Part shown: one piece after another, positions 1 through 64,000 of the stretch
How positions within the stretch are numbered: the first letter of the stretch is position 1
How the letters are laid out: each line of letters starts with the position of its first letter
Assembly (NCBI GenBank): GCA_016187335.1
Contig: JACPJW010000001.1
Location: 192,001 to 256,000, forward strand
Direction of reading: 5' to 3'
Length of the DNA: 64,000 bases
Origin: Candidatus Aenigmatarchaeota archaeon
GTDB lineage: Archaea; Aenigmatarchaeota; Aenigmatarchaeia; GW2011-AR5
Program-made: the position numbers and the translations under genes
Notes under the pieces: generated by a model
Told to the model about the DNA's origin: nothing
What the model saw: only the letters and a program-made list of their open reading frames with translations
The model's database searches: none

Positions 1-918
1 GTGCTCGAACTTCTCGCCGAGGCTTTCAAGGACGAGCCTTATTCCTTTTTCCAAGCTGACATTAGGTTTCCATCCCAGTCTGCTTATCTTCGTTATGTCG
101 GCAATGCTGCGCTCCGGGTCAAACGAGGAAGGCGGCATTCTTTTTATGTTCGGCTTGTACCTTGTTGTCTTTTCTATGGTTTCTATCAGCTGCAGGACAG
201 AAGTTTCTTTGCCCGTTCCTACGTTGTATATTCCCGTGTGCTCCATGCCGAGGAGCAGCGCGTCAACGACATCGTCAACATACACGAAATCCCTTGTCTG
301 GCGCCCCGTGCCGATGAGCGGCATCTCCTCGTAATTCATCATCTTCCTGCAGAATACGTTTATGACGCCTGTGTTGTTGAAAGGCCCGTAGACGTTGAAA
401 AGCCTTGTGACGAAAGCGTCCGTGCCTTTCAGCAGCTGCTCAGCCTTGAGCTTCGTTGTGCCGTAGTATGATATTGGTTTGCAGTTTGCTGTCTCTTTCA
501 GCGGCGGCGGCGCGTTGCCGTATACTGCCGCTGTTGACGTGAAAACAATCTTTGCTCCCCGCTTTTCCGCGGCGTCAAAAATAGTTTTTGAACCCAGATA
601 ATTCACTTTATACATTAGGTCTTCGTCAACATTGCGCGCCTGCGCTATTGCCGCCAGGTGGAAAACAGCCTTGCATCCCTGCATTGCAATTCTGACGTCT
701 TCCTCGCTCCTGATGTCGCCGGCAATGAACTTTGCCTTCGGATTTCTTGCAGAAACCAAAGGTTTCTGAAGACTCAGGAAAGTCTTTGGAGAATCTTTGC
801 TTTCCTCGAGTTTTGGCTGTGCATTGTCCATAACAATAACTTCATTTCCGTTTTCTACCAGTTTATTGACAAGGTGCGTCCCGATGAATCCGGAGCCGCC
901 TGTCACTAGAACTTTCAT
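1..918 (-). CDS. NAD-dependent epimerase/dehydratase (UDP-glucose 4-epimerase-like), runs off window start
   Basis: Manual translation MKVLVTGGSGFIGTHLV (GxxGxxG), YGTTK (YxxxK), RDFVYVDDVV; not in the ORF track because the stop lies outside the window. Confidence 0.9.
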   Translation of the reverse strand, partial: MKVLVTGGSGFIGTHLVNKLVENGNEVIVMDNAQPKLEESKDSPKTFLSLQKPLVSARNPKAKFIAGDIRSEEDVRIAMQGCKAVFHLAAIAQARNVDEDLMYKVNYLGSKTIFDAAEKRGAKIVFTSTAAVYGNAPPPLKETANCKPISYYGTTKLKAEQLLKGTDAFVTRLFNVYGPFNNTGVINVFCRKMMNYEEMPLIGTGRQTRDFVYVDDVVDALLLGMEHTGIYNVGTGKETSVLQLIETIEKTTRYKPNIKRMPPSSFDPERSIADITKISRLGWKPNVSLEKGIRLVLESLGEKFEH

Positions 919-1562
919 TCAATCATCCCCAGAATTTCCTCAAGCGATTTTATGCTTACTGTTGCCCCGACATCTATTAAATGTTCTCCCCTTTCTATGT
1001 TCACGTCAAGGACTCCCGCAGCTTTTGCCGCTTCCGTGTCGTCCGGCCCGTTGCCGACAAAAACGGCTTCATTGCTTTTGGCGCCGAGCATTCTCAGGCA
1101 TTCGTTTATGCCCTCGGGATGCGGCTTCGGCTTTACTTTGACGCTCAGATCCCTGTTAAAGGCCACGACAATTGCGTCAAATTCTATCCCGTGAGAACGC
1201 AGTATGTCGACTTCGTGCTCGGCCATGTGGAAGACGGCATTGGTGACGATGCCGAGCTTTATGCCCTTTTCCGCAAGCTTTCTCAAAACCCAGCAGTCGC
1301 CGTAGGGCTCAAGATGCTTTGTCCTTTCCTCTATGGTGTCGTATTCAACGAATTTTCTCCAGAAATGCTCCGGGTTTATCCCGCCGTCTGTCATGATTTT
1401 TTCTTTTTCCGAGAGATTGCCGAACCATATCTTCTCTATGCTTTCCTTCGTGGGCTTTATCCCCAGGTCGGCGCAGCATCTTCTGATCAGCTGTTCCAGA
1501 TATTCAGGCTTCGTATGAACCAGCGTGCCGTCCAGGTCAAAGATGACAGCCTTGATTGTCAT
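915..1562 (-). CDS. HAD-superfamily hydrolase
   Basis: DLDGT motif I, KPKPHP, GNGPDD motif. Confidence 0.9.
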   Translation of the reverse strand: MTIKAVIFDLDGTLVHTKPEYLEQLIRRCCADLGIKPTKESIEKIWFGNLSEKEKIMTDGGINPEHFWRKFVEYDTIEERTKHLEPYGDCWVLRKLAEKGIKLGIVTNAVFHMAEHEVDILRSHGIEFDAIVVAFNRDLSVKVKPKPHPEGINECLRMLGAKSNEAVFVGNGPDDTEAAKAAGVLDVNIERGEHLIDVGATVSIKSLEEILGMIE

Positions 1563-1822
1563 TTTAGTAATCAGGAAAAGAAGGCTTAAAAGCTCTGCGC
1601 CGATGTTATTATTATGGCAGAATATCTCGGCCGTATCCAGAGAGATTTTAGAAGAGAAGGAAGACCCCTAGAAATAATGCATTTTTCCCTTATGCTTCCT
1701 GGGCAAGCAACAGAAAATGCAATGAAGGCTTACGGCGGGGAAATAATAGGCTTAGGTTACGGCAACCCTCGCTCTCGCCGTCCGTATTATCAATCCCAGT
1801 AAAATCTGATGTTCCTTTCTTT

Positions 1823-1981
1823 TTACCCAAGGAACTTCAGGATGAAAACAAGCGCCGCGAAAACAGCGGATATGGCCACTACATGCACGGGCTTCAGCTT
1901 TATCCCTGCTTCCTCAACGTCGTAATACCTTATCAGGCCCGCAGTGCTCTGCGGCATCGTCTGCTTTTCTTTCTCGGACAT
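1823..1981 (-). CDS. secG: Preprotein translocase subunit Sec61beta/SecG (52 aa)
   Basis: Manual translation MSEKEKQTMPQSTAGLIRYYDVEEAGIKLKPVHVVAISAVFAALVFILKFLG; MPQSxAGLIRYY plus C-terminal TM helix. Confidence 0.85.
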   Translation of the reverse strand: MSEKEKQTMPQSTAGLIRYYDVEEAGIKLKPVHVVAISAVFAALVFILKFLG

Positions 1982-2038
1982 GGTTATCAGGAGAATATTG
2001 CCGGGTAATGTTTTAATAATTAATCTGAGGGCATTCCG

Positions 2039-2407
2039 TTAGTGCTTTTTATTCCTCACGCTGTAGTTGTGCCTTTTCAGGAAATCGGCGCGTGAGCGCA
2101 GCTGCTTCCTGTGGTCGTCAAGATTTTTTCTGAATTCGCGCAGCTTTTCCTCAATAACCGAAGACGCCTCGTCAAACTCATCCAGAAGGTTTTCTTTGTG
2201 GTAAGCTATTTCCTTTTTCGTCAGCGAGTTCTGCTTTTTCAGCAGGTTGTCAAGCTCGCTGATTGCTTCCTGCAAATTCTTCTTAGCTTTCACAAGTTCG
2301 GGCCACATATCAGATCTTGATTCTTTGATTAAATTTTTTAGGAAATTATGGGTCGCCGAATACAGGCGTGAATCTGAGCGAAACTGCGCCGCCGGACGGC
2401 GCGGCAA
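2039..2407 (-). CDS. Hypothetical coiled-coil protein (start may be MWPELV)
   Basis: ORF track; charged helical composition. Confidence 0.55.
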   Translation of the reverse strand: MPRRPAAQFRSDSRLYSATHNFLKNLIKESRSDMWPELVKAKKNLQEAISELDNLLKKQNSLTKKEIAYHKENLLDEFDEASSVIEEKLREFRKNLDDHRKQLRSRADFLKRHNYSVRNKKH

Positions 2408-2912
2408 ATCTCTGGGAGAATGATGTGCCCCTCAGGAAATTAGAGCCCAAGCCAGGCTGGAACCTGTTCACAGAAATGCCCCCGGAAATAGCACTTTTGT
2501 CGCCAAATTTCGGCTCGATCCTGTTCAAAGAAACGCCTGCGGAGAAAGGCTTTCTTTCCCCTTCAGCAAAGCTCGGCTCGATCCTGTTCACGGAAATTCC
2601 AAGGGAAACCTCGCCTCTCCTTGATTCAAATTGCGGTTCAAGTCTTCTCACGGATGCTTCCAGAGAAACGTCCCGGCGGGGGCGTTGTTCAAAAACAGGC
2701 TCAAGCCTTTTAAGAAAGATGCTCCCGGAAACGCCGCCGCTGAAAATGCCGTCGTCAAATCGCGGCTCTGTGCGCCCTATGGAAAATGCAAGTTTAAAGC
2801 TGTCATGGGATGCGCTTGCTGCGGATGCAAAAAGAACCAGTGCCAGCGCAAAGAAGATGATAAAATTAATATGGTACAGGCGGAATTTTGAAGAAATTCT
2901 GGACATTCTCAT
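2346..2912 (-). CDS. Secreted/membrane-anchored protein with ~7 RxEPxF-type repeats
   Basis: N-terminal hydrophobic segment, then RTEPRF, RLEPVF, RLEPQF, RIEPSF, RIEPKF, RFQPGL. Confidence 0.7.
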   Translation of the reverse strand: MRMSRISSKFRLYHINFIIFFALALVLFASAASASHDSFKLAFSIGRTEPRFDDGIFSGGVSGSIFLKRLEPVFEQRPRRDVSLEASVRRLEPQFESRRGEVSLGISVNRIEPSFAEGERKPFSAGVSLNRIEPKFGDKSAISGGISVNRFQPGLGSNFLRGTSFSQRFAAPSGGAVSLRFTPVFGDP

Positions 2913-2969
2913 GAAAAGAATAAAGCAGGAAAGGTTTTTAAGATAAAAATCAAGCTATTTCGTTTGGTT

Positions 2970-3407
2970 CTATTTTGGATTTCCTAGATTTGCAGGCGTT
3001 TTTTTCGCTTTTCTGAGGTAATCAACGCCATAGCCGACTAAGTGAGCGGCGAATGGAACCAGTATTGTTGATGTAAAATCATTGTTAGTTGTAGCTCCAA
3101 TAAACGGCGATGCAAGAGGAGCCACTTTTCCGGCATAGTCAACTAATTTCCATCTGTCTTCTCTGGCAAGTCTCCAAAGGTATCTTGGAAAATTTTCTCC
3201 TTCATGTCTGTTTCTCTTGAAATCGTTATAAACTCCCCATCCTTCAAAAGCACCGTACAAGCCAAAAGGTTCGGCTACAGAATTCGCAAAACCGTTTCTT
3301 ACAGGAGCCTGCTGGTTTGCAAACCAATATCCCCCGCCGCCTAATATTCCTAAAGCAGAGCCAACTCTTCCTAAATCATGTGTAAATCTAATACCTCGTT
3401 TAGCCAT
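2970..3407 (-). CDS. Hypothetical AT-rich membrane protein
   Basis: ORF track; AT-rich; TATA-like TTTAAATA upstream. Confidence 0.6.
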   Translation of the reverse strand: MAKRGIRFTHDLGRVGSALGILGGGGYWFANQQAPVRNGFANSVAEPFGLYGAFEGWGVYNDFKRNRHEGENFPRYLWRLAREDRWKLVDYAGKVAPLASPFIGATTNNDFTSTILVPFAAHLVGYGVDYLRKAKKTPANLGNPK

Positions 3408-3512
3408 TCAAACCACATCCTTATCTTATTACTACCTTTTAGTAACTATTTAAAGATTTCCGTGGCGTAACAAATAATCATTTTCCGGGAAAAAGGAAAT
3501 AAAAGAAAAAAA

Positions 3513-3785
3513 TTACTTCCACTTGCCTGACCAGTTCCATATCCAGGCGAAGACCCAGCCAACCGCTGCGCCGCCGGCAAAGGAAAGGACGACGAGCTCA
3601 GCTGCCGTAACAGGGTCAAATGCAGCCACCGTTGCAGGAACCCTCATGAAATGAAGGCCAAGCTTGAAGTCGACAAGCCACTGGCCAAGCCCTGCAGCAA
3701 CAAGCGCGGCCCATACAAGGTGCGCTAATGAAGCTGCCGTTCCCAAGGCAACAGCCGTTCTTTTCGGGTTTAGTTTTTCTGCCAT
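3513..3785 (-). CDS. Small two-TM membrane protein (DUF5676-like)
   Basis: Two hydrophobic helices. Confidence 0.7.
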   Translation of the reverse strand: MAEKLNPKRTAVALGTAASLAHLVWAALVAAGLGQWLVDFKLGLHFMRVPATVAAFDPVTAAELVVLSFAGGAAVGWVFAWIWNWSGKWK

Positions 3786-3964
3786 AAGATTTTTTTACAT
3801 TTTGTTGTTATTAAAAGCCGGTAACACGGCTTTCCGGAAAAATAGCTATTTAAACTTGCGCATAAAAGTATGAAAAAGTATGATAATTAAATCTTTTGGT
3901 TATCATATATGAAATAGTATGATATGCTCTTGATTTTCTGGCTTTCCTGGATTGGTGGATCGGC

Positions 3965-5059
3965 ATGAAAATAACATTAAGCGCGATAAAAGCTGACATA
4001 GGCGCGGTGGGCGGGCACACGAAGCCGAGCATGGAAGTGCTCAATGCCGTGAAGAAAGTCGTTGCTGAAAAAAAGGAAATCCTCATTGACAGCTACATAG
4101 GCTACACGGGCGACGACATACACATTCTCATGAGCCATGTCCGCGGGCCGAACAATCCTGATGTTCATAAACTGGCCTTTGACGCTTTCATGGAAGGGAC
4201 GGCCGTCGCAAAGGACCAGGGACTGTACGGCGCGGGCCAGGACCTGCTCAAGACGGCTTTTTCCGGCAACGTCCGCGGGCTTGGCCCCGGCTCGGCTGAG
4301 CTGGAATTTGAGGAAAGGCCTAACGAGGCTGTCCTGCTGATACCTGCCGACAAAACGGAACCCGGCGCGTTCAACCTGCCCCTGTATTATGCTTTTGTGG
4401 AAGTATCGCGCTCGCCGGGCCTGATTCTGAGCGACGACATGAGAAAAGGCGCGGTATTCACGATAATGGACGTCTCGCACACAGAAGCGGACAAAGTGAT
4501 TGAATTAAAAACCCCGGAAGAATACATAGAAATCGCTTCGCTGCTCTTCAATCCGCACAGGTATGTCATTGAAAAAATCCGCTCAAGGAGCAACGGCCAG
4601 GATATAGCTGCCGTCAGCACGTCAAGGCTCCACAACATCAGCGGGAAATATTCCGGAAAGGACGACCCTATAGCTTTGGTGCGCGTTCAGCGTCCTTTCC
4701 TTGCAACGGAAGAAGTCGGCGCGATGTTCCGCTATGCCCACTACGTCGCCGGCGATACGCGCGGCAGCCACAACCTCGCGCTCATGCCCGTGCCGCTCAA
4801 CACGCCTTCTTCGGTTTATTACTGCAACCCCATAGTCAGCGGGATGTATTTCTCGATGCACAACGGAAAGTTCACCGCAACGGGCGACGCGTTCGCGGAC
4901 CCCGTGTTTGACGAGGTGCGCAGGCTTGCTGTCACAAAATCTTTCATGATGCGCGACAACGGGTTCGTGATGCCGTCAATGCTCCCGATGGAAGAGATAG
5001 AATACACGATACTTGCGGAGAAGCTGAAAGAGCTTGACAGGAGATTCACGACAAGGTGA
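3965..5059 (+). CDS. fbp: Bifunctional fructose-1,6-bisphosphate aldolase/phosphatase
   Basis: IKADIGAVGGH, GDDIHILMSH, DQGLYGAGQDLL, ADKTEPGAFN, GKDDP. Confidence 0.95.
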   Translation: MKITLSAIKADIGAVGGHTKPSMEVLNAVKKVVAEKKEILIDSYIGYTGDDIHILMSHVRGPNNPDVHKLAFDAFMEGTAVAKDQGLYGAGQDLLKTAFSGNVRGLGPGSAELEFEERPNEAVLLIPADKTEPGAFNLPLYYAFVEVSRSPGLILSDDMRKGAVFTIMDVSHTEADKVIELKTPEEYIEIASLLFNPHRYVIEKIRSRSNGQDIAAVSTSRLHNISGKYSGKDDPIALVRVQRPFLATEEVGAMFRYAHYVAGDTRGSHNLALMPVPLNTPSSVYYCNPIVSGMYFSMHNGKFTATGDAFADPVFDEVRRLAVTKSFMMRDNGFVMPSMLPMEEIEYTILAEKLKELDRRFTTR

Positions 5060-5063
5060 TGCC

Positions 5064-6263
5064 ATGCTCAGCGGCTCGATAGTTTTTGACAAGGTTGACA
5101 TAAACGTGCCTACGGACAATTTGGGCAATATAACGGACACGCAGAAGATTGACGACGCGGCAAAGTCAATATCGTGGTGTTTCCTCAACGGCGCCCACGC
5201 TGTTGTCGTACTTTCCCACCAGGGAAGAAAAAAAGATGAATCCACAAGAAAGCACTGCGATGCCTTAAGGAAATATTTCCAGAAAGTGGTTTTCACCAAA
5301 AGGCACGGCGAGGAAGCCGTGAAGGCAATCGCCGACTCTGAGAGGGGGACAATAATTGTTCTCGAAAACCTGCGCAGCGACGACGAGGAAAAGGATTACT
5401 CGGTTGTCACGGAAACGAACATCTACAGGACTTTGAAAGCCGTGGAAGAAAAGACGGAAAGAAAGGTCATTTTTGTAAAGGATGATTTTGCGACTTCCCA
5501 CAGGAAGGACTTGTGCACTTACGGGCTGCCTATGCAGCTGAAGAAGGAAGGCTACCACGTAATAGCCGGCCCGCTGCTGAGGGAGGAGACGGAAAATTCC
5601 AGGGTGACCATGGAAAAGCTGAGGGACGGCAACGTAGTGTGCATATGGGGCGGGAAAAAGTTTGAGGATTACCTTAACATTTTCCGTCCATTTTTGGAGA
5701 AATACCCTAACTCCATTGTGCTCACATCCGGTCCGCTGTCGCTGCTGATACACAAGGCGATGGGCAGGGAAATAGGCGAGAACGAGAAATTCTTTGAAAT
5801 CATCCCGGAGCTTCTGATAGAAGCTGTTCCTCTGGTAAGGAAATTCAAGGGAAGGATTTTAACCCCTGTTGATTACTACGTGTCCAACCATCACGGCAGG
5901 ACTATCGTATCGTCCAAGGCTATAGAGGGAGTAATCTACGACATCGGGCCGAAAACAGTTGAGCTCTATACGAACATAATCAGGGAGAACCCTAATTCCG
6001 TTATTCTGGGCAACGGTCCGCTGGGGGAATACGAAAAGGAAGAGAACAGGAAGGGCACTATAGAAGTCTATGCAGAAGTTTTCAGGAATGAAAATAAAAA
6101 CTTCATCATCGGCGGCGGCGGCGACTTCAACGCCATGATGAAGCTGCTGAAATTAAGGCCCGACGTGATGAGCAACGGCGGAAAAGCATTCTTGGAATGC
6201 GTCGTGAAAGGCTCTCTTCCGGGGCTTGAGCCGTGCCAGATTGAGATTGCAAAAACGGTGTAG
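5064..6263 (+). CDS. pgk: Phosphoglycerate kinase (divergent)
   Basis: VDINVP, LSHQGR, LENLR, GGKK, NGPLGEYE, GGGD, SNGGKAFLE; GGTGA RBS before ATG 5064. Confidence 0.9.
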   Translation: MLSGSIVFDKVDINVPTDNLGNITDTQKIDDAAKSISWCFLNGAHAVVVLSHQGRKKDESTRKHCDALRKYFQKVVFTKRHGEEAVKAIADSERGTIIVLENLRSDDEEKDYSVVTETNIYRTLKAVEEKTERKVIFVKDDFATSHRKDLCTYGLPMQLKKEGYHVIAGPLLREETENSRVTMEKLRDGNVVCIWGGKKFEDYLNIFRPFLEKYPNSIVLTSGPLSLLIHKAMGREIGENEKFFEIIPELLIEAVPLVRKFKGRILTPVDYYVSNHHGRTIVSSKAIEGVIYDIGPKTVELYTNIIRENPNSVILGNGPLGEYEKEENRKGTIEVYAEVFRNENKNFIIGGGGDFNAMMKLLKLRPDVMSNGGKAFLECVVKGSLPGLEPCQIEIAKTV

Positions 6264-6284
6264 TTGAGCGGAAGCGTGTAAAAA

Positions 6285-6539
6285 ATGCGGTGCGGCGGTT
6301 ATTCAAATACGAATCCGAGGCAAAACAGGCACAGTTATGCAGCACGCATCCCGGATAATTTACAAAAGAACGCCAAGCCGTTCTATTTTGCCCTTCCAAA
6401 ATACCAGGTGATAAATTGGATGGGAGAAAGCGGAATCAGGCTGGCTCCTGAAAATGTGAAAGAAGCAGGAAGCTATGAATGCGTTGCATGGCTGACCAGA
6501 GGACAGTTCAGAAAATTCTGGAACAAAGTGGTTGCATGA
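6285..6539 (+). CDS. Hypothetical protein within the fbp-pgk-gap operon
   Basis: Fills the gap between pgk and gap; ATGA stop/start overlap with gap. Confidence 0.5.
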   Translation: MRCGGYSNTNPRQNRHSYAARIPDNLQKNAKPFYFALPKYQVINWMGESGIRLAPENVKEAGSYECVAWLTRGQFRKFWNKVVA

Positions 6540-7552
6540 TAAACGTTTGCGTCAACGGCTACGGGACAATCGGGAAAAGGGTGGCCGATGCGGCGAAAGC
6601 CCATAGCAAGATAAGGCTGGTGGGCGTCAGCAAATATTCCGCAGACGCTGATGCCAGTATAGCAAGGATGCAGGGCATAGATGTTTTCGTGCCCAAGGAA
6701 TCCGCGGGCGCTTTTGAATCAAAGGGAGTGGAAGTGAGCGGCACTGTTGAAGAATTGCTCGATAAGGCGGATTCTATAGTCGACGCGTCCCCTGACGGGG
6801 TGGGCAGGAAAAACAGGGTGGTTTACGAAGAAAAAGGAAAGAAGGCGGTTTTCCAGGGCGGCGAGGAAGCGGGTATAGGGCTCAGCTTCAACGCGCGCTC
6901 CAATTTCGAAAAAGCGCTGAACCAGAACTTTATCCGCGTTGTCAGCTGCAACACGACGGGATACTGCAGGATCCTGAAGCCGCTGACGGAAAGATACAAA
7001 ATAAAGCATGTTTTCGCGTCGCTGATAAGGAGAGGCGCTGACCTGAACGACGCGAAGGGCTCGCAGCTTAACAGCGTTGAGTGGAAGGCGAAAAGCCATC
7101 ACGCGTCGGACGTTCAAAGCGTGATCGACGTGCCCATGAGCAGCATCGCCTTCAAGGTTCCGCACACCCACTCGCACATCAATTCAATGTTCATAGAGTT
7201 TGACGGCGAAAAGCCGGGCAAGGACGACATTTACGAGCTGTTCAGGAACGAGAGGGTGGCCCTGCTCAATACTGCGGCAACCAGCTCGCAGATAGTTGAA
7301 GCCGCGCGCGACCTGGGGCTGAAGCGCTACGACATCTTCATGCCGTGCCTCCTTGTGAACACATACATGGCTAACGGAAATTCCGTTTTCCTTTCCTTTG
7401 CCGTTCCGCAGGAATCCATAGTAGTGCCTGAGAATATTGACGCGATAATCGCGCAGAACAGCGCCATGAGCAGGGAAGAATCCATGCGCACCACGGACAA
7501 GCTGCTGGGCATACCTGACATAAAGGAAAAGCTGGAAAAGGCTTTCAGCTGA
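6536..7552 (+). CDS. gap: Archaeal type II glyceraldehyde-3-phosphate dehydrogenase
   Basis: NGYGTIGKRVADA, FQGGE, VVSCNTTG, RRGAD, QESIVVPENIDAI. Confidence 0.95.
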   Translation: MINVCVNGYGTIGKRVADAAKAHSKIRLVGVSKYSADADASIARMQGIDVFVPKESAGAFESKGVEVSGTVEELLDKADSIVDASPDGVGRKNRVVYEEKGKKAVFQGGEEAGIGLSFNARSNFEKALNQNFIRVVSCNTTGYCRILKPLTERYKIKHVFASLIRRGADLNDAKGSQLNSVEWKAKSHHASDVQSVIDVPMSSIAFKVPHTHSHINSMFIEFDGEKPGKDDIYELFRNERVALLNTAATSSQIVEAARDLGLKRYDIFMPCLLVNTYMANGNSVFLSFAVPQESIVVPENIDAIIAQNSAMSREESMRTTDKLLGIPDIKEKLEKAFS

Positions 7553-7589
7553 AGCAAGGCAGAAATTATCACTATTCTTTTTTATCTCT

Positions 7590-8000
7590 TTGGTGCAGAT
7601 TATCCTGATGGAGCCAGAAGAAATACTGAAAAAATTCCGCGTCATCGCCGTAGTCGGCTGCTCTCGGAATGCAGAAAAGCCTTCGCACCGCGTGCCGGCT
7701 TATCTCAAAGAACGCGGCTACAAAATTATCCCGGTGAACCCGGGCGCTGAAGAGATTTTGGGCGAGAAATGCTATCCGTCGCTGCTTGACGTGCCGGATG
7801 AAATAGATGTCGTTGACATATTCAGGCCGTCCCAGGATGTTGGACCGGTAGTCGACGACGCGATAAAAAAAGATGTGAAAGTTGTGTGGATGCAGTCGGG
7901 AATTATCAACGAAAAAGCCGCCGAGAAAGCAAGGGCGGCTGGGCTGGCTGTGATAATGGACAAGTGCATGATGATTGAGCATGAAAAGATGGAATCTTGA
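7590..8000 (+). CDS. CoA-binding protein (YccU-like)
   Basis: [32 protein letters not shown]. Confidence 0.9.
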
Positions 8001-8044
8001 CGATGATGATTATGAAAAAGAAGCCGGCGCGCCGGGAAATGAAA

Positions 8045-8461
8045 ATGACGGTTTCCGATGACGAGTGGAAAAGGAAACTTCCGCCGGCTTGTTATCACAT
8101 TCTCAGGGAGAAAGGAACAGAACCGGCATTCATAGGAAAATTTCTGCACAACAAGGAAAAGGGAGTGTATGTATGCGCAGGGTGCGGCTCTGAGCTTTTT
8201 AGCAGCGATACAAAGTTTGAATCAGGCACAGGATGGCCGTCATTTTTCAGTGCTGTGTCAAAAAATATAGAAACGAAAGAAGACCGAAGCCACAGCATGG
8301 TGCGGACAGAAGTTTTATGCAAAAAATGCGGCGGGCATCTGGGGCATTTATTCGACGACGGACCAACAACAATCAGACGTGCCAATGGCACGTCGGTTCG
8401 TGCGACTGGTTTGCGTTATTGCATAAACTCGCTGGCGCTTGGTTTCAGGAAGAAGAAATAA
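8045..8461 (+). CDS. msrB: Peptide methionine-(R)-sulfoxide reductase
   Basis: [38 protein letters not shown]. Confidence 0.95.
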
Positions 8462-8463
8462 TT

Positions 8464-9366
8464 TTAAGGTCCTGCAGGCATGGTAATTTGCTGCGCAACA
8501 GAATTGTAATTCCTAAGCACCCTTCCAAGTTCACCGTATGCAACTGCCGCCCTGGCTCTGCTCTGCGCAGCGCGCAAACCTGCACTCCATAAAGTGGCCA
8601 TTGCAGCTTCAGTTGCTTCATCCTTCATTCTGGCTACGGTTACGCCCTTGTATCTTCCGCTCAATTCTCCCAAGGTTTTTGTGCTGTACGGTTCTTCTCT
8701 TGCTACGGACTCATAAGGTTTTTTTCTGACTACTACTTCTTCCAGCGCATATCCCTTTCTGGTCCAGACTAGTCTGTAATAAGTTAACTCAGATTCCGTA
8801 GATGATTTTAAAAGAATGCCAAAAGGAAATAGTTGTAACGCTTTTTCCTTTCCTATTTCTGGGCTTAAAATAAACGTTGAATCAGGATCATCATGCACAG
8901 GATCGTCCGTACCCCGCTCAAAATATCTTTTTTCTGCCAAAATACTGTTTATAACAACATCAGGAGCTCCGTCATGAAGATGGAATTTATACACATCAGG
9001 ATCTGCCAAAGCCAAATCAGGCCTGTTAAAAAATAATGAAAAGAACTGACCTTTTTCATAGTGTTCTAATGTAAGAAACGGCTGGCCGTCTCTTGATATA
9101 CGAACTTGTGACGACACTAAAGATCTATCAATAATTTTTCCCTTTGGTTTCGTGAGATCCCTTGAATCTTTCAGATCAGCAATGTACTTTGCAGAAAAAC
9201 CATCTTCAGTCGGTACGGAATCAGCCGCGACATCAAAATATTCCTCTTTTCTTGCGTCCCCGAATTGAATACCTGCATCGGACAGTTGTTGTAATAAAAA
9301 CCTGACAGTCCTTACATCCGATCTGTCCACTTTTCTGTTTCTAAGGAATTTGGTTAAAGTTACCAT
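8464..9366 (-). CDS. Hypothetical AT-rich protein (300 aa)
   Basis: Long ORF, no recognised motif. Confidence 0.7.
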   Translation of the reverse strand: MVTLTKFLRNRKVDRSDVRTVRFLLQQLSDAGIQFGDARKEEYFDVAADSVPTEDGFSAKYIADLKDSRDLTKPKGKIIDRSLVSSQVRISRDGQPFLTLEHYEKGQFFSLFFNRPDLALADPDVYKFHLHDGAPDVVINSILAEKRYFERGTDDPVHDDPDSTFILSPEIGKEKALQLFPFGILLKSSTESELTYYRLVWTRKGYALEEVVVRKKPYESVAREEPYSTKTLGELSGRYKGVTVARMKDEATEAAMATLWSAGLRAAQSRARAAVAYGELGRVLRNYNSVAQQITMPAGP

Positions 9367-9565
9367 TAAAATTCAACTTTTCCTTTAACTTTATCTTGGA
9401 AACTCTTATAAAGTTAAAACATTGGAACACTGTAATTTCTTTGTGATGTTGCTGTAAATGAAAATTAAAGTGTGTTTTTTATTCCAGAAAGAAGAAAATA
9501 ACAAAAAGGTAAAATTTAGATAATCATTTGGCTAAAACTTCGCCGGCTTCTCCGCGTTTGCATGC

Positions 9566-10030
9566 CTACTTTGCCAGATAGCCGTTGACGATCCCGAAAA
9601 CGCCGAGGAGCAGGGCGCCTGCCATGAACTGCCACTGGGAGCCGAACGCCGGGACGAAAAGGGATGAAACCACGAGGACAAGGCCTGCATAGTCGGAAAG
9701 CGGGTTGTGCGCTGCATGGCCGCCTGCGAACATCGCGGCACCGAGAAGCAGGAGCCACAGCGACATCAGCACAGCGGCGCTGAGAGGGATAACCTCAAAG
9801 GCGATTGCCAAGGTTGCCAAAAATCCGAACAAGCCCGCGGACATCCATACCGCCATCATTCCTTTCGGCGAGCCCTTCATCTGCTTTCCTACCCACATGT
9901 TCAGGATATTTATTACCACGGCGATTCCTATCCACAGCCATGAAACGTTGTAGCCGCCCGCTGCCAGGTAATGCGCACCGGCAAATAACAGAAGCAGAAC
10001 AACGCCCCACGCTGTCAAGGGTGTATTCAT
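9566..10030 (-). CDS. Multi-pass membrane protein
   Basis: About 5 hydrophobic helices. Confidence 0.75.
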   Translation of the reverse strand: MNTPLTAWGVVLLLLFAGAHYLAAGGYNVSWLWIGIAVVINILNMWVGKQMKGSPKGMMAVWMSAGLFGFLATLAIAFEVIPLSAAVLMSLWLLLLGAAMFAGGHAAHNPLSDYAGLVLVVSSLFVPAFGSQWQFMAGALLLGVFGIVNGYLAK

Positions 10031-10124
10031 AATAAAATTATTGGGATAAGCGGTATATAAAATTAATCTGCAGGCTAAAGTTTGAGAATTTTGCTATTAA
10101 TACTGGGTAATTCAAATAATTTTT

Positions 10125-10775
10125 ATGGCATCCAAGGCTGACAAATTCCTGCTGCTGTCCGGCATCTTCGGCCCCGTTGTGTTCATTCTTGTCATCTTTG
10201 TTTCTGGCATGCTGTACCCCGGATACAGCCACGTAAGCAACGTCATCAGCGACCTCGGCGCGGCAGGAAGCCCTGTCAGGGATTTCATGAACATCTTCGG
10301 GTTCATGCTGTACGGGATTTCCATTGTGGTCTTCGCTGCTGGCGTTTACAAATTAAGGGGAAAAAGCCTCCTCGGAAAGACAATATCAGTTTTTTTTCTG
10401 CTGGGCGGCATTTCAATGTTCCTGATAGGCGTATTTCCGAGCGATGCGCCCTGCAGGGAAGGGCCGAGATTCTGCCCTGCCCCGACTTCCGCGGCAGAGA
10501 TGCACAACATCGCAACTTACAGCACATTCCTTTTCATGTTCCCCGCATTTATCCTGCTGGTCATTGACACAAGAAACGAGAAAACGATGAGATATTATTT
10601 TGCGGTTGCCGGCGCACTTGGATTGATAATTGCGTATTTCGGTTACACCTGGCTCACGGTCGACAGCTATGAGAAATCCCTCACAGCAGGACTGATGCAA
10701 AGAGCTACTTTAGCAGGGCTCTTCTTGCTGATGATGTATACTTCCCTGAAGCTTCACGGCCTGAAGAAGAAATAA
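10125..10775 (+). CDS. DUF998 family membrane protein
   Basis: PGYSHVSNVISDLGA, GVFPSD, GLMQR. Confidence 0.85.
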   Translation: MASKADKFLLLSGIFGPVVFILVIFVSGMLYPGYSHVSNVISDLGAAGSPVRDFMNIFGFMLYGISIVVFAAGVYKLRGKSLLGKTISVFFLLGGISMFLIGVFPSDAPCREGPRFCPAPTSAAEMHNIATYSTFLFMFPAFILLVIDTRNEKTMRYYFAVAGALGLIIAYFGYTWLTVDSYEKSLTAGLMQRATLAGLFLLMMYTSLKLHGLKKK

Positions 10776-10834
10776 CGCTATAGTCTTTTGAAATACCGAA
10801 GAGGCTTTAATTGTCGTGTATTGCAGTTGGAATC

Positions 10835-11416
10835 CTAGTGCACCAGCCTGAACCCGATATCGGTTCCCATCTTTAGCGTGTAGCCCAGCTGTATGTTCAG
10901 GTATCCCAGAGTTTCCAGCCAGCGGGCGTTTTGCAGCGGTCCGGCGTCCACAGCGTCAAAGCCGATGTCCTGTCCAAGCTCAAGCACGTGCTGCTTCGCA
11001 GCATGGTCATCGCCGGCAACGAACAGCGTCAGTTTTTCGCCCTTGACTTTGCCGGTGGACATGTTGCCGGCAAAAACAGTGTTGAACGCTTTGACGATCT
11101 TCGCTTTTGGCGCTTTTTTCTGCAGCTCCTCTGCCCCGCTTGTATTGAAGCCTAGAGCAAGTTTAAAATCAGGAGTGAGCACATTAGTGACGTCTACGAA
11201 CGTCTTCCCATTGACTGCATCGCCCATTTCGCGGAGTGCATTGTCAACCTCGCTGAAAGGCACGGCAAGAATAATTACATCGCCCCACGAAGCAGTTTCC
11301 CTGGCTGCCTTCGGTTCCTTCCCGACAGCGCGGACGTCATAGCCGGCGCGTTCAAGCCCCTTCTTGAGCGCGCTGCCGACATTTCCTTTGCCGATGATAG
11401 CAATTTTTGGTTTCAT
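10835..11416 (-). CDS. npdG: NADPH-dependent F420 reductase family oxidoreductase
   Basis: IIGKGNVG, ILAVPF, VKAFNT, VAGDD, DAGPL. Confidence 0.85.
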   Translation of the reverse strand: MKPKIAIIGKGNVGSALKKGLERAGYDVRAVGKEPKAARETASWGDVIILAVPFSEVDNALREMGDAVNGKTFVDVTNVLTPDFKLALGFNTSGAEELQKKAPKAKIVKAFNTVFAGNMSTGKVKGEKLTLFVAGDDHAAKQHVLELGQDIGFDAVDAGPLQNARWLETLGYLNIQLGYTLKMGTDIGFRLVH

Positions 11417-11591
11417 GCCAATCTCCGTTAAGTAATAAGCCATAATAAAAATAAAAGGTGACCTGCCGTCAAAGATACGGAGAAGGAAGGTGGCTGACGG
11501 CGGGCTTTAATTCGTTTTATAGGAAATAACTGTATCACAGTCTTCTTCACGCCAGAAATTATTTTATTTCCAGAAACAGTATAATTAGCCG

Positions 11592-12320
11592 ATGACATCA
11601 GATTATTGGGAAAGAGAATCGGGTTTTTACGATAGGCAGTGGAAGGGTTCTCCCGTGTCTGAATTTGATTATGCCTGCACAAAGGACATGCTTTTTCGTT
11701 TTCTTGAGCCCTCTATGAATGATAAGATACTGGAAATTGGGTGTGGCCTTGGGACGTGGACAGAGCTTGTTGGTAGTAAGTGTCGGGCTATAACAGCTGT
11801 GGACGTCTCCAAAGAAATGATACGAAAAGCCAAGAAGAATGTAAGCCTGAAGAATGTAAAGTTTGTTGTTTCGGATTTCCTATCTTTCGGGACAAAGGAA
11901 AGATTTAATAAAATATTTGCAGTGCGCTCTTTCGAATACCTTGATGATACGAAAGCTGGACTAAGAAAGGTTTGGGGTATGTTGAAGCCAAGTGGAAGAT
12001 TCGTAATCATAACAAAGTCTAAGCCTTGCGCATGGGAGTTCGTTTATCATGAAAGGTGGAAAAGGAGTGGATTCAGACAGAACAAAATTTCTTATACAAA
12101 AATGAGAAAATTGCTCCATTCTGTGGGATTTGTTGATGTAAAGATGCTGCCGGCTATCATTAGATTCCCTATATTCCGCGGGGGAAATAGGGAAATACCC
12201 ATGATACCCAATTCAGTAGCAAAATATTTACTGGCACCAGGGTTTGTACTGCGCAGATTTCAACCCCTTATTGTATTCGCGGAATCGTATGCTGCCTATG
12301 CTACAAGAGGCGAATCGTGA
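11592..12320 (+). CDS. Class I SAM-dependent methyltransferase
   Basis: ILEIGCGLG, AVDVS, LKPSGRF. Confidence 0.9.
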   Translation: MTSDYWERESGFYDRQWKGSPVSEFDYACTKDMLFRFLEPSMNDKILEIGCGLGTWTELVGSKCRAITAVDVSKEMIRKAKKNVSLKNVKFVVSDFLSFGTKERFNKIFAVRSFEYLDDTKAGLRKVWGMLKPSGRFVIITKSKPCAWEFVYHERWKRSGFRQNKISYTKMRKLLHSVGFVDVKMLPAIIRFPIFRGGNREIPMIPNSVAKYLLAPGFVLRRFQPLIVFAESYAAYATRGES

Positions 12321-13432
12321 TGCGTAATGAGGTATCTGTAATAATATGCACGCGCAATAGACCAGACTACCTAAAAAAATGTATCGCTTCAATTCTAAAG
12401 CAATCCGTCAAGCCAAAAGAAATAATTGTTGTAGACGACGCTTCTGATGAAAGAATTGACTCCATCCAGATGCTAAATGCCATCTTTTTCTCTGTGCGGA
12501 ATAAAGTCTCTAACCTGCCATCAGGAAATATTGAGATAAAGTACATAAGAAATAAGCGCAGACAGGGCGTAGTCAGAAGCAGGAATATTGGCATCGCAGC
12601 AGCGAGAAGCGATGTAGTCGCATTCATCGATGACGATGGTTACGCTCATAAGGACTGGATAAAGGACCTTTTGAAGTGCTATCAAGCTAAAGGTGTAGTA
12701 GGCGTCGGAGGCCCTGTCATAGAGGTTGGCAGAGATGTCGAAACAAAGCCGCATTTCAAAAGACTTTCTTATATAACGAGCCATGGCGACATAAAGCACA
12801 ACTACAGGGTGAAGAGATTCAAAGACATCAAAAATCTCCGTTCCGGGGCTGTAAAATTTCTCATGGGCGGTAACATGTCATTCAGAAGGGGTGTTCTCCT
12901 GAAACTCCACGGCTTTAATGCACAATACAAAGGCAATTATTACAGGGAAGAAACCGATATGTGCATGAGGGTTTCAAAGATTGGCAAGATCATCTTTGAG
13001 CCGTCTGTCGTAACATATCATAATACTGCAAAATATGGCGGAACAAGGGATGTCATCAGTTTGGAAAATTTCCTTTACTGGTATTTCAGGAATACTATAC
13101 TTCTGTTTTTTCGGCATTTCGGCATTAAAAATGCAGCAATAAAAACATGGAGGCAGTTCAAGAAATATTTCGGGGGTGTCAGAAACGGTACAATCAAGAC
13201 TAACAGGGACTACCTTATAATCGGTGCGTCTTTCAAGATACTGATTGCGATACTAACAGGCACTATTGTGGGGATACTTGTAGGCTTGGTTTTTGACAAG
13301 CCTCTGAAGAAATTAATGTACAAGAACCCTGAATACGCAACATTAATCATCATATCCTTAATGGGAACGACATTCCAAATCGTAGACTACAGAAATATAG
13401 AAAATATCATTAGGCATTTGGATAAGCCTTGA
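12317..13432 (+). CDS. Glycosyltransferase family 2
   Basis: SVIICTRNR, VVDDAS, FIDDD, EETD. Confidence 0.9.
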   Translation: MMRNEVSVIICTRNRPDYLKKCIASILKQSVKPKEIIVVDDASDERIDSIQMLNAIFFSVRNKVSNLPSGNIEIKYIRNKRRQGVVRSRNIGIAAARSDVVAFIDDDGYAHKDWIKDLLKCYQAKGVVGVGGPVIEVGRDVETKPHFKRLSYITSHGDIKHNYRVKRFKDIKNLRSGAVKFLMGGNMSFRRGVLLKLHGFNAQYKGNYYREETDMCMRVSKIGKIIFEPSVVTYHNTAKYGGTRDVISLENFLYWYFRNTILLFFRHFGIKNAAIKTWRQFKKYFGGVRNGTIKTNRDYLIIGASFKILIAILTGTIVGILVGLVFDKPLKKLMYKNPEYATLIIISLMGTTFQIVDYRNIENIIRHLDKP

Positions 13433-13496
13433 ATAGTGAATATGAATAAATATCTGCGGGCTAACGCCCGTAGTATTTTCTTCAGGAAAGCATAGC

Positions 13497-13590
13497 TTTC
13501 CGAAGACTCAAGAAAGCTTCGCTTTCTTCGAGTTGCAGATGTTCAGAAAGCTGAGCTTTCTGACACCCCAAAAAGCTTCGCTTTTTGAGC
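13497..13590. repeat. Cluster of three tri-loop palindromes
   Basis: aagaaagc-ttc-gctttctt; cagaaagc-tga-gctttctg; aaaaagc-ttc-gcttttt. Confidence 0.85.
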
Positions 13591-13713
13591 GAATGCAGAA
13601 GCGTTATAAACGGCTTAAAAGCCGCAGTACAACAAGGACCTAAGGTCTTTGTGTACACATGGAACCTTCAGTTCCATGCTGTATTGACTGCATTTCATGC
13701 AATAAAAATTAGA

Positions 13714-14127
13714 GGTGACCTGCCGATAGCCTGTCTTTTGTCGGCCTTCATTCACCGGCGAAAGTTTTTCTTTTCGCCGACGTTTTCTTTTTTGAAAAAG
13801 AAAAGGCCGTGCAACATTTGTCTTTGCGTCGTTATAACTTGCACCCGCGCGCAGCGGGCCGTTTCATCCGGTTTCTCCTTTGACAGAGATAAAGCACAAA
13901 TCATAAATCATTGTGCGACCGGTATCGTTTCTGTTCCCGCTGTTACCTTCAAGGATAGGGCATTGCTGCCTCGCGCTTTCCTTTTCCGGCCGCGCTTTGT
14001 GAGCGCAGCGAACAAAGGGTGGGTGGACAGAGCTTCCTCAATCAGAACCTGCAAGTTCCGCGCCTTTTCCGAAAAAAAGACGATTCCCCAACACAAGTCC
14101 CGACCGGTGGTTGCTGGCAGGTCACCG
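13714..14127 (-). ncRNA. rnpB: RNase P RNA, enlarged by hairpin insertions
   Basis: P1 GGUGACCUGCC/GGCAGGUCACC; GAGGAAGCUCUGUCCAC, ACAGAAAC, GGAUGAAAC, GGGUGCAAG, ACAAAAGACAGGCU conserved-region analogues; TATA-like element upstream. Confidence 0.85.
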
Positions 14128-14163
14128 TCATAATATACATAGAAGTGTTAATAAGCGTTGCGC

Positions 14164-14853
14164 TTACACAACAGCCTTGAATAATTTTCCGGGGTTATGA
14201 GGAGTTTCCAGATACCCGCTCGCAATAGCCCTTATCAAAGGCGTGCTTCCATCGCTTCTTGCCAATTCTTCCGCAGGCATCCACCCTATGTTATCAAGTT
14301 CTGGTCTTTCTGATTTCAGCAGCGGGGTTTTCTCCGGTTCGCCTTTGTATTCTATAGAAAATGCGTGCACCACGAATGGGTCTGGCACGAAAATGCCTTT
14401 TTCATATATTCCGAATGTCGTATCCGTGCAAAGACCTATATACTCCACATCACTTATCCTTCTCATGAAATTGCGGTAAACTTCCTGCCTTGCCTCAAGG
14501 AGTGCAACCCACAGTGCCGGCAATTCTTCCCCTCTTCCTATTCTTTCATTTACTTTTTCAAGAAAACTCTGCTCGTCTGGTTCTAATCTTCTTACACCGT
14601 CTGGCCCGTTTTCCAGATAATACCGCAGAAATAATCCGGCATCGTCTTTCTGCGCCCTACCTATGGGCGTTAATGTCCTTTTGTATAAAATATCTTTCTT
14701 TGTACGGTCGCCCACAAGTAAATGACCATGATTGTGAATGAGCAAAGTGCTTGCTGTCTTGTATTGCCCTTCGCGAAGATCCAAAAACTGCTTGTAAAAA
14801 CCAGGACTATTCAAATCCATATTCCCAGGTTTCGGAATCCAAAGTAATGCCAT
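14164..14853 (-). CDS. Hypothetical protein, possibly a degenerate NUDIX fold
   Basis: LLIHNHGHLLVG and IGWMPAEEL resemble NUDIX flanks; no NUDIX box. Confidence 0.55.
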   Translation of the reverse strand: MALLWIPKPGNMDLNSPGFYKQFLDLREGQYKTASTLLIHNHGHLLVGDRTKKDILYKRTLTPIGRAQKDDAGLFLRYYLENGPDGVRRLEPDEQSFLEKVNERIGRGEELPALWVALLEARQEVYRNFMRRISDVEYIGLCTDTTFGIYEKGIFVPDPFVVHAFSIEYKGEPEKTPLLKSERPELDNIGWMPAEELARSDGSTPLIRAIASGYLETPHNPGKLFKAVV

Positions 14854-14978
14854 TAACTCGCACCAAATTTGATTATATTTACTACTTATCAGTTACGTAT
14901 TTAAGGATTTTACCTGTGTTTGTAATTCACAGCGGATACATTATTAACCTACTTTGTACGTTTTATCTCCAAGTTTTT

Positions 14979-15133
14979 GCCAGCCGATTTCTGTTATGGC
15001 TCGGCTTTGTCGCCACTATCATGCTGGCATAGTCTTGTGAGACAGGAAGCCCGTTAAGCTGTACCTGATTAACATCGGCTTCCAGCTGGTAAATCTCCTG
15101 CTTATGGGTGCCCTGCTGGCTGTGTGGGTTTAA
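14979..15133 (+). pseudogene. C-terminal remnant of a DUF1761-like membrane protein
   Basis: FLLWLGFVATIML / frameshift / IVL*DRKPVKLYLINIGFQLVNLLLMGALLAVWV*. Confidence 0.6.
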
Positions 15134-15693
15134 AGGACCATCACATGCTCTTCCGAGAAGTATCTTAATATTATTTCAGAAAGCGGTATGTGGTTGTAGT
15201 ACCAGTCAATGTCCACAAATACTTTCCTTCTTTCGTCTCCTTTAAAGACAAACCCGTAGATGTCCCGTTCGCCATGTTCCAATTCCACCTGACCGCCTTG
15301 CGTAAGGTCTTCTGTAATAACTCCAACAGAATCACCGCAGACTGTGCCGATGCAAAAAGCCGGGACGTCCTTCCCTTCATCGTGCAGTCTCTCGGCGTTC
15401 TGGCAGTAAATTTCCATAAGCCTAGACTGTTGCTCTCTGTCAAAATTTCCGTAAACGGTGTCGGGCCGTAACGCCCTGAGGGCTACGTATAATCCGGACG
15501 GTGTTCTCCCTATTCTATACAGGTTAACAGTGCCACCGAAAGAAAACTGTTCTGACTGTCTGGTAAACGCCTTCCTAGCAGTATTCAGCATTTCCGGACC
15601 GGATTCTATCTCCTTTTTCACCGTTAATGAATGTTCAAAATAACCCATGCGAAAAGGTAGTTTAATAACCTTAAATTGCTTTAGAAAATTCAA
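15130..15693 (-). CDS. Hypothetical AT-rich protein
   Basis: ORF track, 187 aa. Confidence 0.65.
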   Translation of the reverse strand: MNFLKQFKVIKLPFRMGYFEHSLTVKKEIESGPEMLNTARKAFTRQSEQFSFGGTVNLYRIGRTPSGLYVALRALRPDTVYGNFDREQQSRLMEIYCQNAERLHDEGKDVPAFCIGTVCGDSVGVITEDLTQGGQVELEHGERDIYGFVFKGDERRKVFVDIDWYYNHIPLSEIILRYFSEEHVMVL

Positions 15694-15725
15694 TCAAAAA
15701 GAAGTAAAAGTAAGTAGGTTAAGGC

Positions 15726-15830
15726 CTACTTTCTGAATTCTTTGCCGCAAAAGCCGCAGAAAGAGACTCCCCTGGCTTTGACTATATGTCCCTTGAAGCC
15801 GTCTCCGCAATTATGCAACTTTTTCTTCAT
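15726..15830 (-). CDS. 34-aa putative Zn-binding peptide
   Basis: MKKKLHNCGDGFKGHIVKARGVSFCGFCGKEFRK; GGGGTG RBS-like element upstream. Confidence 0.55.
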   Translation of the reverse strand: MKKKLHNCGDGFKGHIVKARGVSFCGFCGKEFRK

Positions 15831-15849
15831 TCCAACACCCCGAAATAAA

Positions 15850-15914
15850 TGAATATTCACGAAGAGCAAAGCTCTTCGGAATCCCGAAGAAACTTTGTTT
15901 CTTCGAAGATATTC
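15850..15914. repeat. Branched palindrome with two tri-loop hairpins
   Basis: cgaagagc-aaa-gctcttcg and cgaagaaac-ttt-gtttcttcg inside gaatat...atattc. Confidence 0.8.
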
Positions 15915-16205
15915 TGATGTGACGGAAGGTAGTCATGAATGACCACCAAATTGCTGAGTAACCCCCAGAAACGCCACACCCAGTGTCCTATATATTATCT
16001 TTCCTGATTTATATAGATTTCGGTTCTTAACCTACGACCTTTCCGTAGTAACTTCTATGACGGTGTTATAAATTGAAGAAAAAAACGTCACAGGCCGAGG
16101 AGGAGCAATATAACATCGCAATTATACGCCAACTAACGCTGCATTTCATCCGACGGCTCGCTCAGAAACGGAACGTTTCTGGCGTGTCAAAGAACTCCCG
16201 TTCTT

Positions 16206-16263
16206 TGCACATCGCCGTTGTCTTGCAGTTGAGGGTTAGCGCATGTTTTCGCGATTTTGTGCC
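16206..16263 (-). other. 3' arm of the pre-23S processing stem (pairs with 22381-22440)
   Basis: ttttgtgcc/ggcacaaaa, gcgca/tgcgc, ttgcag/ctgcaa, cgccgt/acggcg complementarity. Confidence 0.7.
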
Positions 16264-16679
16264 TTAGGAAAATTAAAGGCTAGCATTGGCGTAGGAGAGC
16301 GTGGGCTGAATAGCTCGCCGAAGCTTGCTACTTACACCCCGCTTCCATACCTGGTCGTCTTGCCAGTGCCGACTGCCTATTTTCGAGAGCGGCTTGGGGC
16401 TTAGATGCTTTCAGCCCTTATCCGCGTATGGCGTAGCTACCCGGCAATGCCTTGTCAGACAACCGGTACACCAGAGGCCACGGAAGGATGTTCCTTTCGT
16501 ACTTATCCTTCCTTTCTCTCAGGCAAAAGCACCTCCAGCAGATATAGACCAAACTGGCTCACACCGTTCTGAACCCAGCTAACGTGCCCTTTTAATCTGT
16601 GAACTCCAGCACCCTTGGCGGCTGCTGCACCGCCAGGAGAGGACGAGCCGACAGCGACGCCGCAACGCGCGGGGTCGAT

Positions 16680-16763
16680 TTGTTCTCTGGATTCTGCGAT
16701 CTAAGTTTGACTACCTCAGGCTATTCCAGCTGAGAATATGTAGACAATGTCGCAGATCCGGAT
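16680..16763 (-). other. 23S BHB intron, 84 nt (~Ec 2477/2478)
   Basis: Central helix GUUC/GAAC with 3-nt bulges. Confidence 0.85.
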
Positions 16764-16791
16764 AAGAACTCTCACCCGCCACGACACCATT

Positions 16792-16891
16792 ATAGGGTAA
16801 AGTAAACCTATAGCTAGTTGCTATCTAAATCTAACTAAATCTAATTTGTTAGCAGACCCAGACTGCGACTTAGCTTCCCGGCTTACTTCAT
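16792..16891 (-). other. 23S BHB intron, 100 nt (Ec U2449/A2450)
   Basis: GGGG/CCCU helix plus outer stem UGAAGUAA/UUACUUUA. Confidence 0.85.
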
Positions 16892-17722
16892 ATCCCCGGG
16901 GTAGCTTTTTGAGACCGAAGTGCTCATAATCTGAAGCCTTTCGAGCTTCATTGCGTTCAGCAACCCAAAATTAGCATGAAATTTTCTGACCATCTCCTCG
17001 CCGTAAATAGCGAAGGAGTAATTCGATATTGAAGAGCATTTTATTTCAAGCCCTTCAAGAACCGAAATTATGAACCTCAATGAACTCTCGTCTTTCTGGG
17101 TGAAAGTTATCCTCGCCCGCTTGTTCTTGACGTTTGCGGAAGGAACATGGCCTTCCGCGTCGAAGAATCCGGCAATATAGGACTTCTGGATTTCTATATC
17201 CGAAGCCCTGATTATCTCCGGAACCGACTTGTGAAGTTTCCCGTCAACCATCATACTGATCATGTAGTATAACGGCTTGGACGAGATGTCAAGGTACTTT
17301 TCACCTATATGCTTCTGGTACCTTACGTGCGGGGTCACTTCGAAAATCCGCTGGAATATATCGCGCAGACTTTCGACCCAAGTTGAGTTTGCAGAATCAT
17401 AAATCCGCACCCAGTGCTTTCCTTTCGAGCGAATCAAGGAACCGTCCCGCATTGCGCCTAGAAGATATGCCAATTGCAGTGTTAGTTCTTCTGGCACTTT
17501 AACTCGTGTATATGCTGAACCGGTTCCTGATTTGAGGTGCGTTACAGAACCAATAATTTCAGGATATTTCTCCGCCAGAAAGGAAAGCGGGAAGGAATTC
17601 AGTCTTTTCCACTTCCTTATCTTGCTGCTTTCTATGCGAATTTCCATCAATCTTGGTTCCAGGATCTCTGCTCTTACCGTAGTGCCGGTTTCCAGAATTC
17701 CCTGGAGTAACTTAAATTTCAT
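16883..17722 (-). CDS. Two-motif LAGLIDADG homing endonuclease
   Basis: LAYLLGAMRDGSL and YIAGFFDAEGHV. Confidence 0.9.
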   Translation of the reverse strand: MKFKLLQGILETGTTVRAEILEPRLMEIRIESSKIRKWKRLNSFPLSFLAEKYPEIIGSVTHLKSGTGSAYTRVKVPEELTLQLAYLLGAMRDGSLIRSKGKHWVRIYDSANSTWVESLRDIFQRIFEVTPHVRYQKHIGEKYLDISSKPLYYMISMMVDGKLHKSVPEIIRASDIEIQKSYIAGFFDAEGHVPSANVKNKRARITFTQKDESSLRFIISVLEGLEIKCSSISNYSFAIYGEEMVRKFHANFGLLNAMKLERLQIMSTSVSKSYPGDMK

Positions 17723-17783
17723 TGAGGCTTTTTGGTCAGAGTAGAATATAAGGATTGCTGAACTGGGGTGAACACTTCGCGTT
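16908..17783 (-). mobile_element. 23S BHB intron, 876 nt, with homing endonuclease gene (~Ec 2433/2434)
   Basis: UGAG/CUCA helix, CGAAGUG/CACUUCG stem. Confidence 0.9.
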
Positions 17784-17907
17784 TTCTCATGTCACAGCCA
17801 GCCATCCAGGCCAAGCTGCGTATCGCTAGCTCACGCTTTCACGGTTGGACACCATTCTGTTAGGAGTCCAATCAATGCAGCTTTTGCGCTTGCACTCTAC
17901 CCTCGAT

Positions 17908-17953
17908 AATCAGGAAACTTTCCGTTTTGATGAAACTTTTCTGAAAAGTTTCT
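17908..17953 (-). other. 23S BHB micro-intron, 46 nt (family-1 hairpin)
   Basis: UCAG/CUGA helix, GAAAC/GUUUC outer stem. Confidence 0.85.
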
Positions 17954-17993
17954 TTCTGACCGAGGTGAGCTGCACTTAGAGGGCGTCTGATAT

Positions 17994-18036
17994 TAAGTCT
18001 AGCAGAGCGTTCTTCATTGCTAGCCCTGCAGGATAT
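17994..18036 (-). other. 23S micro-intron, ~43 nt (helix 81 region)
   Basis: Insertion between duplicated GATAT; relaxed BHB; boundaries approximate. Confidence 0.7.
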
Positions 18037-18344
18037 CTTTTCAGACGCGTACCGCCCCAGCCAAACTGCCCATCTGTTACTGTCCCATAGCTATGCTATG
18101 GTAAGCAGTAAAGTCGAAAAAGGTCGGTGTTACACTTTCGACTCCACGCCACCTTACAGCAGCGCTTCGACGTCTCCCGACTACTCTATACAATCCCGAC
18201 TTTACCACAACAACAGACTGCAGTAAAGCTCCACGGGGTCTACTCTTCCCACTGGAGGTCCCTGGCCTAATCACCAGGACAATAGTTTCGCCGAGTTCCA
18301 GCCCGGGACAGCGACCACCTCGTTAATCTATCATGCAGGCCAAC

Positions 18345-18472
18345 GTTTACAGCCCCTTCCTGATATGTTCTTGCGCAGAAAGCGTAAGCTTTCTGGCATC
18401 TCAAAGAGCTTTGCTCTTTGCAGATTTCCGCAAGCGCTTTTCTTCCAAGAAAAGGGCTTCAAGAAAGGGCTT
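18345..18472 (-). other. 23S intron, 128 nt (helix 71 loop)
   Basis: AGCCC/GGGCU outer stem; contains family-2 and tri-loop hairpins. Confidence 0.8.
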
Positions 18473-18490
18473 ATTTAATTGGCAAGGGAT

Positions 18491-18563
18491 TTAGCGAACC
18501 CTCTGTCGCCATGACAGAACGTTGAGTCTCACGCAAGCGCCCTTTGCAGTGCAAAAGGGGTTT
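18491..18563 (-). other. 23S BHB intron, 73 nt (~Ec 1936)
   Basis: AGCG/CGCU helix, AACCC/GGGUU stem. Confidence 0.85.
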
Positions 18564-18585
18564 TACGCTACCTTAAGACCCTCAT

Positions 18586-18629
18586 CACCGACGAAGCACT
18601 GTCATCTGATCAGACGTGCTTCAGTCTAG
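18586..18629 (-). other. 23S micro-intron, ~44 nt (helix 69 loop)
   Basis: Insertion within the UAACUxUGA loop; boundaries +/-2 nt. Confidence 0.75.
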
Positions 18630-19218
18630 AGTTAGGGCCGGCCTACAGCGGGGCTTAGCCCGGTTGAAACCAGGTTTGACACACCACTAGTGGCCACGAC
18701 TCACTGACCATAGAAAGCCTTTCGACTTGTCGGTCAGTTACGTTTTTGTTAAACAGTCGGGTGGCCCTTGTCACTGCGACCTGCTTGTCCCCAAGCAGGC
18801 ATGCGTTCTACCGAAGATACCGCACTAATTTGCCGAATTCCCTGGGCTGGATTATCTCGAACACCTTCGCCTTCTCGGCGAGGGGCACCTGTGTCGGTTA
18901 TTGGTACGAGCAGCCCACACCGTAACCTGCCTGCTTTTTTAAGAGCTCCGGGAATCGCCCGAACTTCCCTAAAGGGAAGCCGTTCGCATCTTCCTCAGGT
19001 TCTCGCCATGATGACACTCCCCCGAGTTCAATGCTTAAGCATGGCGACGGCCATGCTCAGGATATCCCGAAGCGTTAGCGGCAGGATAAGTATCGGCTGG
19101 TTCCGGAATATTAACCGGATTTCCTTTCCCGCGCGTCTTCCTAAGAGCACGGTTAGGATCGACTGACCCCCAGAAGATAAACTTTACTGGGGAACCCTTG
19201 CCCCTCAGGTGGTAGGGA

Positions 19219-19542
19219 ATTGAGTGCAAGAAGAAGGTGAATTAGCGACTTTCACGAAGTGCTTTAATGAAATAAATACCTAATGTTAATCCGGATACAA
19301 GCTTCGCTGCACCGGTCCAAATAAAAGAAGGGTTACCGGTTGCTCGATAAGCCATAATATCGGTAGCTCCGTCTGCTAAAAGACTTACGCTACCGACTGG
19401 AATTCCTATAGCAGTAACGTATGGATTCATTTCCTGTGAAATTCTTTCAATTCTGTCTGGAGGTTTTTGAAATTCCATATGTCACTACTAATAGATGAGA
19501 ATTTAAAGCCTATCATTCGCTTTTTGGAGCTTCTTCCCGCAT
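19219..19542 (-). mobile_element. 23S intron, 324 nt, carrying a non-nuclease ORF
   Basis: Removal restores GGGCGAGAAUCCCUACC; near-BHB with UGC/GCA outer stem. Confidence 0.8.
19242..19478 (-). CDS. Intron-encoded 78-aa putative membrane peptide
   Basis: Two hydrophobic segments; TTTAAAT ~25 nt upstream of ATG. Confidence 0.65.
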   Translation of the reverse strand: MEFQKPPDRIERISQEMNPYVTAIGIPVGSVSLLADGATDIMAYRATGNPSFIWTGAAKLVSGLTLGIYFIKALRESR

Positions 19543-19729
19543 TTCTCGCCCTACTAATGCTACTCCCACCAGGATCCTCTTTGCTGCAAGGTCCACACTT
19601 CCTCACGGAAACGCTTCTGCCCTCGCAGCACGCCTCCTTACCACTTGCGATTGCTCACAAGTCCGCAGTATCGGTGGTTTCCTTAGCCCCGTCCATTTTC
19701 TCCGCCTTGACTCTCGATGGGTCCGCTAT

Positions 19730-19893
19730 TTCGCGGAAAGCCCCTTTTTCTTGTAAGAAAAAGTCCCTTGGGTTCAAAAAGAACTTTAACTCGCTTCGCT
19801 CGGATATTATTTTTAATAATATAGCGAGCATTAGCGAGCCTTGTGTCTTTCTTTTCCCAAGGGTTTTCTTTCTTCAGAAAGAAAAGGCTTTCT
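19730..19893 (-). other. 23S BHB intron, 164 nt (GTPase-associated centre, ~Ec 1095)
   Basis: CGCG/CGCG helix, GAAAG/CUUUC stem; nested hairpins. Confidence 0.85.
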
Positions 19894-20206
19894 TACGCGT
19901 TGTTTAAATGGTGGCTGCTTCTAAGCCAACATCCCCATTGTCTGAGAATCAGGACCAGATTCAGTGACACTTAGAAAACACTTTGGGACCTTAACTGCAG
20001 TCCGGGTTCGTTCCCTCTCGGATACCAGAATTACTCCGGCACCCTCACTCCCGCTCACGCGATAACGGATTCGGAGTTTGACAAGGCAGGTGGGGATCTC
20101 TCCCCTTGGCTGTCTAATCAGTGCTCTACCCCGTTATCTGCTAAGAGCGAGGCTGTCCTGAGAGACATTTCAGGAGGAACCAGCTATCACCAGATTCGAT
20201 TGGCTT

Positions 20207-20275
20207 TTGGTGTTCGCGAATAGCATACTGAATCTGCGAACAGCAAATTCAGAATAGCTTTAGCTATTCTCGAAT
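20207..20275 (-). other. 23S BHB intron, 69 nt
   Basis: GGUG/CACC helix, UUCG/CGAA stem. Confidence 0.85.
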
Positions 20276-20381
20276 TTCACCCCTAACCCCAGGTCACCCG
20301 AAGGGTTTGGACCACAACCGGTAACAGGCCTCCACCCGCCTTTCGGCAGGCTTCGCCTTGCCCAGGGCTAGATCATCTGGT

Positions 20382-21284
20382 CGCCCGGTCAGAGAATGAG
20401 TTTTATGAGGTTTGTATGAATATCAGATTTTGTTTTGCCCAATTCGCTTGGCTTTAAGCCATATGAATTGGCAGCGAATTTCAGAAGTTGTGATTTTGGA
20501 ATTCCCTTCCATAATCCATTTCCGCTAATTTTCACGCCTTCAACAAAGCCGATTTCCCTTTCAAATTTCTTTATGTTCTCAGGTTTTCTAAGCAACACTG
20601 CATCTTTCAGCATTGTTGGCTTGTACCCAAGTTTTTCAAGCAACCCGAAGTATTGTTTCCTAAGATTTGGATGTTCTGAATAAAGTTTTACGCATCTGTC
20701 GAAACGGAAACCGTATCTTGCCTTTCCGATATTGAAGATTACAGTTCCATCTCCGGTGAATGCGTATCTTAGAAATTGCTTTCCGAGTTCAGAGTTGCTT
20801 AAGATGAACTCCGGAATTATTGTTCCCGGATATTTGTTTTCTGCTTTGTTGTAGGCGAGCGTTCTGTAAGACGGCGAATAACTAATGAGCTCTGCGGCAG
20901 CCTTTCTGCTTATTCCACTCTTGACTTCCCATGAACCTTTGTAGATTCTTTTTCGAAGTTTAAGATGGAAAATCTCGAAGATGAGCCTTTCAAATTCCGC
21001 AACAAGTTCATTGGAGTTAGAAGTGAAAGAAATACTCCATAATCCCGATTTCTTGTTGCACCAAAGGCTGCCGTCTGTAATCAGAAGCCCTATTAGTTGA
21101 GCCATCTTGCCTTGTCTTTCATCAATCTCATTAATTTCGGTTTTGCCGAAATTTTGATTAATGAAATTTAATTTCATGCTTGTTATTAAGGCGAAGCGGG
21201 CTTATCTTGCTTTCGTGTCGAAGACCGAAAGAAAGAATATGTCCCGCTGAGCCAGATAACAAACCTCTAACTCACTCCCCGACT
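20382..21284 (-). mobile_element. 23S BHB intron, 903 nt, with homing endonuclease gene
   Basis: CCCG/CGGG helix, GUCGG/CUGAC stem. Confidence 0.9.
20389..21177 (-). CDS. Two-motif LAGLIDADG homing endonuclease
   Basis: LIGLLITDGSL and FLRYAFTGDGTV. Confidence 0.9.
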   Translation of the reverse strand: MKLNFINQNFGKTEINEIDERQGKMAQLIGLLITDGSLWCNKKSGLWSISFTSNSNELVAEFERLIFEIFHLKLRKRIYKGSWEVKSGISRKAAAELISYSPSYRTLAYNKAENKYPGTIIPEFILSNSELGKQFLRYAFTGDGTVIFNIGKARYGFRFDRCVKLYSEHPNLRKQYFGLLEKLGYKPTMLKDAVLLRKPENIKKFEREIGFVEGVKISGNGLWKGIPKSQLLKFAANSYGLKPSELGKTKSDIHTNLIKLIL

Positions 21285-22574
21285 TTCGGGTCTTATTCCA
21301 GTGACTTCCGCGCTTTCACACGGGGCGCCTCGCTGCCTGCGCGCGCTCGCTTTCGCTGCGGTTCCCTTAGTTAACCTTGCCACTAGAATAAACTCCCTGG
21401 CCCGTTTTTCAAAACGGACACCGCTTTTGTTTCTCTTGCGAGAACGTTAGGCGGCTAACTGTAGCTGCCAGGTTTCAGGTTCTTTTCAGCACCTATTACG
21501 GTTGCTTTTCAGCTTTCCGTCGCCGTACTAATGCGCTATCGGACTTGACGAATATTTAGGATTGGGTCTGAATGCGACCCGCGTTCCGACTCCAAATCCG
21601 AGGAATCGTACTCTGGATACCCGCCGTTGCACTTCCTGCCTTCCCTTACGCGGCTATCACGCTGTGTCGCGCCCCTTTCCAGGGGTCTTCGGGTCAGCAG
21701 GCAAGAGCAGGCACGGGTCCAAACACCACATTGCCCCGCACTCGTCGCGCAGGGCTTCGGTTTGTCCTGTTCCCTTTTCACTCGCCGTTACTGGGGGAAT
21801 CGAATTTCTTTCTTTTCCTGCCCTTACTAAAATGTTTTAATTTTGGGCGTTCGCCCTTCAGAACAGACTTCCGCATCTTTCAGATGCGGGATTTATCTCT
21901 GAAGTTGATGCCTATCGGCATTGGGCAATCTCCGGTTCAAAGGCTGCATGCGCCTACCCGGAGCTTATCGCAGCTTGCCACAACCTTCGTCGCATGTCAA
22001 GCCAGGCCATCCTCCTGACAGCTTGGGAGCTAGCTATCTTCTTTCCTAAGGCGTTCGCCGCTAACAAAGCTACACTTTAGGCATAGCTTTGCAAACGGCT
22101 AACTATTGCTCCAGCCTCGACCTGTGACTGCATCATATGCGTGAATAATCAGTATAATTATTTCGCTCTGCATTTCACCAATCAGCACGCTGACCGGCTC
22201 ATGAAATGAAAGGCAGACTCTGCTTTGAAACAAAATCCGCCGTTTTTATCAAATGGAAAGCCAAGTTCGCACGTTTTCCTGGATTGGCATGCAAACCTCT
22301 GATTTCCTTTCTGCTTTGGCAAACCGTTTTGGTACAACTTTTTTGAAAAGTTGTTCAGAGAAAGAACAGCATAGCGTCACGGCACAAAACGAGATAATTC
22401 TGCGCCACCTACACTGCAACCCGCACGCCCTGTCACGGCGCACAAAGCCACTCTGAACAGCTTCGGTTAACCAATCAACATGAATGTAAATTTTGAACTT
22501 TTCCCTTTTGAAGTTCTACAAATAGCGCAGGATTCCTGACCCTGACACGGTAACCTACATTATACAATATCAAA

Positions 22575-22592
22575 TATTAAAAGATTTTTTCG
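22575..22592 (-). promoter_or_regulatory. BRE/TATA promoter of 23S
   Basis: Minus-strand CGAAAAAATC-TTTTAATA; same TATA as upstream of 16S. Confidence 0.65.
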
Positions 22593-22628
22593 TAGATTCG
22601 TGGGTTAAATTAAACTACAGAAGAAGAA

Positions 22629-22880
22629 TCATTTGCCGGAAATTATGTACGCTAAATATCTTCCCGGACTTGTTGTAACATGAAATATTTCGCCCCCTGC
22701 CGGCCCGAAAGTATCATGACTGTATGTTCTTAACGTATCTTCTATGAGAGTTCTGTCTGCTCCTTTGCTTGCTAAAGGATAAACGAGCGCCGCCGCGCCT
22801 AAATTTATTACGATAAGCCCTGTGAGTATCCCTTTGGCAGCGCCTCTAGCAGCACTGCCTGCAAAACGTTGTAAAGACAT
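22629..22880 (-). CDS. Hypothetical membrane peptide, probably leaderless
   Basis: One TM; CGAAAG-TATATAA ~24 nt upstream. Confidence 0.6.
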   Translation of the reverse strand: MSLQRFAGSAARGAAKGILTGLIVINLGAAALVYPLASKGADRTLIEDTLRTYSHDTFGPAGGEIFHVTTSPGRYLAYIISGK

Positions 22881-22963
22881 AGTTACTTATAAGTAATTAC
22901 ATATTTATATACTTTCGCATTGTTCGCCCGTGATTATAAATATCCCTTCGCCGAAATAAATTC

Positions 22964-23203
22964 ATGCCCCGCATCGGCGAAGGCTTCGGCACTATCAACG
23001 CGTTCCTGCTCACCCTGCTGATTATATTGGGAGTCTCTTTCTTCCTTATTCTTCTCGGGCTTGTTTATTTTGTCATAAACCTGTGGATAGTAAAATTCGG
23101 CTCAGCGTTGCTGGGATACAGCCCTGACAGCAACTTCGCGATTCTTGCCGCGGCTCTGCTCACCGTCGCAGGCATTGTTGGCGGCACTTGGATGAGAAGA
23201 TAA
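22964..23203 (+). CDS. Small two-TM membrane protein
   Basis: Hydrophobic profile. Confidence 0.7.
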   Translation: MPRIGEGFGTINAFLLTLLIILGVSFFLILLGLVYFVINLWIVKFGSALLGYSPDSNFAILAAALLTVAGIVGGTWMRR

Positions 23204-23279
23204 TGTTAGATATTGCTGACAATTCAGTCTCAAAATCCATTAAGAATTTCTTCAGGAAGCGAGAAGAAGGAAGGATGAA

Positions 23280-23768
23280 TTATCTCACTTGTACTCGTCT
23301 TTCATAGTACGGGGCGTAGCCGAATTCAAGGTGTCTTAACAAATCGCACGGATTCGTCAAAACAGACTTGTCGTCAATCCTTGTGGTTGAACTCAACATA
23401 ACACCTTTGCGTCTTGGATCCTCCCAAGTTCTGTTCAGGGACGGAACATAAATCAGGAATGGATGAATTTCCTTAGCATGAAACTCATATCTTCTTCCTG
23501 CAATTGTTCCGTATTGAATGTGATTAAGATAATAAAGAAAGGTATCAGGTCTTCCAACTATCGGGTAGTAGAGATCGTAACCCTCCACCTCTAGGTACCT
23601 CTCCCCATCGCTTATAGACTTCGGAGGACATCGTCTGTCAAACGTTCTAGCTATCACAGGATTGGATTCCTTGTAAGGCGGTGTCTTAGCATGATCGGCA
23701 GAAACAGGACCTGCCATCAAGAGCAGAGATGATAATAACAATCCGAATTTCGCTAATCTGCTAGTCAT
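23280..23768 (-). CDS. Hypothetical secreted protein
   Basis: Signal peptide MTSRLAKFGLLLSSLLLMAGPVSA. Confidence 0.65.
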   Translation of the reverse strand: MTSRLAKFGLLLSSLLLMAGPVSADHAKTPPYKESNPVIARTFDRRCPPKSISDGERYLEVEGYDLYYPIVGRPDTFLYYLNHIQYGTIAGRRYEFHAKEIHPFLIYVPSLNRTWEDPRRKGVMLSSTTRIDDKSVLTNPCDLLRHLEFGYAPYYERRVQVR

Positions 23769-24045
23769 ACAATCCTCCTCTCATAATATCGAACACAATC
23801 AGCAGCAGCCCGAGAAACAAAATCACGTTGCCGTACAAATCCCACGGCTTCGGGAACGTCTGCGTCAGCGCCGTTGCTTTAAGCATTCCTCCAATTACGG
23901 CAGCCACAACGCCCGCGGCAGCCACGGGATATTTCTGCTTTTTTTTCTTGGCCCAGTTGAAGCAGTTTTTGCATTTCAGGGAGATGGCATTCCCAAGGCC
24001 GAGTTCGAGGGTGCCGGCGTCCTTGCTGCGTTTTTTCCGTGCCAT
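23761..24045 (-). CDS. Small membrane protein
   Basis: Basic N-terminus, two TM helices. Confidence 0.65.
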   Translation of the reverse strand: MARKKRSKDAGTLELGLGNAISLKCKNCFNWAKKKKQKYPVAAAGVVAAVIGGMLKATALTQTFPKPWDLYGNVILFLGLLLIVFDIMRGGLYD

Positions 24046-24079
24046 AAGAAAAATTGGGAAAAGCGGGATATAAAGTTGA

Positions 24080-25057
24080 TTATTTTGCCGGCTCCGCGTA
24101 GCGGATATATATTTCGAAGAACTTCCTGAAAGTATCCTTGAAATGCCGCAGCATGAGCCGCTTCAATTTGTCCTCATGCCCGTTGTCAAATGCCGTAAGA
24201 GCCGACATATAAGCGCGCCGCGATGTTTTTCTGATAATAAGCGGCGGATAGCCGCTGTTTACAAGAATCACGTTTATCAGGAATCTCCCGACCCGGCCGT
24301 TGCCGTCCTCAAAGGGATGTATTTTCTCGAAACGTCCGTGAAAAATCGCGGCTTTCTCCAGAGGATGAAGCCCTGAATTGTTGTACCATTCAATCAGTTT
24401 TCCCATTTCCTTTTCCACGTCTTCCGGCGGGGTTGTGGGGACTTCCCTTTCTGCCCGGAAAATAACATTCGGTATCCTCTTGTAGCCGGTCCTTGTGTCT
24501 ATGTCTCTCATAAGGATTCTATGCATCCTTATGATGTCCTTCTGGGTTATCCCTAATTTCCGCCTCATTATAAGCTCGACGACGGCTCTGGAATTTCTTG
24601 TTTCGTATATCTCGCGCAGCGGCTTCCCGGGCACTGTCTCCTTTTCGAACATCACTATGGCGACGTCTTTCAGCGTCAGCGAATTGCCCTCTATTGCATT
24701 GGAATCGTAAGTGAAGTTGGCCGTGAACCGGTCAAGAATATCCTTTTTGCGTGCCTTGTCCAGTTTTTTGAGCAGCCTTGCGTAGCCAACCCCGGCGGCT
24801 TCTATCTTCCTCATCTCTTCGCTGGAAAAAATATAGCTGCCATTGTAATGCTTCGTTGCCCACTTTCCTGCCATATCCTTTTCCTTTTCGGAAAGGAAGG
24901 CGCTGTATTTCCTTGCCAGCGCACCGGAACCCTTCCTCTCGTCACCTTCCTCCAGGCGCTTTGTTATGGTCGTCACGGTGCCGTCGGGAAGCCGTATGGA
25001 GTGCGCCAGGTACGCGTATTTTCTTCCGCCTATCCTCTTCCATGAAACCCTGACCAT
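24080..25057 (-). CDS. Fic-domain protein
   Basis: HPFEDGNGRVGR Fic motif; SNAIEGN. Confidence 0.92.
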   Translation of the reverse strand: MVRVSWKRIGGRKYAYLAHSIRLPDGTVTTITKRLEEGDERKGSGALARKYSAFLSEKEKDMAGKWATKHYNGSYIFSSEEMRKIEAAGVGYARLLKKLDKARKKDILDRFTANFTYDSNAIEGNSLTLKDVAIVMFEKETVPGKPLREIYETRNSRAVVELIMRRKLGITQKDIIRMHRILMRDIDTRTGYKRIPNVIFRAEREVPTTPPEDVEKEMGKLIEWYNNSGLHPLEKAAIFHGRFEKIHPFEDGNGRVGRFLINVILVNSGYPPLIIRKTSRRAYMSALTAFDNGHEDKLKRLMLRHFKDTFRKFFEIYIRYAEPAK

Positions 25058-25273
25058 AAGGTGTCTTAACCTTACAAATATTTAAGCTTATCTATTTTTG
25101 TAAGGTTAATCAACAGAATAGGCCGCGGCTCCCTTCAGGCGCGAATCTCCTTTCAGGACAGAAAACGCTTGCCGTTCCTCCGGCGGGAAGATGCCGGCTT
25201 CCTTCACCGTTTCTGCGCTTCCTGGGCGCACGGGAGGGCATATGAAAAATATGGAAGGGGTGGGGTATAAAGG

Positions 25274-27265
25274 TTAGCGCGTGGCAAAGAATTTTCTTAT
25301 CTCCAATTCAGGTCTTTCTGTGACGACAAAATCCCAGTTTCGTGGAAACATATTCCTAAATCTTCTCGAATTGAGTCTTTTGTCGCCGAAGACGCATATG
25401 CCTATATCTCTTTCTGTCCTTATGCATCTTCCAGCTGCCTGCACAACCTTCCTCATTGCAGGATAAAAGTATCCATAATCCATGCCTTTTTTGAAGCGCT
25501 GCTCATAATAATCAATAAGCGCCTGCGAAGCTAAACTCGGTTTTTCCAATGGTATCCCTATTGTTATGACACCATTGAGCTTGTCACCAGGAAGGTCTAT
25601 ACCTTCACTAAAAGAGCCTGCTAAAACTCCGAACAAAACAGCACCTTTTTCATATTGCGCGGCAAATTCTTCTTGAAGCTTCTTTCTCTCTTCCTTTGTT
25701 GCGCCTTGCACTTCAACAAACATAGGCTTCTGTATATTTTCCTTGGATATTGCGTATATCTCTTTCATAATCTTATAGCTCGGAAAAAATACTGCAACAT
25801 TGCCTTTTATCGCTGCCGTGCATAATACCACAGTTCTGGCTATGCGTGCATAATTTTCAGGGGTTCGTTCAGTGTACTTGGTCGTAATTTCAGTTGTAAT
25901 AATGTTCATCCTATTTTCTTTTGGAAAGGGTGACGGGTAACTTTTTAAGTCGGTCCTTTCTTCTTCCATGCCAAGAAGATCCCTGTACATTTCCATAGGG
26001 GACAAAGTTCCGGACATAAGTATTGTTGAATAAGATTGCGATATTATGTTTTTCGAAGCAACAGAAGGATCCATGCAGTTATAGAAAACGGATATATGAT
26101 CCTTACCGAATATTCTTTCTCTGGAGACTATTCTAGCGTATCCGTAGTCATCACCCAGCCAGTTCTCAAGAAATGTGACTATCTTTTCAATGAATGACTT
26201 CCTTTTGTCTTCCAGAACTTTTTGGCATGCTCTTGAGAGCGAAACCACTGCGGCTTTATAACCGCACAGTTTCTCTATCCTTTCTACGATATCGCTTTTC
26301 TGGATAAAGGATTCATTCGCTGCAAGAAGTTTTTGCTTTGCCAGGGATTTTACAACGTCTTCTATGCAATCGAGGTAGTCCTTGACATGTAGCCCAAATC
26401 TATCGCTCTCCCTCTTCGCAAGTTCTATTGTCCGCGTTGATATCTTTGACGACAGATTTTTTCTTATCCGGTCTGGCAGATTATGAGCCTCATCAACGAT
26501 TATTATGGAATTTTCCAGTGACTTGTTAAGTCTTTTGAAAAATTTCCTTTCATTTGATGAGAATATATGAAAATAATCCGCCACTATTACGACACTCTTT
26601 TTTGCCGCCTCCATCAGAAGTTCGTAAGTGCAATAAGTGTGCCCCGCAAGTTTCTTGGCGTCCTCGGAATGCAGCGGTTTATTTCCGATCTGAATTATCA
26701 TCTGCTGGGCGCCGTAAGTTACCTCCTTGACCCTGAAATTATTGTAATACTTGCACTGCCTATTGCTTACCATGCCATGGCAGAAATTGGAGAACATCGT
26801 GCTGTCAAAATCCTGGACATCATGAGAGCAAAGCCATTTCTTGCCGATTATATCGACGGCTGGAATGCCAAGCTGCTGCATGGTCTCTATTGCCATCTTG
26901 TGCTGGCTGAGCCTTGATGTAAGAAAAAAAACAGTTTTGCCGTTTTCTTGGGCATATTCAACTGCGGGAAACAGGGAAGCTATGGTTTTTCCCAGCCCTG
27001 TGGGAGCGTCAGCGATAAGGTGCCTTCTTTCTTGCAATGCCATTTTTACGTCACTAATCATTTCTTGCTGCGAGGGCCTTACAGACAAATAAGGAAATGA
27101 CATTAACTTGTGCTCTGATGGAATATTCGGTTCAACTTGCAGTTCTTTTACAGCTTGTTCTTCCCCTGCTTTCCTAGTCATATTGCACGGGAGGCAGAAG
27201 CCTTTATGTCGAATGGGCCTTCCGCATGACTGGCAGTTAAGCAGCTTTTCTACGCTATCATCCAT
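25274..27265 (-). CDS. xpd: XPD/Rad3/DinG-family ATP-dependent DNA helicase
   Basis: APTGLGKT, Fe-S cysteines, DEAHN, SGTL, QAAGRCIR. Confidence 0.9.
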   Translation of the reverse strand: MDDSVEKLLNCQSCGRPIRHKGFCLPCNMTRKAGEEQAVKELQVEPNIPSEHKLMSFPYLSVRPSQQEMISDVKMALQERRHLIADAPTGLGKTIASLFPAVEYAQENGKTVFFLTSRLSQHKMAIETMQQLGIPAVDIIGKKWLCSHDVQDFDSTMFSNFCHGMVSNRQCKYYNNFRVKEVTYGAQQMIIQIGNKPLHSEDAKKLAGHTYCTYELLMEAAKKSVVIVADYFHIFSSNERKFFKRLNKSLENSIIIVDEAHNLPDRIRKNLSSKISTRTIELAKRESDRFGLHVKDYLDCIEDVVKSLAKQKLLAANESFIQKSDIVERIEKLCGYKAAVVSLSRACQKVLEDKRKSFIEKIVTFLENWLGDDYGYARIVSRERIFGKDHISVFYNCMDPSVASKNIISQSYSTILMSGTLSPMEMYRDLLGMEEERTDLKSYPSPFPKENRMNIITTEITTKYTERTPENYARIARTVVLCTAAIKGNVAVFFPSYKIMKEIYAISKENIQKPMFVEVQGATKEERKKLQEEFAAQYEKGAVLFGVLAGSFSEGIDLPGDKLNGVITIGIPLEKPSLASQALIDYYEQRFKKGMDYGYFYPAMRKVVQAAGRCIRTERDIGICVFGDKRLNSRRFRNMFPRNWDFVVTERPELEIRKFFATR

Positions 27266-27298
27266 TATCTGTATTTCGGATAAATTCTTTAAATAGAA

Positions 27299-28195
27299 TT
27301 GAGGGAAAATTTCTGTATGTCTATGAATTCTTTCTGGCGCAGCAAGTTCGCATGGTCAAATTCGCGCCATAACCAGTGGGCAGAATGCAAAAAACAGTAT
27401 TACTTTAATAATATCAAGAAGTACGATGGTCTACCGAATGATCCCGGCCGGGAACTGCTGTGGCGGCTTTCAGAACTGCAGAAAATGCCTTTTTTGAAAG
27501 GCCGCCTGATTCACGAAGCCGTAAAGCACCAGATTTCCAACCACAACGCAGGGCGCGGCGTGGATGCAGATATCGCGAAAAATTTTTTCCTGTCGCAGTT
27601 TGACAGCACTGTAAAAGACATGAACCTTGTTATAACAGAAGCCGCAAACGGCTTTCCTCCGGGCGAAAAAGAAATAAACGATATAAGAAAGGACGGAATA
27701 AAACAGATAGAAAATTTCTGCAACATAATATGGAATAATTACAAAGGCGTCAGGTGCCTTGGCCACGAAAAGAACGAGGAATTTTTTCTTGACGGCATAA
27801 AAGTAAGAATAAAATATGACCTTCTCACGGAAAAGGACGGGATGCATGTCATTACGGACTGGAAAACCGGGAGTTCCGGCTTTGACGACGTAGATGAAAA
27901 TATCCAGATAGGCACTTATTTTACCTGGCTGAATAAAACAAATGGAATTTCCGCCGGCATGATAAAGGGCGAAGTCGTGTACCTGAAGTCGTGCGACACT
28001 GAGATAGCGGAAAAAACCGATGCCGACATTAAGAAAATCGAGGAGTTTATCAAGAAAGACTCGGCGGAAATGCTGTCGGTAAGAAGCGAAGAGGACTTCC
28101 CTGCATCTCCAGAACCGAAAAGATGCATCGGGTGCAATTTCCTTTCCGTATGCAAGGAAGGGAAAGAAGTCATTAGTTCTTTAAAGAGCCAATAA
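27299..28195 (+). CDS. PD-(D/E)XK nuclease (AddB/Cas4-like)
   Basis: KYDLL..ITDWKTG, QIGTY, CIGCNFLSVC. Confidence 0.85.
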   Translation: MRENFCMSMNSFWRSKFAWSNSRHNQWAECKKQYYFNNIKKYDGLPNDPGRELLWRLSELQKMPFLKGRLIHEAVKHQISNHNAGRGVDADIAKNFFLSQFDSTVKDMNLVITEAANGFPPGEKEINDIRKDGIKQIENFCNIIWNNYKGVRCLGHEKNEEFFLDGIKVRIKYDLLTEKDGMHVITDWKTGSSGFDDVDENIQIGTYFTWLNKTNGISAGMIKGEVVYLKSCDTEIAEKTDADIKKIEEFIKKDSAEMLSVRSEEDFPASPEPKRCIGCNFLSVCKEGKEVISSLKSQ

Positions 28196-28351
28196 ATGGC
28201 ACAATACTGCAGGTTTTTACTTCCCCATGATTTCCAGACCAGTAAAATTCACTTTTTGGTTGTAGTATAAAACCTTTAAAAGATTGCCCCAGAAAAGAAT
28301 ACTAGATATGACCCCCAGTCTTGCACCCTCTTCGGAGGGGCGACACTGGGC

Positions 28352-28903
28352 TTATTTTCTTTCCTTTATGCATTTCATTACGACTTCATCCATAAGAACT
28401 GAAGAACTGCATACCTTTCTGAGAAAGTTGGATCTGCTGACCAAAAAATACGCGTTTTCCACTTTCTTGCCTAATTTTTGCACTTTTCTAATAGCAGGGA
28501 CAAAATCACCGTCACCGCTTACAAGAATAGCAGTATCATATTTATTTTCGTAAGCGAAAGATAGCATGTCGGTAGCTATGTATATGTCATCTCCTTTGAC
28601 CGAAAATTCAATAGTCCCGTCGGGTCTGTGTGTTTTTCTCATATTAGCCAATATAACATGAAAATCCGGTATTTTCCTTAATTCGGAGAAGAATCGTTGC
28701 TGCTTCCAGTAAACATCCTCATTATAACCGCGATCCAAGGGTGCATTGTAGTAGTAAGTGCCTATTAGCAGACGTTCTTTCCGTAATATTTCTATTAGCT
28801 TTGAAAAATCTATTTCGTTGTCGTGAAGAGAAAAGGTATCTTTCACACTATGATAGAAGTTGCTGCCGTCAATAAAAATTACTATCCGCTCTTGATTTGT
28901 CAT
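28352..28903 (-). CDS. NYN-domain (PIN-like) RNase
   Basis: IFIDGSNF, KGDD, SGDGDF. Confidence 0.9.
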   Translation of the reverse strand: MTNQERIVIFIDGSNFYHSVKDTFSLHDNEIDFSKLIEILRKERLLIGTYYYNAPLDRGYNEDVYWKQQRFFSELRKIPDFHVILANMRKTHRPDGTIEFSVKGDDIYIATDMLSFAYENKYDTAILVSGDGDFVPAIRKVQKLGKKVENAYFLVSRSNFLRKVCSSSVLMDEVVMKCIKERK

Positions 28904-28948
28904 TGCTTATCCTTATAGAATTACAACTATAAAATTTATAGTTATTAT

Positions 28949-29056
28949 TTCCCCATCATCTTCCTGTAGAACTCTTCGTCTTCACATCCTCGGCCCTTCT
29001 TTCATGGCCTTGATGCCTTTGACATCGCTTGCTTGAAAAACAGGGCAGCGGCAGCA
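28949..29056. repeat. Imperfect direct repeat, copy 1
   Basis: ttccccatcatcttcctgtagaa...ttctttcatggccttgatgcctttgacatcgcttgcttgaaaaaca shared with 31150-31260. Confidence 0.9.
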
Positions 29057-29091
29057 GACGGCAGGAGCCATTTTCTGCTCAAGAGCGGCTT

Positions 29092-29286
29092 TCAAATTCT
29101 TAAACGTCGTCTTCTGGGTTTTCTTCTTAGATGTCTTCGCACTATTCTTCCAAGCTTCTTATGTTTTTTGACTTTCACTGGTTTTTTCCATGTAACTTTT
29201 AAGTTACCCTTTGGAATAGGACCTATAGTGCCTACTTCTCCTTCCACTTTTTCAATCCCTTCCAAAACTTTTTTGATTTGTTTCAT
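29092..29286 (-). CDS. Small very basic protein
   Basis: K/R-rich C-terminus. Confidence 0.5.
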   Translation of the reverse strand: MKQIKKVLEGIEKVEGEVGTIGPIPKGNLKVTWKKPVKVKKHKKLGRIVRRHLRRKPRRRRLRI

Positions 29287-29390
29287 TATCTCTGCACCTC
29301 ATTACATTCAGGGCATCTTACGAACTGGTAGCGGGCTTTGAAGTTGCAGTTTTCTGTAATCCTTAAAAAGACCCGATTTATTTCTTATAA

Positions 29391-30686
29391 ATGCAAGAAG
29401 GTATCAAGGTGCTTTTGGGTAAATCTGTTCGAGAGGGAAAGAAAATATATTGGGAGCCCAAAAGGGAGAAAAACCCGCACCTTGTTGTTGTCGGCACTAG
29501 CGGTTCTGGGAAAACCGAAACCTTGCGTTCTATAATCCTTGAACTGAAACGCCAGAACGTCCCGTCCATTATTATCGATTTCCATGCTGAATTTAGGGAT
29601 GTTGCCGATCAGGTAATAAACTTGCGGGACCTTACAATAAATCCACTTGAAATTGAGCTTGGAAGGAGACCTCAAGATGTTGTTTATGAAGTCGCAAACA
29701 TAATGAAAAAGATATTCAGCCTGGGGGACCAGCAGGAAGCCCTTCTCAGACAGGCAATCAGAAGATGCTACGAAGACAATAGAATAAACATACTAAACCC
29801 AGTTTATTCGAACATGAAGGCGCCTCCTTTTATGGACATAAAGGACAAGATAAACGAAATCTATGATGAAAGCGATTCTATTTCAAGAAACACCCTGTTT
29901 TCTCTAACTAATAGAATAGAAGCTCTATTTGAGGTTGACATATTCTTTAAGGAAAATACTATAATACCTTTTGATACTATCATAAGGAAAACCACATCTA
30001 TAGAGCTTAAGGATTTCCCAACCGAGGATATAAAGTCTGTCATAGCCGAATTTTTCCTAAACAAGCTCATCTACTATCTCTACAAGGCTGGGAAATCGGA
30101 TTCAATGCGTCTTCATTGCGTCATAGATGAGGCTCATAGGCTTACATATGAAGGGTCCCCGCTTGACAGGTTGCTGAGAGAATCTAGAAAATATGGCACC
30201 GGCATAATCCTGTCATCTCAGAGACCTAGCGATTTCAGCGAAACCATTCTGGCAAATAGCGGTGGTATAATAAGCCTTCAATGCAGTCTGGAAAAGGATG
30301 CCAAGTTCGTGGCGCGGCAAATGAACCTCGACTTCATAGATGTGAAAAACTTAACCGATGTGGGATCCGGCTTTGTTAAGTTTTCCTCGGACAACGTAAG
30401 CCGAAAGATAAAAATACAACATATAAATGAAAGACTGACAGAAGAAGAAAAATCTGAGATCGAAAGGAAACTCAGGCAGTTCGAAAGGTTGGTAATAAAG
30501 GTCGAGGAAAAGAAAAAAAGAAAAGTGAAACCAAAGAAACGAAGAAAACTAAGGCCAGCCAAAAAAATTCTAAAATCCAAAAAATCTAAAAAGGAAAAAA
30601 CTAAAAGACTGACAATTTGTAGGAATTGTCTTTATGGAAACGAAAAAGACGCCTTATATTGTACGGAATGTGGTGCTAGATTATAA
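29391..30686 (+). CDS. HerA/VirB4-like (DUF87) ATPase with basic tail and C-terminal Zn ribbon
   Basis: GTSGSGKT, IIDFHAE, IDEAH, RESRKYG, SSQRP; CRNC...CTEC. Confidence 0.85.
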   Translation: MQEGIKVLLGKSVREGKKIYWEPKREKNPHLVVVGTSGSGKTETLRSIILELKRQNVPSIIIDFHAEFRDVADQVINLRDLTINPLEIELGRRPQDVVYEVANIMKKIFSLGDQQEALLRQAIRRCYEDNRINILNPVYSNMKAPPFMDIKDKINEIYDESDSISRNTLFSLTNRIEALFEVDIFFKENTIIPFDTIIRKTTSIELKDFPTEDIKSVIAEFFLNKLIYYLYKAGKSDSMRLHCVIDEAHRLTYEGSPLDRLLRESRKYGTGIILSSQRPSDFSETILANSGGIISLQCSLEKDAKFVARQMNLDFIDVKNLTDVGSGFVKFSSDNVSRKIKIQHINERLTEEEKSEIERKLRQFERLVIKVEEKKKRKVKPKKRRKLRPAKKILKSKKSKKEKTKRLTICRNCLYGNEKDALYCTECGARL

Positions 30687-31145
30687 CTTGTTACCACATT
30701 TCTTGCAGAATTTACTGCCTTCTTTATTTCGTATTTTACAGTTTAAACAGATATAATTTTCAATTAAGGATTTTTTCAATTCCTTAAAATCAATAAATCT
30801 TTCCATTTTCTTATCTTCAATTCTTTCAAACTTTTTCTTATGTTTTTTTGAATGATGTATAAGCATCGTTATGTCAGCTAAAGTAATAAAAATAAATATC
30901 ATAAAACTAGCAGTGTAAATCATTTCGTTTGATTTTGTAATAAGATACATAATAAAAAAAGAGCCAAAGGCATATGCTGCTCTTCTGTACTCGCCTAAAT
31001 ATAAATAGCCCGCGCCGATAAAGGAAAAAAATAATTGTAAAATTAACGCTATCCAATATTTTTTGTTAGAAAGCCGAAGTATGTCAGATTTAGGACGGCT
31101 CTTTACAATCTCATGATATTTATCATACAGATATCCTTGTTTCAT
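30681..31145 (-). CDS. TM2-like membrane protein with C-terminal Zn ribbon
   Basis: GAGYLYLG, TM helices, CLNC...CKKC. Confidence 0.75.
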   Translation of the reverse strand: MKQGYLYDKYHEIVKSRPKSDILRLSNKKYWIALILQLFFSFIGAGYLYLGEYRRAAYAFGSFFIMYLITKSNEMIYTASFMIFIFITLADITMLIHHSKKHKKKFERIEDKKMERFIDFKELKKSLIENYICLNCKIRNKEGSKFCKKCGNKL

Positions 31146-31149
31146 TCAC

Positions 31150-31260
31150 TTCCCCATCATCTTCCTGTAGAATTCCAAGATCCTCCGGCAACATCCTGAC
31201 TTCTTTCATGGCCTTGATGCCTTTGACATCGCTTGCTTGAAAAACATGGCAGCGGCCGCA
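31150..31260. repeat. Imperfect direct repeat, copy 2
   Basis: Matches 28949-29056. Confidence 0.9.
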
Positions 31261-31283
31261 GAAATCTTTACATGAATAATGAA

Positions 31284-32234
31284 CTAGTATAGCCCTAGAT
31301 TTTCTTCCATTCCTTTTAGTTCCCTCTTCTTTTCTATCAAATTCATAATATGTATAGGTTCGTAAATTTTTAGCTTATCAGAAAAATGTTTATCTTCTGC
31401 GGAAGCAATATTTAATATCTTTTTTATCGCTTCTTTAGGTACTACAATCCTTGGCAAAGAATTCCATCTATTAAAAGCGAATTTCAACCTCATTACTGCT
31501 CTTTCTATCATTCCGGAAAGTTCAACTTCAAATACGTACGTAGGTACTCCACTAATCTCTCTTTTCCATACAACATCAATATTTTTGTCTTCATGTGAGA
31601 GATTTATAGGATACTCTAATTCGGTATGATAAAACTGAAGCTTACCGATTTCAGCTATAGTGTTTTGCAAATCTCTATGTGATAGAGTTCCTTTAGATGT
31701 AATATGTTCTACAGCAATGTATTTTGGTGAGCTTTCCATTACAGTCATTGGTTGGGAAACTACAGGTTGAATAATAGTTGAGCCTCGAAACAGATCTGTG
31801 GTCTTTGTGCCAAAAGTGCTCTCTGCTAGCTCGAAAAGACGTATTGACTTTTTGATATCGAGTAATTGAAAGCCAACTTGCCAATTAAGTCGAAAGTCTG
31901 AAATATCTATTTTATCAGTTTTCCATTTGTCTCTTGATAAAGTTTTTAAAATTTGGATCCTGAATCTCAGAGGCCATATAACTTCTTTATTCTTTTTCTC
32001 TTCTTCCCAAACAGGGTTTACATTATCTATATACTTGTCTTTTACCCTTCCGATGCCTATAATGCCCTTTACCGGGCTTGTTGCGTAAAACCATATAAAA
32101 TCTCCAACATTCAAAGAAGAAAAGTCTGATTGATACCTCGGCTTCAATCCCCATAAAGGTACAGGATGTGAAAGTGCAGTTTCCCAGTTCTTAATTACTC
32201 CGATAACTAACCAATTATTGAATTCTTTATTCAT
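31284..32234 (-). CDS. EVE-domain protein fused to a putative PD-(D/E)XK nuclease
   Basis: N-terminal WL...NW...LWG...GDFIWFY...GIIGIG...WPLRF; C-terminal IDVVW...FEVE. Confidence 0.75.
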   Translation of the reverse strand: MNKEFNNWLVIGVIKNWETALSHPVPLWGLKPRYQSDFSSLNVGDFIWFYATSPVKGIIGIGRVKDKYIDNVNPVWEEEKKNKEVIWPLRFRIQILKTLSRDKWKTDKIDISDFRLNWQVGFQLLDIKKSIRLFELAESTFGTKTTDLFRGSTIIQPVVSQPMTVMESSPKYIAVEHITSKGTLSHRDLQNTIAEIGKLQFYHTELEYPINLSHEDKNIDVVWKREISGVPTYVFEVELSGMIERAVMRLKFAFNRWNSLPRIVVPKEAIKKILNIASAEDKHFSDKLKIYEPIHIMNLIEKKRELKGMEENLGLY

Positions 32235-32264
32235 GCCATATAAGTTATTTCTAAAGCTTAAAAA

Positions 32265-32495
32265 CTATCTTTGAATTTCATTACATTCAGGACATCTAAA
32301 GAATTTATAACGTGCCTTGAAGCCGCAGGAGAGGCATTTCATTTCTTCTCTGGAAGGTGGTGCGATTTCTATATCCCTTTCTTCCATCATATTTTCTGGT
32401 CTAACCATAAGTTTACTAAATGAGTATTTGCTCATATGCATTTTTTGTCTTTGTTTCCTATTAGCAGCTCTTGATGCTATGCTTTTTCCACCCAT
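32265..32495 (-). CDS. Small Zn-ribbon protein
   Basis: CLSC...CPEC. Confidence 0.6.
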   Translation of the reverse strand: MGGKSIASRAANRKQRQKMHMSKYSFSKLMVRPENMMEERDIEIAPPSREEMKCLSCGFKARYKFFRCPECNEIQR

Positions 32496-32503
32496 AATAA
32501 CAC

Positions 32504-35500
32504 CTATTTACTAAAATTGAAAATACTTTCTCCTTCGCCATAATAATTATCAAATACGTGTTGAAAAGCTATTTCACATTTATTTTGATAATCTTTTTGG
32601 TTATATGAAGATTCTGGAAGTCCTTTATCAAGCTCTATCTCAATCTCTCTTTTGACTTTGGCACGTGTTTGTTGTTTTTTTCTCCAGTCGATTGCAGCCA
32701 GTCCGTCATGTTTTAACTTATATAAAAGTTCTTTAGCTACATTCTTTACTTGATTCTTGTCTTTTTCTGTGAGCTTTGGCTTTTTGAGTTTGTCAAATAG
32801 CGCAAGTTCTTCCTGTGTGAGACCTTCGACTACGGCTCTTCTGTCTTCTTCTTCTAGGTTGTTGCTGAATTTGACGAGTTCTTCAAAGAATCTTTCTTGG
32901 TTGAGTGAGCCTGAATTGTATTCGTCTATGAGTTGTTGGAATCTTTCTTGATAGTCGATTCTCATGCTGTTGAGACGTATCATTTCTTTGAGTTTAAATG
33001 TTAGGATGTTTTTGAGTCTTTCAATATCTGCGTTATTCTTTTTCTTTTCAAATTGTTTTTTCAAGGCTTCAAAGTCTATTTTGCTCAAGTCGATGGTTTT
33101 TGTCTTGGCTGATTCTTTGATGACATAACCTTTGGATGCGATTGATTTGTCAAGAACTAGTTGGATGTCGTGCATTACCGCTGTGATGTTTACTTCTGGG
33201 TCGAGTGAGCATATTTCTTTAATCAAGTCTTGATATAGTGCAATGTCTGTGCTAAATTCTGATGCGTCTTTATGTGGAAGAATTGCGCTGAATGTTTTAA
33301 TGGCGATGTCTGCTTTTTGCAAGAAGTTCTTCTTTATGTTATCATTTATGACGAGAACTGATAGTGCTTCATCAAGGAGTGCGTTCTTTGCAAGACCTTT
33401 GGCTTCTATGATTTTGTCGTGTTTGACTCCTTGGTCTATCAAGAAATTGTTGAGTTCCTTGATGTAGTCTTTCAAAGCTGCTACGAGCTTGTCTTTTGAT
33501 TGGATTGGAAGGTCTATTTGGCCGCCTACTGTTGGTGCAGCATAGATTGCGAGTGCTTTCTTCAAGTTCCTAAATACGTTGATGTAATCGACGATGAATC
33601 CTGCTTGTTTCTCTTTGAAGACTCGGTTTGCTCGTGCGATTGCTTGCATGAGCGTGTGGTTCTTCATTGGTTTGTCAAGGTAGATTGTTGATAGTGATAG
33701 CACGTCAAATCCTGTCATCCACATATTGCAGACAAAGACTATTTTCAACTCACTGTCTGCATCTTTGAAGATGGTTGCAAGGTCTTCATTAACCATTCGT
33801 TTTCGGTGTTTAGAGATTTCAAGGCCTTTTTCTTTGAATTTCTTAACTTCGTTCTGCTCTTGGCTGATGACAACGGCCATGTCAACCTTCTCGAGAGCAG
33901 CAATTTTCTCTCTGAGTGGTTTGACATCTTCGTATTTTGCCTTTTCTGCTTTCTTTTTGAGCTTGCCAACGTATTTTTTCCAATAATATTGAACTTTGTC
34001 ATACATCTTTACTGTAGTGGACTTGTCAATTGACACTATCATGGCCTTTCCTTCGTAACCTCTGTTGATGAAATGGTTGACAATGTCTTCTGCGATTGCA
34101 TTGAGACGGTTTTCTCTTGTGATGATATGATATTCTCTGGCAAATTCCTTTTCAAGTTTCTCTTCTTGCTGTTCATCCAGCTCTGCATTTTCGATGGTGT
34201 TATAGATGTCGTCATTAAGTTCTGGATTGATGAGATGCATTTCTGGAACTCTATTTTCATAGTATAGCGGGACTGTTGCTTTGTCTTCAACACTGGCTCT
34301 GAAATTGTAGATACTGACGTAATCGCCAAAAACTTCTTTTGTTCTTTCTTCTTTACCATAAGGGTCAAGTGGCGTTCCAGTGAATCCCAAGAATGCGGCA
34401 TTTGGTAATGCATTTCGCATATTTAGAGCAAGAATGTCGTATTGTGTTCTGTGAGCTTCATCTGTAATGATAACAATGTCGTCTCTATCCGAGAGCTTCG
34501 GATAGGTCTCTCCTTTTTCAGTTCCGAACTTGTGAATGAGCGTGAAAACAAGTCTGTGGTCTTCTTTCAAAAGCCTCTTCAGATTCTCTCCACTCTCCGC
34601 CTGTACTTTTTCTTCTGTGACAACCCCTGAATTTTGGAAGTTTCTGTAAATCTGTGTATCAAGCTCTTGACGGTCTGTAACAATGACAAAAGTGAAGTTG
34701 CCTTCAAATTTTCTCAAGACTTTTTGAGTGAAGAATATCATGGAATAGCTCTTTCCAGAGCCTTGCGTATGCCAGAAGACACCAAGCCTTCCCTTGTTCT
34801 TCTTCCTGTTTTTGAATGCTTCAATAGCATTGTTGACACCTAAGAATTGGTGGTTCTTAGCAATTATCTTGACTTGTTTGCTTTCGATTGTTGAGAAGAG
34901 AATGAAGTTCTCCAAAAGGTCAATGAGCCTGTTCTTCTCGCAAGTTCCATTGATGATTCTATCCAAAGAAACTATACCTATTTCCTTCTCTGTATCAACT
35001 TTCTTCCATTCAGAGAAGTGCTCGTAGCCACTAGTGATGCTTCCTATCTTTGCCTCTCTGCCGTTGCTGATGATGATGAAAGCATTGTACCAGAAGATCT
35101 GCGGGATAGTATCCTTGTAATCAGTGATATTATCATCAAATGCCCTCTTGACATCCGCACCACGGGCTTTGAGCTCTATCACAACAAGAGGTAGGCCATT
35201 CACGAATAAGATAAGGTCAGGCCTTCTCGTATAGACTTCGCCGGTGACCCAGAATTGTGAGGCAAGGAAGAAATCGTTCTTCTCTGGATTGTTGAAATCA
35301 ATAACTTTAACTGTTCTGTATTCATACCCGCCCTTCTTGTTCTTTGTCTTGATTTTCACACCATCTTTCAAAAGCTTGTGCACTTCATGATTCGCTTTCA
35401 CCAAAGACAGCCTGCTTCTGTCCTGTAACAATTGAGCAAGAACATCCTTCTTCGCATCATCAGACAAGCCATCATTCAATTTTTCAATAGCCTCTGACAA

Positions 35501-35653
35501 TTTCTTGACAAGCACAACATCAGACTTTGTATCCCTCCCCAAGGTCTGCGGGAACTTTTCCTCATAGCAATTTAAATGCTCAATACCCAAATCCTTCACA
35601 AAAACGTCAATAGCGGACTGCTCAACCAAAGCGTCCTCTGAGTACTCGGTCAT
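32504..35653 (-). CDS. hsdR: Type I restriction endonuclease subunit R
   Basis: PDLILFVNGLPLVVIELK, WHTQGSGKS, DEAHR, GFTGTP, QAIARANR. Confidence 0.97.
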   Translation of the reverse strand: MTEYSEDALVEQSAIDVFVKDLGIEHLNCYEEKFPQTLGRDTKSDVVLVKKLSEAIEKLNDGLSDDAKKDVLAQLLQDRSRLSLVKANHEVHKLLKDGVKIKTKNKKGGYEYRTVKVIDFNNPEKNDFFLASQFWVTGEVYTRRPDLILFVNGLPLVVIELKARGADVKRAFDDNITDYKDTIPQIFWYNAFIIISNGREAKIGSITSGYEHFSEWKKVDTEKEIGIVSLDRIINGTCEKNRLIDLLENFILFSTIESKQVKIIAKNHQFLGVNNAIEAFKNRKKNKGRLGVFWHTQGSGKSYSMIFFTQKVLRKFEGNFTFVIVTDRQELDTQIYRNFQNSGVVTEEKVQAESGENLKRLLKEDHRLVFTLIHKFGTEKGETYPKLSDRDDIVIITDEAHRTQYDILALNMRNALPNAAFLGFTGTPLDPYGKEERTKEVFGDYVSIYNFRASVEDKATVPLYYENRVPEMHLINPELNDDIYNTIENAELDEQQEEKLEKEFAREYHIITRENRLNAIAEDIVNHFINRGYEGKAMIVSIDKSTTVKMYDKVQYYWKKYVGKLKKKAEKAKYEDVKPLREKIAALEKVDMAVVISQEQNEVKKFKEKGLEISKHRKRMVNEDLATIFKDADSELKIVFVCNMWMTGFDVLSLSTIYLDKPMKNHTLMQAIARANRVFKEKQAGFIVDYINVFRNLKKALAIYAAPTVGGQIDLPIQSKDKLVAALKDYIKELNNFLIDQGVKHDKIIEAKGLAKNALLDEALSVLVINDNIKKNFLQKADIAIKTFSAILPHKDASEFSTDIALYQDLIKEICSLDPEVNITAVMHDIQLVLDKSIASKGYVIKESAKTKTIDLSKIDFEALKKQFEKKKNNADIERLKNILTFKLKEMIRLNSMRIDYQERFQQLIDEYNSGSLNQERFFEELVKFSNNLEEEDRRAVVEGLTQEELALFDKLKKPKLTEKDKNQVKNVAKELLYKLKHDGLAAIDWRKKQQTRAKVKREIEIELDKGLPESSYNQKDYQNKCEIAFQHVFDNYYGEGESIFNFSK

Positions 35654-36942
35654 GCTCCCACCTCGGACACCTTGATATCAAGCTCAGAAACGTCCAAATC
35701 GCCGGAAATTAATTTAGGAAGAAGAAGGTCACGAGTGGTAGCAAGATTTTGATTCTTCAGTTGAAGATTATCTATATCCTGATACATGCTTGAAACTATT
35801 TGAGAATACACCTCAATCGTTTTCTGATCTGGCATCACAAACTTATATTCACCAATTGGTTCAGATTTTAAATGCAATACATTGACGCCATTTGCAAATT
35901 CTTTTATGGTGATACCAAACGAAGAATAATTCAACAAACCAAAAAGCCAAGATTTGTCGAGCCCGTTCTTTGGGTTCATCTTGACTACATCCATAGAAAT
36001 TATAATTGTGTTCTCTTTCAATTTTGGGATTCTTGCAGCTCTTGCAACAATTTCTCTATTCTGGGTCATGTCTGTGACAGCAAGAACAATATCCCCGCAC
36101 TTCACAATATGCTTCTCCTTGAAGTCACCTTCAAATCTCTTCACGCCGTCATACCGGAATCCACCACCTCTCTCAAAACATTTCAAATTGACAAAAGCGA
36201 TTTTCCCATCATCAACAAGATTTTCACTTTTATAACTCAAACCCTTTTGAATATCAACAATATCGTAGACCCTCTTCACTTCCCATCCTTCTGGTATATC
36301 TCCGAGATCAGACTTAACCATCTTCACTTTCTCATGCCCAGGGAACTTGAACTTCACAAACCACTCATCATAAATGAGCTTTGCCATGGATTCAAGAAGT
36401 TGGATGCGACGAGAATTGTTTTCAAGTAACTCGTAGTAACTTGAAGCAATATTTGCAATCTTTTCTTGGGACGCCCTATTAGGAAATCTAATTTTAATCC
36501 TTCTAAAATCTTTAAGAACAACTCTGGGAATAGCAGCTCCGGTTGTAAACGTGTTTTTCATGTATGATTTTGTTGTATAACAATCTAAATAGAAATATAG
36601 ATATTTTGGACTTATTTTTTTAGGATCTGGTCTTATTATAGCAACTGAGGATAGAAGAACAAAGTGTGGCTTTGTTTTAAGAAAGCAAACTGTGTCTATT
36701 GCAGTAGCGCCATCCTTAGAGATTAATATATCTCCTTTTTCCGGTTGGCAACCTTGTCTAATTAACTTTTTGAAATCATCCTCAGATATTAACCTACAAG
36801 ATGGGATACTAACTCCAAAACTATTTAGGTCTTTTACTGAGGCCATTGGAAATCCTGTTTCAACACTTTTTGGACTAAAATGTGAACCGTCAGTAATTCG
36901 TTCACAAACTTCCTCTAAAGCAGACTCTTCAAACATTTTCAT
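35650..36942 (-). CDS. hsdS: Type I RM specificity subunit
   Basis: Two TRDs with conserved spacers (IPEGWEV; [11 protein letters not shown]). Confidence 0.95.
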
Positions 36943-38440
36943 TCTCCAATAATTTATTCACATTCTCCGATATTTGTTCTTCAAGCTTGTGCGCTTCCTC
37001 ATTCAGCTCTTCGAGCTCTTCATTCATCTCTTCGAGTTTTTCTTTAAAATCATAGTCATCTTCTTTCTGTTCGGTCACGCCAACGTATCGTCCAGGATTC
37101 AAAGACCAGCCTTGCTCTTCGATCTCTGCAAAAGATGTAATTTTGCAAAGACCTTGAACATCTTTGTATTTCTTTGCTCCATTTTCTTTGCGATAGCTTC
37201 TTACGATGCCTGCAATTTGGTCTATTTGTTCTGGCGTGAATTCCCTGTGTGCCCTGTCAATCTGCTTGAAAATGTTTCTGGCGTCAATGAAAAGAATCTT
37301 TCCTTTCCTGTCTGTTTTTGCTTTGTTTTTGTCCAAGAACCATAATGTGCACGGCAAAGTCACCGTATAGAAGAAGTTTCCTGAAATCGCAATCATCACA
37401 TCTATTGCGTTCTGCTGAATTAGTTTCTTTCTGATTTCTGCTTCTGCACCGCGGGCATCGGCTGCGGAGTTGGCCATGACAAATCCTGCACGGCCTTTCT
37501 CGTTCAATGCAGAATAAAAAAGCTGAATCCAAAGATAGTTTGCATTGTCTGTCGATGGCAAGCCAAAAGGCCAACGCGCGTCTCCTTTGACTTTTTCATA
37601 ATCAACCCTATCTACGTTGAACGGCGGATTAGCCATGACAAAATCGAACTTACCGACGACTTTATGAACATCTTCATAGTAGGTATTGGCTTCTCTGATG
37701 TCTCCAGACAATCCATGTACTGCAAGGTTCATCTTGCACAATTTGACTGTTCCAGTTACCCGCTCTTGACCGTAGATGGATAATTCTTCTGAGGGATTCT
37801 TCTTTCTCTCTTCAACGAAGTGAGCACTCTGCACAAACATACCTCCTGAACCACATGCTGGGTCAAGAAGCTTTCCGTGGAATGGCTCAATAACTTCAAC
37901 AATTAGTTTGACCAGTGATGTTGGTGTGAAAAACTCACCACCTTTCTGGCCTTCTTTCATAGCAAATTTGCCAAGGAAATACTCGTAGATTTTACCGAAA
38001 GCATCGCCTTCTGTTACTGCAAGCTTATCAGGAGAAAAGGCTTTGAGGAGTGTGACGAGTAAATCATTTGTGAATTTGGAATATCCTCTCGGAAGTGTTC
38101 CTTTTAAATCAGGATTGGCTTCTTCGATGGAATCCATAGCACTGTCAATAGCTTGACCTATATCGCTGCCTTCTGATAAACCCAAGAGATATGAATATCT
38201 GGCTTTCTCTGGTAGATAGAGGACACCTTCTGCCTGATAATCGAGTTTACCAACCTGTCTCCGTGAACCTTGTCTTTTGCCTTCTAACTCTTTTTGTTTC
38301 TTGGTGAACTTGAAATCGGCATGACGGAGGAAAACTAGGCCAAGGACTGGGGTAGAATATTCGGCAGAACTCAATTTGGAGTTGGCTCTTAAATTATCTG
38401 CAATATCCCAAAGCCTTTTTTCTGTTTCGCCGTTAGTCAT
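36929..38440 (-). CDS. hsdM: Type I RM N6-adenine methyltransferase
   Basis: [20 protein letters not shown]. Confidence 0.97.
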
Positions 38441-38452
38441 TTTATCTCCTCG

Positions 38453-39148
38453 CTATATAACGCCTGTTTCTTTCATGCTTGTATAGCCTTTATTTCCAAT
38501 TATTATATGGTCCAAAACTTCTACACTCATCACAGTTCCTAGTTTTCTCATTTGATTTGTTAATTGTATGTCTTCATCGCTTGGGGTTGGGTCTCCAGAG
38601 GGGTGATTATGAATAAATATTACGGCGGCAGCCGATTCAACCAGAGCCTCTTTAAAAATCTCTCTTGGATAAACGGCATTAGAGCTAATGGTTCCTGTGA
38701 AGATACTCTTACATTTCAATAAGTTATGTCTAACATCTAAAAACAATACATAGAAATGCTCCTTTTTTGAGCTCCGGAGCCTTTTCATCAATAATTTCGC
38801 TGCATCAGAGGAGGTTTTGATTTTTTGTATTTTCTTGTTTGAATACGTATCAAACCTTTTCATGAGTTCGAAAACTGAAACTATTTGACACGCTTTAGCG
38901 TCTCCAATACCGTAAATATTTTTTAATTCAGTCACGCCTATTTCTGAGAGTTTACTTAAATCGTATTTAGCGAGAAGCTTATTGGATAATTCCAACACAT
39001 TGTCTTGTTTTGTACCAGTCCTAAGGAGTATTGCTAATAACTCACTGTTATTGAGCGATTGGGGCCCAAATCTAATAAGACGTTCCCTTGGTCTTTCAAA
39101 TTCAGGCATGTCTTTAATCCGTATTTTATAGAACATTTTTCCTTTCAT
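38453..39148 (-). CDS. radC: RadC/JAB-domain protein
   Basis: RPRERL, HNHPSGDPTPSDED, LDHIII. Confidence 0.95.
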   Translation of the reverse strand: MKGKMFYKIRIKDMPEFERPRERLIRFGPQSLNNSELLAILLRTGTKQDNVLELSNKLLAKYDLSKLSEIGVTELKNIYGIGDAKACQIVSVFELMKRFDTYSNKKIQKIKTSSDAAKLLMKRLRSSKKEHFYVLFLDVRHNLLKCKSIFTGTISSNAVYPREIFKEALVESAAAVIFIHNHPSGDPTPSDEDIQLTNQMRKLGTVMSVEVLDHIIIGNKGYTSMKETGVI

Positions 39149-39795
39149 CTATGCACCTTTCTCTCCCTCACATACTCACAAAGCCCGCATTCTTTATTAG
39201 GCTTAGGCTCCTCCCCTTCCAAACACTTAACAGCATCCTTGAAAACTTTTAACGCTTTCTTCGGGTCGGTTTTCACCTTCACAGCATGCACCCTAAACGG
39301 TATTCCTTCGTGGAGTTCGCCAAAATCAGGATAGTAATAAACTATGTAGCCGACGCCGTTGGTCTGGTGCCCGTTCTCGTTCAGCAGCAGCGAGTAGCAG
39401 TCCATCTGAAGTTGGTAGGCATCGTTCATTTCGTTCCCGGACTTTAGGGCAAATCCTTTTGTCTTGTGATCCAGCGGCGCGTGGTCGCCGTCATCAAGAA
39501 CCAAGCATTCATCCAATCTGCCACTCAAAACATTGCCGCCTATTTCTGCTTTGAGTGATTTTGGTAAGAATTCTATCAGTTTGCCGGGAACCTTGCCTTC
39601 CAAGAACGGCGGTATTTTTCCGTGCGGCCTGTAGCGGTTCATGTATTCTTTTATCACGCGGTCAAGGCCGTTCATGATGGTTGCCATCGGTGTGCCGGGA
39701 GTGTCTATGACCTTGTTCATGGACAGCCAGAAGCAGAGCGGGCAGTTGAGGAAGAAGTTCAGGGAGGTGGGGGAGAGTTTGATCATTTTCATCAC
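39145..39795 (-). CDS. Cas4/AddB-like PD-(D/E)XK nuclease
   Basis: CPLC, GRLD, LDHKT, QMDCY, CGLC. Confidence 0.85.
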   Translation of the reverse strand: MMKMIKLSPTSLNFFLNCPLCFWLSMNKVIDTPGTPMATIMNGLDRVIKEYMNRYRPHGKIPPFLEGKVPGKLIEFLPKSLKAEIGGNVLSGRLDECLVLDDGDHAPLDHKTKGFALKSGNEMNDAYQLQMDCYSLLLNENGHQTNGVGYIVYYYPDFGELHEGIPFRVHAVKVKTDPKKALKVFKDAVKCLEGEEPKPNKECGLCEYVRERKVHR

Positions 39796-39804
39796 TTAAC
39801 ATTT

Positions 39805-40257
39805 TTAACTTTCTTTCTTATCAAAAAAGTAATCCCATTTATCTCTATATTTATTTTTTAATTTCCTTAATCTGCTTAATTCTACAACTGTTCTATTCCC
39901 TTTTGGATTTCTGTAAATTATAGATTTTTCGCCAAGTTCTTTATGTTCATTTTCTAACTCGGTGGATGGAACTATATATACTTCTGGTAAACATTTTAGG
40001 TCATTTATTTTATTCAAGAATGAAATAAAAATCAGAAAATGATTTTTGTGTTTTCTATTCCAATTATCTATTGGGAAATTACTCGTACCTCTAAGACCTT
40101 TTACATCTGCTGTTAATGTTTCACCGTTTTTATCAATAACGATATCTATAGATTTTTTATTACCTAATGTAAGATATGCATTTACATTCATTCTATATAA
40201 TATGGAAAGGACATAGTATTCTGATGCTAAGTTTGTATTTTGTCCCGTATCTCCCAT
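39805..40257 (-). CDS. Small PD-(D/E)XK restriction-like nuclease
   Basis: ASEYYV...SIDIV...ADVKG. Confidence 0.75.
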   Translation of the reverse strand: MGDTGQNTNLASEYYVLSILYRMNVNAYLTLGNKKSIDIVIDKNGETLTADVKGLRGTSNFPIDNWNRKHKNHFLIFISFLNKINDLKCLPEVYIVPSTELENEHKELGEKSIIYRNPKGNRTVVELSRLRKLKNKYRDKWDYFFDKKES

Positions 40258-40285
40258 TAAATCACATCTTTCTTAGCTATTAAGC

Positions 40286-40990
40286 TCACCTAGCTCTATT
40301 AATTATGAATTTTTTTTCTTCTAACCGTAAGTTATATTTTTCCTTGTTATGCCTTTCTATTTCTTTGCCTTTATTGATGCAAAGACTATTGAGAAACGAG
40401 TTTATACTTCTTTTACTAGATTTTGGTTTTTTTCTTAGAAAATCTTTCAGTTTTTCAATATATTCGTCGTACACTTTTGCTTTCAACTCATCGCTCATGA
40501 GTTTATTATACCACATTGTAAGCAAAATTCTAGAAACTGCATTGGTTTCCTTCCCAGAGTAATGGTCTCGTTTTATAAAATCTTTTGCAAGTGATATCGA
40601 AAGTTCTTCTAGCAACTCTTTTAATTCCTTTTTCTCGATTCCGGAATTGTCAAATTCTCTATCAAACTTGTCTTTATGATTCCATATGTCTACAACAAAA
40701 ATTTTTTTTATTGTTTTAGGCATGTTTAACTCATCAGCAAAGGTACCGGAAAATTTTTTTCCAATTATATTCATATCTGAAATTAGTTTTCTAACGCCAT
40801 TCTGATGTATCCAATTTTTACAATTAATTATTAGAGTTTCTTTTTTATTAGAAGCTAAGACATCTATGTCTGACCAACCAAATTGTTTTTTACTTTCACG
40901 TTTAATCCTTAAAGGGAAATTACGCTGCGTTAGATATCCATTATTTCTACACCATGCTTCAGTAATATCTTCAACATAAGAAAATACCAT
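40286..40990 (-). CDS. PD-(D/E)XK-like nuclease (Hjc/Mrr-like)
   Basis: EAWCRNNGY...SDIDVLA...INCK. Confidence 0.65.
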   Translation of the reverse strand: MVFSYVEDITEAWCRNNGYLTQRNFPLRIKRESKKQFGWSDIDVLASNKKETLIINCKNWIHQNGVRKLISDMNIIGKKFSGTFADELNMPKTIKKIFVVDIWNHKDKFDREFDNSGIEKKELKELLEELSISLAKDFIKRDHYSGKETNAVSRILLTMWYNKLMSDELKAKVYDEYIEKLKDFLRKKPKSSKRSINSFLNSLCINKGKEIERHNKEKYNLRLEEKKFIINRAR

Positions 40991-41093
40991 TTTTTCACCT
41001 CTACAACCTCTTCCTCAATCATTATTACAATTTCATAGTCTCACCACCTTTTACTGACCTCTCGAAAAATTGGAGTCTTTCGAGATGAAGACT

Positions 41094-41603
41094 CTATTTT
41101 ATCGGAAATAATTTAATTACTGAGCCGCTTGCACGTCGCTGACGCGCCGGATTATCTAATTTTGAAACAGCAACGGCATCTTTACCATTGCTTAAATATT
41201 TTAGATTTTTAAATGGAAATACGAATGCACGTAATGATCCATCTTTATTTCCAACAACTATTCCTATCCAAGCATCAGTTTTCCATGCTTTCATGGAATT
41301 TTTTATTTGTTTTGATCCTATAGGAATCGTGGGTACAAATTTTTTATATGTTTTTGAGATTCTTGCCTTCACTGAAATACCAATAATTTTATTTTTCTGA
41401 AAAATTTTTCCTCTAGAATCAATAGCAAATAAATCAAAACCGATGTTACGTGCTCTTACTACATTAACGCCTTTTTTAGATAACAAATAAGTTATAAAAC
41501 TTTCTCCAAAATCTCCAGAATGAATTGCTTCGCTACCTATATTTGGATTATTCTTCCAAGCTTTTTTACCAGCAATGGACATTTTGTTTTTCATACTCTG
41601 CAA
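41094..41603 (-). CDS. PD-(D/E)XK-like nuclease
   Basis: GDFGESF...GFDLFA...ISVKAR. Confidence 0.7.
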   Translation of the reverse strand: MQSMKNKMSIAGKKAWKNNPNIGSEAIHSGDFGESFITYLLSKKGVNVVRARNIGFDLFAIDSRGKIFQKNKIIGISVKARISKTYKKFVPTIPIGSKQIKNSMKAWKTDAWIGIVVGNKDGSLRAFVFPFKNLKYLSNGKDAVAVSKLDNPARQRRASGSVIKLFPIK

Positions 41604-41639
41604 CCGATTTCACAATCTTCGCTCAATCATATTACGATT

Positions 41640-42290
41640 CTATAACCTCGCCACCCTGCCCGCATCAGTAAGCTGGTAGCCCTTGCCTTCTGCGACTTCT
41701 ATGAGGCCCATGTCCTTCAGCGCCTTGATGCTGCGGTATGCCATGGCGCGCGTGATTCCTAATTTGTCTGCGAGCTCTGCAACGTTCTGGTTGTCCTCTA
41801 TTTCTTCTAAAATTCGGAGCTGGCTTTTTGTGACTTTGAAGGGCAGTATGGGCAATATAACAGGGTTTTTGCTCTCCCATGGAACATAAAATATCTTCTT
41901 TATGCGGTCCCAGCGCTTGTAAGCCGCGAGTAGGACGCCGAGGGCTTTCGGCTTCTTGCCTGAGGTGATGTTTATGTAAATCTCATCCTTGTTCGGGATG
42001 GCATCAATAAGCTCCACGACCTCTGTTGCAGATGATACGGCGTCCAGGTGGTCAACGGATTTTTCCTTGATCTCGATGACCTTGCCGAGCGTTCTCTTTA
42101 TCTCAGCCACGGACTTTTCCTGCAAATCATCCTCGGGCTTTCTGTCCTTGATAAGGTATATCCTGTCGGCAGACAGCTTGTTCGCAAGAAGAAAAATGGA
42201 GTCGGATGTGTGCACAGTACTGACCAGCACCCTTGCCATATCCTCGTCTTTTTCCTGAACGCTTATATCGTTTACAGTATAATTTTCCAT
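41640..42290 (-). CDS. CARF (Csa3/DUF6293-like) plus winged-HTH transcriptional regulator
   Basis: Rossmann-like N-domain (ADRIYLI, IYINITSGKK) and C-terminal wHTH (VAELADKLGITRAMAYRSIKALKDMGLI). Confidence 0.8.
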   Translation of the reverse strand: MENYTVNDISVQEKDEDMARVLVSTVHTSDSIFLLANKLSADRIYLIKDRKPEDDLQEKSVAEIKRTLGKVIEIKEKSVDHLDAVSSATEVVELIDAIPNKDEIYINITSGKKPKALGVLLAAYKRWDRIKKIFYVPWESKNPVILPILPFKVTKSQLRILEEIEDNQNVAELADKLGITRAMAYRSIKALKDMGLIEVAEGKGYQLTDAGRVARL

Positions 42291-42352
42291 GATATTGTAT
42301 ACTATTTTGATATATCTTTAAATATTTCGGTATACATTAACTACGTGGGGGT

Positions 42353-42583
42353 TTGATGGCTTCGGCAATGGCAGTGCGGACATCGGAAAACAGGATAAGC
42401 AGTCTGCAGGCGGAAAAGAAGCGGCTCATGTGGCACAATCACAGGATATACTGCTCTGAATGCAGAAAGTATTATCCCGAAGGCAAATGCAAAATAAGGA
42501 TAAATTTCGGGGAGGGCGGCTGGTGGTTCGACGATATTGAAGCGAAATGCCCGAAAGGCCATTCATTCATCGTGCATGATTAG
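42353..42583 (+). CDS. Small Cys/His-rich protein
   Basis: CSEC...CPKGH; divergent from the CARF-HTH gene. Confidence 0.55.
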   Translation: MMASAMAVRTSENRISSLQAEKKRLMWHNHRIYCSECRKYYPEGKCKIRINFGEGGWWFDDIEAKCPKGHSFIVHD

Positions 42584-42674
42584 GTGATTTCATGCAGCCC
42601 TGAAGCCAAAATATTATGGGGCGCAAAGCACGGGCCGAAAAGAAAGATGCTCATGTTGGCGGTGTGGTGATATT

Positions 42675-42893
42675 ATGATATGCGCTCTTTGCCCGAAAGG
42701 TAAAAGAGAAGTTATGGATGACAGCACTAACGTGGACCCTCGCGGCAGAAACCATATTCATGTCTTGCAGGTAAACAAGAAAGGCAAGATCGTCTGGGGA
42801 ATGTGCTATCTTGACAAGTTAGTGCCTTTCAGCAGGTTTGAGGATTTTACTGCTGATGTTTCCTGTCTGATTAAAGAAACCAAGAAAAAATAA
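42675..42893 (+). CDS. Small hypothetical protein
   Basis: MICALCPKG; GGTG RBS-like element. Confidence 0.5.
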   Translation: MICALCPKGKREVMDDSTNVDPRGRNHIHVLQVNKKGKIVWGMCYLDKLVPFSRFEDFTADVSCLIKETKKK

Positions 42894-42983
42894 TGGACTG
42901 GTCGGGACTTTCACCAACTTTGCTTCCTCTTTTGATCAAACTTTGGAGCAGCAAAGTTTGCTTTGAACCCGAAGCCTCCTGGC
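42894..42983 (-). tRNA. Orphan 3' half of a tRNA-Ala-type gene with a 54-nt 59/60 intron (42908-42961)
   Basis: G-CCAGG-AGGCU-UCGGG-UUCAAA[intron]U-CCCGA-CCAGUCC-A; BHB UUCA/UGAA; no 5' half nearby. Confidence 0.8.
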
Positions 42984-42996
42984 TATAATGTCGCAT

Positions 42997-44379
42997 CTAT
43001 TTCACAAAGCCCTGCTTGATATCGCCGATGTCAAAAAGCAGTACATTGTTTTCCCTGATTCTTTTGCTGAAACTCCTGGCAAAGACGGCATAGTAGTCTT
43101 TTCTGTCTTTTTTGAAAAGCTCAACCTGCTCTGATTTTTTCTTTAAGCCGCTTATTACAGCGTTAGGATCAGCATTGTCTTTCCATTTGCATTCGCAGAA
43201 CAGCATTTCTTTTGTTTTTTTGTTGAAGGCTACCATGTCCATTTCTTCCTGCCTGCTCCACCATCTGCCTATATTTGTGGCGCTGAAAGGGAGCCTGCCC
43301 TTTGCATTGGCTTCTATCAGAAACTCCCTGCATACGCCTTCGAATGCCTTTCCCACAAATGCCGTGAAATTACTCCTTACGCTTTCCGTTACAGGCCCGG
43401 AATTCTCTATTTCCAGATAAGACATGTTAGGGTACACAAAACGGAACCAGAAATTGAAGAAATTGTCATTTATGAAATAAAGGGTCTTCTTGCTTTTCGG
43501 CTTCATCTCTGTGACAGGATTTTCCTTCTTTATGAGCCCCATGCCTTTTTCAAGCACGTTCAGGAAGTAACTGAGCGAGGTCTGCTTTATGCTTATCATG
43601 TCGGCTATCTCATTTGTCTTTGTCCTTCCTTGTGCTATTAGCTTCATTATATTGAAGTATGTCGCAGGATTCGGAAGCTCTGTTCTTATGAGCATATCAG
43701 GCTCGTTGTAAAGCGCGCCTCTTTTTGAAAGTATGCTCGCCTCTATGCTTTTTATCACATCCACCTTCGCATCCGCTTCCAGGAGATATTTTGGCGTCCC
43801 TCCGAATACTGCATAGATTTCCACTAATTTTTCTGCCGGAACAGAAGGGAACCATTCGAACAAATGCCTGAATTTGAGCGGCTCCAGGTCTATCTGGCCT
43901 GTGCGCCTGCCGTAGAGCGGTGCCGAATACTCGAAAAGCTTGTGCATCATTCCTATCGAAGAGCCCATGACAGCAAGGAAAACTCCTGATTTCTTGTGGT
44001 GGCTGTCTATCTGCTTCTGAAGAATCGAGGGTACAGATTTGTTTATAGTCAGGAATCGCTGGAACTCATCAATCACGATAACAGTCCTTTCCTGCATTCC
44101 AAGCATGCGGTCGAAAATCTCGTCCCATGCCGGCTCTCCAATAAAACTCAGTCCGAATTTTTCGTTAAGGTTTCTTGCAAAAATCAGCCTGAGCTCCTTG
44201 TCATCTATGTCAGGCACAAAGAAGTAGAGCGCTTTCTTTCCTGATATGAACTTTTCGATAAGGGCTGTCTTGCCGACACGCCTCCTGCCTATTACTGATA
44301 TGAACCTGAAGCCATCGTTCTTGTGCTCTTTGGCAAGAAACCCCAGCTCGTCCGCCCTGTTTATAAACTTTATTGTCAT
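42997..44379 (-). CDS. Archaeal AAA ATPase with DUF234 C-terminal domain
   Basis: FINRADEL, GRRRVGKT, IDEFQ, GRRTG, FGGTPKY, GRWW. Confidence 0.9.
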   Translation of the reverse strand: MTIKFINRADELGFLAKEHKNDGFRFISVIGRRRVGKTALIEKFISGKKALYFFVPDIDDKELRLIFARNLNEKFGLSFIGEPAWDEIFDRMLGMQERTVIVIDEFQRFLTINKSVPSILQKQIDSHHKKSGVFLAVMGSSIGMMHKLFEYSAPLYGRRTGQIDLEPLKFRHLFEWFPSVPAEKLVEIYAVFGGTPKYLLEADAKVDVIKSIEASILSKRGALYNEPDMLIRTELPNPATYFNIMKLIAQGRTKTNEIADMISIKQTSLSYFLNVLEKGMGLIKKENPVTEMKPKSKKTLYFINDNFFNFWFRFVYPNMSYLEIENSGPVTESVRSNFTAFVGKAFEGVCREFLIEANAKGRLPFSATNIGRWWSRQEEMDMVAFNKKTKEMLFCECKWKDNADPNAVISGLKKKSEQVELFKKDRKDYYAVFARSFSKRIRENNVLLFDIGDIKQGFVK

Positions 44380-44436
44380 GACAATTATTGTGATGACAAT
44401 AATATTTAAAGCTATCGTACTCCCGGCGAGCATGTG

Positions 44437-44553
44437 AAAAGAACTTTGTCTCCACCACATAAATGTGGTGGCTTCATTATTACCAAAGTTCTTTTACACG
44501 CCACATTCCACCTGTATTACCACCGTTTAAAAACGGTGGAATGTGAGTGTTTC
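44437..44553. repeat. Nested palindromes resembling IS200/IS605-type ends
   Basis: aaaagaactttg...caaagttctttt; ccaccaca-taaa-tgtggtgg; caccgttt-aaaaacggtg. Confidence 0.55.
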
Positions 44554-44555
44554 AA

Positions 44556-44856
44556 TGGACTGGCTGGGATTTTCAGAACTTTTCACCGTTTTCCTCGAAG
44601 AACATCAGTTCTTCGGGATCTCGGAGAACTATCGTTCTCCACAGATGATCAAACTTTTGTGAAAAGTTCGTTTGAACCCAGAGCCTCCTGCTATCTTGTT
44701 TGCCTCTTTTGATCGAACTTTGGAGTAGCAAAGTTCGTTGCAAAGCAGGCGATCTTCCTTCTCCGAACCCTTTTTGCTTCGCAAAAATCGTTCACGGAAA
44801 AACTTCTTTCCGTAGACGCTTTCTTTTTAAGAAAGGGTCTGTTGATCTACCAGCCC
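44556..44856 (-). tRNA. tRNA-Ala(UGC) with three introns (D-loop ~44759-44840; 37/38 44693-44738; 59/60 44570-44670)
   Basis: Spliced product is a 72-nt cloverleaf GGGCUGG...CCUGC-UUUGCAA-GCAGG...CCAGUCCA; BHB helices at 37/38 and 59/60. Confidence 0.9.
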
Positions 44857-45019
44857 GTGGCTAAAGCATAATATCCTAGGGCTTAAATAAATTGGTTTAA
44901 AATTGCCTGAAACAGCATCATATCCTTTAAATATTCACCCAATACATAGGACATCCTATAAACTTTCTTAAAAGAGAATTAGAGAATTTAACCAAAGAAT
45001 CTGTATTCAAAGTGATACC

Positions 45020-46300
45020 ATGGTAAAACGCCTCATTGTTCATTTCAAGGACGTGTTTTCCCCGCTGCGGCTGCGCGACCTGCGGCTTTACTGGCTGGGG
45101 CAGGTCATATCGCTCATCGGGATATGGATGCAGGCGACCGCGCAGTCGTGGGTCGTCTGGACGCTCACTGGAAGCACCGTGGACCTGGGCGCGGTCGCGA
45201 TGCTGGGCCTGCTGCCTTTCTTGCTCCTCGCGCCCTTCACTGGTTCCATCGCCGACAGGGTCGACAGGAGGAAGCTGCTGATACTGACGCAACTGGTGGC
45301 GATGACGCTCGCCTTCGTCCTTGCCTGGCTTGTCCATACCGATGCCGCCCAGCTCTGGCACATATACGTCCTCGCGCTGCTGCTTGGTATTGTGAACTCC
45401 TTTGACAGCATCGCCAACCAGGCTTTTGTCAGTGACCTGGCCGGCAGCGAGGTCAGGAAGGCCGTTATCATAAACAACATGCTGTTCCAGCTGAGCAGGA
45501 TGCTGGGCCCTGCGCTGGCCGGCATTGTCATCGCGGCGGCCGGAGCGGCTGCGGCTTTCTGGTTCAACGGCGTGACGTTCCTGGCGGTCATAGCAAGCCT
45601 GCTCGCGATAAAGGCCCACCAGCAGGTGCGCGTCGAAAGCAAGGGAAAGGCATTGGACGATTTCAAGGAAGGGCTGCGCTTCCTGCGAAGCAGCCCGGTG
45701 CTGACGGGCCTTGTATGGATAGTGACCATAACGACTTTCTTCGTCTTCCCGACAATGTTCATCCTGCCCGCTGTAGCGACTAATGTGCTCGGGGGCGACG
45801 CTTCCACTTTGGGCCTTTTAATGGCTTCTTCCGGCGCGGGAGCGCTCGTCGGATCGTTGTTCATAGCGCCGCTCGCGCAGAAGATAAGAAGAACCGGCCT
45901 GATGCTGGCCGCGGCTTCTGTATGGGCCGGGCTGTGGCTGACCGTGTTCTCTTTCAGCAATATTCTCCAGGTATCCATGATAGCATTGTTCTTTAGCAGC
46001 CTGCTGATACCTGTAATATTCACGACAGCCAACGCGCTGCTGCAGCTCATGGCGCCGCCTCATATGAAGGCGAGGATGATAAGCATCCTCATGCTGATAG
46101 GCCTCGGCATGCAGCCTGTGGCTTCGTACCTGCTGGGATATTCCGCAGCCATTCTGGGCATCCAGGCAGCGCTGCGGCTCAACGGATTATTGATGATAAC
46201 AGCTATTGCCGCCCTTCTTTTCTTTGATTCTGAACTGCGGAAATGGGAAACTGAAATCACGGTCGAGGGAAAAGGACATCCTGCCGCGGCAGGGCATTAA
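45020..46300 (+). CDS. MFS transporter (MFS_3/H+ antiporter-like)
   Basis: GSIADRVDRRKLL motif A; about 12 TMs. Confidence 0.92.
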   Translation: MVKRLIVHFKDVFSPLRLRDLRLYWLGQVISLIGIWMQATAQSWVVWTLTGSTVDLGAVAMLGLLPFLLLAPFTGSIADRVDRRKLLILTQLVAMTLAFVLAWLVHTDAAQLWHIYVLALLLGIVNSFDSIANQAFVSDLAGSEVRKAVIINNMLFQLSRMLGPALAGIVIAAAGAAAAFWFNGVTFLAVIASLLAIKAHQQVRVESKGKALDDFKEGLRFLRSSPVLTGLVWIVTITTFFVFPTMFILPAVATNVLGGDASTLGLLMASSGAGALVGSLFIAPLAQKIRRTGLMLAAASVWAGLWLTVFSFSNILQVSMIALFFSSLLIPVIFTTANALLQLMAPPHMKARMISILMLIGLGMQPVASYLLGYSAAILGIQAALRLNGLLMITAIAALLFFDSELRKWETEITVEGKGHPAAAGH

Positions 46301-46376
46301 GTTTTGAAAATTCTATATTTGTATTTTTGCTTCCATAATTTTTACGTGATTGCATGGCAAAATTCCGCGGCGGTGA

Positions 46377-47189
46377 TTGAAAATGAACATTCCTTCTGTT
46401 GTTCTGAACAGCGGCGCAAAGATGCCGCAGCTCGGCTTGGGAACATGGGACCTCCGCGGCTCTGAATGCGTTCGTGCCGTGAGGGATGCGCTGGACGCGG
46501 GTTACCGCCACGTAGACACCGCCTCGCTCTACGGCAATGAAAAGGAAGTGGGTTTAGCAGTGAAAAAAAGCGGCGTGCCGAGAAAGGATTTGTTCATTAC
46601 CAGCAAGATATGGAACGATGAGCATGACGACCCCGAAGCGGCCCTGGAGGCGTCGCTGAAGCGGCTTGGAACGGATTACGTTGATTTGTACCTGATACAC
46701 TGGCCTGTTCCAGAAAGGAACGAAACGTGGCGCGCGTTTGAGGGCTTTCTTAAAGACAAACGCTGCAGGTCCGTAGGCGTGAGCAATTTCACGGTGCGGC
46801 ATCTTAAGGAATTATTGAATAAAAGAAACGTTGTCCCCGCCGTAAACCAGATAGAATTTTCCCCGTTCCTTTACCAGAAAGACATCCTGCAGTTCTGCAA
46901 CGAAAGTAAAATACGGCTCGTGGCGTCAAGCCCGCTCACGCATGGCAGGAAGCTGAAGCATGCCGTGATTGCTGCTCTGGCGAAGAAATACAGCAAGACG
47001 CCTGCTCAGATAGTGCTGCGCTGGCACATCCAGCACGGCATCGTGCCGATACCGAAATCAAAAAGCAGGGAACGGATAGAAGAGAACGCAGCGATTTTTG
47101 ACTTTTCAATCAGCAGGGAGGACATGGCTTTGCTGGACGGCTTGGACGAGGGCTACCACTATTATGCCGACCCGGGCGACGAGCCTTGA
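46377..47189 (+). CDS. Aldo/keto reductase
   Basis: GLGTW, DTASLYGNE, DLYLIHWP, GVSNF, PIPKS. Confidence 0.95.
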   Translation: MKMNIPSVVLNSGAKMPQLGLGTWDLRGSECVRAVRDALDAGYRHVDTASLYGNEKEVGLAVKKSGVPRKDLFITSKIWNDEHDDPEAALEASLKRLGTDYVDLYLIHWPVPERNETWRAFEGFLKDKRCRSVGVSNFTVRHLKELLNKRNVVPAVNQIEFSPFLYQKDILQFCNESKIRLVASSPLTHGRKLKHAVIAALAKKYSKTPAQIVLRWHIQHGIVPIPKSKSRERIEENAAIFDFSISREDMALLDGLDEGYHYYADPGDEP

Positions 47190-47794
47190 GGGCTGCATCT
47201 TGTATATCCTCCGCTACCGAAAAGGGTTTTAATCCTGTTTTTCAAGAAAGTTGCATGAAAAAGCAGGTTCTGAAGCGCATGCCTGAAGAAACGCAGAAAG
47301 TGCATGCCGCTGATTTTGAAAAGGAAAAGAAGAAACTGGAACAGAGCTTCAAAAAGAAAGAAATGCCCTTCCGCCTGTTCTGGGTGAAGTGAAAATATCT
47401 ACTATTTCTGTTAAAACCTGTAGATAGCTTCGGCTAAATCGTATCGATAAAAAAATCCAGCTTTCTTTGCGTTTTGGAAAAAATAGCGCGCAAAGGTACA
47501 GGTAGTTCCGGGTTACGTCCCGGAACTCACGGAGCCGCAGCTCCGATGAATTGGCATTCTATCTCATGGCCCTCTTTTGATGAAACTTTTTTGAAAAGTT
47601 TCAGAGGAAAGCACACTGACTGTCGCAGAACCCTTTCGGATTCTTTTGATAAAACTTTTCTTGAAAGAAAAGTTTTTAGGAGGTGATCCAGCCGCACGTT
47701 CCCGTACGGCTACCTTGTTACGACTTAGCCCTCCTTGCAGACAATTGATTCGACTTATTCAGCATAAGCCTCACCAAAAGTCCACTCGGATGGC

Positions 47795-47826
<32 letters not shown>

Positions 47827-47840
47827 CATTCAGCGAAAGA

Positions 47841-48030
47841 TTCCACGATTATGAGATCATCATAGTGCTGCTTCTACTCGACCAAAGACATCCGCCCATA
47901 CTTTTAATCACCAGACCGCTACGGATTTCTTTCCGTAGACGCTTTCTTTTTAAGAAAGGGTCTTCATAGTCAAGCACTTCTTCTGTCTTTGATTTTGTAG
48001 CGCCAAAAAATCATTTGGATCTCACATCCA
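47841..48030 (-). other. 16S intron, 190 nt (~Ec 1360s)
   Basis: Relaxed BHB UCAU/GUGG; contains a family-2 hairpin. Confidence 0.8.
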
Positions 48031-48389
48031 TGATGACCTTCGCTTACTAGGGATTCCGGCTTCACGTGGGCGAATTGCAGCCCACGATCTGAACTAGGCG
48101 CCGGTTTGAGAGATTGGCTTCACCTCACGGTGTTGCATCCCATTGTCCGACGCATTGTAGGCCGCGTGTAGCCCCGGAAATTTAGGCCATACTGACCTGC
48201 CGTAGACCGCTCCTTCCTCTGGCTTAGCGCCAGCGGTCCCGCTAAAGTGCATGCCCTGCGTACAGGACATTCGCAACTAGCGGCACGGGTCTCACTCGTT
48301 TCGTGACTTAACACGACACTTCACAGCACGAGCTGACGACGGCCATGCAGCACTTCTCAGTTTGTTAGGTAACCCCTTTAGAGTGACCC

Positions 48390-48962
48390 TCATTCTACTG
48401 TCTTCCCGGGTGAGGTCTCCAGAGAGGAATCCTCATATTTCCAAAGAATGCGTTTGCCTTCATTCTTTCTTGCCACACTACGCGCGGATTCAAGGTCGCG
48501 CAATGTTTCCCTTATTGTGCTTGGCATCAATCTTAATCCAAGGCACAATTCTCCTATGCTCCACCACTTATCATTTTTTCTGATCAACGCAACTATCTTC
48601 TCTTTCGTTGAAGCTTTGTTGCGCATGAAGCCGCCTTTCATCCCTTCTCTTTCCAAGAGAAGCTTCGCCCATTGATTCTTAATCGGTTCCGCAAATTCCC
48701 CTGCAATGGAATAAATCTCCCTGAAAGCATTCCTATGCAGCTTGAAGCCGATGTTTTCTCTTTTGACGAACTTTTTGCTTGCCCAGCCATGCGCTTTGCA
48801 GACCTCAAAAATAGTGTTAAGCTGATTTCTGTTTCTGCTTGACTGAACAAGCACAGGCGACTCTTCAGCTATAAAGCTGAATTCAAACTCGATTAGTGGA
48901 AGGAGTATAGAAGCTGTAAGTTTTTGCCTTTCTTTGCTCGCTCGTAAACACTTATCATCCAT
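48390..48962 (-). CDS. Degenerate single-motif LAGLIDADG-like domain plus winged HTH
   Basis: LTASILLPLIEFEFSF in the motif position; C-terminal SIGELCLGLRLMPSTIRETLRDLE. Confidence 0.55.
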   Translation of the reverse strand: MDDKCLRASKERQKLTASILLPLIEFEFSFIAEESPVLVQSSRNRNQLNTIFEVCKAHGWASKKFVKRENIGFKLHRNAFREIYSIAGEFAEPIKNQWAKLLLEREGMKGGFMRNKASTKEKIVALIRKNDKWWSIGELCLGLRLMPSTIRETLRDLESARSVARKNEGKRILWKYEDSSLETSPGKTVE

Positions 48963-49015
48963 AGTACTGTATACTTTGGATGATTTATTGGTTTCCGTAC
49001 TCGAGTATTCCTCTT
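48417..49015 (-). mobile_element. 16S BHB intron, 599 nt (~Ec 978), with ORF
   Basis: CCAG/CUGG helix, AGAG/CUCU stem. Confidence 0.9.
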
Positions 49016-49035
49016 TCCTGGCGTTGAATCCAATT

Positions 49036-49075
49036 TTCGGCCCAAGCCAATGATATACGTTTCACTGAACTCGGT
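49036..49075 (-). other. 16S BHB micro-intron, 40 nt (~Ec 957)
   Basis: CGGU/GCCG helix. Confidence 0.8.
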
Positions 49076-49114
49076 AAACCGCAGCCTCCACCCCTGGTAG
49101 TGCTCCCCCGCCAA

Positions 49115-49726
49115 TTAGGGGAAAGTAATCCCATCATTTAGCAGCTTCAATCTGAGCTGCTTATCCTTGTGCCAACTTCCGATGTTTTTGCAGAAGTATA
49201 GAAGATTGTTCTTCCTTGTCAGCCTGAATTCCCAGACATTACCGCAAAAGGTAATGTTTGTTGGCTGGCAACTTTGATCAATCAAAACCTGTCTAATGAA
49301 TTCCAAAGATTCCCTGTTTTTCTGGCTGAACGAGATGTATTTCTGTTTCGCTGTATCTGGTTTCTTTGGAAGTCCTCCTTCTGCATCAAAGAATCCTTTC
49401 AAATAGTGAATTTGAATTTTCACTTTCTGTTCCTTTATGCATTTTGGAGTATCCCAGAATTCCTGCGGTGTTTCGAAATCGGATATATCGAGAATTTTTT
49501 CAACATAGCTTCTTCCGTTAATCCTCAGTATTTCCGTTCCGTTTGCATGTTTTGTTATGGTGCCGCGAGCTTCAAACTCTTTATGGAAAAGAGTTTGCAA
49601 AAGGCGTAACCATGATGTCTCTCTTTGTGCTATTTTAATTTCGTAGTTTTTTCCTTTCCTGACATCTATGGATGCGTCTCTCATAGCACCTAACAGATAC
49701 GCAAGTTCTGGGCTGACAGGCTTCAC
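49115..49726 (-). CDS. Two-motif LAGLIDADG homing endonuclease
   Basis: LAYLLGAMRDASI and YLKGFFDAEGGL. Confidence 0.9.
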   Translation of the reverse strand: MKPVSPELAYLLGAMRDASIDVRKGKNYEIKIAQRETSWLRLLQTLFHKEFEARGTITKHANGTEILRINGRSYVEKILDISDFETPQEFWDTPKCIKEQKVKIQIHYLKGFFDAEGGLPKKPDTAKQKYISFSQKNRESLEFIRQVLIDQSCQPTNITFCGNVWEFRLTRKNNLLYFCKNIGSWHKDKQLRLKLLNDGITFP

Positions 49727-49778
49727 TCTATAACTTTGGCAGCAGGGATATTTAAGTGTGGTATCGGGGTTACTTTCT
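49115..49778 (-). mobile_element. 16S BHB intron, 664 nt (~Ec 919), with homing endonuclease gene
   Basis: AGGG/CCCU helix, GAAAGUAA/UUACUUUC stem. Confidence 0.9.
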
Positions 49779-49908
49779 TTCCCTTAAGTTTCAGCCTTGC
49801 GGCCGTAATCCCCAGGCGGCCCGTTTAACGCCTTCGCTTCGGCACCACGGATCCACGAAGGATTCGTGACACCAAACGGGCAACGTTTACAGCTAGGACT
49901 ACCGGGGT

Positions 49909-49990
49909 CTTTAGGACCCTTTTGCGATTTTATTCGCGGTAGCGTGATTTCCGTAGACGCTTTTACGCGCTTGCATGCGTAAAAGGGTCT
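49909..49990 (-). other. 16S BHB intron, 82 nt (Ec 793/794)
   Basis: UUAG/CUAA helix, GACCC/GGGUC stem. Confidence 0.88.
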
Positions 49991-50001
49991 ATCTAATCCC
50001 G

Positions 50002-50035
50002 AATGAACTCGACTAAGATTTTCGTCTTAGTTCGA
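50002..50035 (-). other. 16S micro-intron, ~34 nt (~Ec 781)
   Basis: Hairpin insertion; imperfect BHB. Confidence 0.75.
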
Positions 50036-50090
50036 TTCGCTCCCCTAGCTTTCGTCCCTCACCGTCGGACCCGTTCCAGCCAAGCGCCTT

Positions 50091-50134
50091 ACGTGGAAAC
50101 TTTTCCGTTTTGATTGAATTTTTTGAAAAGTTCA
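50091..50134 (-). other. 16S BHB micro-intron, 44 nt (~Ec 722)
   Basis: GUGG/CCAC helix; family-1 hairpin. Confidence 0.88.
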
Positions 50135-50338
50135 CGCCACAGGTGGTCCCCTACGGATTAAAAGATTTTACCCTTACCCGTAGAGTACCCTTGGCCTCTC
50201 CCGGTCCCAAGCCCGATAGTATCTCCAGCAAGCCTTACAGTTTGCTGCAAGATTTCACCAAAGACACATCGAGCCGGCTACGGACGCTTCAGGCCCAATA
50301 AACGTGACTACCCCTCGTGGCGCGGTTATTACCGCGGC

Positions 50339-50389
50339 ATCCAGATCCTTTTCCGTCAACGCTTTTGCGTCTTCAGACGTAAAAGGGTT
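50339..50389 (-). other. 16S BHB micro-intron, 51 nt (530 loop, ~Ec 523)
   Basis: CCAG/CUGG helix; family-2 hairpin. Confidence 0.88.
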
Positions 50390-50428
50390 GGCTGGCAACC
50401 GTCTTGCCCACCACTTATTCCTCCACCT

Positions 50429-50483
50429 ATGTAATCCTTTCTTCCGTTTCTTTCGCAAGCGTTTTCTTTTCGAAAGAAAAGGC
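50429..50483 (-). other. 16S helix-17 insertion, probable intron, ~55 nt
   Basis: GUAA/UUAC helix; family-2 hairpin. Confidence 0.65.
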
Positions 50484-50550
50484 TTTTACAGTGGAGAAAA
50501 GACAGCGCTAAGCGCTGCCACTCAGGGTTCCCTTGTCAGGCTTTCACCCA

Positions 50551-50600
50551 GTTTGCGAACTTTTCAGTTCCGTTTTGATGGAACTTTTCTGAAAAGTTCC
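50551..50600 (-). other. 16S BHB micro-intron, 50 nt (~Ec 374)
   Basis: UUGC/GCAA helix, GAAC/GUUC stem; family-1 hairpin. Confidence 0.88.
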
Positions 50601-50606
50601 TTGCAA

Positions 50607-50639
<33 letters not shown>

Positions 50640-51342
50640 CGTTCATGTCTCAGAACGCATCTCCGGGCTATCGCTCTCACGACCCGTACGGATTACAGCC
50701 TTGTTGAGCAATTATCTCAACAACAAGCTAATCCGCCGCAGTCCCATCGTTCAGTGCATTGCTGCTTTCAGCGAAGATGCCTTCCAGCAATTATCGCCTA
50801 TCGGGTATTATTCCCACTTTCGCAGGATTATCCCCGTCTGAACGGCAGGTTAACTACGTGTTACTGAGCAGTGCGACGAGGTCTTGCACCTCACGTCTCG
50901 CATGGCTTAGCCGAACCCTGATAAAGGTAGTCTCCGGCGGGATCAACCGGAATTGTGCGGGAAAACACAAACCCTTGTGGTTATGTGTCCCTACCATTTG
51001 ATAGAGTCTTGCCTACCCATACCTTTGTTCACTTGTAAGCATGCTTACCAGCTCATATTTATCATGCAGCGGAAGTGTTTCTTCACGAAAAAGGCTGTTG
51101 CCTTAAAATCCGAAACGACGCCTTGCTGTCATGAATAATCATTTCAGTTTTGACTCATCCGCTTTTTACAGCAGAATGTGCCGCGTAATTATTATCCAGT
51201 CAAAAGCGTTCGTAAGAACTGCTTCGCTTTAACGAGCAAGCCAGCTAGCTAGAAGTATAGTTGCCAAACTATGCCCGTCTCAATACTTTCAAGGCACGAT
51301 TCTTAGAACCGCACCACACCATCAATAAATAAAGAAGGGAAC

Positions 51343-51359
51343 TATTAAAAGGTTTTTGG
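51343..51359 (-). promoter_or_regulatory. BRE/TATA promoter of 16S
   Basis: Minus-strand CCAAAAACC-TTTTAATA. Confidence 0.6.
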
Positions 51360-51713
51360 TTGCCCGAGCCAGAACAAGTTTTGCAGCGGCATTATCCCGC
51401 GGATTTTTCTCAATAAATTGGGGACAAAACCTCTTATACTTAACTTTTTCAGCGGAAGCATTTGGTATAGTTAGGTTTTTATTCTTGCGTTAAGGAATTT
51501 TTTTGTAAGCACAAACCTGGTGATGAAACCGGAGAAACAAATCGGGTTCTGAAACAGTGAAGCGGATAAATAGGAATATATAATTATAACTTGTTTCACA
51601 TACATGGAGAACTGAGGGTTCTCCTGTATAGCTGCTCGTGGCGTAAGGCGCCTTATAAGGTTATTTACCTGGCGGACAAAGAAAATCTGTGTGATGGCTG
51701 ATGGTGTTCTGGC

Positions 51714-52028
51714 ATGGAAGAAGAAATGCTGCTTGAGATAAAGAAAGCGGAGGAGAAAGCGGAGGAAATAGTGAGGGAAGCCGAGAAAAGAAAGGGTGAA
51801 ATGATAAGGGAAGCCGGGCTTGAAGCGGCAAGGTACAGGGAACGGGAGATAGAGAAATTAAAAAAGCAGTCAGAAGAGCTCATAGCCAGGGAATCGGAAA
51901 AAATTTCCGCCAGAAGCAGGGCAATGATAAAAAAAGCGGAGGAAGACGCGAAAAATCTGGGCCCGGACAAAAGGAAGTCGGAGGAAGCGAAAAACTACCT
52001 GAAAAAAGAATTCAGGGACCTGTTTTGA
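51714..52028 (+). CDS. atpH: A-type ATP synthase subunit H (G)
   Basis: EIKKAEEKAEEIV; first gene of the operon. Confidence 0.8.
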   Translation: MEEEMLLEIKKAEEKAEEIVREAEKRKGEMIREAGLEAARYREREIEKLKKQSEELIARESEKISARSRAMIKKAEEDAKNLGPDKRKSEEAKNYLKKEFRDLF

Positions 52029-52037
52029 GGAGAGAAG

Positions 52038-53873
52038 ATGTTTTACCCGGAAAGGATGTCAAAAGTCACCGTAGCGGCGTCGAAGGCCCACATAAACGGC
52101 GTGATAAACACGCTCTACGAACTTAGGGCCCTTCATATCGAGGAATACATGCCGCGTAAAGAGGGGGACCTTCCTATAGGCTCGCCCCTGGAGGACGCCG
52201 AGCAGATATCGGAGCTTCTTGTCGACATACACTCGCTGAAAAGGATTTTCCCTTACGCCGCGGGAAAGAAAAAAACCCCGGGCAGCCTGAAGAAATTCGC
52301 AGCCTTTGTGAAAAAAATAAAGTCTGGCGCCGATTCCGTAAACCGGAAATTAAGGGAGCTGGATGAAAAAATAAAATCCAACGACAGGGAAATGGAAGAC
52401 CTGGAGTTCCTCTCAAAATGCGGCATAAACGACCCCGAGATTCTCACGGAATACAAAACGCTGCAGATGGTTTCCGGGTATGTGGGCAATCCGGAAAAGC
52501 TTTCCGTCAGCGGGGCCGCTGTTTTCCTCGGCAATGACCGCAAGAATGCGCCCGTCGTGGTGTTTTTCCGGAAGGAAAACAGGAGCGGGGTTGCGGAAGC
52601 GCTGGAAAAGGCAAGGTTCAATGAGTACAAAATCAGGTCGAAGCCGGCTGGCGGCGTGAAAGCGGCGCTGGACGCGGCAGGAAAAAAAAGAAGAAGTTTT
52701 TTGGAGGAAAGAAAGAAGCTTCTGGATGACCTGGAAAGCATCGGAAAGAAAAACTCTTCTTTTCTTAATGGCATAGAGGAAAGCCTGCTCTCGATGATAC
52801 AGCGCGCGGAATCGCCGCTCAAATTCGCAGCGGGCAAATATGTCTTCATAGTTCAGGGATGGATTCCCGAAAAGAACGCGGGAGCGCTCGCTGAAAGGAT
52901 AAGGGAAATAAGCCCGAACATTTACCTCAAGGTCGAGGAGCCCCGTGGCGACCACGGCGCTGAAGCTGCGCCGACAAAAATGAAGAACCCCAAGATTGTG
53001 AATTCGTTTGAATTTTTCCTTAACCTGTATTCGCTGCCGAAATACGACGAGATCGACCCGAGCTTCCTTATATTCCTCACGTTCCCGCTTTTCTACGGCA
53101 TGATGCTGGGCGACATAGGCTACGGGATTGTGCTTCTTGTCATCGCATCGGTCCTGCGCTTCCGAGTCAAAAAAATCCGCGCGCTGATGGACGTGACCAT
53201 ACTGTCTGCGCTGTCAACGATATTTTTCGGCTTCATCTTCGGCGAGTTTTTCGGTTCGGAGCAGGTTTTCGGGTATCACCTTGTTCCCTACCTTCACAGG
53301 CTTGAGAACGTCAACGGGCTCATCGTTGCTTCAGCGGCACTGGGCTTTTTTCACGTAAATGCCGGCATCATTCTTGGATTTGTCAACGAGCTCAGAAGCC
53401 ACGGCGCCGTGAAGGCTGTGACTGCAAAGCTGTCCTGGCTTGTGTTTGAAGCGGGGCTGATTATTTTTGCCCTCAACTCCATGAAGTTCATAGAGGTCAA
53501 TGCATACATCCCCGGGGCTCTCATGGCCGTGTCTGTTATAGGCCTGCTGAAAGGCGAAGGGTTCCGCGGCATCATAGAAATACCGTCCCTGATAGCCAAC
53601 ATTTTGTCGTATTTGCGGCTCACCGCAATAGGGCTTGCCTCTGCGTCGCTTGCCATTGTCGTGAACAAGATGGCGGGAAGCATGTTTGCTGCGGGCGGGT
53701 TTTTATTTTTTGTCGGGGTCATCGTGCTTGTGATCGGCCATACCATAAATCTCGCCCTGGGCATAATTGACGCGTTCCTGCAGTCGCTGCGCCTTCATTA
53801 TGTGGAGATGTTCACAAAATTTTACCACGGCGAGGGAAAGCCCTACAAGCCGTTCGGGGCTGGAAAGAAATGA
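52038..53873 (+). CDS. atpI: A-type ATP synthase subunit I (a)
   Basis: EIDPS, GMMLGDIGYG, LSYLRL, LQSLRLHYVEMF. Confidence 0.95.
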   Translation: MFYPERMSKVTVAASKAHINGVINTLYELRALHIEEYMPRKEGDLPIGSPLEDAEQISELLVDIHSLKRIFPYAAGKKKTPGSLKKFAAFVKKIKSGADSVNRKLRELDEKIKSNDREMEDLEFLSKCGINDPEILTEYKTLQMVSGYVGNPEKLSVSGAAVFLGNDRKNAPVVVFFRKENRSGVAEALEKARFNEYKIRSKPAGGVKAALDAAGKKRRSFLEERKKLLDDLESIGKKNSSFLNGIEESLLSMIQRAESPLKFAAGKYVFIVQGWIPEKNAGALAERIREISPNIYLKVEEPRGDHGAEAAPTKMKNPKIVNSFEFFLNLYSLPKYDEIDPSFLIFLTFPLFYGMMLGDIGYGIVLLVIASVLRFRVKKIRALMDVTILSALSTIFFGFIFGEFFGSEQVFGYHLVPYLHRLENVNGLIVASAALGFFHVNAGIILGFVNELRSHGAVKAVTAKLSWLVFEAGLIIFALNSMKFIEVNAYIPGALMAVSVIGLLKGEGFRGIIEIPSLIANILSYLRLTAIGLASASLAIVVNKMAGSMFAAGGFLFFVGVIVLVIGHTINLALGIIDAFLQSLRLHYVEMFTKFYHGEGKPYKPFGAGKK

Positions 53874-53940
53874 TATTTTTGATGTTTTTTGATGTTTTTT
53901 GATTAAACTTTTTTCGAAAAAGTTTAGGAGGTAGAAAAAA

Positions 53941-54156
53941 ATGGTTGAAACAATAGCGGCGGTCGGGGCGGCGGTTGCAATAGGCGTGACGGCTCTGGCT
54001 GCGGCATGGGCGGAGAAAGAAATAGGCACAGCGGCCATAGGCGCGCTGGCAGAGAAAGAAGAGCTATTCAGCAAGGTGCTGATACTTACGGTAATACCTG
54101 AAACTATCGTAATTTTCGGCCTTGTTGTTGCGCTCCAGATATTGAGCGCTGCCTGA
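53941..54156 (+). CDS. atpK: A-type ATP synthase subunit K (c)
   Basis: IPETIVIFG with the ion-binding Glu. Confidence 0.95.
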   Translation: MVETIAAVGAAVAIGVTALAAAWAEKEIGTAAIGALAEKEELFSKVLILTVIPETIVIFGLVVALQILSAA

Positions 54157-54264
54157 TGCGGCAACAAGCTTTTTGTTGTCCGCATTCTGAAAACCGGAGG
54201 TTTTCAGAAATCTCAGGAGTATCTGCTTTCTGCAGATTTAGGACACTTTTGGCAGCAGTAGAAG

Positions 54265-54831
54265 GTGATTGAGATAGAAATCCGGAAGGTCGTGGAAGAG
54301 GTCATAAGCGAAGCGAAGAGAAAAGCCGAAGAAATACTGGAAGAAGGCGGCAGGGAAAGGGAAAGGATCCTCTTCGAGGCGAGAAAGGAGGTTGAAATGA
54401 AAAAAGATGAGATGCAGAAAGAGGCAGACCTGGCTGTAAAAAAAATTGAAACGATCGAGGCGACAAAATCCAGGATGGACTCAAAGGAAATACTGCAGAA
54501 GACCAGGATGAAAATAATAGAGGACATTTACAGGGAGTTCTACGGCGGGCTGGATGTCGAAGGCACGCTGAAGTCGATGCACAGCATAGGCATCAAAAGC
54601 ATAAAGAATGCGGGGGCTGTGTACGTATCCGAAAATGACTTTGAAGCCGCGAAAAGGATTTTCCCGGACGTGAAGAAAAGCGGGATAAAAGGCGGAATCG
54701 TCATAGAAAGCGCCGACGGCAGGGAGAGCGTCAACCTGAGCATGGAAGTCATTGACGAGATTTTCAGGAACAGGACGTTCCCGGGCGTTTATGAAATTCT
54801 TTTTGGAGAGAGGAAGGCGAAGGCAAAATGA
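54265..54831 (+). CDS. atpE: A-type ATP synthase subunit E
   Basis: N-terminal coiled coil, IKGGIVIES. Confidence 0.85.
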   Translation: MIEIEIRKVVEEVISEAKRKAEEILEEGGRERERILFEARKEVEMKKDEMQKEADLAVKKIETIEATKSRMDSKEILQKTRMKIIEDIYREFYGGLDVEGTLKSMHSIGIKSIKNAGAVYVSENDFEAAKRIFPDVKKSGIKGGIVIESADGRESVNLSMEVIDEIFRNRTFPGVYEILFGERKAKAK

Positions 54832-55895
54832 TCAGAAAAGCGCCGCCCGGGAAGAAGTCCGGAGGAAAGAAAAAGGGCGCGAAGCTGAGATTCGGGACAT
54901 ACCCTTACACGGCAGTGAGGGTTCTTGCCATGAAGTCGGCGCTTCTCGGGAAGGACGATTACATGAGGATGCAGAAAATGGGCATGAACGAAATCATAAG
55001 GTTCCTTGCCGAAGGCGAATACAAAAGCGAGATAGAAATCCTTTCAAAGAGTTTCCGCGGCATTGAGCTGGTGAATTTGTCGCTGAACCTGAACCTTGCG
55101 GCGACCGTCAACAAGCTCCTGAGGATATCCATACATGACGAAGTCAAGGGGATGATAAGGCTCTACTCCAACAAATGGGTCGTCAGCAACCTCAAGACCG
55201 TCTTGCGCGTAAAGATGAACGCCCTTGACAGCGGTTACATAAGGTACGGGATAATACCAATAGAGCCGGCAACTTATGAGTTCTGCAGGGCTCTTTACGA
55301 ATCCGAGCCGAGGGCAATGGCAAGGGAGATTGAAAAGATAATGTTTATTGACGCTTCAGAAACTGAAAGCCTGCTGCAGGAAGGAAACCTGATGTCCCTG
55401 GAAAATGCGCTTGACAGGGAATACTACAAAACGCTTTACGCTGCTTCAAGGAACGTGAAGTCAAAATTCATAAAGGAGTTCCTGCAGAATCTTGTTGAGC
55501 TCATGAATATAAGGAACGTCGTCAAGCTCAGGATATCCGGTGTTGACAGGAAAACCGCCCTGGATTTCGTTATCGGCGACAGGAGCAGGCTCGTATCAAA
55601 GCTTCTTGACGCTTCTGATGCAGAAAAAATCAGGGGCGTTCTCGGGGAAAGCAGGTACTCCGCGCTGAGCAAAGGAATCGAGGAGGACATTGCGAACCTT
55701 GAAAATAACCTGGAGAACTTCCTGCTCCGGTATTCGTCAAAGCTGCTCCATTCAAAGCAGATGTCGATATCGCCTATATTCGGCTACCTGCTCGCGAAGG
55801 AGATAGAAATCCGCAACCTCAGGCTGATGCTCAACTCGCGCGATGCCGGGCTTGAGGAGGATTTCGTGAATAAAAACCTGATAATTTCCGCGTGA
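54828..55895 (+). CDS. atpC: A-type ATP synthase subunit C
   Basis: YPYTAVRVLAMKS, GYLLAKEIEIRNLR. Confidence 0.92.
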   Translation: MIRKAPPGKKSGGKKKGAKLRFGTYPYTAVRVLAMKSALLGKDDYMRMQKMGMNEIIRFLAEGEYKSEIEILSKSFRGIELVNLSLNLNLAATVNKLLRISIHDEVKGMIRLYSNKWVVSNLKTVLRVKMNALDSGYIRYGIIPIEPATYEFCRALYESEPRAMAREIEKIMFIDASETESLLQEGNLMSLENALDREYYKTLYAASRNVKSKFIKEFLQNLVELMNIRNVVKLRISGVDRKTALDFVIGDRSRLVSKLLDASDAEKIRGVLGESRYSALSKGIEEDIANLENNLENFLLRYSSKLLHSKQMSISPIFGYLLAKEIEIRNLRLMLNSRDAGLEEDFVNKNLIISA

Positions 55896-55927
55896 TGATT
55901 TTTGTTAAAAAGTTTGGAGGGTATGAT

Positions 55928-56233
55928 ATGGAGATAGCCGTAATCGGAAGCGAGAGTTTTATTTTGGGCTTTCATATAGCGGGCGTAAGCAAGGGCTTCG
56001 TCGTCGAAAAGGACACGGCAAACAGGACGTTCGAGTCTGTAATGAATACCGAAGGGGTGGGCATCGTTGTGATGGACAAAAGCACTTTTGAGATGCTGAG
56101 CGAAAGGAACAAAGAAACGGCAATGACGAAAGTCAAGCCGACTGTCGTGACATTGTCGCACGACGTCGGGGGGGAAAGCAACCTGCGCCTGATGATAAAG
56201 CGCTCCCTTGGCGTCGACCTGTGGAAAGATTGA
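55928..56233 (+). CDS. atpF: A-type ATP synthase subunit F
   Basis: MEIAVIG, GFHIAGV, IKRSLGVDL. Confidence 0.92.
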   Translation: MEIAVIGSESFILGFHIAGVSKGFVVEKDTANRTFESVMNTEGVGIVVMDKSTFEMLSERNKETAMTKVKPTVVTLSHDVGGESNLRLMIKRSLGVDLWKD

Positions 56234-56242
56234 GTGGTGATT

Positions 56243-57967
56243 ATGGCAAGAATATACCGCGTTTCCGGCCCTGTCGTGATAGCCGAAGGCCTTGACGCAA
56301 AGATGTATGACGTGGTGAAAGTAGGAGAAGGCAGGTTAGTCGGCGAGGTCATCCAGATAAAAGGCGACAAGACGACCATCCAGGTTTATGAAGACACATC
56401 CGGCCTTAAACCAGGCGAGCCTGTCGAAAACACGGGCCAACCGCTTGCTGTTGAACTCGGACCGGGATTGCTGAGAAGCATTTACGACGGAATACAGCGG
56501 CCGCTCCCGGCGCTGCAGCAAATGATGGGTGATTTCATCTTGCGCGGTGCGTCCGTGCCGCCTTTAGACAGGAAAAAGAAATGGCACTTCGTTCCGAAAA
56601 AGAAAAAAGGCGATGAAGTAAAGCCCGGTGATATTCTAGGCGTCGTCAAAGAAAGCGAAGTCATTGAGCACAGGGTTCTTGCGCCGGGTGTTTCAGGAAA
56701 GCTTGCAGAAATTAAAGAGGGGGATTTCACTGTTGAAGATGCTATCGCCGTTGTTGATGGCAAGGAAATAAAAATGTACCAGAAGTGGCCGATAAGGATC
56801 CCGCGAGCAGTGAAGGACAAATTAATGCCTAATGAACCTTTGCTGACAGGCCAGCGCATCATAGATGGTTTGTTTCCTGTTGCTAAAGGCGGCACTGCTT
56901 CAATGCCCGGTCCTTTCGGCGCGGGAAAAACGGTAATGGGTCATTCCCTCGCGAAGTGGAGCGATGTTGATGTTTTCGTTTACATAGGATGCGGGGAGCG
57001 CGGCAACGAGATGACGGAAGTGCTGAAGGATTTCCCTGTCCTTGTTGATCCTAAATCAGGCAAGCCGCTGATGGAGAGAACAGTTTTGATAGCGAACACT
57101 AGCAACATGCCTGTTGCCGCAAGGGAAGCGAGCATATACACCGGCATCACTATTGCCGAATACTTCAGGGATATGGGCTATGATGTCGCGCTGATGGCCG
57201 ACTCAACTTCGCGATGGGCCGAAGCGATGCGCGAGATATCATCGCGCCTGGAAGAAATGCCGGGCGAGGAAGGCTATCCGGCTTACTTGTCTGCGCGCCT
57301 GTCGGAGTTTTATGAAAGGGCCGGCAGGGCTGTCCTGCTCAACGGGAACAATGGTTCAGTAACGGTCATAGGCGCCGTGTCGCCGCCTGGCGGCGACTTG
57401 TCAGAGCCCGTCACCCAGGCAACGCTGCGCGTCACAAAAGTTTTCTGGGCGCTCGACGCAAGGCTCGCAAACCGCAGGCACTTCCCTTCAATCAACTGGC
57501 TGAATTCCTACAGCCAGTACGAGGAAATGATAAACGAATGGTACAAGAAGAACGTTGCAATTGACTGGCCGGATTACGTGAAAGAAATCAAAAAAATCCT
57601 CACGGAAGAGGAAAAGCTGCAGGAAATCGTGCAGCTTATAGGAAGCGACGCCTTGCCGGAAAGAGAACAGCTGACGCTGGACATCGCGCGCCTGATAAGG
57701 GAATTCTTCCTGCAGCAGAGCGCGTATCATGAGGTGGATTCGTACAGCGACCTGAAAAAGAGCTACAGGATCATGAAATCAATAATGTATTACGCCGAGC
57801 AGGCAAGGCTCGCGCTCAAGGCGGGCGTGCCGGTCAAGCAGCTGCTGGCAATAAAGGCGAAGTCAAAGATCGGCGAGGCGAAATTCAACAAGGATTACGA
57901 GAAAATTCTGGGCGGCGCCGAAAAGGAAATCAGCTCAGAGGTTGAAAGCCTGATAAAGAACAAATAG
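56243..57967 (+). CDS. atpA: A-type ATP synthase subunit A (no intein)
   Basis: [26 protein letters not shown]. Confidence 0.98.
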
Positions 57968-57975
57968 CGGAGGTT

Positions 57976-59364
57976 ATGATTGTGGACGTTGAATCGCTGA
58001 AAGAGTACAGGACTATTGCAAGCGTAGCGGGGCCTTTGATATTCGTTGAGAAAACGCATCCCGTCGGCTACGGCGAGCTTGTAAGCATAACAATGCCTGA
58101 CGGCGGAAAAAGACTAGGGCAGGTTCTTGACACGTCCAGCGATATTGTAGTTGTCCAGAGCTTTGAGGGGACAAGCGGCATAGACAGGACTGCAAAGGTG
58201 CGGTTTCTCGGCGACGTCATAAGGCTCAAGGTGGGCGAGGAAATGCTCGGCCGCGTCTTTGACGGGACAGGAAAGCCGGTTGACGGAAAGCCCGAGATAA
58301 TTCCCGAGGAAGAGTCAGATATAACAGGCAGCGCGATAAACCCGTACTCCAGAGCATCGCCGGAGGAGTTCATACAAACCGGCATATCGACAATAGATTT
58401 CATGAACACGCTTGTCAGGGGCCAGAAGCTCCCTATTTTCTCCGGTTCCGGCCTGCCTCACAACGATATAGCGCTGCAGATAGCAAGGCAGGCAAAAGTC
58501 TTGGGCCACGAAGAAAAGTTCGCCGTTGTCTTTGCGGCTATGGGCATTACCAACGAAGAGGCGAAAAAATTCATAGCAAGCTTTGAGGAAACAAACTCGC
58601 TCGAGCGCGTCGTTGTGTTCCTTAATCTCGCTAACGACCCGGCCATAGAAAGGCTGATAACGCCGCGCCTCGCGCTGACAGCCGCGGAATTCCTGGCTTA
58701 CAAAAAGGGCATGCACGTGCTGGTTATACTTACTGACATGACAACTTACTGCGACGCGCTGAGGGAAATAAGCGCGGCAAGGGAAGAAATACCCGCAAGG
58801 CGCGGATATCCGGGGTATATGTACACGGACCTCGCGACGATATACGAGCGTGCGGGCATGATAAAGGGAAACAAGGGGAGCATAACGCAGCTGCCTATCG
58901 TTACCATGGTGGGCGACGACATAACGCATCCGATTCCCGACCTTACGGGTTACATCACTGAAGGGCAGATTGTGCTTTCCCGCGAACTGCACAGGCGGGG
59001 AATTTATCCTCCTATTGACGTGCTGCCTTCTTTATCACGCCTTATGAACCAGGGCATCGGCAAAGGGAAGACCAGGGAGGACCACAGGCAGGTAAGCGAC
59101 CAGCTGTACGCGTTTTACGCCGAGGGCCGCGACCTCAGGAGCCTTGCATCCATCGTGGGCGAGGAAGCGCTTTCGGAAAGGGACAAGAGGCTTCTTGCGT
59201 TCGCGGAACAGTTTGAACTGCGCTTCGTCAACCAGGGAATAAGGGAGGACAGGAGCATTGAGCAGACAATGCAGCTGGCATGGCAGTTGCTGTCAATGCT
59301 TCCGGAAGAGGACCTGACAAGGATTTCTTCCGAATTCAAGGCGAAGTATTACCCGAAAAAATAA
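57976..59364 (+). CDS. atpB: A-type ATP synthase subunit B
   Basis: [37 protein letters not shown]. Confidence 0.98.
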
Positions 59365-59380
59365 ATGGTACGGGAAAATT

Positions 59381-60010
59381 ATGGCAGCAATGAACGTGAA
59401 GCCGACCAGGTCCGAGCTTATCAAGCTCAGGAAAAGCATAAAGCTGGCCGAGTCAGGGTACAAGCTCCTGAAAAAGAAAAGGGACGGCCTTATTCTGGAG
59501 TTTTTTAACGCATTGAAGGACGCAAAGGACGTGAGAAAGGAGCTGAACGAAAAATACAATATTGCGTACAAAAAGCTGCAGCATTCCATAGCTTTGGACG
59601 GGATCGTGGAAATAAAGACGCTGTCAATGGCGCTGAAGGAAAGGCCGTCGGTGGAATTGGAAGTAAGGAACGTGATGGGCGTCAGCATACCTGTCATAAA
59701 GCACGGGACCATAAGGAAGAGCCTGATGGAGCGCGGATACGGCCTGTTCTCGTCGTCAATAAGGATGGAGGAAACTGCCAAGTCCTATGAAGAGCTTCTG
59801 GAGCTTATTGTGAAGACCGCGGAAACGGAAACAAAGCTGAGGAATATTCTTATTGAGATAGAAAAAACGAAGAGGAGGGTGAATTCACTGGAGTACATAG
59901 TGATTCCCCGTCTGAAGGAAGCTGCCGCCTTCATCGCCTTCCGCCTGGAAGAACTGGACCGTGAGAACATTTTCAGGCTGAAGAAAATAAAGCAGAAGAT
60001 AACCGTTTGA
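59381..60010 (+). CDS. atpD: A-type ATP synthase subunit D
   Basis: KPTRSEL, LLKKKRDGL, KTKRRVNSLE. Confidence 0.96.
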   Translation: MAAMNVKPTRSELIKLRKSIKLAESGYKLLKKKRDGLILEFFNALKDAKDVRKELNEKYNIAYKKLQHSIALDGIVEIKTLSMALKERPSVELEVRNVMGVSIPVIKHGTIRKSLMERGYGLFSSSIRMEETAKSYEELLELIVKTAETETKLRNILIEIEKTKRRVNSLEYIVIPRLKEAAAFIAFRLEELDRENIFRLKKIKQKITV

Positions 60011-60028
60011 TGATTTCTGGATGATATT

Positions 60029-60412
60029 ATGAGCCACGGGAAATTCGCCACTGCAATCAATTGCATAGACGGGCGATGCCAGGTTCCTGTATCTGCCTGG
60101 ATGAAAGAACATTTTGGAATTGATTATGTCGACAGAATAACCGAGCCGGGACCGGACAAAGTGCTTTCAGGCGGCTCCGCGGAAAATATAGAATCAATAA
60201 AGCGCAAAGTGATGGTTTCCGTAAATGCCCACAAATCCCGTGTAATTGCAATTGCAGCCCATCACGACTGCGCGGGCAATCCCGTTTCCATGGAAGACCA
60301 CTGGGAACAGCTGAGAAAATGCGTCGTGATTGTGAAATCATGGAAGCTTCCTGTGAAAGTAGTCGGTCTCTGGGTAAACGAAGAATGGAACGTAGAAGTT
60401 GTTGATGCCTGA
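60029..60412 (+). CDS. Putative beta-carbonic-anhydrase-like metalloprotein
   Basis: NCIDGR...HHDCAG (Cys/His/Cys). Confidence 0.75.
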   Translation: MSHGKFATAINCIDGRCQVPVSAWMKEHFGIDYVDRITEPGPDKVLSGGSAENIESIKRKVMVSVNAHKSRVIAIAAHHDCAGNPVSMEDHWEQLRKCVVIVKSWKLPVKVVGLWVNEEWNVEVVDA

Positions 60413-60454
60413 AATTCAAAGATAAATTAAAACGTAAGCAAGCCGTTTCCTGGT

Positions 60455-60858
60455 TTACGTCAGCAATTTCTTTTCCAGCAGTTCCTTTACGTAAATGTCC
60501 ATATTTTCCAGTTTTTCCAGTTCGTTGTATGAAACCCACCTGAATTCTGTGTTGTCGTCGTTGAGCTTCGGTTCGCCATTAATTTTCCCTAAATACGTTA
60601 ACCGGACAACATGCCTTCCCGGCACGCGCAAAATATCCTGCGCAGCAATCAATTTAGGCTCCTCTTCAAGAACAAGCCCTGTCTCTTCCTTTACCTCGCG
60701 CTTTAAGTTCTCTAAAAGCGTCTGGCCGGGATTGATTCTTCCGCCGGGAATGTCCCACCTTGCGCCGACTTCGGGGTATTTGTCAGCAGATCTTTTTACT
60801 ATCAGGTATTTTCCTTCCCTGTTCTTCAGCAGTATCTTGACGCCGACTTGCAGTTCCA
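60455..60858 (-). CDS. NUDIX hydrolase
   Basis: PGGRINPGQTLLENLKREVKEETG. Confidence 0.92.
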
Positions 60859-60937
60859 TGACATCACAACCCTTTTGTTCACTTCGTTCACAAAATCCTT
60901 GCAAACAGAATCGAAAGATTCTGTTGCACAGCAGAAC

Positions 60938-61477
60938 TTAGTTCTGTTTGTGACGGAAAAGTTGCTTCACAACCTTGTAATGAAGCTGCACTTCATTTTT
61001 GGATAATTTTTTTATTTCAATGAAACGCAGCTTTGCCTCAAAATCTGAATCAGCAAAAAGCCTTATTCCCTTGCCGAGGACAACAGGCTCCACATCAAGG
61101 TAAATTTCGTCAACAAGCCCTTCCTTCATGAAAGAAGCGTTGAGCGTTCCGCCGCCGCCTATGAACGCTGTTTTGAATCCTTTTTTTTTCAAAAACCGCA
61201 AAACCTCTTCCGGCTTCTTATTGGTAAAAACGACTTTATCGCCCCATTTGTTTTCTATTTTTTGCTTTGTCATAACAACGTTAAAGCAAGAATAAGGGAA
61301 AGTGCCGTCCTTTACGCTAATCTCATATGTTCTTCTTCCTATAATCATATTGCCGCATTTTTTCATCAGTTTTTCAAAGCTTTTCCAGGAATTCTTAGAA
61401 ACAAACCATACGTCATCGTCTTCTTTGGCGATTAAGCCGTTAGCGGTCATCGCCATGTATAAAATGACTTTCATCAA
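60938..61477 (-). CDS. Dihydrofolate reductase/RibD C-terminal-like protein
   Basis: AMTANGLIA, IGRRTYE, GGGTL, GLVDE. Confidence 0.9.
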   Translation of the reverse strand: MMKVILYMAMTANGLIAKEDDDVWFVSKNSWKSFEKLMKKCGNMIIGRRTYEISVKDGTFPYSCFNVVMTKQKIENKWGDKVVFTNKKPEEVLRFLKKKGFKTAFIGGGGTLNASFMKEGLVDEIYLDVEPVVLGKGIRLFADSDFEAKLRFIEIKKLSKNEVQLHYKVVKQLFRHKQN

Positions 61478-61478
61478 A

Positions 61479-61751
61479 TCACAGCTTTACGTCAAATCCC
61501 TTGAAATTGCCCAGAGCCTCTTCCCATGTAACGCTGACGTCGTCTATCTTCGCCCTCGGGGGGCCCTGCCTTATTTTCTCCACCAGCTGCTCTATTTTAT
61601 CTTCATGGCCTTCCACAATCACTTCCACCCTGCCGTCGTCCAGGTTTTTCACAAAGCCGTTTAAGCCGAGCAGTTCAGCGTTCTGTTTCGTAAAAGAGCG
61701 GAACGAAACGCCCTGAACCCTTCCGCTGATATAAATGCAGCATCTCTTCAT
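61479..61751 (-). CDS. acyP: Acylphosphatase
   Basis: GRVQGVSFR, GFVKNLDDGRVE. Confidence 0.95.
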   Translation of the reverse strand: MKRCCIYISGRVQGVSFRSFTKQNAELLGLNGFVKNLDDGRVEVIVEGHEDKIEQLVEKIRQGPPRAKIDDVSVTWEEALGNFKGFDVKL

Positions 61752-61835
61752 GGAATAATGTTGCAGCCGAAAACATAAAAACGGAAGAAAGAATTTGAGG
61801 AGCTGCTCGGGTTGCTTCCAGCGATTGCAGTGAGA

Positions 61836-62135
61836 CTAAGCCTGTTTTCTCTTTTTCCTCTTGATTTTTACCGAGCCGTCTTCAACCTTAACTTCAAGCT
61901 CATCTGCCTTGACGTTTTCTGGCAGCGACATGCTTCGCCTGAATTCTTTCTGGAACGCCTCTTCTTTGTAAAAACCTTTTCTCTTCTCCACTTTCCTTCC
62001 TTTCTTCTCCGCTGAGATATTGATGAAGCCCTTGTCTATTGAGACCTTTATCTCGTCCCTGCTGAATCCCGGCGCCGCTATGTTTATCTCCTCGGGCTTT
62101 TCTTCCCAGTAGAATCTGAACGGCTTCTTTGCCAT
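61836..62135 (-). CDS. Small heat-shock protein (Hsp20)
   Basis: APGFSRDEIKV, FRRSMSLPENV. Confidence 0.88.
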   Translation of the reverse strand: MAKKPFRFYWEEKPEEINIAAPGFSRDEIKVSIDKGFINISAEKKGRKVEKRKGFYKEEAFQKEFRRSMSLPENVKADELEVKVEDGSVKIKRKKRKQA

Positions 62136-62229
62136 AAAAACACCAGAAAATATTCTTGAGGATAAAAATAAATTGTTATTTTTGGTCAAACTTTCCTTCT
62201 TTGATTAAACTTTCTTTTAAGAAAGTTTA

Positions 62230-62400
62230 TGCGGGAGACGAGATTCGAACTCGCGAAGCGAATCGTCACCTTTTCCGTGCACGCTTTTGCACAGCAAAAG
62301 GGTGCTAACGCACTACCCGTTTGCGAACCTTCCCTTTTGATTGAACTTTTGGGAAAAGTTCACCTCAAGGTAGCCCCTTTGGCCGCTTGGGTACCCCCGC
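62230..62400 (-). tRNA. tRNA-Leu(GAG) with two introns (37/38 62319-62362; variable arm 62262-62304)
   Basis: Spliced product is an 84-nt cloverleaf; BHB CGUU/GACG in the variable arm. Confidence 0.88.
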
Positions 62401-62471
62401 AATGCATTAAAATTATTTAAGCTCCCTTTGGATGCAAAAGTATTTTATGGCAAAATACAAAAGTATGATTA

Positions 62472-62816
62472 ATGAGCGATTTAACCGCTACATTAGAACC
62501 GCCTTATAGGATGAAAGAGCCTGAAAAAAAAATAGAAGCGAAATTCCCGTATGAAACCGTGATTGGGGGCAAAACAGTAACGGTTGTGGGGGGAACAGTG
62601 CTGGGTGAACATGGTGGATACAGAAGGGTAAGATTGTATATAAGAGGGTGGCATGATATTGACTCTCTCGCAGTTATGCATAAAGGTCATACTGGGGAAG
62701 AAACTGTAATTGAAAGATATGTATTAGTACCTGTTCTGACTGTTAACGTATTGCCTGTGCTGCCTGTTGAATGCCCTGTTATTGGAAAATTATACGAACC
62801 TGCTGGCAGAAGATAA
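62472..62816 (+). CDS. Hypothetical AT-rich protein
   Basis: ORF track. Confidence 0.55.
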   Translation: MSDLTATLEPPYRMKEPEKKIEAKFPYETVIGGKTVTVVGGTVLGEHGGYRRVRLYIRGWHDIDSLAVMHKGHTGEETVIERYVLVPVLTVNVLPVLPVECPVIGKLYEPAGRR

Positions 62817-62857
62817 AAACATACGTAATAAAAACAGAAATCATGAGCAAATTTTTC

Positions 62858-63001
62858 TCAGCACTTCTCGCACATCGTGCCGCAGTGCATGCCTGATTTG
62901 CTTGATTTGTAGCCGCAGTGCACGCACATGTACATATCCTTCGGCTTCGCTGCCTTTCTTGATGCTTTCCTTGCTTTGGATGCCTTTCTTCTCTTTGCCA
63001 C
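62858..63001 (-). CDS. 47-aa basic, Cys-rich peptide
   Basis: MAKRRKASKARKASRKAAKPKDMYMCVHCGYKSSKSGMHCGTMCEKC; GGTGA RBS; GTG start. Confidence 0.65.
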   Translation of the reverse strand: MAKRRKASKARKASRKAAKPKDMYMCVHCGYKSSKSGMHCGTMCEKC

Positions 63002-63084
63002 CAGAATCACCTTGAAATAAAATTGGAAGAAATCTTCTTAAGCGGGAATTTCAAGGAAAGGTATCACTCGGAAGATGTGAAAAA

Positions 63085-63264
63085 TGCTCCCGCCGGGATT
63101 TGAATGCCCGGATCCTTTCAATCTCTAAAGGATCTCCCGGGTCTCCGGCTTTCTTTGATATCATTACAAAGCGTTTCTGCTTTGCTCTAACCTTTCAAAG
63201 ATCGGCTGATTTTTCATGCCGTCGCGAAAGGCCGGAATCCTTGGCCGGTCTAGACTACGGGAGC
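63085..63264 (-). tRNA. tRNA-Glu(UUC) with two introns (37/38 63151-63224; 53/54 63105-63135)
   Basis: Spliced product is a 75-nt cloverleaf; strict BHBs CUUU/AAAG and CCCG/CGGG. Confidence 0.92.
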
Positions 63265-63461
63265 ATTTTTGTCAAAATAACATGCTCTAATATGAATCCA
63301 CGTTTTTAGTCGTGGATTTTTATGTGCATGTTATCTCAGATACGCTGTATTTTATCTACCGTCTAATTCATGGAGAGCGAAGCTCTCCTGAATTTCTCAT
63401 AGGACTTCATGAGAAGTCCTTTGCAGAAAAGACGGTAGTTTTCAACGTATCTGAAGATAAA

Positions 63462-63875
63462 CTATGGAGAAACGTTTTTAATATGCTTGCGGGCGGCCTT
63501 TTTCTTCTTAAGAAGCGCCTCCTGTTTTTGTATGAGCACCTCTTGCTTTTTCATCTTCTTTTTTATCAGTTCCTCCTGCTTTCTGATCCTTTTTTCCATC
63601 AGTTCGGCCCTTTCCTTCAGCCGCTTGGCCGTGATTTCGCCCAGTTCCTGCGTCTTTATCAGGGTCCATGCAGCAAGCATGACAAGAATAGTGACAATGA
63701 AAGCTGTCATGAACTTTGCCGACACGCGCTCGCTGGGGGGTATTATTGTCTCTATCCCGCTTCTCAAGGCATCGTTCCAGAACAAGCCTACGACAAACGC
63801 CAGGGCCGTGATTATGGCGCTGGTAAGCATCCCGTGTATATCGCGCTTCCGTGCATGCTCTTCCAGAGTTGCCAT
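63462..63875 (-). CDS. DUF5654-like membrane protein with coiled-coil tail
   Basis: TALAFVVGLFWNDA. Confidence 0.75.
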   Translation of the reverse strand: MATLEEHARKRDIHGMLTSAIITALAFVVGLFWNDALRSGIETIIPPSERVSAKFMTAFIVTILVMLAAWTLIKTQELGEITAKRLKERAELMEKRIRKQEELIKKKMKKQEVLIQKQEALLKKKKAARKHIKNVSP

Positions 63876-64000
63876 GATTATTCCTTGCGGCGCTTGATTA
63901 AATGCTTTGCTGCCGTACTGCTTCCGTAATGTGAGCCGCGGCTATTCTTGACCAGTTCTCAAGGTTGTGCTTCTTCAGGCCTTCCAGAGGCACCAGTTTT

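What the first reader, a model, noticed from the sequence alone, without database searches (positions are those of the whole stretch)
16278..22034. 23S rRNA split by about 12 introns, with a 16-nt exon carrying PTC nucleotides
Seen: subtracting 12 inserts (43-903 nt) gives ~2903 nt, and most have clean 4-bp BHB helices. Introns sit in the PTC, helices 69-71, the GTPase centre and near the P-loop. Exon 16892-16907 (AAGCUACCCCGGGGAU, ~Ec 2434-2449) is 16 nt, and ~18-22 nt exons separate the helix 69-71 introns. Established: archaeal rRNA introns are cut by the tRNA splicing endonuclease and usually number only a few per gene. This density is exceptional to my knowledge.
Basis: partly seen in the sequence, partly recalled or inferred. 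Interest (0 to 1): 0.75.

Follow-up and report, generated by a model that had tools for sequence, protein, structure and literature searches.

The report
23S rRNA gene with twelve introns
The only 23S ribosomal RNA gene of this tiny groundwater archaeon (Aenigmatarchaeota) is half intron: twelve tRNA-type introns, some only 16 to 20 bases apart, split it at its most important sites. Relatives carry up to sixteen, so this is an extreme lineage-wide case of a known kind of intron, not a new mechanism.

Summary
Observation confirmed in detail. Rfam places one archaeal LSU rRNA on the minus strand at 16275-22038: 5,764 nt for a 2,987-position model. Alignment to near intron-free relatives finds 12 inserts of 43-903 nt, 2,854 nt in all. 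Removing them leaves a colinear 2,910-nt 23S.

All 12 junctions fit bulge-helix-bulge (BHB) geometry in one fixed register. The central helix is 4/4 bp in 8 and 3/4 in 4. Eleven of 12 pass a criterion met by 1.1% of random site pairs and by none in shifted registers. E. coli sites are 676, 782, 1095, 1287, 1917, 1937, 1955, 2272, 2310, 2433, 2449 and 2477. Internal exons of 16, 18, 20, 28 and 38 nt are real.

Across relatives, exon and intron halves of the central helix change together, so the motif is under selection. An alpha-type EndA with a Nanoarchaeum-like loop insertion and RtcB are encoded. No group I/II signal was found. Public assemblies from nine runs in all reproduce introns 1, 2, 10 and 11 at 100% identity.

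"Exceptional" holds against the literature I could search, but not within the lineage: relatives have 1-16 inserts at about 40 sites. The scan has noted twin introns and micro-exons in other genomes.

The parts
16275..22038 (-). Single-copy archaeal 23S (LSU) rRNA gene, 5,764 nt, 13 exons and 12 introns; spliced length 2,910 nt
   Evidence: Rfam RF02540, 1886 bits, model 1-2987. Only one LSU match in the 1.01-Mb genome. Colinear with relatives and E. coli after intron removal.
20382..21284 (-). Intron 1, 903 nt, after Ec 676; relaxed BHB (H 4 bp CCCG/CGGG, bulges AA^A and CG^a, inner helix at least 12 bp, no outer helix)
   Evidence: Homologous intron at the same site in relative L015, HEG 60% aa identity. 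Present at 100% identity in Logan contigs L050 and L052.
20389..21177 (-). 262-aa double-motif LAGLIDADG homing endonuclease ORF, wholly inside intron 1
   Evidence: Pfam LAGLIDADG_3, 1.1e-9. Motifs LIGLLITDGS and LRYAFTGDG.
20207..20275 (-). Intron 2, 69 nt, after Ec 782 (H35 loop region); H GGUG/CACC, bulges AA^A and AA^a
   Evidence: Same site occupied in 6 relatives with an identical H and a covarying inner helix.
19730..19893 (-). Intron 3, 164 nt, after Ec 1095 (GTPase-associated centre, H44 loop); H CGCG/CGCG
   Evidence: 82% identical to the Ec1095 intron of L013. Compensatory CGUG/CAUG in L014.
19219..19542 (-). Intron 4, 324 nt, after Ec 1287; H 3/4 (CGAG/CUCA), outer helix 6 bp, inner at least 12 bp; contains a 78-aa ORF (19242-19478, minus strand) with no family match
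   Evidence: L016 has the compensatory pair CGAA/UUCG.
18584..18627 (-). Intron 5, 44 nt, after Ec 1917 (helix 69 loop); the native H69 stem supplies the 6-bp outer helix
   Evidence: Same site occupied in L005, L008 and L014.
18564..18583 (-). 20-nt exon (Ec 1918-1937) between introns 5 and 6
18491..18563 (-). Intron 6, 73 nt, after Ec 1937; H AGCG/CGCU, bulges UA^A and AA^a, no outer helix
18473..18490 (-). 18-nt exon (Ec 1938-1955) between introns 6 and 7
18345..18472 (-). Intron 7, 128 nt, after Ec 1955 (helix 71 loop); H 3/4, outer helix 5 bp, inner at least 12 bp; carries a repeat with 11 further copies in the genome
17992..18034 (-). Intron 8, 43 nt, after Ec 2272 (H81 loop); outer helix 8 bp
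   Evidence: Exon and intron H halves covary across relatives: AAAG/CUUA, AAUU/GGUU, AAAA/UUUU.
17954..17991 (-). 38-nt exon between introns 8 and 9
17908..17953 (-). Intron 9, 46 nt, after Ec 2310; textbook hBHBh' (outer 6 bp, H 4 bp, inner 10 bp); its body is a hairpin repeat with 44 other copies in the genome
   Evidence: The unconstrained MFE fold recovers the BHB.
16908..17783 (-). Intron 10, 876 nt, after Ec 2433; H UGAG/CUCA, both bulges AA^A, no outer helix; the only one of the 12 sites not seen in the 15 relatives
   Evidence: 100% identical in six Logan assemblies.
16883..17722 (-). 279-aa double-motif LAGLIDADG ORF; starts in intron 10, reads through the 16-nt exon and stops 9 nt into intron 11; the intron has no in-frame stop in 292 codons
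   Evidence: Pfam hit. Motifs LAYLLGAMRDG and IAGFFDAEG, and the stop-free frame.
16892..16907 (-). 16-nt micro-exon AAGCUACCCCGGGGAU (Ec 2434-2449), ending one base before A2450/A2451 of the peptidyl-transferase centre
16792..16891 (-). Intron 11, 100 nt, after Ec 2449; H GGGG/CCCU, bulges AU^A and AU^a, inner helix 11 bp, no outer helix
   Evidence: Site occupied in 4 relatives by introns of 171-709 nt.
16764..16791 (-). 28-nt exon (Ec 2450-2477) carrying A2451
16680..16763 (-). Intron 12, 84 nt, after Ec 2477 (helix 89 loop); H GUUC/GAAC
   Evidence: The commonest site: occupied in 10 of 15 relatives by the site matrix. Nine of these are listed, all with H 4/4.
22029..22051 (-). 5' half of the 23S processing stem, a canonical BHB: outer CCUUAGGAAA, H GAAG, bulge AU^A (22037-22035), inner GCUAGC
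   Evidence: Fold and manual reading.
16262..16284 (-). 3' half of the processing stem: inner GCUAGC, H CUUU, bulge AA^U (16274-16272), outer UUUCCUAAGG

Best explanation
This is the organism's single functional 23S rRNA gene, colonised by 12 archaeal BHB introns.

Proposed mechanism. In the primary transcript each intron-exon junction folds into a bulge-helix-bulge motif. Four exon bases just upstream of the 5' splice site pair with the four intron bases just upstream of the 3' splice site. A 3-nt bulge lies 3' of each strand, and an intron-internal stem closes the motif. The tRNA-splicing endonuclease (EndA) cuts between bulge bases 2 and 3 on both sides. RtcB then joins the exons, and probably circularises the introns, to give a contiguous 23S of about 2.9 kb. 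With the BHB in the flanking processing stem, this makes 26 cuts and at least 12 ligations per molecule.

Two structural classes.
- Seven introns sit where exon-exon pairing (a native rRNA stem at the hairpin-loop sites) gives an outer helix. It is 5-8 bp at Ec 1287, 1917, 1955, 2272 and 2310, and only 1-2 bp at 1095 and 2477.
- Five lie in junction strands (676, 782, 1937, 2433, 2449). They have no outer helix, giving relaxed HBh' motifs.

Intron content. Two introns are homing elements with intact double-motif LAGLIDADG genes. At least two short ones are copies of a genome-wide hairpin repeat.

Shown versus inferred. Shown: gene structure, motif, covariation, the enzymes, and independent assembly. 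Inferred: actual cleavage, ligation and their order.
For: - Removing the inserts at BHB-predicted cut sites restores gap-free colinearity with relatives and E. coli at all 12 junctions.
- BHB geometry holds in one fixed register at 12 of 12 junctions. Eleven pass a criterion met by 1.1% of random pairs, and none pass in shifted registers.
- Unconstrained MFE folds of six of the nine short introns folded (2, 3, 6, 7, 9, 11) recover the bulges.
- There are compensatory exon/intron changes in the central helix. At site 2272: AAAG/CUUA, AAUU/GGUU, AAAA/UUUU. At 1095: CGCG/CGCG versus CGUG/CAUG. At 1287 and 1955 likewise. Inner helices are freely covarying at shared sites across 15 relatives.
- The first intron base is A in 12 of 12 here and in 71 of 91 relatives' inserts, against 35% A content.
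- The introns break universally conserved core elements in the only LSU gene of the genome.
- A 202-aa EndA with N- and C-terminal domains is closest to M. jannaschii alpha4 EndA. It carries the 6-residue loop insertion also present in N. equitans alpha. PMC5829648 links this DPANN loop to broad substrate range.
- RtcB is present at 528 bits.
- The 23S processing stem holds a canonical BHB.
- No group I/II match at E<=5.
- Logan contigs from nine runs in all are 100% identical across introns 1, 2, 10 and 11.
Against:
- Five motifs lack an outer helix and four have a mismatch in the central helix. Whether this lineage's EndA cuts them is untested.
- A 16-nt exon needs two ligations and is held in its BHB by only 4 bp.
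- Independent assembly support covers introns 1, 2, 10 and 11 only.
- The genome is 91% complete, so a second intron-poor LSU copy cannot be fully excluded.
Confidence: 0.85

Rival explanations
1. EndA cuts the BHB sites, but some or all exons are not religated. The mature 23S would then be a non-covalent set of fragments held together by base pairing and proteins, as in organisms with fragmented rRNA.
For: The same BHB evidence as above speaks only to cleavage, not ligation. Very short exons of 16-20 nt and five motifs without an outer helix could make ligation inefficient.
Against: RtcB is encoded, and exon ligation is the established fate of BHB-cut RNAs. Free 16-20-nt pieces carrying PTC and H69-71 bases would be hard to retain. 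Intron-less relatives have these segments contiguous.
Confidence: 0.07
2. The inserts are retained in mature rRNA as expansion segments.
For: None specific. It is only that no RNA data were available.
Against: The inserts fall inside the H69 loop, the H44 loop, next to A2450/A2451 and in the H89 loop. They range up to 903 nt and encode homing endonucleases. They are present or absent among close relatives with exact BHB boundaries.
Confidence: 0.02
3. The long ORF-bearing inserts (903, 876 and perhaps 324 nt) are self-splicing group I or II introns rather than BHB introns.
For: Group I introns with LAGLIDADG genes occur in DPANN LSU genes (PMC6125680). Ec 2449 is a classic group I site (my own knowledge).
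Against: No group I/II family match at E<=5 across the gene. All three have in-register BHB motifs with long closing stems. Their sites (676, 1287, 2433) are not among the archaeal group I sites listed in PMC6125680. Caveat: the general Rfam group I model is less sensitive than the subtype models used in that paper.
Confidence: 0.02
4. This is an assembly artefact or a decaying pseudogene.
For: The sequence comes from a metagenome-assembled genome. Three Logan contigs end exactly at the intron 12 boundary.
Against: Contigs from nine separately assembled runs in all are 100% identical across four introns and the micro-exon. The exons are fully conserved and colinear. It is the only LSU gene found. 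Relatives assembled by other groups show the same sites.
Confidence: 0.02

Closest known systems
BHB introns of crenarchaeal rRNA genes (Thermoproteales/Desulfurococcales 16S and 23S; Jay & Inskeep 2015, PMC4496867)
   Same: - The bulge-helix-bulge motif lies at the exon-intron junctions and is cut by the tRNA-splicing endonuclease.
- There is a mix of LAGLIDADG-encoding long introns and short hairpin introns (under 50 nt).
- Insertion is in conserved loops and junctions.
- Distribution among relatives is patchy.
   Different: - Scale: 12 introns in one 23S gene, about 10 more in the 16S, and up to 16 in a relative. About 40 LSU sites occur within one order, against 13 loci known across all archaeal 16S genes in that survey.
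- Host: a mesophilic-type, 1-Mb DPANN genome rather than a hyperthermophilic crenarchaeon.
- Motif: 5 of 12 are relaxed, with no outer helix.
Pyrobaculum oguniense 16S intron pair Pog.S1205 (hairpin) / Pog.S1213 (I-PogI), 8 nt apart, spread by co-conversion (as summarised in PMC4496867)
   Same: An endonuclease-encoding BHB intron lies next to an ORF-less BHB intron with a micro-exon between them. Intron 10 (HEG, Ec 2433) and intron 11 (100 nt, Ec 2449) have this layout.
   Different: - The gap here is 16 nt.
- The pair lies in the 23S peptidyl-transferase ring.
- The HEG frame runs through the micro-exon into the next intron.
- Co-conversion is not tested.
Multi-intron and non-canonical-position tRNA genes with relaxed HBh'/hBH motifs in archaea whose EndA carries an extra loop (PMC5829648)
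   Same: Relaxed motifs and a high intron load go together with an EndA that carries a loop insertion. This genome's EndA has the insertion also seen in N. equitans alpha.
   Different: The substrate here is rRNA. The subunit architecture of this EndA (alpha4 or other) and its specificity are not established.
Group I introns in DPANN and other archaeal LSU genes (Nawrocki et al. 2018, PMC6125680)
   Same: Same host gene and superphylum, often with LAGLIDADG ORFs. That paper notes co-occurrence with BHB introns in one gene.
   Different: No group I signature here. The sites differ from the archaeal group I sites listed (1923, 1931, 2500, 2593). BHB motifs are present at all junctions.

Membership tests
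Archaeal BHB (EndA-spliced) rRNA intron | The insert interrupts a conserved rRNA, and its precise removal restores the uninterrupted sequence | tested here: met
   All 12 junctions are gap-free against relatives and E. coli after removal.
Archaeal BHB (EndA-spliced) rRNA intron | Two 3-nt bulges on opposite strands separated by a 4-bp helix, with cut sites in register with the exon boundaries (or the relaxed HBh'/hBH form) | tested here: met
   H is 4/4 in 8 introns and 3/4 in 4. Eleven of 12 pass against a 1.1% random rate, and none pass in shifted registers. Five lack the outer helix, which is the relaxed form.
Archaeal BHB (EndA-spliced) rRNA intron | The motif is conserved by covariation in homologous introns | tested here: met
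   Compensatory exon/intron changes occur at sites 1095, 1287, 1955 and 2272. Inner helices covary at all shared sites.
Archaeal BHB (EndA-spliced) rRNA intron | The host encodes the splicing endonuclease and the RtcB ligase | tested here: met
   EndA, PF01974 plus PF02778, 202 aa. RtcB at 528 bits.
Archaeal BHB (EndA-spliced) rRNA intron | Excision and exon ligation are seen in RNA (spliced junctions, circular introns) | not testable with these tools
Group I intron | Conserved catalytic core detectable by covariance model | tested here: not met
   No Intron_gpI match at E<=5 across 16275-22038. Subtype-specific models were not available.
Group II intron | Domain V/VI ribozyme signature or a reverse-transcriptase ORF | tested here: not met
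   No Rfam group II match. The ORFs are LAGLIDADG, not RT.
LAGLIDADG homing endonuclease (ORFs of introns 1 and 10) | Two LAGLIDADG motifs with the acidic residue, in a protein of about 200-300 aa inside a mobile intron | tested here: met
   Pfam LAGLIDADG_3 at 1.1e-9 and 8.2e-7. Both motifs were read in each protein. Nuclease activity and target site were not tested.

The most novel reading that the evidence does not exclude
In Aenigmatarchaeota, rRNA maturation has become obligatorily coupled to mass BHB splicing: at least 13 EndA/RtcB events per 23S and about 10 per 16S. The introns are then not neutral parasites but act as built-in folding or assembly timers. While unspliced, they keep H69, the GTPase centre and the PTC ring from forming. 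Alternatively, some junctions are never religated, so the ribosome runs on a multi-piece 23S that includes 16-20-nt RNAs.
Probability: 0.1. Interest if true: 0.8.

Novelty: new member of a known kind. Interest (0 to 1): 0.5.

Why it matters
- **Intron load.** Half of the only 23S gene, and over half of the 16S, of a 1-Mb genome is intron. This overturns the picture of archaeal rRNA introns as a few elements in hyperthermophilic Crenarchaeota.
- **A natural experiment.** One order with about 40 LSU insertion sites and 1-16 introns per gene offers a dense record of BHB intron gain, loss and site-hopping. It includes hairpin cassettes shared with tRNA introns.
- **Constraints on the enzymes.** EndA must accept relaxed motifs, and RtcB must join 16-20-nt exons.
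- **Practical consequences.** Such genes break rRNA primers, rRNA predictors and MAG binning.
- **Limit of the claim.** The mechanism itself is the established one.

Tried and rejected
- **Phylum survey.** A phylum-wide LSU survey failed on the server. A class-level sample of 101 genomes was used instead.
- **Group I/II introns.** Rejected after a permissive Rfam scan; only chance-level hits to unrelated families.
- **Misassembly or pseudogene.** Rejected on the Logan contigs from nine separate runs and on exon conservation.
- **My first BHB model.** It placed the bulges 5' of the central-helix strands. I discarded it on reasoning from tRNA geometry. The correct register, with bulges 3' of each strand and cuts after bulge base 2, then fitted all 12 junctions.
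- **Intron 7.** A 126-nt boundary left 2 extra bases against relatives. The 128-nt boundary fits.
- **Intron 10.** The first automated scan missed its BHB. It was found by folding the junctions.
- **The 78-aa ORF in intron 4.** It has no Pfam match and is not on record elsewhere, so no function is assigned.
- **Literature.** Searches found no report of more than a handful of BHB introns in one archaeal rRNA gene. This means only "not found in the library searched".

Full report
**What is there.** Rfam finds one archaeal LSU rRNA on the minus strand at 16275-22038. It spans 5,764 nt for a 2,987-position model and matches end to end (1886 bits). It is the only LSU match in the 1.01-Mb, two-contig genome, which is 91% complete. 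Global alignment to three near intron-free LSU genes from the same order gives 12 large inserts. Refining them by splice-motif register gives lengths of 903, 69, 164, 324, 44, 73, 128, 43, 46, 876, 100 and 84 nt. These sum to 2,854 nt. It aligns without gaps at every junction to relatives and to E. coli rrlB.

**Sites and exons.** In E. coli numbering the introns follow positions 676, 782, 1095, 1287, 1917, 1937, 1955, 2272, 2310, 2433, 2449 and 2477. Internal exons of 20, 18, 38, 16 and 28 nt result. The 16-nt exon is 16892-16907, AAGCUACCCCGGGGAU, Ec 2434-2449.

**Is it more than chance?** I scored each junction against the fixed geometry of the archaeal bulge-helix-bulge motif:
- the four exon bases before the 5' bulge pair with the four intron bases before the 3' bulge;
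- each bulge is 3 nt and is cut after its second base;
- an intron-internal helix lies on the inside and an exon-exon helix on the outside.

The central helix is 4/4 bp in eight introns and 3/4 in four. Eleven of 12 pass a criterion (H>=3, flanking pairs>=4) that 1.1% of random site pairs in the same gene pass. None pass when the register is slid by 1 to 6 nt, or when only the 3' site is moved. Unconstrained MFE folds of six of the nine short introns folded (2, 3, 6, 7, 9, 11) recover the two bulges. The first intron base is A in all 12.

**Two structural classes.**
- At seven sites exon-exon pairing gives an outer helix. It is 5-8 bp at Ec 1287, 1917 (H69), 1955 (H71), 2272 and 2310, where a native rRNA stem closes the motif. 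It is only 1-2 bp at 1095 and 2477.
- Five introns sit in junction strands (676, 782, 1937, 2433, 2449). They have no outer helix, which is the relaxed HBh' form.

**Comparative evidence.** Fifteen LSU genes from the same order carry 1-16 inserts of at least 25 nt: 16 in L016, 13 in L015 and 12 in L014. Most are BHB-supported, at roughly 40 distinct sites. Eleven of the window's 12 sites are occupied in at least one relative. Only 2433 is private.

At shared sites the intron bodies differ in length (44-453 nt at site 2477) and sequence, but the motif is kept. Where the exon half of the central helix changes, the intron half changes with it:
- site 2272: AAAG/CUUA, AAUU/GGUU, AAAA/UUUU;
- site 1095: CGCG/CGCG versus CGUG/CAUG;
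- site 1287: CGAG/CUCA versus CGAA/UUCG;
- site 1955: UUAA/GUAA versus CUAA/GUAG.

Inner helices covary freely. This is selection on the splice structure, and it is the strongest available substitute for RNA data. Intron 1 is homologous to the Ec676 intron of L015 (endonuclease 60% identical). Intron 3 is homologous to the Ec1095 intron of L013 (82%). Pieces of introns 3 and 7 also match introns at other sites in relatives. Introns 9 and 7 carry a hairpin repeat with 44 and 11 further copies in the genome. This agrees with earlier notes on this genome.

A class-level sample of 101 genomes, 60 of them with an LSU match, shows full-length LSU spans up to 6.7 kb. About a dozen exceed 4.5 kb.

**Machinery.**
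- One EndA gene of 202 aa has N-terminal and catalytic domains. Its best PDB matches are M. jannaschii alpha4 EndA and the N. equitans alpha subunit. It carries a 6-residue insertion before the catalytic His region that M. jannaschii lacks and N. equitans has. PMC5829648 associates this DPANN loop with broad substrate range and heavy tRNA gene disruption.
- RtcB is present.
- The 23S flanks form a textbook processing-stem BHB: outer 10 bp, H GAAG/CUUU, bulges AU^A and AA^U, inner GCUAGC/GCUAGC.

The same enzyme would therefore make 26 cuts per 23S transcript.

**Rivals.**
- Group I/II introns: a permissive Rfam scan of the gene gives nothing but chance-level hits to unrelated families. The sites differ from the archaeal group I sites of PMC6125680.
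- Misassembly: Logan contigs from nine SRA runs in all are 100% identical over q61-2057 (exon 1 to exon 3, with introns 1 and 2). They are also identical over q4152-5275 (exon, intron 10, 16-nt exon, intron 11, exon).
- Retention as expansion segments: implausible given the positions and the presence/absence pattern.
- Cleavage without ligation: cannot be excluded without RNA, and I give it 7%.

**Comparison with the known.** The kind is established. BHB introns in crenarchaeal 16S and 23S rRNA have LAGLIDADG-bearing and short hairpin forms. Pairs of introns 7-8 nt apart spread by co-conversion (PMC4496867). The differences here are scale and host. In six literature searches I found no report of more than a few BHB introns in one archaeal rRNA gene. 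This is a statement about the library searched.

The lineage is Aenigmatarchaeota. A 26-nt string from this gene's PTC region occurs on 16 contigs of the 185,579-species genome set. Twelve are titled Candidatus Aenigmatarchaeota, three are untitled archaeal MAGs, and one sits in a bacterial bin.

**Verdict.** This is a new, extreme member of a known kind and a lineage-wide trait, not a one-off. The scan has noted related twin-intron and micro-exon cases in other genomes.

Noticed in passing
window 47678-50953 (minus strand): The 16S rRNA gene spans 3,276 nt for a 1,478-position model. It carries about 10 BHB-bounded inserts of 34-664 nt, most with a 4/4 central helix. It lies about 25 kb from the 23S gene, so the two rRNA genes are unlinked.
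   Followed up: partly
window 16764-16791 and about 16640-16680 (exons, Ec 2450-2506): The peptidyl-transferase ring departs from the Rfam archaeal consensus and from E. coli at normally conserved positions: C2452U, A2453G, A2497G, C2499G and A2503C. The first four are shared by both relatives tabulated (L003, L002); the U2452/G2453 string is also in L004. A2503C is shared by L003 only. The 26-nt string around it occurs on only 16 contigs among 185,579 species genomes; 12 are titled Aenigmatarchaeota, three are unnamed archaeal MAGs and one sits in a bacterial bin. This may bear on antibiotic sensitivity or PTC chemistry.
   Followed up: partly
window 16883-17783 (minus strand): Intron 10 is exactly 292 codons with no in-frame stop. 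On DNA its LAGLIDADG ORF reads through the 16-nt exon and stops 9 nt into intron 11. On a circularised intron the frame would be endless.
   Followed up: partly
window 19242-19478 (minus strand), inside intron 4: A 78-aa ORF with no Pfam match and no identical protein on record elsewhere. Coding status is unknown.
   Followed up: partly
window 16764 (q 5275), ends of L023, L024 and L026: Three of six independent Logan contigs stop exactly at the last exon base before intron 12. This suggests an assembly-graph branch there, from intron 12 presence/absence in the population or from a repeat.
   Followed up: no
L051:1145-1260: One Logan contig follows this gene through intron 1. Inside exon 2 it then switches to a diverged 23S exon preceded by a different short insert. 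It is probably a co-occurring relative joined in assembly.
   Followed up: partly
window 17908-17953 (intron 9) and 18345-18472 (intron 7): The bodies of these introns are copies of dispersed hairpin repeats, with 44 and 11 other hits in the genome. Pieces of introns 3 and 7 match relatives' introns at different 23S sites. This implies cassettes that move between sites.
   Followed up: partly
L071 (QMLL01000069.1): A contig carrying the Aenigmatarchaeota-type 23S string is deposited in a MAG titled Deltaproteobacteria. This is likely a binning error.
   Followed up: no
L016 (G020:C8:220-6073) and L015 (G004:C8:64223-70930): Relatives with even more interrupted 23S genes: 16 and 13 inserts, with a gene span up to 6,708 nt.
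   Followed up: partly

Follow-up and report, generated by a model that had tools for sequence, protein, structure and literature searches.

The window, by which we mean the whole stretch of 64,000 nucleotides that was analysed, belongs to a genome of 1.01 Mb in two contigs, and its best protein and locus matches are found in Aenigmatarchaeota and other DPANN archaea of groundwater origin. The 23S rRNA gene in the window measures 5.76 kb versus the 2987 positions of the corresponding model, which means that it is heavily split by introns. The 16S rRNA gene (47678-50953, minus strand; 3.3 kb) is unlinked, being located 25 kb from the 23S gene, and it is also heavily intron-split. The 16S introns contain a 203-codon LAGLIDADG ORF (49115-49726) that is 34% identical to the endonuclease described below, and a 190-codon ORF (48390-48962) without a Pfam match. 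The features of the 23S gene around the intron of interest are as follows:

16275..22038, minus strand: 23S rRNA gene (Rfam LSU_rRNA_archaea, 1886 bits, full length)
16908..17783, minus strand: BHB intron of 876 nt, equal to 292 codons (exon alignments, BHB fold, intron-less allele)
17786..17789, minus strand: 5' strand of the central BHB helix, UGAG, at the end of the 5' exon (sequence and fold)
17783-17785, minus strand: AAA bulge after UGAG (sequence and fold)
17770..17779, minus strand: 5' strand of the intron-side helix, CGAAGUGUUC (sequence and fold)
17745..17751, minus strand: TATA-like box TTATATT, candidate intron-internal promoter (-29 to -23 from the ATG)
16883..17722, minus strand: LAGLIDADG homing-endonuclease ORF, 279 codons plus TAA (translation, Pfam, homologs)
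about 17438-17473, minus strand: first endonuclease motif, LAYLLGAMRDGS (translation)
17147-17179, minus strand: second endonuclease motif, YIAGFFDAEGH (translation)
16916-16925, minus strand: 3' strand of the intron-side helix, GAGCACUUCG, in the last codons of the ORF (sequence and fold)
16910..16913, minus strand: 3' strand of the central BHB helix, CUCA, within the ORF (sequence and fold)
16907-16909, minus strand: AAA bulge after CUCA (sequence and fold)
16892..16907, minus strand: micro-exon of 16 nt, AAGCUACCCCGGGGAU, read by the ORF as ..SYPGD (exon alignment and intron-less allele)
16792..16891, minus strand: second BHB intron, 100 nt, without an ORF (canonical BHB, intron-less allele)

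The 876-nt intron interrupts the rRNA at ..GAGAA|AAGCUACC.., between positions 2530 and 2531 of the Rfam archaeal LSU model (about E. coli 2434). Accordingly, the exon alignment obtained with cmscan breaks off at ..GACAUGAGAAAA (model position 2530, window position 17782) and picks up again beyond the micro-exon. The predicted fold contains the BHB core, namely a central helix of 4 bp with two 3-nt bulges on opposite strands, and an intron-side helix of 10 bp. On the exon side the helix does not abut the bulge and a 6-nt loop lies opposite. This BHB is thus a relaxed form with a poor exon-side helix. The limits of the intron were defined by placing the cut after the second bulge nucleotide but, owing to the runs of A, any consistent cut yields 876 nt on condition that GAGAAAAGCUACC is the sequence of the mature rRNA. 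An intron-less allele from a related organism, which was found in the same metagenomes, reads 17782|GCTACCTCGGGG|16793, from which it follows that the two introns together comprise 976 nt, i.e. 876 + 100. Both the Rfam exon alignment and this allele show that removal of the 876-nt intron restores conserved rRNA. The enzymes for excision and ligation are encoded in the same genome, as evidenced by a splicing endonuclease (EndA; PF01974, 97 bits) and an RtcB ligase (PF01139, 528 bits). A group I or group II intron was considered and rejected, because a scan of the whole window at the Rfam gathering thresholds matched the two rRNAs only; group I introns are known in archaea (PMC6125680).

The conserved GCUACCCCGGGGAU segment, which carries nucleotides of the peptidyl-transferase centre, stands isolated as a micro-exon between two introns. 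The BHB of the 100-nt intron is canonical, with a GGGG/CCCU helix, AUA bulges and a fold z-score of -3.5. Its junction, GGGGAU|AAUGG, is that of the intron-less allele and lies near E. coli U2449. The same pair of introns was observed at loci L084, L085 and L089, and probably also occurs at L004, L086, L087, L090 and L095. A single endonuclease target covering both insertion sites would measure about 20 bp.

The product of the ORF in the 876-nt intron was assigned to the LAGLIDADG homing endonucleases by a match to the Pfam family LAGLIDADG_3 (PF14528) with a score of 29.6 bits, the cut-off being 22.5. Distant profile matches were to PI-PfuI, a Thermoproteus intron endonuclease and structures of I-DmoI, and the similarity to the I-DmoI structure 5ak9 is weak but detectable (E=0.0017). 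An alignment with 19 homologs, in which identity goes down to 41%, contains 31 invariant columns. The two LAGLIDADG motifs, each of which ends in an acidic catalytic residue, are invariant in the 19 homologs (LLGAMRDGS and GFFDAEG), and the C-terminal tail is unconserved. The ORF passes through the 3' splice site and the 16-nt exon and ends at the TAA at 16885-16883, so that its stop codon is contained in the 100-nt intron. Such an overrun of the 3' splice site is common, since it was found in 11 of 17 same-site homologs, and the C-termini of homologs often correspond to the GCUACCCCGGGGAU exon read in any of its three frames (SYPGD, KLPRG or ATPGI).

The frame of the endonuclease is also open on the 5' side of the ATG, as translation of 17785-16883 meets no stop before the TAA at 16885-16883. 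When the intron was circularised in silico, exactly one frame was fully open, with 876 nt and 0 stops, and this was the frame of the endonuclease. The circle is stop-free because 876 is divisible by three and because the 61-nt leader in front of the ATG has no stop in that frame. The predicted peptide across the circle junction reads ..SVSK-KTRSVHPSSAILIFYSDQKAS-MKF.., or in another extract ..SKKTRSVHPSSAILIFYSDQKASMKF.., which agrees with the peptide quoted in an earlier note on this DNA. That note had proposed that the UGAG/CUCA BHB sets the intron at 16908-17783 (876 nt or 292 codons), that the homing-endonuclease ORF crosses the 16-nt exon as SKSYPGD to stop at the TAA at 16883-16885, and that the joined ends of the intron are in frame and stop-free. 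These proposals were borne out by the fold, the exon alignments and the intron-less allele, by translation, and by the circular frame test, respectively. The note had also pointed out that a base error might hide a stop. This is unlikely, since metagenome DNA contigs from two independent studies are identical over the intron, covering it with 0 mismatches and 0 indels. In the literature, we did not find an endless ORF described for any natural intron circle of archaea.

We then asked how the endless property is distributed. Homologous introns were taken from genomes, metagenomes and assemblies, all of them inserted at the same 23S site, and each was measured. Among 16 distinct same-site introns the length modulo 3 was 0, 1 or 2 in 7, 6 and 3 cases, respectively (P=0.26). 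The expectation that homologous introns would keep their length divisible by three was therefore not upheld, the nearest relatives having in-frame stops or lengths of 875 or 883 nt. Only 2 of the 16 are endless, namely the intron in the window and that at L087 (921 nt; 53% amino-acid identity; identical in sequence to L091). L086, which is 87% identical to L087 at the nucleotide level, differs by a 1-nt indel located in the leader; with its resulting 922 nt it is not endless. None of the three nearest relatives is endless either: L084 (75% amino-acid identity) has an in-frame TAA 12 nt 5' of the ATG, L089 (64%) is also 876 nt long but has stops within the intron and in the leader, and L085 (62%) has a length of 875 nt. 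Among these relatives the ATG is found at intron position 60, 61 or 62. The leader thus varies in length, which indicates that its frame is not conserved. The endonuclease frame is open from end to end in 5 introns, 2 of which have a length divisible by three, so that multiples of three are neither enriched nor depleted in this group. A comparator-based boundary method reproduced four of the same-site lengths and resolved 15 more endonuclease introns elsewhere; none of these 15 introns at other rRNA sites would form an endless circle. Altogether, this survey resolved 22 of 176 candidate ORFs, a proportion that is explained by the shortness of the exons. Given an ORF that runs over the splice site, the chance of an endless circle was estimated from the probability that the length is divisible by three (1/3) and the frequency of stop-free 61-nt leaders in shuffled sequences (0.39), giving about 1/3 x 0.39 = 0.13. 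The endless property of the 876-nt circle is therefore not beyond chance.

The ATG of the endonuclease is located 22 nt downstream of TTATATT, a position that coincides with the genome-wide TATA peak. Indeed, start codons throughout this genome are preceded by T at -29 to -27, A at -26 to -24 and an A-rich block at -36 to -32, and they show only a weak G peak at -9/-8. These features of the start codons indicate that leaderless mRNAs are common in this genome. The sequence TTTAAAT occurs at the same spacing at L004, L085, L089 and L084, and the spacer of 21-23 nt is itself not conserved. In a survey of the whole class, 145 distinct LAGLIDADG ORFs from DPANN rRNA-intron loci (L004-L168) were aligned on their first ATG. 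A strong BRE/TATA signal appeared at -35 to -22, with an AT content of up to 0.87 at -26 and a frequency of A of 0.5 at -33/-32. Runs of six A/T bases starting at -29 were present in 66 of the 145 ORFs versus a baseline of about 15, and a G-rich Shine-Dalgarno signal was absent from this set. The 3' end of the 16S rRNA has CCUCC, and no complement to it was found within 20 nt upstream of the endonuclease AUG. With a position matrix derived from its own genome, the endonuclease ATG scored 1.82, which equals the median score of genes and falls in the top 6% of internal ATGs; this matrix is weak, as it mixes leaderless, Shine-Dalgarno-led and operon-internal genes, and the cross-family profile is more informative. 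The view that no Shine-Dalgarno sequence precedes the ATG, which the earlier note had expressed, is thus confirmed by a leader without complementarity to the 16S CCUCC. Its suggestion of expression from an internal TATA box has likewise gained support, both from the placement of TTATATT at the TATA position of the genome and from the signal in the 145 intron endonuclease genes. These findings imply that leaderless transcripts from intron-internal promoters would be the general rule for the endonuclease genes of DPANN rRNA introns.

In a sister clade, the element at -30 to -24 (AGATAAG) adjoins a covarying stem, and some of what is conserved in the leader could be an RNA structure and not a promoter. 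The module concerned lies 22-23 nt upstream of the endonuclease ATG and was observed in the window at 21190-21250 (minus strand), at L005:2889-2960, L006:131-191, L090:1428-1487, L092:1353-1430 and L088:1372-1442. Its stem shows covariation (GGCAGG/CCUGCC, GGCAUCC/GGAUGCC, GGCGUCC/GGACGCC and AGCGGG/CCCGCU) and surrounds CAUAUUCU, a small hairpin and AGAUAAG. No match to it was found in Rfam, and the module is common to the other endonuclease intron in the 23S gene of the window and to introns at a different rRNA site. This other intron (20382-21284, minus strand) is 903 nt long, which is also a multiple of three, and has a BHB with a CCCG/CGGG helix and AAA and CGA bulges; its limits were set by visual inspection of the sequence and the Rfam alignment. 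It carries a LAGLIDADG ORF of 262 codons (21177-20389) that ends in a TGA 7 nt 5' of the 3' splice site. Because this stop lies inside the intron, the 903-nt circle would not be endless.

To our knowledge, the route by which homing endonucleases encoded by introns within archaeal rRNA genes are expressed has never been settled. The explanation that we consider likely is that the 876-nt element is a mobile BHB intron with an intact endonuclease gene, that this gene is expressed as a leaderless mRNA from an internal promoter, and that the endless circle is incidental. An intron-internal BRE/TATA promoter would direct a leaderless mRNA that starts at or beside the ATG. As such a transcript would lack the 5' half of the BHB, it could be neither spliced at the 876-nt intron nor circularised. 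Its translation would end at whichever stop comes next, which would explain both why the stop codon can leave the intron and why the C-terminal tail is unconserved. The gene is packed so tightly that its last codons form the 3' strand of the splicing helix; it has lost any in-intron stop codon, and termination is left to the downstream sequence, here the TAA in the 100-nt intron. In the rRNA precursor, EndA would probably cut out the intron and RtcB would close it; the resulting circle, having neither a 5' end nor a Shine-Dalgarno sequence, is probably no significant template for translation. The stop-free circle is thus probably a sporadic by-product of extreme gene packing. The merit of this model is its simplicity, as selfish intron genes would be expressed independently of rRNA processing.

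Alternatively, the ligated 876-nt circle might itself be translated, as had been suggested in the earlier note; starting from the internal AUG, ribosomes would continue in endless rounds and give endonuclease concatemers joined by a 21-residue linker. Being stop-free and in frame, the circle would permit this; the genome encodes EndA and RtcB, ORF-bearing archaeal rRNA introns have been reported to be stable as circles (PMC3326292), and a second lineage, L087, is endless as well. However, the property is missing from the three nearest relatives and from the closely similar sister of L087, it is confined to 2 of 16 same-site and 0 of 15 other-site introns, lengths divisible by three are not enriched, and the occurrence of one such circle is within chance expectation. 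In addition, the leader shifts by 1-2 nt among relatives, which argues against a coding constraint, there is no Shine-Dalgarno sequence, the circle offers no 5' end for leaderless initiation, and the promoter signal at the ATG accounts for expression without the circle. We therefore regard rolling-circle translation as extremely improbable, and we give hardly any credence to the broader proposition that, here and separately in the lineage of L087, an abundant intron circle derived from the rRNA is read without termination into tandem concatemers. If true, Archaea would thereby gain their first natural circular mRNA that has an infinite ORF, and a prokaryote would possess a natural rolling-circle mRNA.

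It is also conceivable, though rather unlikely, that the circle is irrelevant because the unspliced pre-rRNA or the linear excised intron is translated by internal initiation at the AUG. From the precursor this would yield a product of 279 residues with the end ..SYPGDMK. On the DNA and the precursor, the ORF is properly terminated 25 nt beyond the splice site, and in 11 of 11 homologs with an ORF that overruns this site, the next stop comes within 2-25 nt. Such initiation would have to proceed without a Shine-Dalgarno sequence, a template at rRNA level would overproduce the nuclease, and the 145 genes of this kind, with their BRE/TATA signal at a constant spacing from the ATG, rather suggest a dedicated transcript. 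Lastly, homing endonuclease genes often degenerate after fixation of their intron, and both the unconserved C-terminal tail and the missing in-intron stop might be viewed as signs of a decaying, silent gene. We consider this to be very unlikely: the ORF is full-length, both catalytic motifs are intact, the invariant columns are maintained across the homologs, a promoter-like element has been kept, and intron-less target alleles still exist in the community.

The view that the intron is mobile is in line with its distribution. The endonuclease is present in 1 of 60 related genomes searched, and intron-less 23S alleles co-occur with the intron-bearing one in the same samples; rarity among relatives combined with coexisting intron-less alleles is the pattern of a mobile element. 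A candidate homing target, the intron-less site GAGAAAAGCUACCYCGGGGAUAAUGG, exists in the community. Intron-less alleles, with 5 mismatches in 106 nt (16782-17887), were observed in 4 of 4 metagenome DNA runs from both studies, and in one run an intron-less contig attained a word depth about 4 times that of the contig with the intron. These alleles could serve as homing targets. A second metagenome variant at 16782-17887 has only a different short insert.

The intron of I-DmoI is located in domain IV of the 23S rRNA. I-DmoI is reportedly expressed from the excised intron RNA, in both linear and circular form, so that translation of an excised intron has been proposed before. The present element resembles the introns of I-DmoI (Desulfurococcus mobilis 23S) and of Pyrobaculum in being a BHB intron in rRNA that encodes a monomeric LAGLIDADG endonuclease with two motifs. 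It differs from them in that its 876 nt are inserted at about E. coli 2434, that the host is a mesophilic DPANN archaeon, and that there is no stop inside the intron, the circle being stop-free and a multiple of three. After excision, those rRNA introns of Desulfurococcus and Pyrobaculum that carry an ORF are reported to be stable as circles (PMC3326292). The intron of I-PogI in the 23S gene of Pyrobaculum oguniense lies next to an ORF-less intron (Nakayama et al. 2003, as cited in PMC4496867). As far as that citation describes it, the arrangement is like the one in the window, an endonuclease intron being placed directly beside a small ORF-less BHB intron such that a target of about 20 bp can span both; here, unlike in that description, the introns are 16 nt apart and the endonuclease ORF takes its stop from the neighbouring intron.

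Engineered circles with an infinite ORF are translated by a rolling-circle mechanism (PMC4639774), and eukaryotic circRNAs with an infinite ORF have been reviewed (PMC11724312). They share with the present intron a closed RNA, which in our case is predicted, a length divisible by three, and the lack of an in-frame stop. However, translation and internal ribosome entry have been demonstrated for them, whereas the predicted archaeal circle has no evident Shine-Dalgarno or other entry element, and its endless property is not conserved. Another parallel is offered by ordinary archaeal genes. In leaderless archaeal mRNAs, the start codon follows the centre of the BRE/TATA element by about 26-27 nt; the region preceding this ATG, like that of the 145 related intron ORFs, agrees in spacing and composition with this architecture and with the genes of the genome itself. 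The difference from usual leaderless genes is that the candidate promoter would sit within an intron of the rRNA and would act on the strand of the rRNA operon itself.

As a further observation on the 23S gene, the mature rRNA at 16786-16796 (minus strand) reads GGGGAUAAUGG as compared to GGGGAUAACAG in the archaeal consensus. By our own numbering, this change corresponds to U and G in place of C and A at E. coli positions 2452 and 2453 in the peptidyl-transferase centre. It is common to the Aenigmatarchaeota relatives L005, L006 and L092 and to the intron-less allele.

Follow-up and report, generated by a model that had tools for sequence, protein, structure and literature searches.

Hairpin modules common to BHB micro-introns in rRNA, tRNA and RNase P RNA genes and to solo copies at gene ends in an Aenigmatarchaeota genome

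How do so many short BHB introns come to lie in the stable RNA genes of a single archaeon, and why do the hairpins inside them recur beside genes? These questions are raised by a stretch of 64,000 nt (the window) of contig JACPJW010000001.1 from a Candidatus Aenigmatarchaeota archaeon. The host is a tiny groundwater archaeon with a genome of 1.01 Mb. Both large rRNA genes of the window were located with Rfam models:

16275..22038, minus strand: 23S rRNA gene (RF02540, 1886 bits), 12 inserts, 2845 nt
47678..50953, minus strand: 16S rRNA gene (RF01959, 1073 bits), 10 BHB introns, about 1.8 kb

The 23S gene is 5764 nt long against a model of 2987 positions, and the 16S gene 3276 nt against 1478 model positions, its inserts being visible in the CM alignment. 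Inserts were mapped by alignment with near-intronless relatives, the 23S of genome G013 serving as the 23S reference. Further introns were found in tRNA-Leu (two), tRNA-Ala (three), a tRNA 3'-half copy (one) and RNase P RNA (at least two), in line with the approximately 30 introns in stable RNA genes counted in the preliminary description.

Two structured families recur in these introns. In F1 a 9-bp hairpin precedes ATCAAAA, and F2 has the form NNNC-C-CTTT...AAAG-C-GNNN followed by CGGAAA. In both, the unit has a pyrimidine-rich 5' arm (A) and a purine-rich 3' arm (A') on either side of a short loop, and ends in a conserved tail that is 90–96% invariant (F1, ATCAAAA(C)GG; F2, RCGGAAA). The host genome has 73 exact copies of the F1 pattern, and the reversed control is absent from all 301 genomes searched; the F2 pattern occurs 35 times, and its reversed control gave two matches in 121 genomes. 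Across the phylum, F1 was detected in 54 of 301 genomes and F2 in 41 of 121. The variable stem pairs are 88–97% Watson-Crick in both families. For the two outer pairs of F1 this amounts to 100 and 98 of 104 copies (shuffle means 41 and 28, maxima 58 and 45), and for the three of F2 to 30, 33 and 33 of 34 (shuffle maxima 28, 21 and 20). The covariation reported earlier for the F2 outer stem around a conserved mismatch is thus borne out by these counts, the C.C mismatch reading G.G on the plus strand. All module starts listed earlier were recovered with offsets of 0–3 nt: F1 at 17925, 22327, 47575, 50108, 50573, 53897 and 62335, F1 variants at 42930, 44646, 44707, 47644 and 62201, F2 at 18426, 44765 (inverted), 44808, 47931, 49949, 50351 and 62273, and F2-like copies at 13771 and 50451. 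An additional F2 copy, missing from that list, lies within the RNase P RNA (13984-14022).

In the introns the unit is embedded in a fixed order: one nucleotide, the unit, a second copy of the 3' arm (A'') that matches better than A', four nucleotides complementary to the end of the exon, and two nucleotides. The rRNA introns described individually are as follows (H, central helix; h', inner helix; h, third helix of the hBHBh' fold):

17908..17953, minus strand: F1 three-arm micro-intron of 46 nt in 23S; H TCAG/CTGA, h' 10 bp, h 6 bp
50551..50600, minus strand: F1 three-arm micro-intron of 50 nt in 16S, at about E. coli 374; H TTGC/GCAA, h' 11 bp, h 4 bp
50091..50134, minus strand: F1 three-arm micro-intron of 44 nt in 16S; H GTGG/CCAC, h' 9 bp
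49909..49990, minus strand: F2 three-arm intron of 82 nt in 16S, at about E. coli 781/793; H TTAG/CTAA, h' 9 bp
50339..50389, minus strand: F2 intron of 51 nt in the 515-530 region of 16S; H CCAG/CTGG, F2 match at 50351-50390
50428..50484, minus strand: F2-like intron of 57 nt in 16S; H TGTA/TACA, h 9 bp
47841..48030, minus strand: 190-nt 16S intron with an F2 module at 47931-47963; H 4 bp, h 8 bp
18346..18471, minus strand: 126-nt 23S intron with an F2 module at 18426-18472; h' 12 bp, h 6 bp, H 3/4
20207..20275, minus strand: 69-nt 23S intron of a third family, F3; H GGTG/CACC
20382..21284, minus strand: 903-nt 23S intron with a LAGLIDADG ORF of 262 aa
16908..17785, minus strand: 876-nt 23S intron with a LAGLIDADG ORF of 279 aa
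49115..49778, minus strand: 664-nt 16S intron with a LAGLIDADG ORF of 203 aa
48417..49015, minus strand: 599-nt 16S intron with a 190-aa ORF, which had no Pfam match

A perfect 4-bp helix H was present at the aligned boundary in 19 of the 22 rRNA inserts. Twelve of the 22 combined H (4/4) with an inner helix h' of at least 4 bp, an outcome seen in 1.1% of random placements, and the F1 intron of 23S is a thirteenth insert with H plus h'. The site-specific 4-nt arm that had been assigned to each intron was recovered (TTGC/GCAA, GTGG/CCAC, TCAG/CTGA, TTAG/CTAA and CCAG/CTGG). The MFE folds of two F1 introns reproduced the canonical hBHBh' structure exactly with A paired to A'', namely the 23S intron and the 50-nt 16S intron (z = -4.1). 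Removal of the former leaves a hairpin loop equal to that of relative G009, and in the G005 orthologue of the latter both H and the arms show compensatory changes. In the 82-nt intron, the 5' arm of the module pairs with a distal repeat of the 3' arm, a perfect copy, to give h'. At 50339..50389 the CM alignment insert is 54 nt long. The RNA runs contained community rRNA only, and contigs of this rRNA omit exactly 47841..48030.

These structures suggest how the introns would be removed. Pairing of A with A'' would form h', and pairing of the 4-nt adaptor with the exon would form H, leaving two 3-nt bulges at which a single alpha-type splicing endonuclease may cut, after which RtcB would rejoin the exons. 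The genome encodes one EndA of 202 aa with N- and C-terminal domains, and RtcB was also found. The nearer arm A' probably holds A during transcription until A'' is made, and in F2 it would be weakened by the conserved C.C mismatch.

The same cores occupy the D-, anticodon- and T-loops of tRNAs, and RNase P RNA:

62229..62401, minus strand: tRNA-Leu(GAG) gene with an F1 intron and a variable-arm F2 intron (module 62273-62305), from ARAGORN and alignment with congener G001
62319..62362, minus strand: F1 intron of 44 nt in tRNA-Leu(GAG), position 37/38; the BHB is relaxed
44556..44856, minus strand: tRNA-Ala(UGC) with introns in the D-loop, at 37/38 and in the T-loop (101 nt), by comparison with the genome's intronless tRNA-Ala
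42890..42985, minus strand: tRNA 3'-half copy with an F1-variant intron in the T-loop
13745..14071, minus strand: RNase P RNA with an F2 insert at 13984-14022 and an F2-like insert at about 13745-13800 in its 3' part

The tRNA-Leu gene was mis-typed by ARAGORN because it holds two introns. A core identical in 43 of 44 positions to its F1 intron lies in the D-loop of a different tRNA in G005. The tRNA-Ala gene contains an F2 module (44808-44840), an inverted F2 (44765-44799, plus strand) and two F1 variants, and the 3'-half copy directly follows an ORF for a 487-aa ATPase. The RNase P RNA matched Rfam RF00373 under the gathering score (48 bits, E = 3.7e-12), with a 48-nt insert and the 3' block missing from the alignment. 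The earlier view of F1 and F2 as structured families that introns of 16S, 23S, tRNA and RNase P RNA have in common with sites outside introns stands. There is, in our judgement, a roughly even chance that F1, F2 and at least one further family (F3, whose body type also occurs at 16S sites 578, 586 and 1051 in G004 and G005) are self-folding cores of proliferating BHB micro-introns that need no protein of their own. No published description of introns sharing such hairpin modules was found.

Outside introns, copies of the F1 type lie in the window at:

22327..22354, minus strand: solo F1, 276 nt from the 23S 5' end
47575..47602, minus strand: solo F1 in the 16S 3' flank
47640..47677, minus strand: F1-like hairpin beginning 2 nt past the 16S 3' end
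53897..53926, minus strand: solo F1 between protein genes
62190..62228, minus strand: F1-like hairpin beginning directly past the 3' end of tRNA-Leu; G001 has identical first 15 nt, after which its contig ends

Of the 104 F1 copies, about 60 are solo, with no BHB. Since their position relative to genes is not random, the hairpins might instead have a function for the host (3'-end formation or termination, RNA stabilisation, protein binding), be reused by introns as an inner helix, and spread by recombination or gene conversion. Approximately 14 of 43 solo copies with a co-directional upstream ORF start 0–3 nt past the stop codon (ACTTTT peaks at +1 to +4), others start 2–3 nt past tRNA and 16S 3' ends, and the 5' arm contains a T-run. 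The sense orientation is commoner, 27 to 4 near tRNA T-loops and about 2–3:1 between co-directional genes. Sequence conservation is phylum-wide (16S identity about 80–86%), and of the 17 F1 copies of the congener about eight have a counterpart in the host genome and about nine do not, at a DNA identity of 70–75%. Such conservation, with about half of the solo copies shared at 25–30% DNA divergence, looks more like purifying selection than like a selfish repeat, and no transposase was found in the host genome or the congener. On the other hand, the density of copies is similar in convergent, divergent and co-directional spacers (0.35–0.82 per kb), and most genes lack a copy. In G035 and G170 tRNA introns contain nearly all of the modules, and a terminator would do damage there. 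Intron and solo copies have not only the hairpin but also the tail in common, and tandem arrays, nested F1-in-F2 composites and the one inverted copy resemble products of insertion. A host-functional origin is considered unlikely, although it retains some weight. The inverted F2 in the tRNA-Ala intron and the nested composites indicate insertion at the DNA level.

Turnover among relatives bears on how the cores move. In the tRNA-Leu of G001 the 44-nt F1 intron is absent and the remainder is 100% identical over 38 + 104 nt; the junctions show no microhomology. A 28-nt BHB intron of a relative about 98% identical is absent from the host genome, and 16S intron sites vary among nine genomes. The insertions are thus polymorphic among relatives, as the preliminary description required. 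At one orthologous tRNA site G001 has F1 and the host F2, 16S site 735 carries unrelated intron bodies in four genomes, and at the site of 50091..50134 the introns of G020, G016 and G005 have unrelated bodies. The exact F1 load is 73 in the host, 21 in the half-assembled congener and at most 15 in any other genome, and the approximately 60 solo copies look like an expansion within the host genus. In the relatives sampled in detail modules lie almost only in tRNA introns (17 of 17 F2 copies in G035, six of seven F1 loci in G170), so that introns look like their general habitat, which speaks against a free palindrome entering RNA genes.

It had been proposed that a mobile palindrome generates the introns. 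In its simplest form, a free palindrome would insert anywhere, and copies in essential RNA genes would survive as de novo introns if they can be excised. The many solo copies, the introns that comprise a module and adaptor and nothing else, the clean gain or loss of the whole tRNA-Leu intron and the expanded load in the host genus are all consistent with this. A solo unit, however, has neither A'' nor the 4-nt exon complement; one insertion by itself would therefore not be spliceable, and we know of no mechanism that produces the inverted 4-nt adaptor. Different modules can occupy one site, the modules of relatives are almost confined to introns, and copies in RNA genes are biased to the sense orientation. 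The rRNA intron sites, moreover, match hot spots of other genomes and of Thermoproteales (PMC4496867). De novo origin from a free palindrome is accordingly regarded as quite improbable. Of the proposal, polymorphism and shared modules stood; its mobile-element part was not borne out, as neither a Y1/HUH transposase nor a reverse transcriptase was found in the host genome (G000) or G001, HUH presence across the family did not track module load, and filled versus empty solo sites showed no target-site duplication, terminal-inverted-repeat signature or clean element ends. Chance similarity of A/T-rich low-complexity hairpins, to which arms built as T-run/A-run palindromes of a composition frequent in spacers might point, is next to impossible given the nearly empty reversed controls, the invariant tails and a covariation far above shuffles, which rule out A/T convergence.

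Under the favoured reading of self-folding intron cores, these would be copied between permissive sites, sometimes replacing the intron body at an old hot-spot site and sometimes being gained or lost as a whole intron, while unspliceable solo copies would also pile up at gene ends in the host genus. Body replacement explains part of the pattern, since different modules can be found at one site and the sites coincide with old hot spots.

Bacterial REP/RAYT elements and IS200/IS605-derived palindromes are short hairpins with a conserved single-stranded flank, present in tens of copies; REP-type elements lie mostly just past gene ends, in tandem or inverted pairs. The host modules resemble them in hairpin plus flank, copy number and gene-end placement, but differ in that neither the host genome nor the congener has a Y1/HUH gene and that in relatives the modules show no link to IS ends. 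To our knowledge, REPs are not intron cores.

The transposed tRNA intron families of Thermoproteales need a BHB at their junctions, and their transposition is thought to occur at the DNA level (Fujishima et al. 2010, as summarised in PMC4090602). Here, in contrast, what is shared is a conserved modular core that combines covarying stems with an invariant tail and recurs across a DPANN phylum. Besides tRNA introns, this core builds introns in rRNA and RNase P RNA genes; some 60 copies are solo, lie at gene ends and are unspliceable, and at one and the same site a body of one family is replaced by that of another. The 16S BHB introns of Thermoproteales occupy limited loci (374, 781, 919, 978, 1205/1213 and others; 13 loci over many taxa) and comprise LAGLIDADG-encoding and short hairpin-only types (Jay and Inskeep 2015, PMC4496867). 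The host shows the same mixture and several of these loci in its 16S, but alone carries 10 introns in 16S and 12 in 23S; core sharing with tRNA introns and spacers, as in the host, is not described in PMC4496867. Modules shared by introns and gene flanks offer a concrete handle on how BHB introns spread. In Asgard archaea, tRNA introns were gained many times independently at BHB-competent sites, their arrival route being declared open (bioRxiv 10.64898/2026.10.13.758758). That study, which used the transposed families of Thermoproteales as a positive control, found recurrent intron sequence families to be almost absent (1.5% at 80% identity), whereas in the present host recurrent families predominate.

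The rRNA genes of the studied archaeal genome (G000; 1.01 Mb in two contigs, 91% complete, 47% G+C) were located by Rfam models at 16275-22038(-) for the 23S and 47678-50953(-) for the 16S (coordinates are those of the window, C2:192001-256000, unless preceded by G000), and both were about twice the length of the model. According to alignment with the 16S and 23S of an intron-poor relative (G013), and to alignment with Rfam covariance models, the 16S gene contains 10 inserts and the 23S gene 12. DNA runs containing the 16S stretch originated from groundwater metagenomes, and the organism is present in runs X1-X6. ARAGORN reported no tRNA for the window, and an Rfam tRNA scan of 42700-45000 gave no match at E <= 1 because of the multiple introns there; the tRNA-Ala of the window was mapped by alignment to an intronless tRNA-Ala. 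The window's tRNAs were missed by Rfam, and RNase P RNA scored below its threshold. Standard annotation is defeated by the 10 and 12 rRNA introns and by multi-intron tRNAs, and universal primer sites are interrupted by the introns.

Two hairpin modules were analyzed. The first, F1, is a hairpin of 9 bp with two outer pairs that vary, the arms AACTTTT and AAAAGTT and a loop of 2-5 nt; an ATCAAAA tail follows, usually continued by (C/A/G)GRAA. A tolerant search gave 104 oriented copies in G000, in which the two variable pairs were Watson-Crick in 100 and 98 copies, respectively, with four pair types, and pairing ended exactly at the third position. The second, F2, has the form NNNC-C-CTTT...AAAG-C-GNNN followed by RCGGAAA, after which a conserved A-rich stretch often continues. 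Its variable positions were Watson-Crick in 30, 33 and 33 of 34 strict copies, with more than 10 helix sequences surrounding an invariant C.C mismatch. Among phylum genomes, 54 of 301 contained the exact F1 pattern and 41 of 121 the F2 pattern, whereas the same patterns read backward gave 0 and 2 hits, respectively. By family, F2 was present in 10 of 11 genomes of one and in 0 of 24 of another. With these backward counts and the covarying pairs, convergence of low-complexity A/T sequence is excluded as the cause of the likeness. The preliminary description, which had observed modules common to several RNA genes, was correct in detail, and all of its module coordinates were recovered. In one relative, G170 (L058-L064), F1 takes turns within long T-loop introns with a sister module, whose hairpin arms are AGCTTTT...AAAAGCT and whose tail is AGCAAAA.

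In the scan for bulge-helix-bulge (BHB) motifs, the 5' cut was preceded by four exon nucleotides and two bulge nucleotides, and the 3' cut by the 4-nt complement and two bulge nucleotides. In 19 of the 22 rRNA inserts a perfect 4-bp central helix (H) lay no more than 3 nt from the aligned boundary; 12 of 22 had H together with an inner helix (h') of at least 4 bp, compared with 1.1% when placements of the same lengths were drawn at random. A 13th case is the 23S F1 intron, for which the BHB sets a 46-nt intron (17953-17908), and its excision gives the same hairpin loop as in the relative G009. Minimum free energy folds (RNAfold) of two F1 introns gave the exact hBHBh' structure. Removal of the inserts restored the conserved mature RNA in covariance-model and pairwise alignments to Rfam models and intron-poor relatives, and a tRNA-Leu anticodon arm without the intron is carried by the congener G001.

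The splicing endonuclease, which the preliminary description had left to be typed, is a single alpha-type EndA of 202 aa with N and C domains (PF02778 + PF01974). RtcB ligase is also present in G000 (528 bits); the match lies in two pieces at G000:C2:765179-766518, model positions 1-26 being in a different frame from the rest. In DPANN archaea, alpha4-type EndAs with an extra loop accompany heavy disruption of tRNA genes (PMC5829648). The 16S was compared with three metatranscriptomes and one DNA run; the RNA contigs represented whole-community rRNA at 90% likeness, with joints at intron borders not assignable to this organism. Retention of the inserts in the mature RNA is unlikely, since BHBs are predicted at their boundaries.

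A LAGLIDADG ORF was found only in three large introns (16908-17785, 20382-21284 and 49115-49778), and such proteins are ordinary in archaeal rRNA introns. The module introns (30-190 nt) contain no ORF, unlike the rRNA introns that encode homing endonucleases. A fourth large rRNA intron, in the 16S (48417-49015, 599 nt), has a 190-aa ORF at 48390-48962(-) with no Pfam match.

Every compact module intron consisted, in this order, of 1 nt, a 5' arm (A), the loop, the near 3' arm (A'), the tail, a second copy of the 3' arm (A''), the 4-nt exon complement and 2 nt.

Compact module introns of G000
50600-50551, F1 intron in the 16S
50134-50091, F1 intron in the 16S
17953-17908, F1 intron in the 23S
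49990-49909, F2 intron in the 16S
Elsewhere in G000, three T-loop introns and one tRNA-Leu D-loop intron

The inner helix h' is formed by A paired with A'' and directly adjoins the bulge. In F2 introns the C.C mismatch always lay in A', while A'' was perfect. During transcription, A' would hold A, and would then be displaced by the emerging A''. In longer introns, further hairpins separate the tail from A'', or there are nested composites of F1 in F2 or an inverted F2 copy.

Comparison of the 16S introns in nine family/order genomes revealed recurrent sites with patchy presence (307, 355, 454, 735, 789, 801, 918, 929, 1051, 1245, 1441 and 1566 in reference numbering), several of which match Thermoproteales loci (PMC4496867). 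At site 355 both G000 and the relative G005 (16S 84% identical) had an F1 intron, with compensatory changes in H (TTGC/GCAA vs TCGC/GCGG) and in all three arms. At site 735 unrelated intron bodies were present in four genomes. A relative about 98% identical, detected in a DNA run (X7) from other groundwater, had a perfect 28-nt BHB micro-intron (H CGGC/GCCG, h' 8 bp) at 48196/48197, in the 1205/1213 hot spot; the site is empty in G000 and holds introns of LAGLIDADG size in G004 and G005.

The tRNA-Leu(GAG) genes of G001 and G000 were 100% identical over 38 + 104 nt, up to the end of the G001 contig, a stretch which covers both the F2 intron and the first part of the trailer hairpin. The two genes differ in the F1 intron (44 nt) at 37/38, which is present in G000 and absent from G001, with no repeat at the junction, and among 41 family genomes only G001 had the intron-less anticodon arm. 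The insertions are polymorphic among relatives, which the preliminary description had required of its proposal. The core at 37/38 of tRNA-Leu in G000 recurs, identical at 43 of 44 positions, in G005, where it sits in the D-loop of a different tRNA; one orthologous tRNA has F1 in G001 and F2 in G000, and the three T-loop introns of G000 are nearly identical to one another. One module family is present in 16S, 23S and tRNAs. These features resemble transposed intron families of the Thermoproteales type, in which closely related introns occur in different genes and positions, within and between genomes. In two other relatives, all 17 F2 copies (G035) and 6 of 7 F1 loci (G170) belonged to tRNA genes, where most were the leading module of a T-loop intron.

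Of the 104 F1 copies in G000, about 60 lie outside RNA genes and have no BHB. These solo copies were considered as hidden introns, and this was rejected because 58 of 63 showed no BHB; two reached a score attained by 0.5% of random sites. Solo F1 copies were depleted from coding sequence and present in all spacer classes, with non-random placement and mostly sense orientation. About 14 of the 43 with a co-directional ORF upstream start 0-3 nt past the stop codon, and others start 2-3 nt past tRNA 3' ends and the 16S 3' end; genome-wide, ACTTTT and CCCTTT peaked at +1 to +5 after stop codons. Head-to-tail arrays of 2-3 whole F1 units with a period of 30 nt, starting at a stop codon, were seen at G000:C2:419562-419650 and C1:15066-15123. 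Between the G001 and G000 genomes (DNA 70-75% identical), 21 exact F1 copies were counted in 0.5 Mb of G001. For 17 of these the orthologous interval could be identified in G000: about 8 had an F1-like hairpin there and about 9 had none.

Taken together, these data suggest modular mobile intron cores, copies of which pass between BHB-competent sites and, within this genus, to places outside RNA genes as well; the balance of probability for this reading stands about even. The placement of solo copies could instead indicate an element that serves the host at gene ends. This is unlikely, considering that the modules inhabit introns, that the copies have common tails, and that nested, tandem and inverted copies occur; a test of a terminator role by spacer class showed copy densities that differ too little to decide. 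A strict version of the preliminary description's proposal, in which a selfish free palindrome is the source of the introns, is quite improbable. Three points speak against a purely selfish free palindrome as source: relatives have the modules in introns only, an intron requires A'' and an inverted adaptor of 4 nt, and the sites used are old hot spots.

Further explanations were rejected on individual grounds. The copies after stop codons are not mRNA introns, as the genes downstream start with an SD and ATG of their own. A promoter role of F1 (palindromic BRE/TATA) was rejected since the upstream regions of G000 have an ordinary TTTAAA box (enriched TTTAAA/TTAAAT) and a peak of the SD motif GGTGA at -9 to -11, whereas F1 words had no positional peak there; it is further weakened because the flanking pairs covary, which is not required of a protein half-site.

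The mobility machinery suggested by the preliminary description, an HUH transposase or a reverse transcriptase, was not found in G000, and G001 likewise had no HUH. For Y1/HUH transposase (PF01797), the only match in G000 was a 45-aa fragment containing one stop (16.7 bits), at G000:C2:791846-791974, which weakly resembles the Y1 C-terminus and may be what is left of an IS200/IS605 element. Y1 transposase was present in 16 of 41 family genomes, unrelated to F1 load, and no F1 copies were found at IS loci. An element derived from REP/RAYT or IS200/IS605 was rejected for lack of the cognate Y1 transposase. A search for reverse transcriptase (PF00078) in the 91%-complete G000 gave no hit at E <= 0.1, which speaks against retro-mobility through reverse splicing and reverse transcription. 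No target-site duplication was found at the two alignable filled/empty solo sites, where the indel was the hairpin alone; the signature of a MITE-type DNA transposon, terminal inverted repeats with target-site duplication, was thus not seen. The only duplication-like footprint seen was an isolated case, in which an F1 copy 15 nt upstream of tRNA-Met (G000:C2:738990-739045) is flanked by a 16-nt direct duplication that repeats the tRNA-Met 5' end.

BHB splicing is already described, as are tRNA-to-tRNA intron transposition in Thermoproteales (PMC4090602) and rRNA intron loci that form hot spots and include hairpin-only introns (PMC4496867). The mechanism by which archaeal BHB introns come to new sites was called "still unknown" (PMC4090602), and a 2026 Asgard census stated that "how they arrive remains open" (bioRxiv 10.64898/2026.10.13.758758). 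Searches of Rfam and of full-text literature gave no description of a phylum-wide conserved core common to tRNA, rRNA and RNase P RNA introns, of solo copies of an intron core, or of body swapping at a fixed intron site. This lineage has a structured core recognizable by sequence, which can be tracked by simple patterns across hundreds of genomes, as well as clean filled/empty sites, body swaps at fixed sites and a solo-copy pool, all of which were lacking in those data sets. Rates of gain, loss and replacement, donor-recipient relations and possible protein partners are therefore directly testable.

More tentatively, and with a low probability of being correct, F1 and F2 would be the first recognizable mobile units of protein-spliced archaeal introns: tiny, protein-less and host-copied, carrying their own h' and A'-to-A'' switch, and founding introns by a 4-nt exon match, with solo copies as a donor or waste pool. 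If true, this would explain the arrival of BHB introns in tRNA, rRNA, RNase P RNA and mRNA genes.

Two neighboring genes in the window were also recorded. [quoted passage not shown] A gene flanked by a full tRNA and a second 3'-half copy is a layout typical of insertion into a tRNA gene. At 41640-42290(-), a 216-aa protein combines a CARF-like domain (HFX_2341_N / Card1 CARF) with a winged helix, a kind of protein commonly associated with cyclic-oligoadenylate signalling.

Follow-up and report, generated by a model that had tools for sequence, protein, structure and literature searches.

The 64,000-nucleotide stretch of DNA analysed here, referred to as the window, carries on its minus strand the 3' half of a tRNA-Ala gene, which stands apart from a 5' half of its own. 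This orphan fragment is probably the displaced 3' half of the tRNA-Ala(UGC) gene that lies further upstream on the same strand, probably non-functional and the scar of a DNA insertion at a tRNA hotspot. The genome under study (G000) comprises 1.01 Mb in two contigs (C1 and C2), with 47% GC and a completeness of 91%. Its EF-1alpha is most similar (91%) to that of groundwater MAGs labelled Candidatus Aenigmatarchaeota. The region 39912-44460 is spanned with zero differences by a 4,549-nt contig from one public groundwater run, and the junctions of the orphan fragment are therefore not an assembly artefact of the G000 MAG alone. The contigs of a second study (X5/X6) are identical to the flanks but do not extend across the fragment itself.

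Two copies of a tRNA-Ala 3' half

Neither of the two tRNA-Ala loci in the window was called by ARAGORN (default, with introns) or by Rfam (gathering and E-value modes), and their anatomy is therefore based on reading of the sequence and on re-folding of the spliced exons. When the exons of the intact gene are joined, ARAGORN folds a normal tRNA-Ala(tgc) cloverleaf with G3:U70. The fragment, located at 42983-42894 on the minus strand, comprises tRNA-Ala positions 38-73, interrupted at 59/60 by a 54-nt intron; an earlier, sequence-only reading had described it as positions 38-73 only, which direct reading of the minus strand bears out. The features of this region are the following:

44556-44856, minus strand: intact tRNA-Ala(UGC) gene with three introns (D-loop, 37/38 and 59/60) and the T-stem CUGGG/CCCAG
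42997-44460, minus strand: DUF234 / archaeal ATPase_2 gene (Pfam PF01637 and PF03008)
42999-42997, minus strand: TAG stop codon of the ATPase ORF
42984-42996, minus strand: 13-nt spacer AUGCGACAUUAUA between the ATPase stop and the fragment, the "leader" if the fragment is read as a split tRNA
42962-42983, minus strand: first exon piece of the fragment, positions 38-59 (read directly)
42983, minus strand: G38
42982-42978, minus strand: 3' strand of the anticodon stem, CCAGG
42977-42973, minus strand: variable loop, AGGCU
42972-42968, minus strand: 5' strand of the T-stem, UCGGG
42967-42962, minus strand: T-loop, UUCAAA
42961-42908, minus strand: 59/60 intron of 54 nt, predicted to be BHB-capable (hand-built BHB and folds), with its core at 42926-42960
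42907-42894, minus strand: second exon piece, with U60, CCCGA (3' strand of the T-stem), CCAGUCC (3' strand of the acceptor stem) and A73
42884-42893, minus strand: TTATTTTTTC run straight after A73
17920-17954, 22322-22356, 44638-44672, 47570-47604, 50568-50602 and 62330-62364: examples of a dispersed hairpin repeat in the window

Along the minus strand, the intact gene is followed by a 95-nt spacer, a 487-codon ORF (44460-42997) and, 13 nt after the stop codon of this DUF234 ATPase, the fragment, which lies 1.57 kb downstream of the intact gene in the same orientation. The 13-nt spacer agrees with the 3' end of the 37/38 intron of the intact gene at 8/13 positions, which is not significant. 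Within the window, the 20-nt and 14-nt exon blocks of the fragment occur only here and, with two mismatches each, in the intact gene, while zero chance matches are expected for the 20-mer. A search for a third partial copy of tRNA-Ala, including the 23S side of the defence island described below, yielded nothing above chance (up to 3 mismatches; blastn-short).

U70 of the fragment fits the G3:U70 identity pair of tRNA-Ala, and no CCA is encoded after the discriminator A73. By its letters, the TTATTTTTTC run looks like an oligo-T terminator belonging to the fragment; a convergent ORF of 72 aa on the plus strand (42675-42893) has its TAA stop (42891-42893) within this run. The T-stem, the acceptor strand and the BHB are all unblemished, an outcome that purifying selection would also produce. 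The anticodon-stem strand had earlier been read as a distinct "G38 + CCAGG" version; these letters are present, but the usual A38-GCAGG with one extra C reads equally well. Compared with the 3' half found in the genus g9, the fragment reads AGC[C]AGGAGGCUUCGGG, the additional C falling in the anticodon-stem strand; such an insertion would be compatible with early decay.

The two copies differ in their T-stems (UCGGG/CCCGA in the fragment vs CUGGG/CCCAG in the intact gene; two base pairs, four substitutions), and their 59/60 introns are unrelated. The T-stem difference, which had been called compensatory, is real but no new invention, as the T-arm of the fragment is identical to that of the tRNA-Ala(GGC) of G000 (C1:28537-28682) and to that of the tRNA-Ala(UGC) of genus g9. 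Across the 44 family genomes, the 3' 13-mer of the fragment is found only at tRNA-Ala genes of G000 and genus g9. The T-arm and acceptor strand of the working gene (CUGGG..CCCAG-CCAGUCCA) occur in 0/43 family genomes and in 1/370 other genomes of the class. On this comparison, the T-arm of the fragment is the family-typical version and that of the working gene the rare one. The search for a donor of the working gene's 3' half, which covered 371 class genomes, gave a single match, free of introns, in a distant family (G240), too little for a donor to be named. The longest runs common to the two copies measure 8, 9 and 10 nt (AGGAGGCT, GGGTTCAAA and CCAGTCCATT), and such short runs would suit an old or heterologous event and not a fresh att pair. 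As a separate observation, the 59/60 intron of the intact gene (101 nt; 44566-44679, minus strand) has copies at C2:411923-412036 and C2:716665-716780, which are 94% and 86% identical and located at the apparent T-loop positions of two other tRNA loci.

For the 59/60 intron of the fragment, an intact BHB had been proposed, and a hand-built model indicates that it is feasible: a 4-bp helix (UUCA/UGAA) between the 3-nt bulges AAg and agU is bordered by the T-stem on one side and by a 9/10-bp inner helix on the other. In its MFE fold, the 59/60 intron of the intact gene adopts this geometry as well. A near match between the core of this intron and the 37/38 intron of the intact gene had also been noticed. 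The likeness holds (31/33 positions), but there is no special link behind it, the core being one copy of a genome-wide repeat with more than 100 copies. This repeat consists of a hairpin (AACTTT..AAAGTT, with covarying outer pairs) and a AUCAAAAGAGG tail. Counted as a hairpin with an ATCAAAA tail, it reaches at least 109 copies per 1 Mb, and the sister genome has copies too. The copies are located between protein genes, behind tRNA genes and within tRNA and rRNA introns; intergenic copies often overlap the upstream stop codon and lie 8-30 nt before the next start. The hairpin repeats of the two tRNA-Ala copies are 94% alike and in direct orientation. Judged by its distribution, the shared core says nothing specific about the 59/60 intron of the fragment and the 37/38 intron of the intact gene. 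A role of the repeat as promoter was also considered, as about 35% of the copies lie within 50 nt before an ORF start vs 14% in the reverse orientation, but it was dropped because ordinary tRNA genes carry plain TATA boxes and the stem of the repeat covaries.

Broken synteny, an ATPase cassette and a defence island

In five other genera of the family (G004, G009, G012, G014 and G019), the distance from tRNA-Ala(UGC) to the 23S rRNA gene, which follows it downstream on the same strand, is 325-1,293 nt. In G000, 22.5 kb separate the two genes, consisting of the ATPase cassette, the fragment and a defence island, and the synteny conserved among these genera is broken exactly here. The further features of this region are:

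16275-22038, minus strand: 23S rRNA gene (Rfam)
24080-25057: Fic gene, just outside the low-GC island
25000-42893: low-GC island (35-42% GC; genome 47%), which abuts the 3' end of the fragment (composition and Pfam)

The two rRNA genes of the window, both on the minus strand, greatly exceed their Rfam models in length and must therefore be full of introns. The region between the 3' end of the 16S gene and tRNA-Ala(UGC) (44857-47677) holds a plus-strand aldo-keto-reductase-like ORF and an MFS transporter, with a GC content of up to 50-55%; with these two genes in between, 16S, tRNA-Ala and 23S are all unlinked in G000. G009 likewise has no 16S gene directly upstream of tRNA-Ala.

The low-GC island begins right after A73 of the fragment and the T-run, in agreement with the earlier description of the fragment as sitting at the edge of a defence island. 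Its genes encode a CARF-HTH protein, PD-(D/E)XK nucleases, RadC, a type I R-M system (HsdM/S/R), a HerA/FtsK-like ATPase, an NYN protein, a Cas4-like nuclease, part of an XPD-like helicase and unknowns; between the 23S rRNA gene and the fragment there are two PD-(D/E)XK nucleases, and the type I R-M system is complete. Pfam revealed no integrase in the ORFs regarded as genes between 22 and 47 kb (110 aa or longer) or in the two short ORFs beside the fragment. The only match to PF00589 in the genome is located at C2:737809-738315, about 480 kb past the end of the window. Within the island, direct repeats connect 28949-29349 with 31150-31262 and 32266-32328 (63 nt/97%, 63 nt/76% and 26 nt/96%), which suggests duplicated gene ends.

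The ATPase gene between the two tRNA-Ala copies is a single-copy cassette in G000 and was found in 8/44 family genomes. The stretch common to other genera is 42997-44416, and the true start of the ATPase is probably located downstream of the annotated ATG at 44460. Identity to the cassette of genus g5 amounts to 86-87% at the amino acid level and 86-88% at the nucleotide level over 1.4 kb, and nucleotide identity to G018 to 75%. The homology stops exactly at the stop codon, the C-terminus up to the TAG being native to the cassette. Compared with G021, the ATPase protein is 86% identical, equal to EF-1alpha (85%). Such an identity, on par with EF-1alpha, is high for an accessory gene; the high identity to g5 could be vertical, g5 being a fairly close genus. 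In G005, the same cassette is located about 400 nt behind a different tRNA. By this patchy distribution in the family, the cassette was probably transferred, and the DNA between and beyond the two tRNA-Ala copies is of accessory and mobile character. The 5' end of the cassette carries a palindrome of 39-41 nt around a TTTAAATA box.

Origin of the fragment and competing explanations

In the sequence-only reading, two explanations had been offered for the fragment, namely a split tRNA and an attachment-site relic. The latter survives in part. The synteny break, the patchy cassette and the defence genes speak for an integration, but an integrase, an identical core and an empty-site allele were not found. 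As expected of an att duplication, positions 38-73 are repeated downstream as a direct repeat on the same strand, and the DNA at this site is accessory, the site being empty in relatives. Among the contigs of public runs mapped to the locus, no empty-site allele was detected. A contig joint from 42981 to 44736 (two runs; shorter side 20 nt; genome-like depth) was considered as such an allele, in which the 5' half would be joined to the orphan. It is most simply explained by the tRNA-Ala(GGC) contig of C1 mapped in two pieces, and, its depth also lying above that of the island-side flank, it was not counted as an empty site. The remaining contig joints, which lead to 47575, are cross-matches between copies of the hairpin repeat.

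The insertion may be pictured as follows. In the ancestral layout, tRNA-Ala(UGC) would have been located just upstream of the 23S rRNA gene, as is usual in the family. Foreign DNA would then have entered at the tRNA gene, with the low-GC defence island now starting after A73 of the fragment; that the island starts right after A73 and the T-run is expected if the fragment once ended a live gene. Later, or in the same process, a segment with another tRNA-Ala 3' half and the DUF234 ATPase cassette would have been joined to the 5' half, which would have rebuilt a working gene and moved the older 3' half about 1.6 kb downstream. The youth of the event, and not any use, would explain why the T-arm, the 59/60 intron and the oligo-T terminator are still present in the old half, and today the fragment would most likely be a passive passenger on the 3' end of the ATPase transcript. 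The age of the halves relative to each other, the order of these events and the inertness of the fragment are thus parts of a reconstruction. Since neither an integrase nor an identical att core was found, we infer the mechanism as well; the join could have been made by a site-specific integrase that has since been lost, or by homologous plus illegitimate recombination. Homologous or illegitimate recombination with the DNA of a relative may have contributed more to the scar than a resident integrase did. A single integration would enclose the whole element, and the position of the island outside the two copies therefore calls for at least two events or for a third copy that has been lost.

A pseudogene formed by local duplication, with no integrating element involved, is a less likely account that nevertheless deserves some weight. 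Slippage, or illegitimate or repeat-mediated recombination, would have produced the second copy, and accessory genes would have accrued independently at a permissive intergenic site. The missing integrase and the missing identical core would fit this process, and so would the direct orientation and 94% likeness of the hairpin repeats in the two copies, in a genome full of short hairpin repeats in which another small tRNA duplicate lies beside such a repeat at tRNA-Met. However, a local duplication would give equal T-stems, and the copies differ at two base pairs by four substitutions; moreover, their 59/60 introns are unrelated, and the T-arm of the working copy is rare in the class.

That the fragment serves as the 3' half of a functional split tRNA is very improbable. 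It would require transcription with its leader of 13 nt or more, a separate 5' half, BHB cuts by the splicing endonuclease and ligation by RtcB, the pattern of Nanoarchaeum equitans. The fragment does begin at 37/38, where tRNAs are canonically split, and its T-arm, acceptor strand, discriminator and BHB intron are free of flaws; the many non-canonical introns imply a broad-specificity splicing system in the lineage, and with a genome that is 91% complete the partner could be unassembled. Nevertheless, a search of both strands of both contigs of the 91%-complete assembly for a 5' half that combines the acceptor strand GGRYUGG with the anticodon-stem strand YYUGG found none; GGGCUGGUAG starts are followed by further tRNA sequence only in the UGC and GGC genes themselves, and hidden 5' pieces within several kb on either side of the fragment are limited to the 5' end of the intact gene. 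The longest complements of the leader (30 nt before the fragment) measure 10-12 nt, none of them beside tRNA-like sequence, and about ten matches of this length are expected by chance in 2 Mb. The leader is also AT-rich, in contrast to the GC-rich leaders of known split halves (PMC3218864). On inspection, the 80 nt upstream of the fragment, which are the last codons of the ATPase, contain no TTTAAA/TTTATA box, also not at -25 to -50, whereas sixteen ordinary tRNA genes of G000 have such boxes about 30-45 nt upstream. Nor is an Ala isoacceptor missing, a gap that the sequence-only reading had raised as a possibility: intact genes exist for UGC, CGC and GGC. Relatives yielded no copy of the fragment, the sole genome of the same genus being 56% complete and uninformative. 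A broad T-arm and acceptor scan for further orphan halves was too noisy for use. With no 5' half, complementary trailer or promoter box found, the split-tRNA reading is left unsupported.

Use of the fragment in cis, as an alternative 3' exon, is highly unlikely. A transcript from the tRNA-Ala promoter through the ATPase gene would be spliced at 37/38 to the orphan half, yielding an additional tRNA-Ala(UGC) species, or would give the endonuclease an entry for trimming the ATPase mRNA. Such use would be helped by the common strand, by the lack of a terminator-like T-run longer than T5 between the intact gene and the fragment, and by the acceptance of the chimera of 5' half and orphan as tRNA-Ala(tgc) by ARAGORN. 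In the anticodon stem of this chimera, however, there is a C31-C39 mismatch or a bulged C. Of loop positions 32-35, only two or none can pair with the 4 nt (CAUU or AUUA) that precede the 3' bulge, so that at most half of the central BHB helix forms, whereas CAAG of the intact gene pairs with all four. The tRNA intron would also have to be 1.75 kb long and to hold an entire gene together with a better 3' half that competes with the orphan. By either route, with a 5' partner in the unassembled 9% or with the 5' half of the intact gene, joined over the ATPase gene, we see only a slight chance that the fragment is live. If it were, a split or alternatively spliced tRNA would be present in a mesophilic DPANN lineage (Aenigmatarchaeota), and its recent origin by insertion of a mobile cassette would mean that the birth of a split tRNA has been captured.

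An insertion scar, the explanation we prefer, is ordinary in kind, as tRNA landing sites and partial tRNA copies are already known. Its interest lies in the fragment being an apparent older allele of the same gene, which differs from the present one in its T-stem and in the intron inserted at 59/60. In a lineage with so many introns in its tRNA and rRNA genes, such a fossil allele would offer a dated snapshot of how rapidly the exchange of tRNA halves and BHB introns proceeds. The fragment also marks the separation of an rRNA-linked tRNA gene from the 23S gene by about 22 kb of defence genes, and it is useful for the annotation of DPANN islands, where neither the gene nor the fragment is detected by standard tRNA finders.

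Comparison with split tRNA genes and tRNA-targeted integration

Split tRNA halves were reportedly described in Nanoarchaeum equitans by Randau and colleagues in 2005. Like the split halves of N. equitans and of Desulfurococcales/Thermoproteales, the fragment has its break at 37/38 and is a complete 3' half located apart from its own contiguous 5' half. Unlike them, it comes with no partner, no complementary GC-rich leader and trailer, no promoter and no missing isoacceptor in G000. Real split halves have a promoter, a GC-rich leader and a BHB formed with the partner (Chan et al. 2011, PMC3218864). In the titles and abstracts of the consulted papers that name both split tRNAs and DPANN, no split tRNA outside Nanoarchaeota is mentioned. 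Transposed BHB introns are reported for the tRNA genes of Thermoproteales (Fujishima et al. 2010, as cited in PMC3218864). The 59/60 intron of the fragment resembles these in that its core is common to introns at other positions and in other genes, but the core in G000 is a hairpin repeat of about 35 nt that also occurs between protein genes.

Duplications of tRNA 3' ends of the att type are reported to flank integrated elements of archaea (Reiter et al. 1989; She et al. 2001; both as cited in PMC3218864). The tRNA-Ala locus shares with them a direct repeat of the tRNA 3' part in gene orientation, adjoining foreign DNA of deviant composition and a break in synteny; it differs from them in that an integrase is lacking, the repeats have diverged, a large island lies outside the repeat pair and a whole intron-bearing 3' half is involved. 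G000 itself provides a case of tRNA-targeted integration. Directly downstream of tRNA-Met, a segment of about 6 kb (C2:732813-738991; 54.8% GC, flanks 48%) holds the only PF00589 integrase of the genome and ends in a 17-nt direct repeat (16/17 identical) of the tRNA-Met 3' end, and it has the appearance of a true integrated element bearing att repeats. The tRNA-Ala scar differs from this element in being a diverged whole 3' half with an intron and not a 17-nt repeat. Upstream of the tRNA-Met gene, at C2:738992-739030, there is also a 16-nt copy of the tRNA-Met 5' end (GCCGAAGTGGCTCAGT), with one copy of the hairpin repeat in between.

Partial tRNA fragments have further been described in Aeropyrum (A. 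pernix) and Thermosphaera, where they likely result from integration or rearrangement (Chan et al. 2011, PMC3218864). In Caldiarchaeum subterraneum, an inserted element lies between a tRNA-Thr fragment and the intact multi-intron gene, the two being about 1.8 kb apart, and integration and recombination have been proposed to scatter tRNA fragments and to alter introns (Sugahara et al. 2012, PMC3293823). As in this tRNA-Thr case, the G000 locus combines a partial copy 1.57 kb off a three-intron gene with accessory DNA in between and with differing 59/60 introns. The piece in Caldiarchaeum is a 5' piece, and the insert there, present six times in the genome, carries a recombinase gene, whereas in G000 a 3' half adjoins a single-copy DUF234 ATPase gene with no recombinase. 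The tRNA-Thr locus of Caldiarchaeum is the closest published case to the tRNA-Ala scar.
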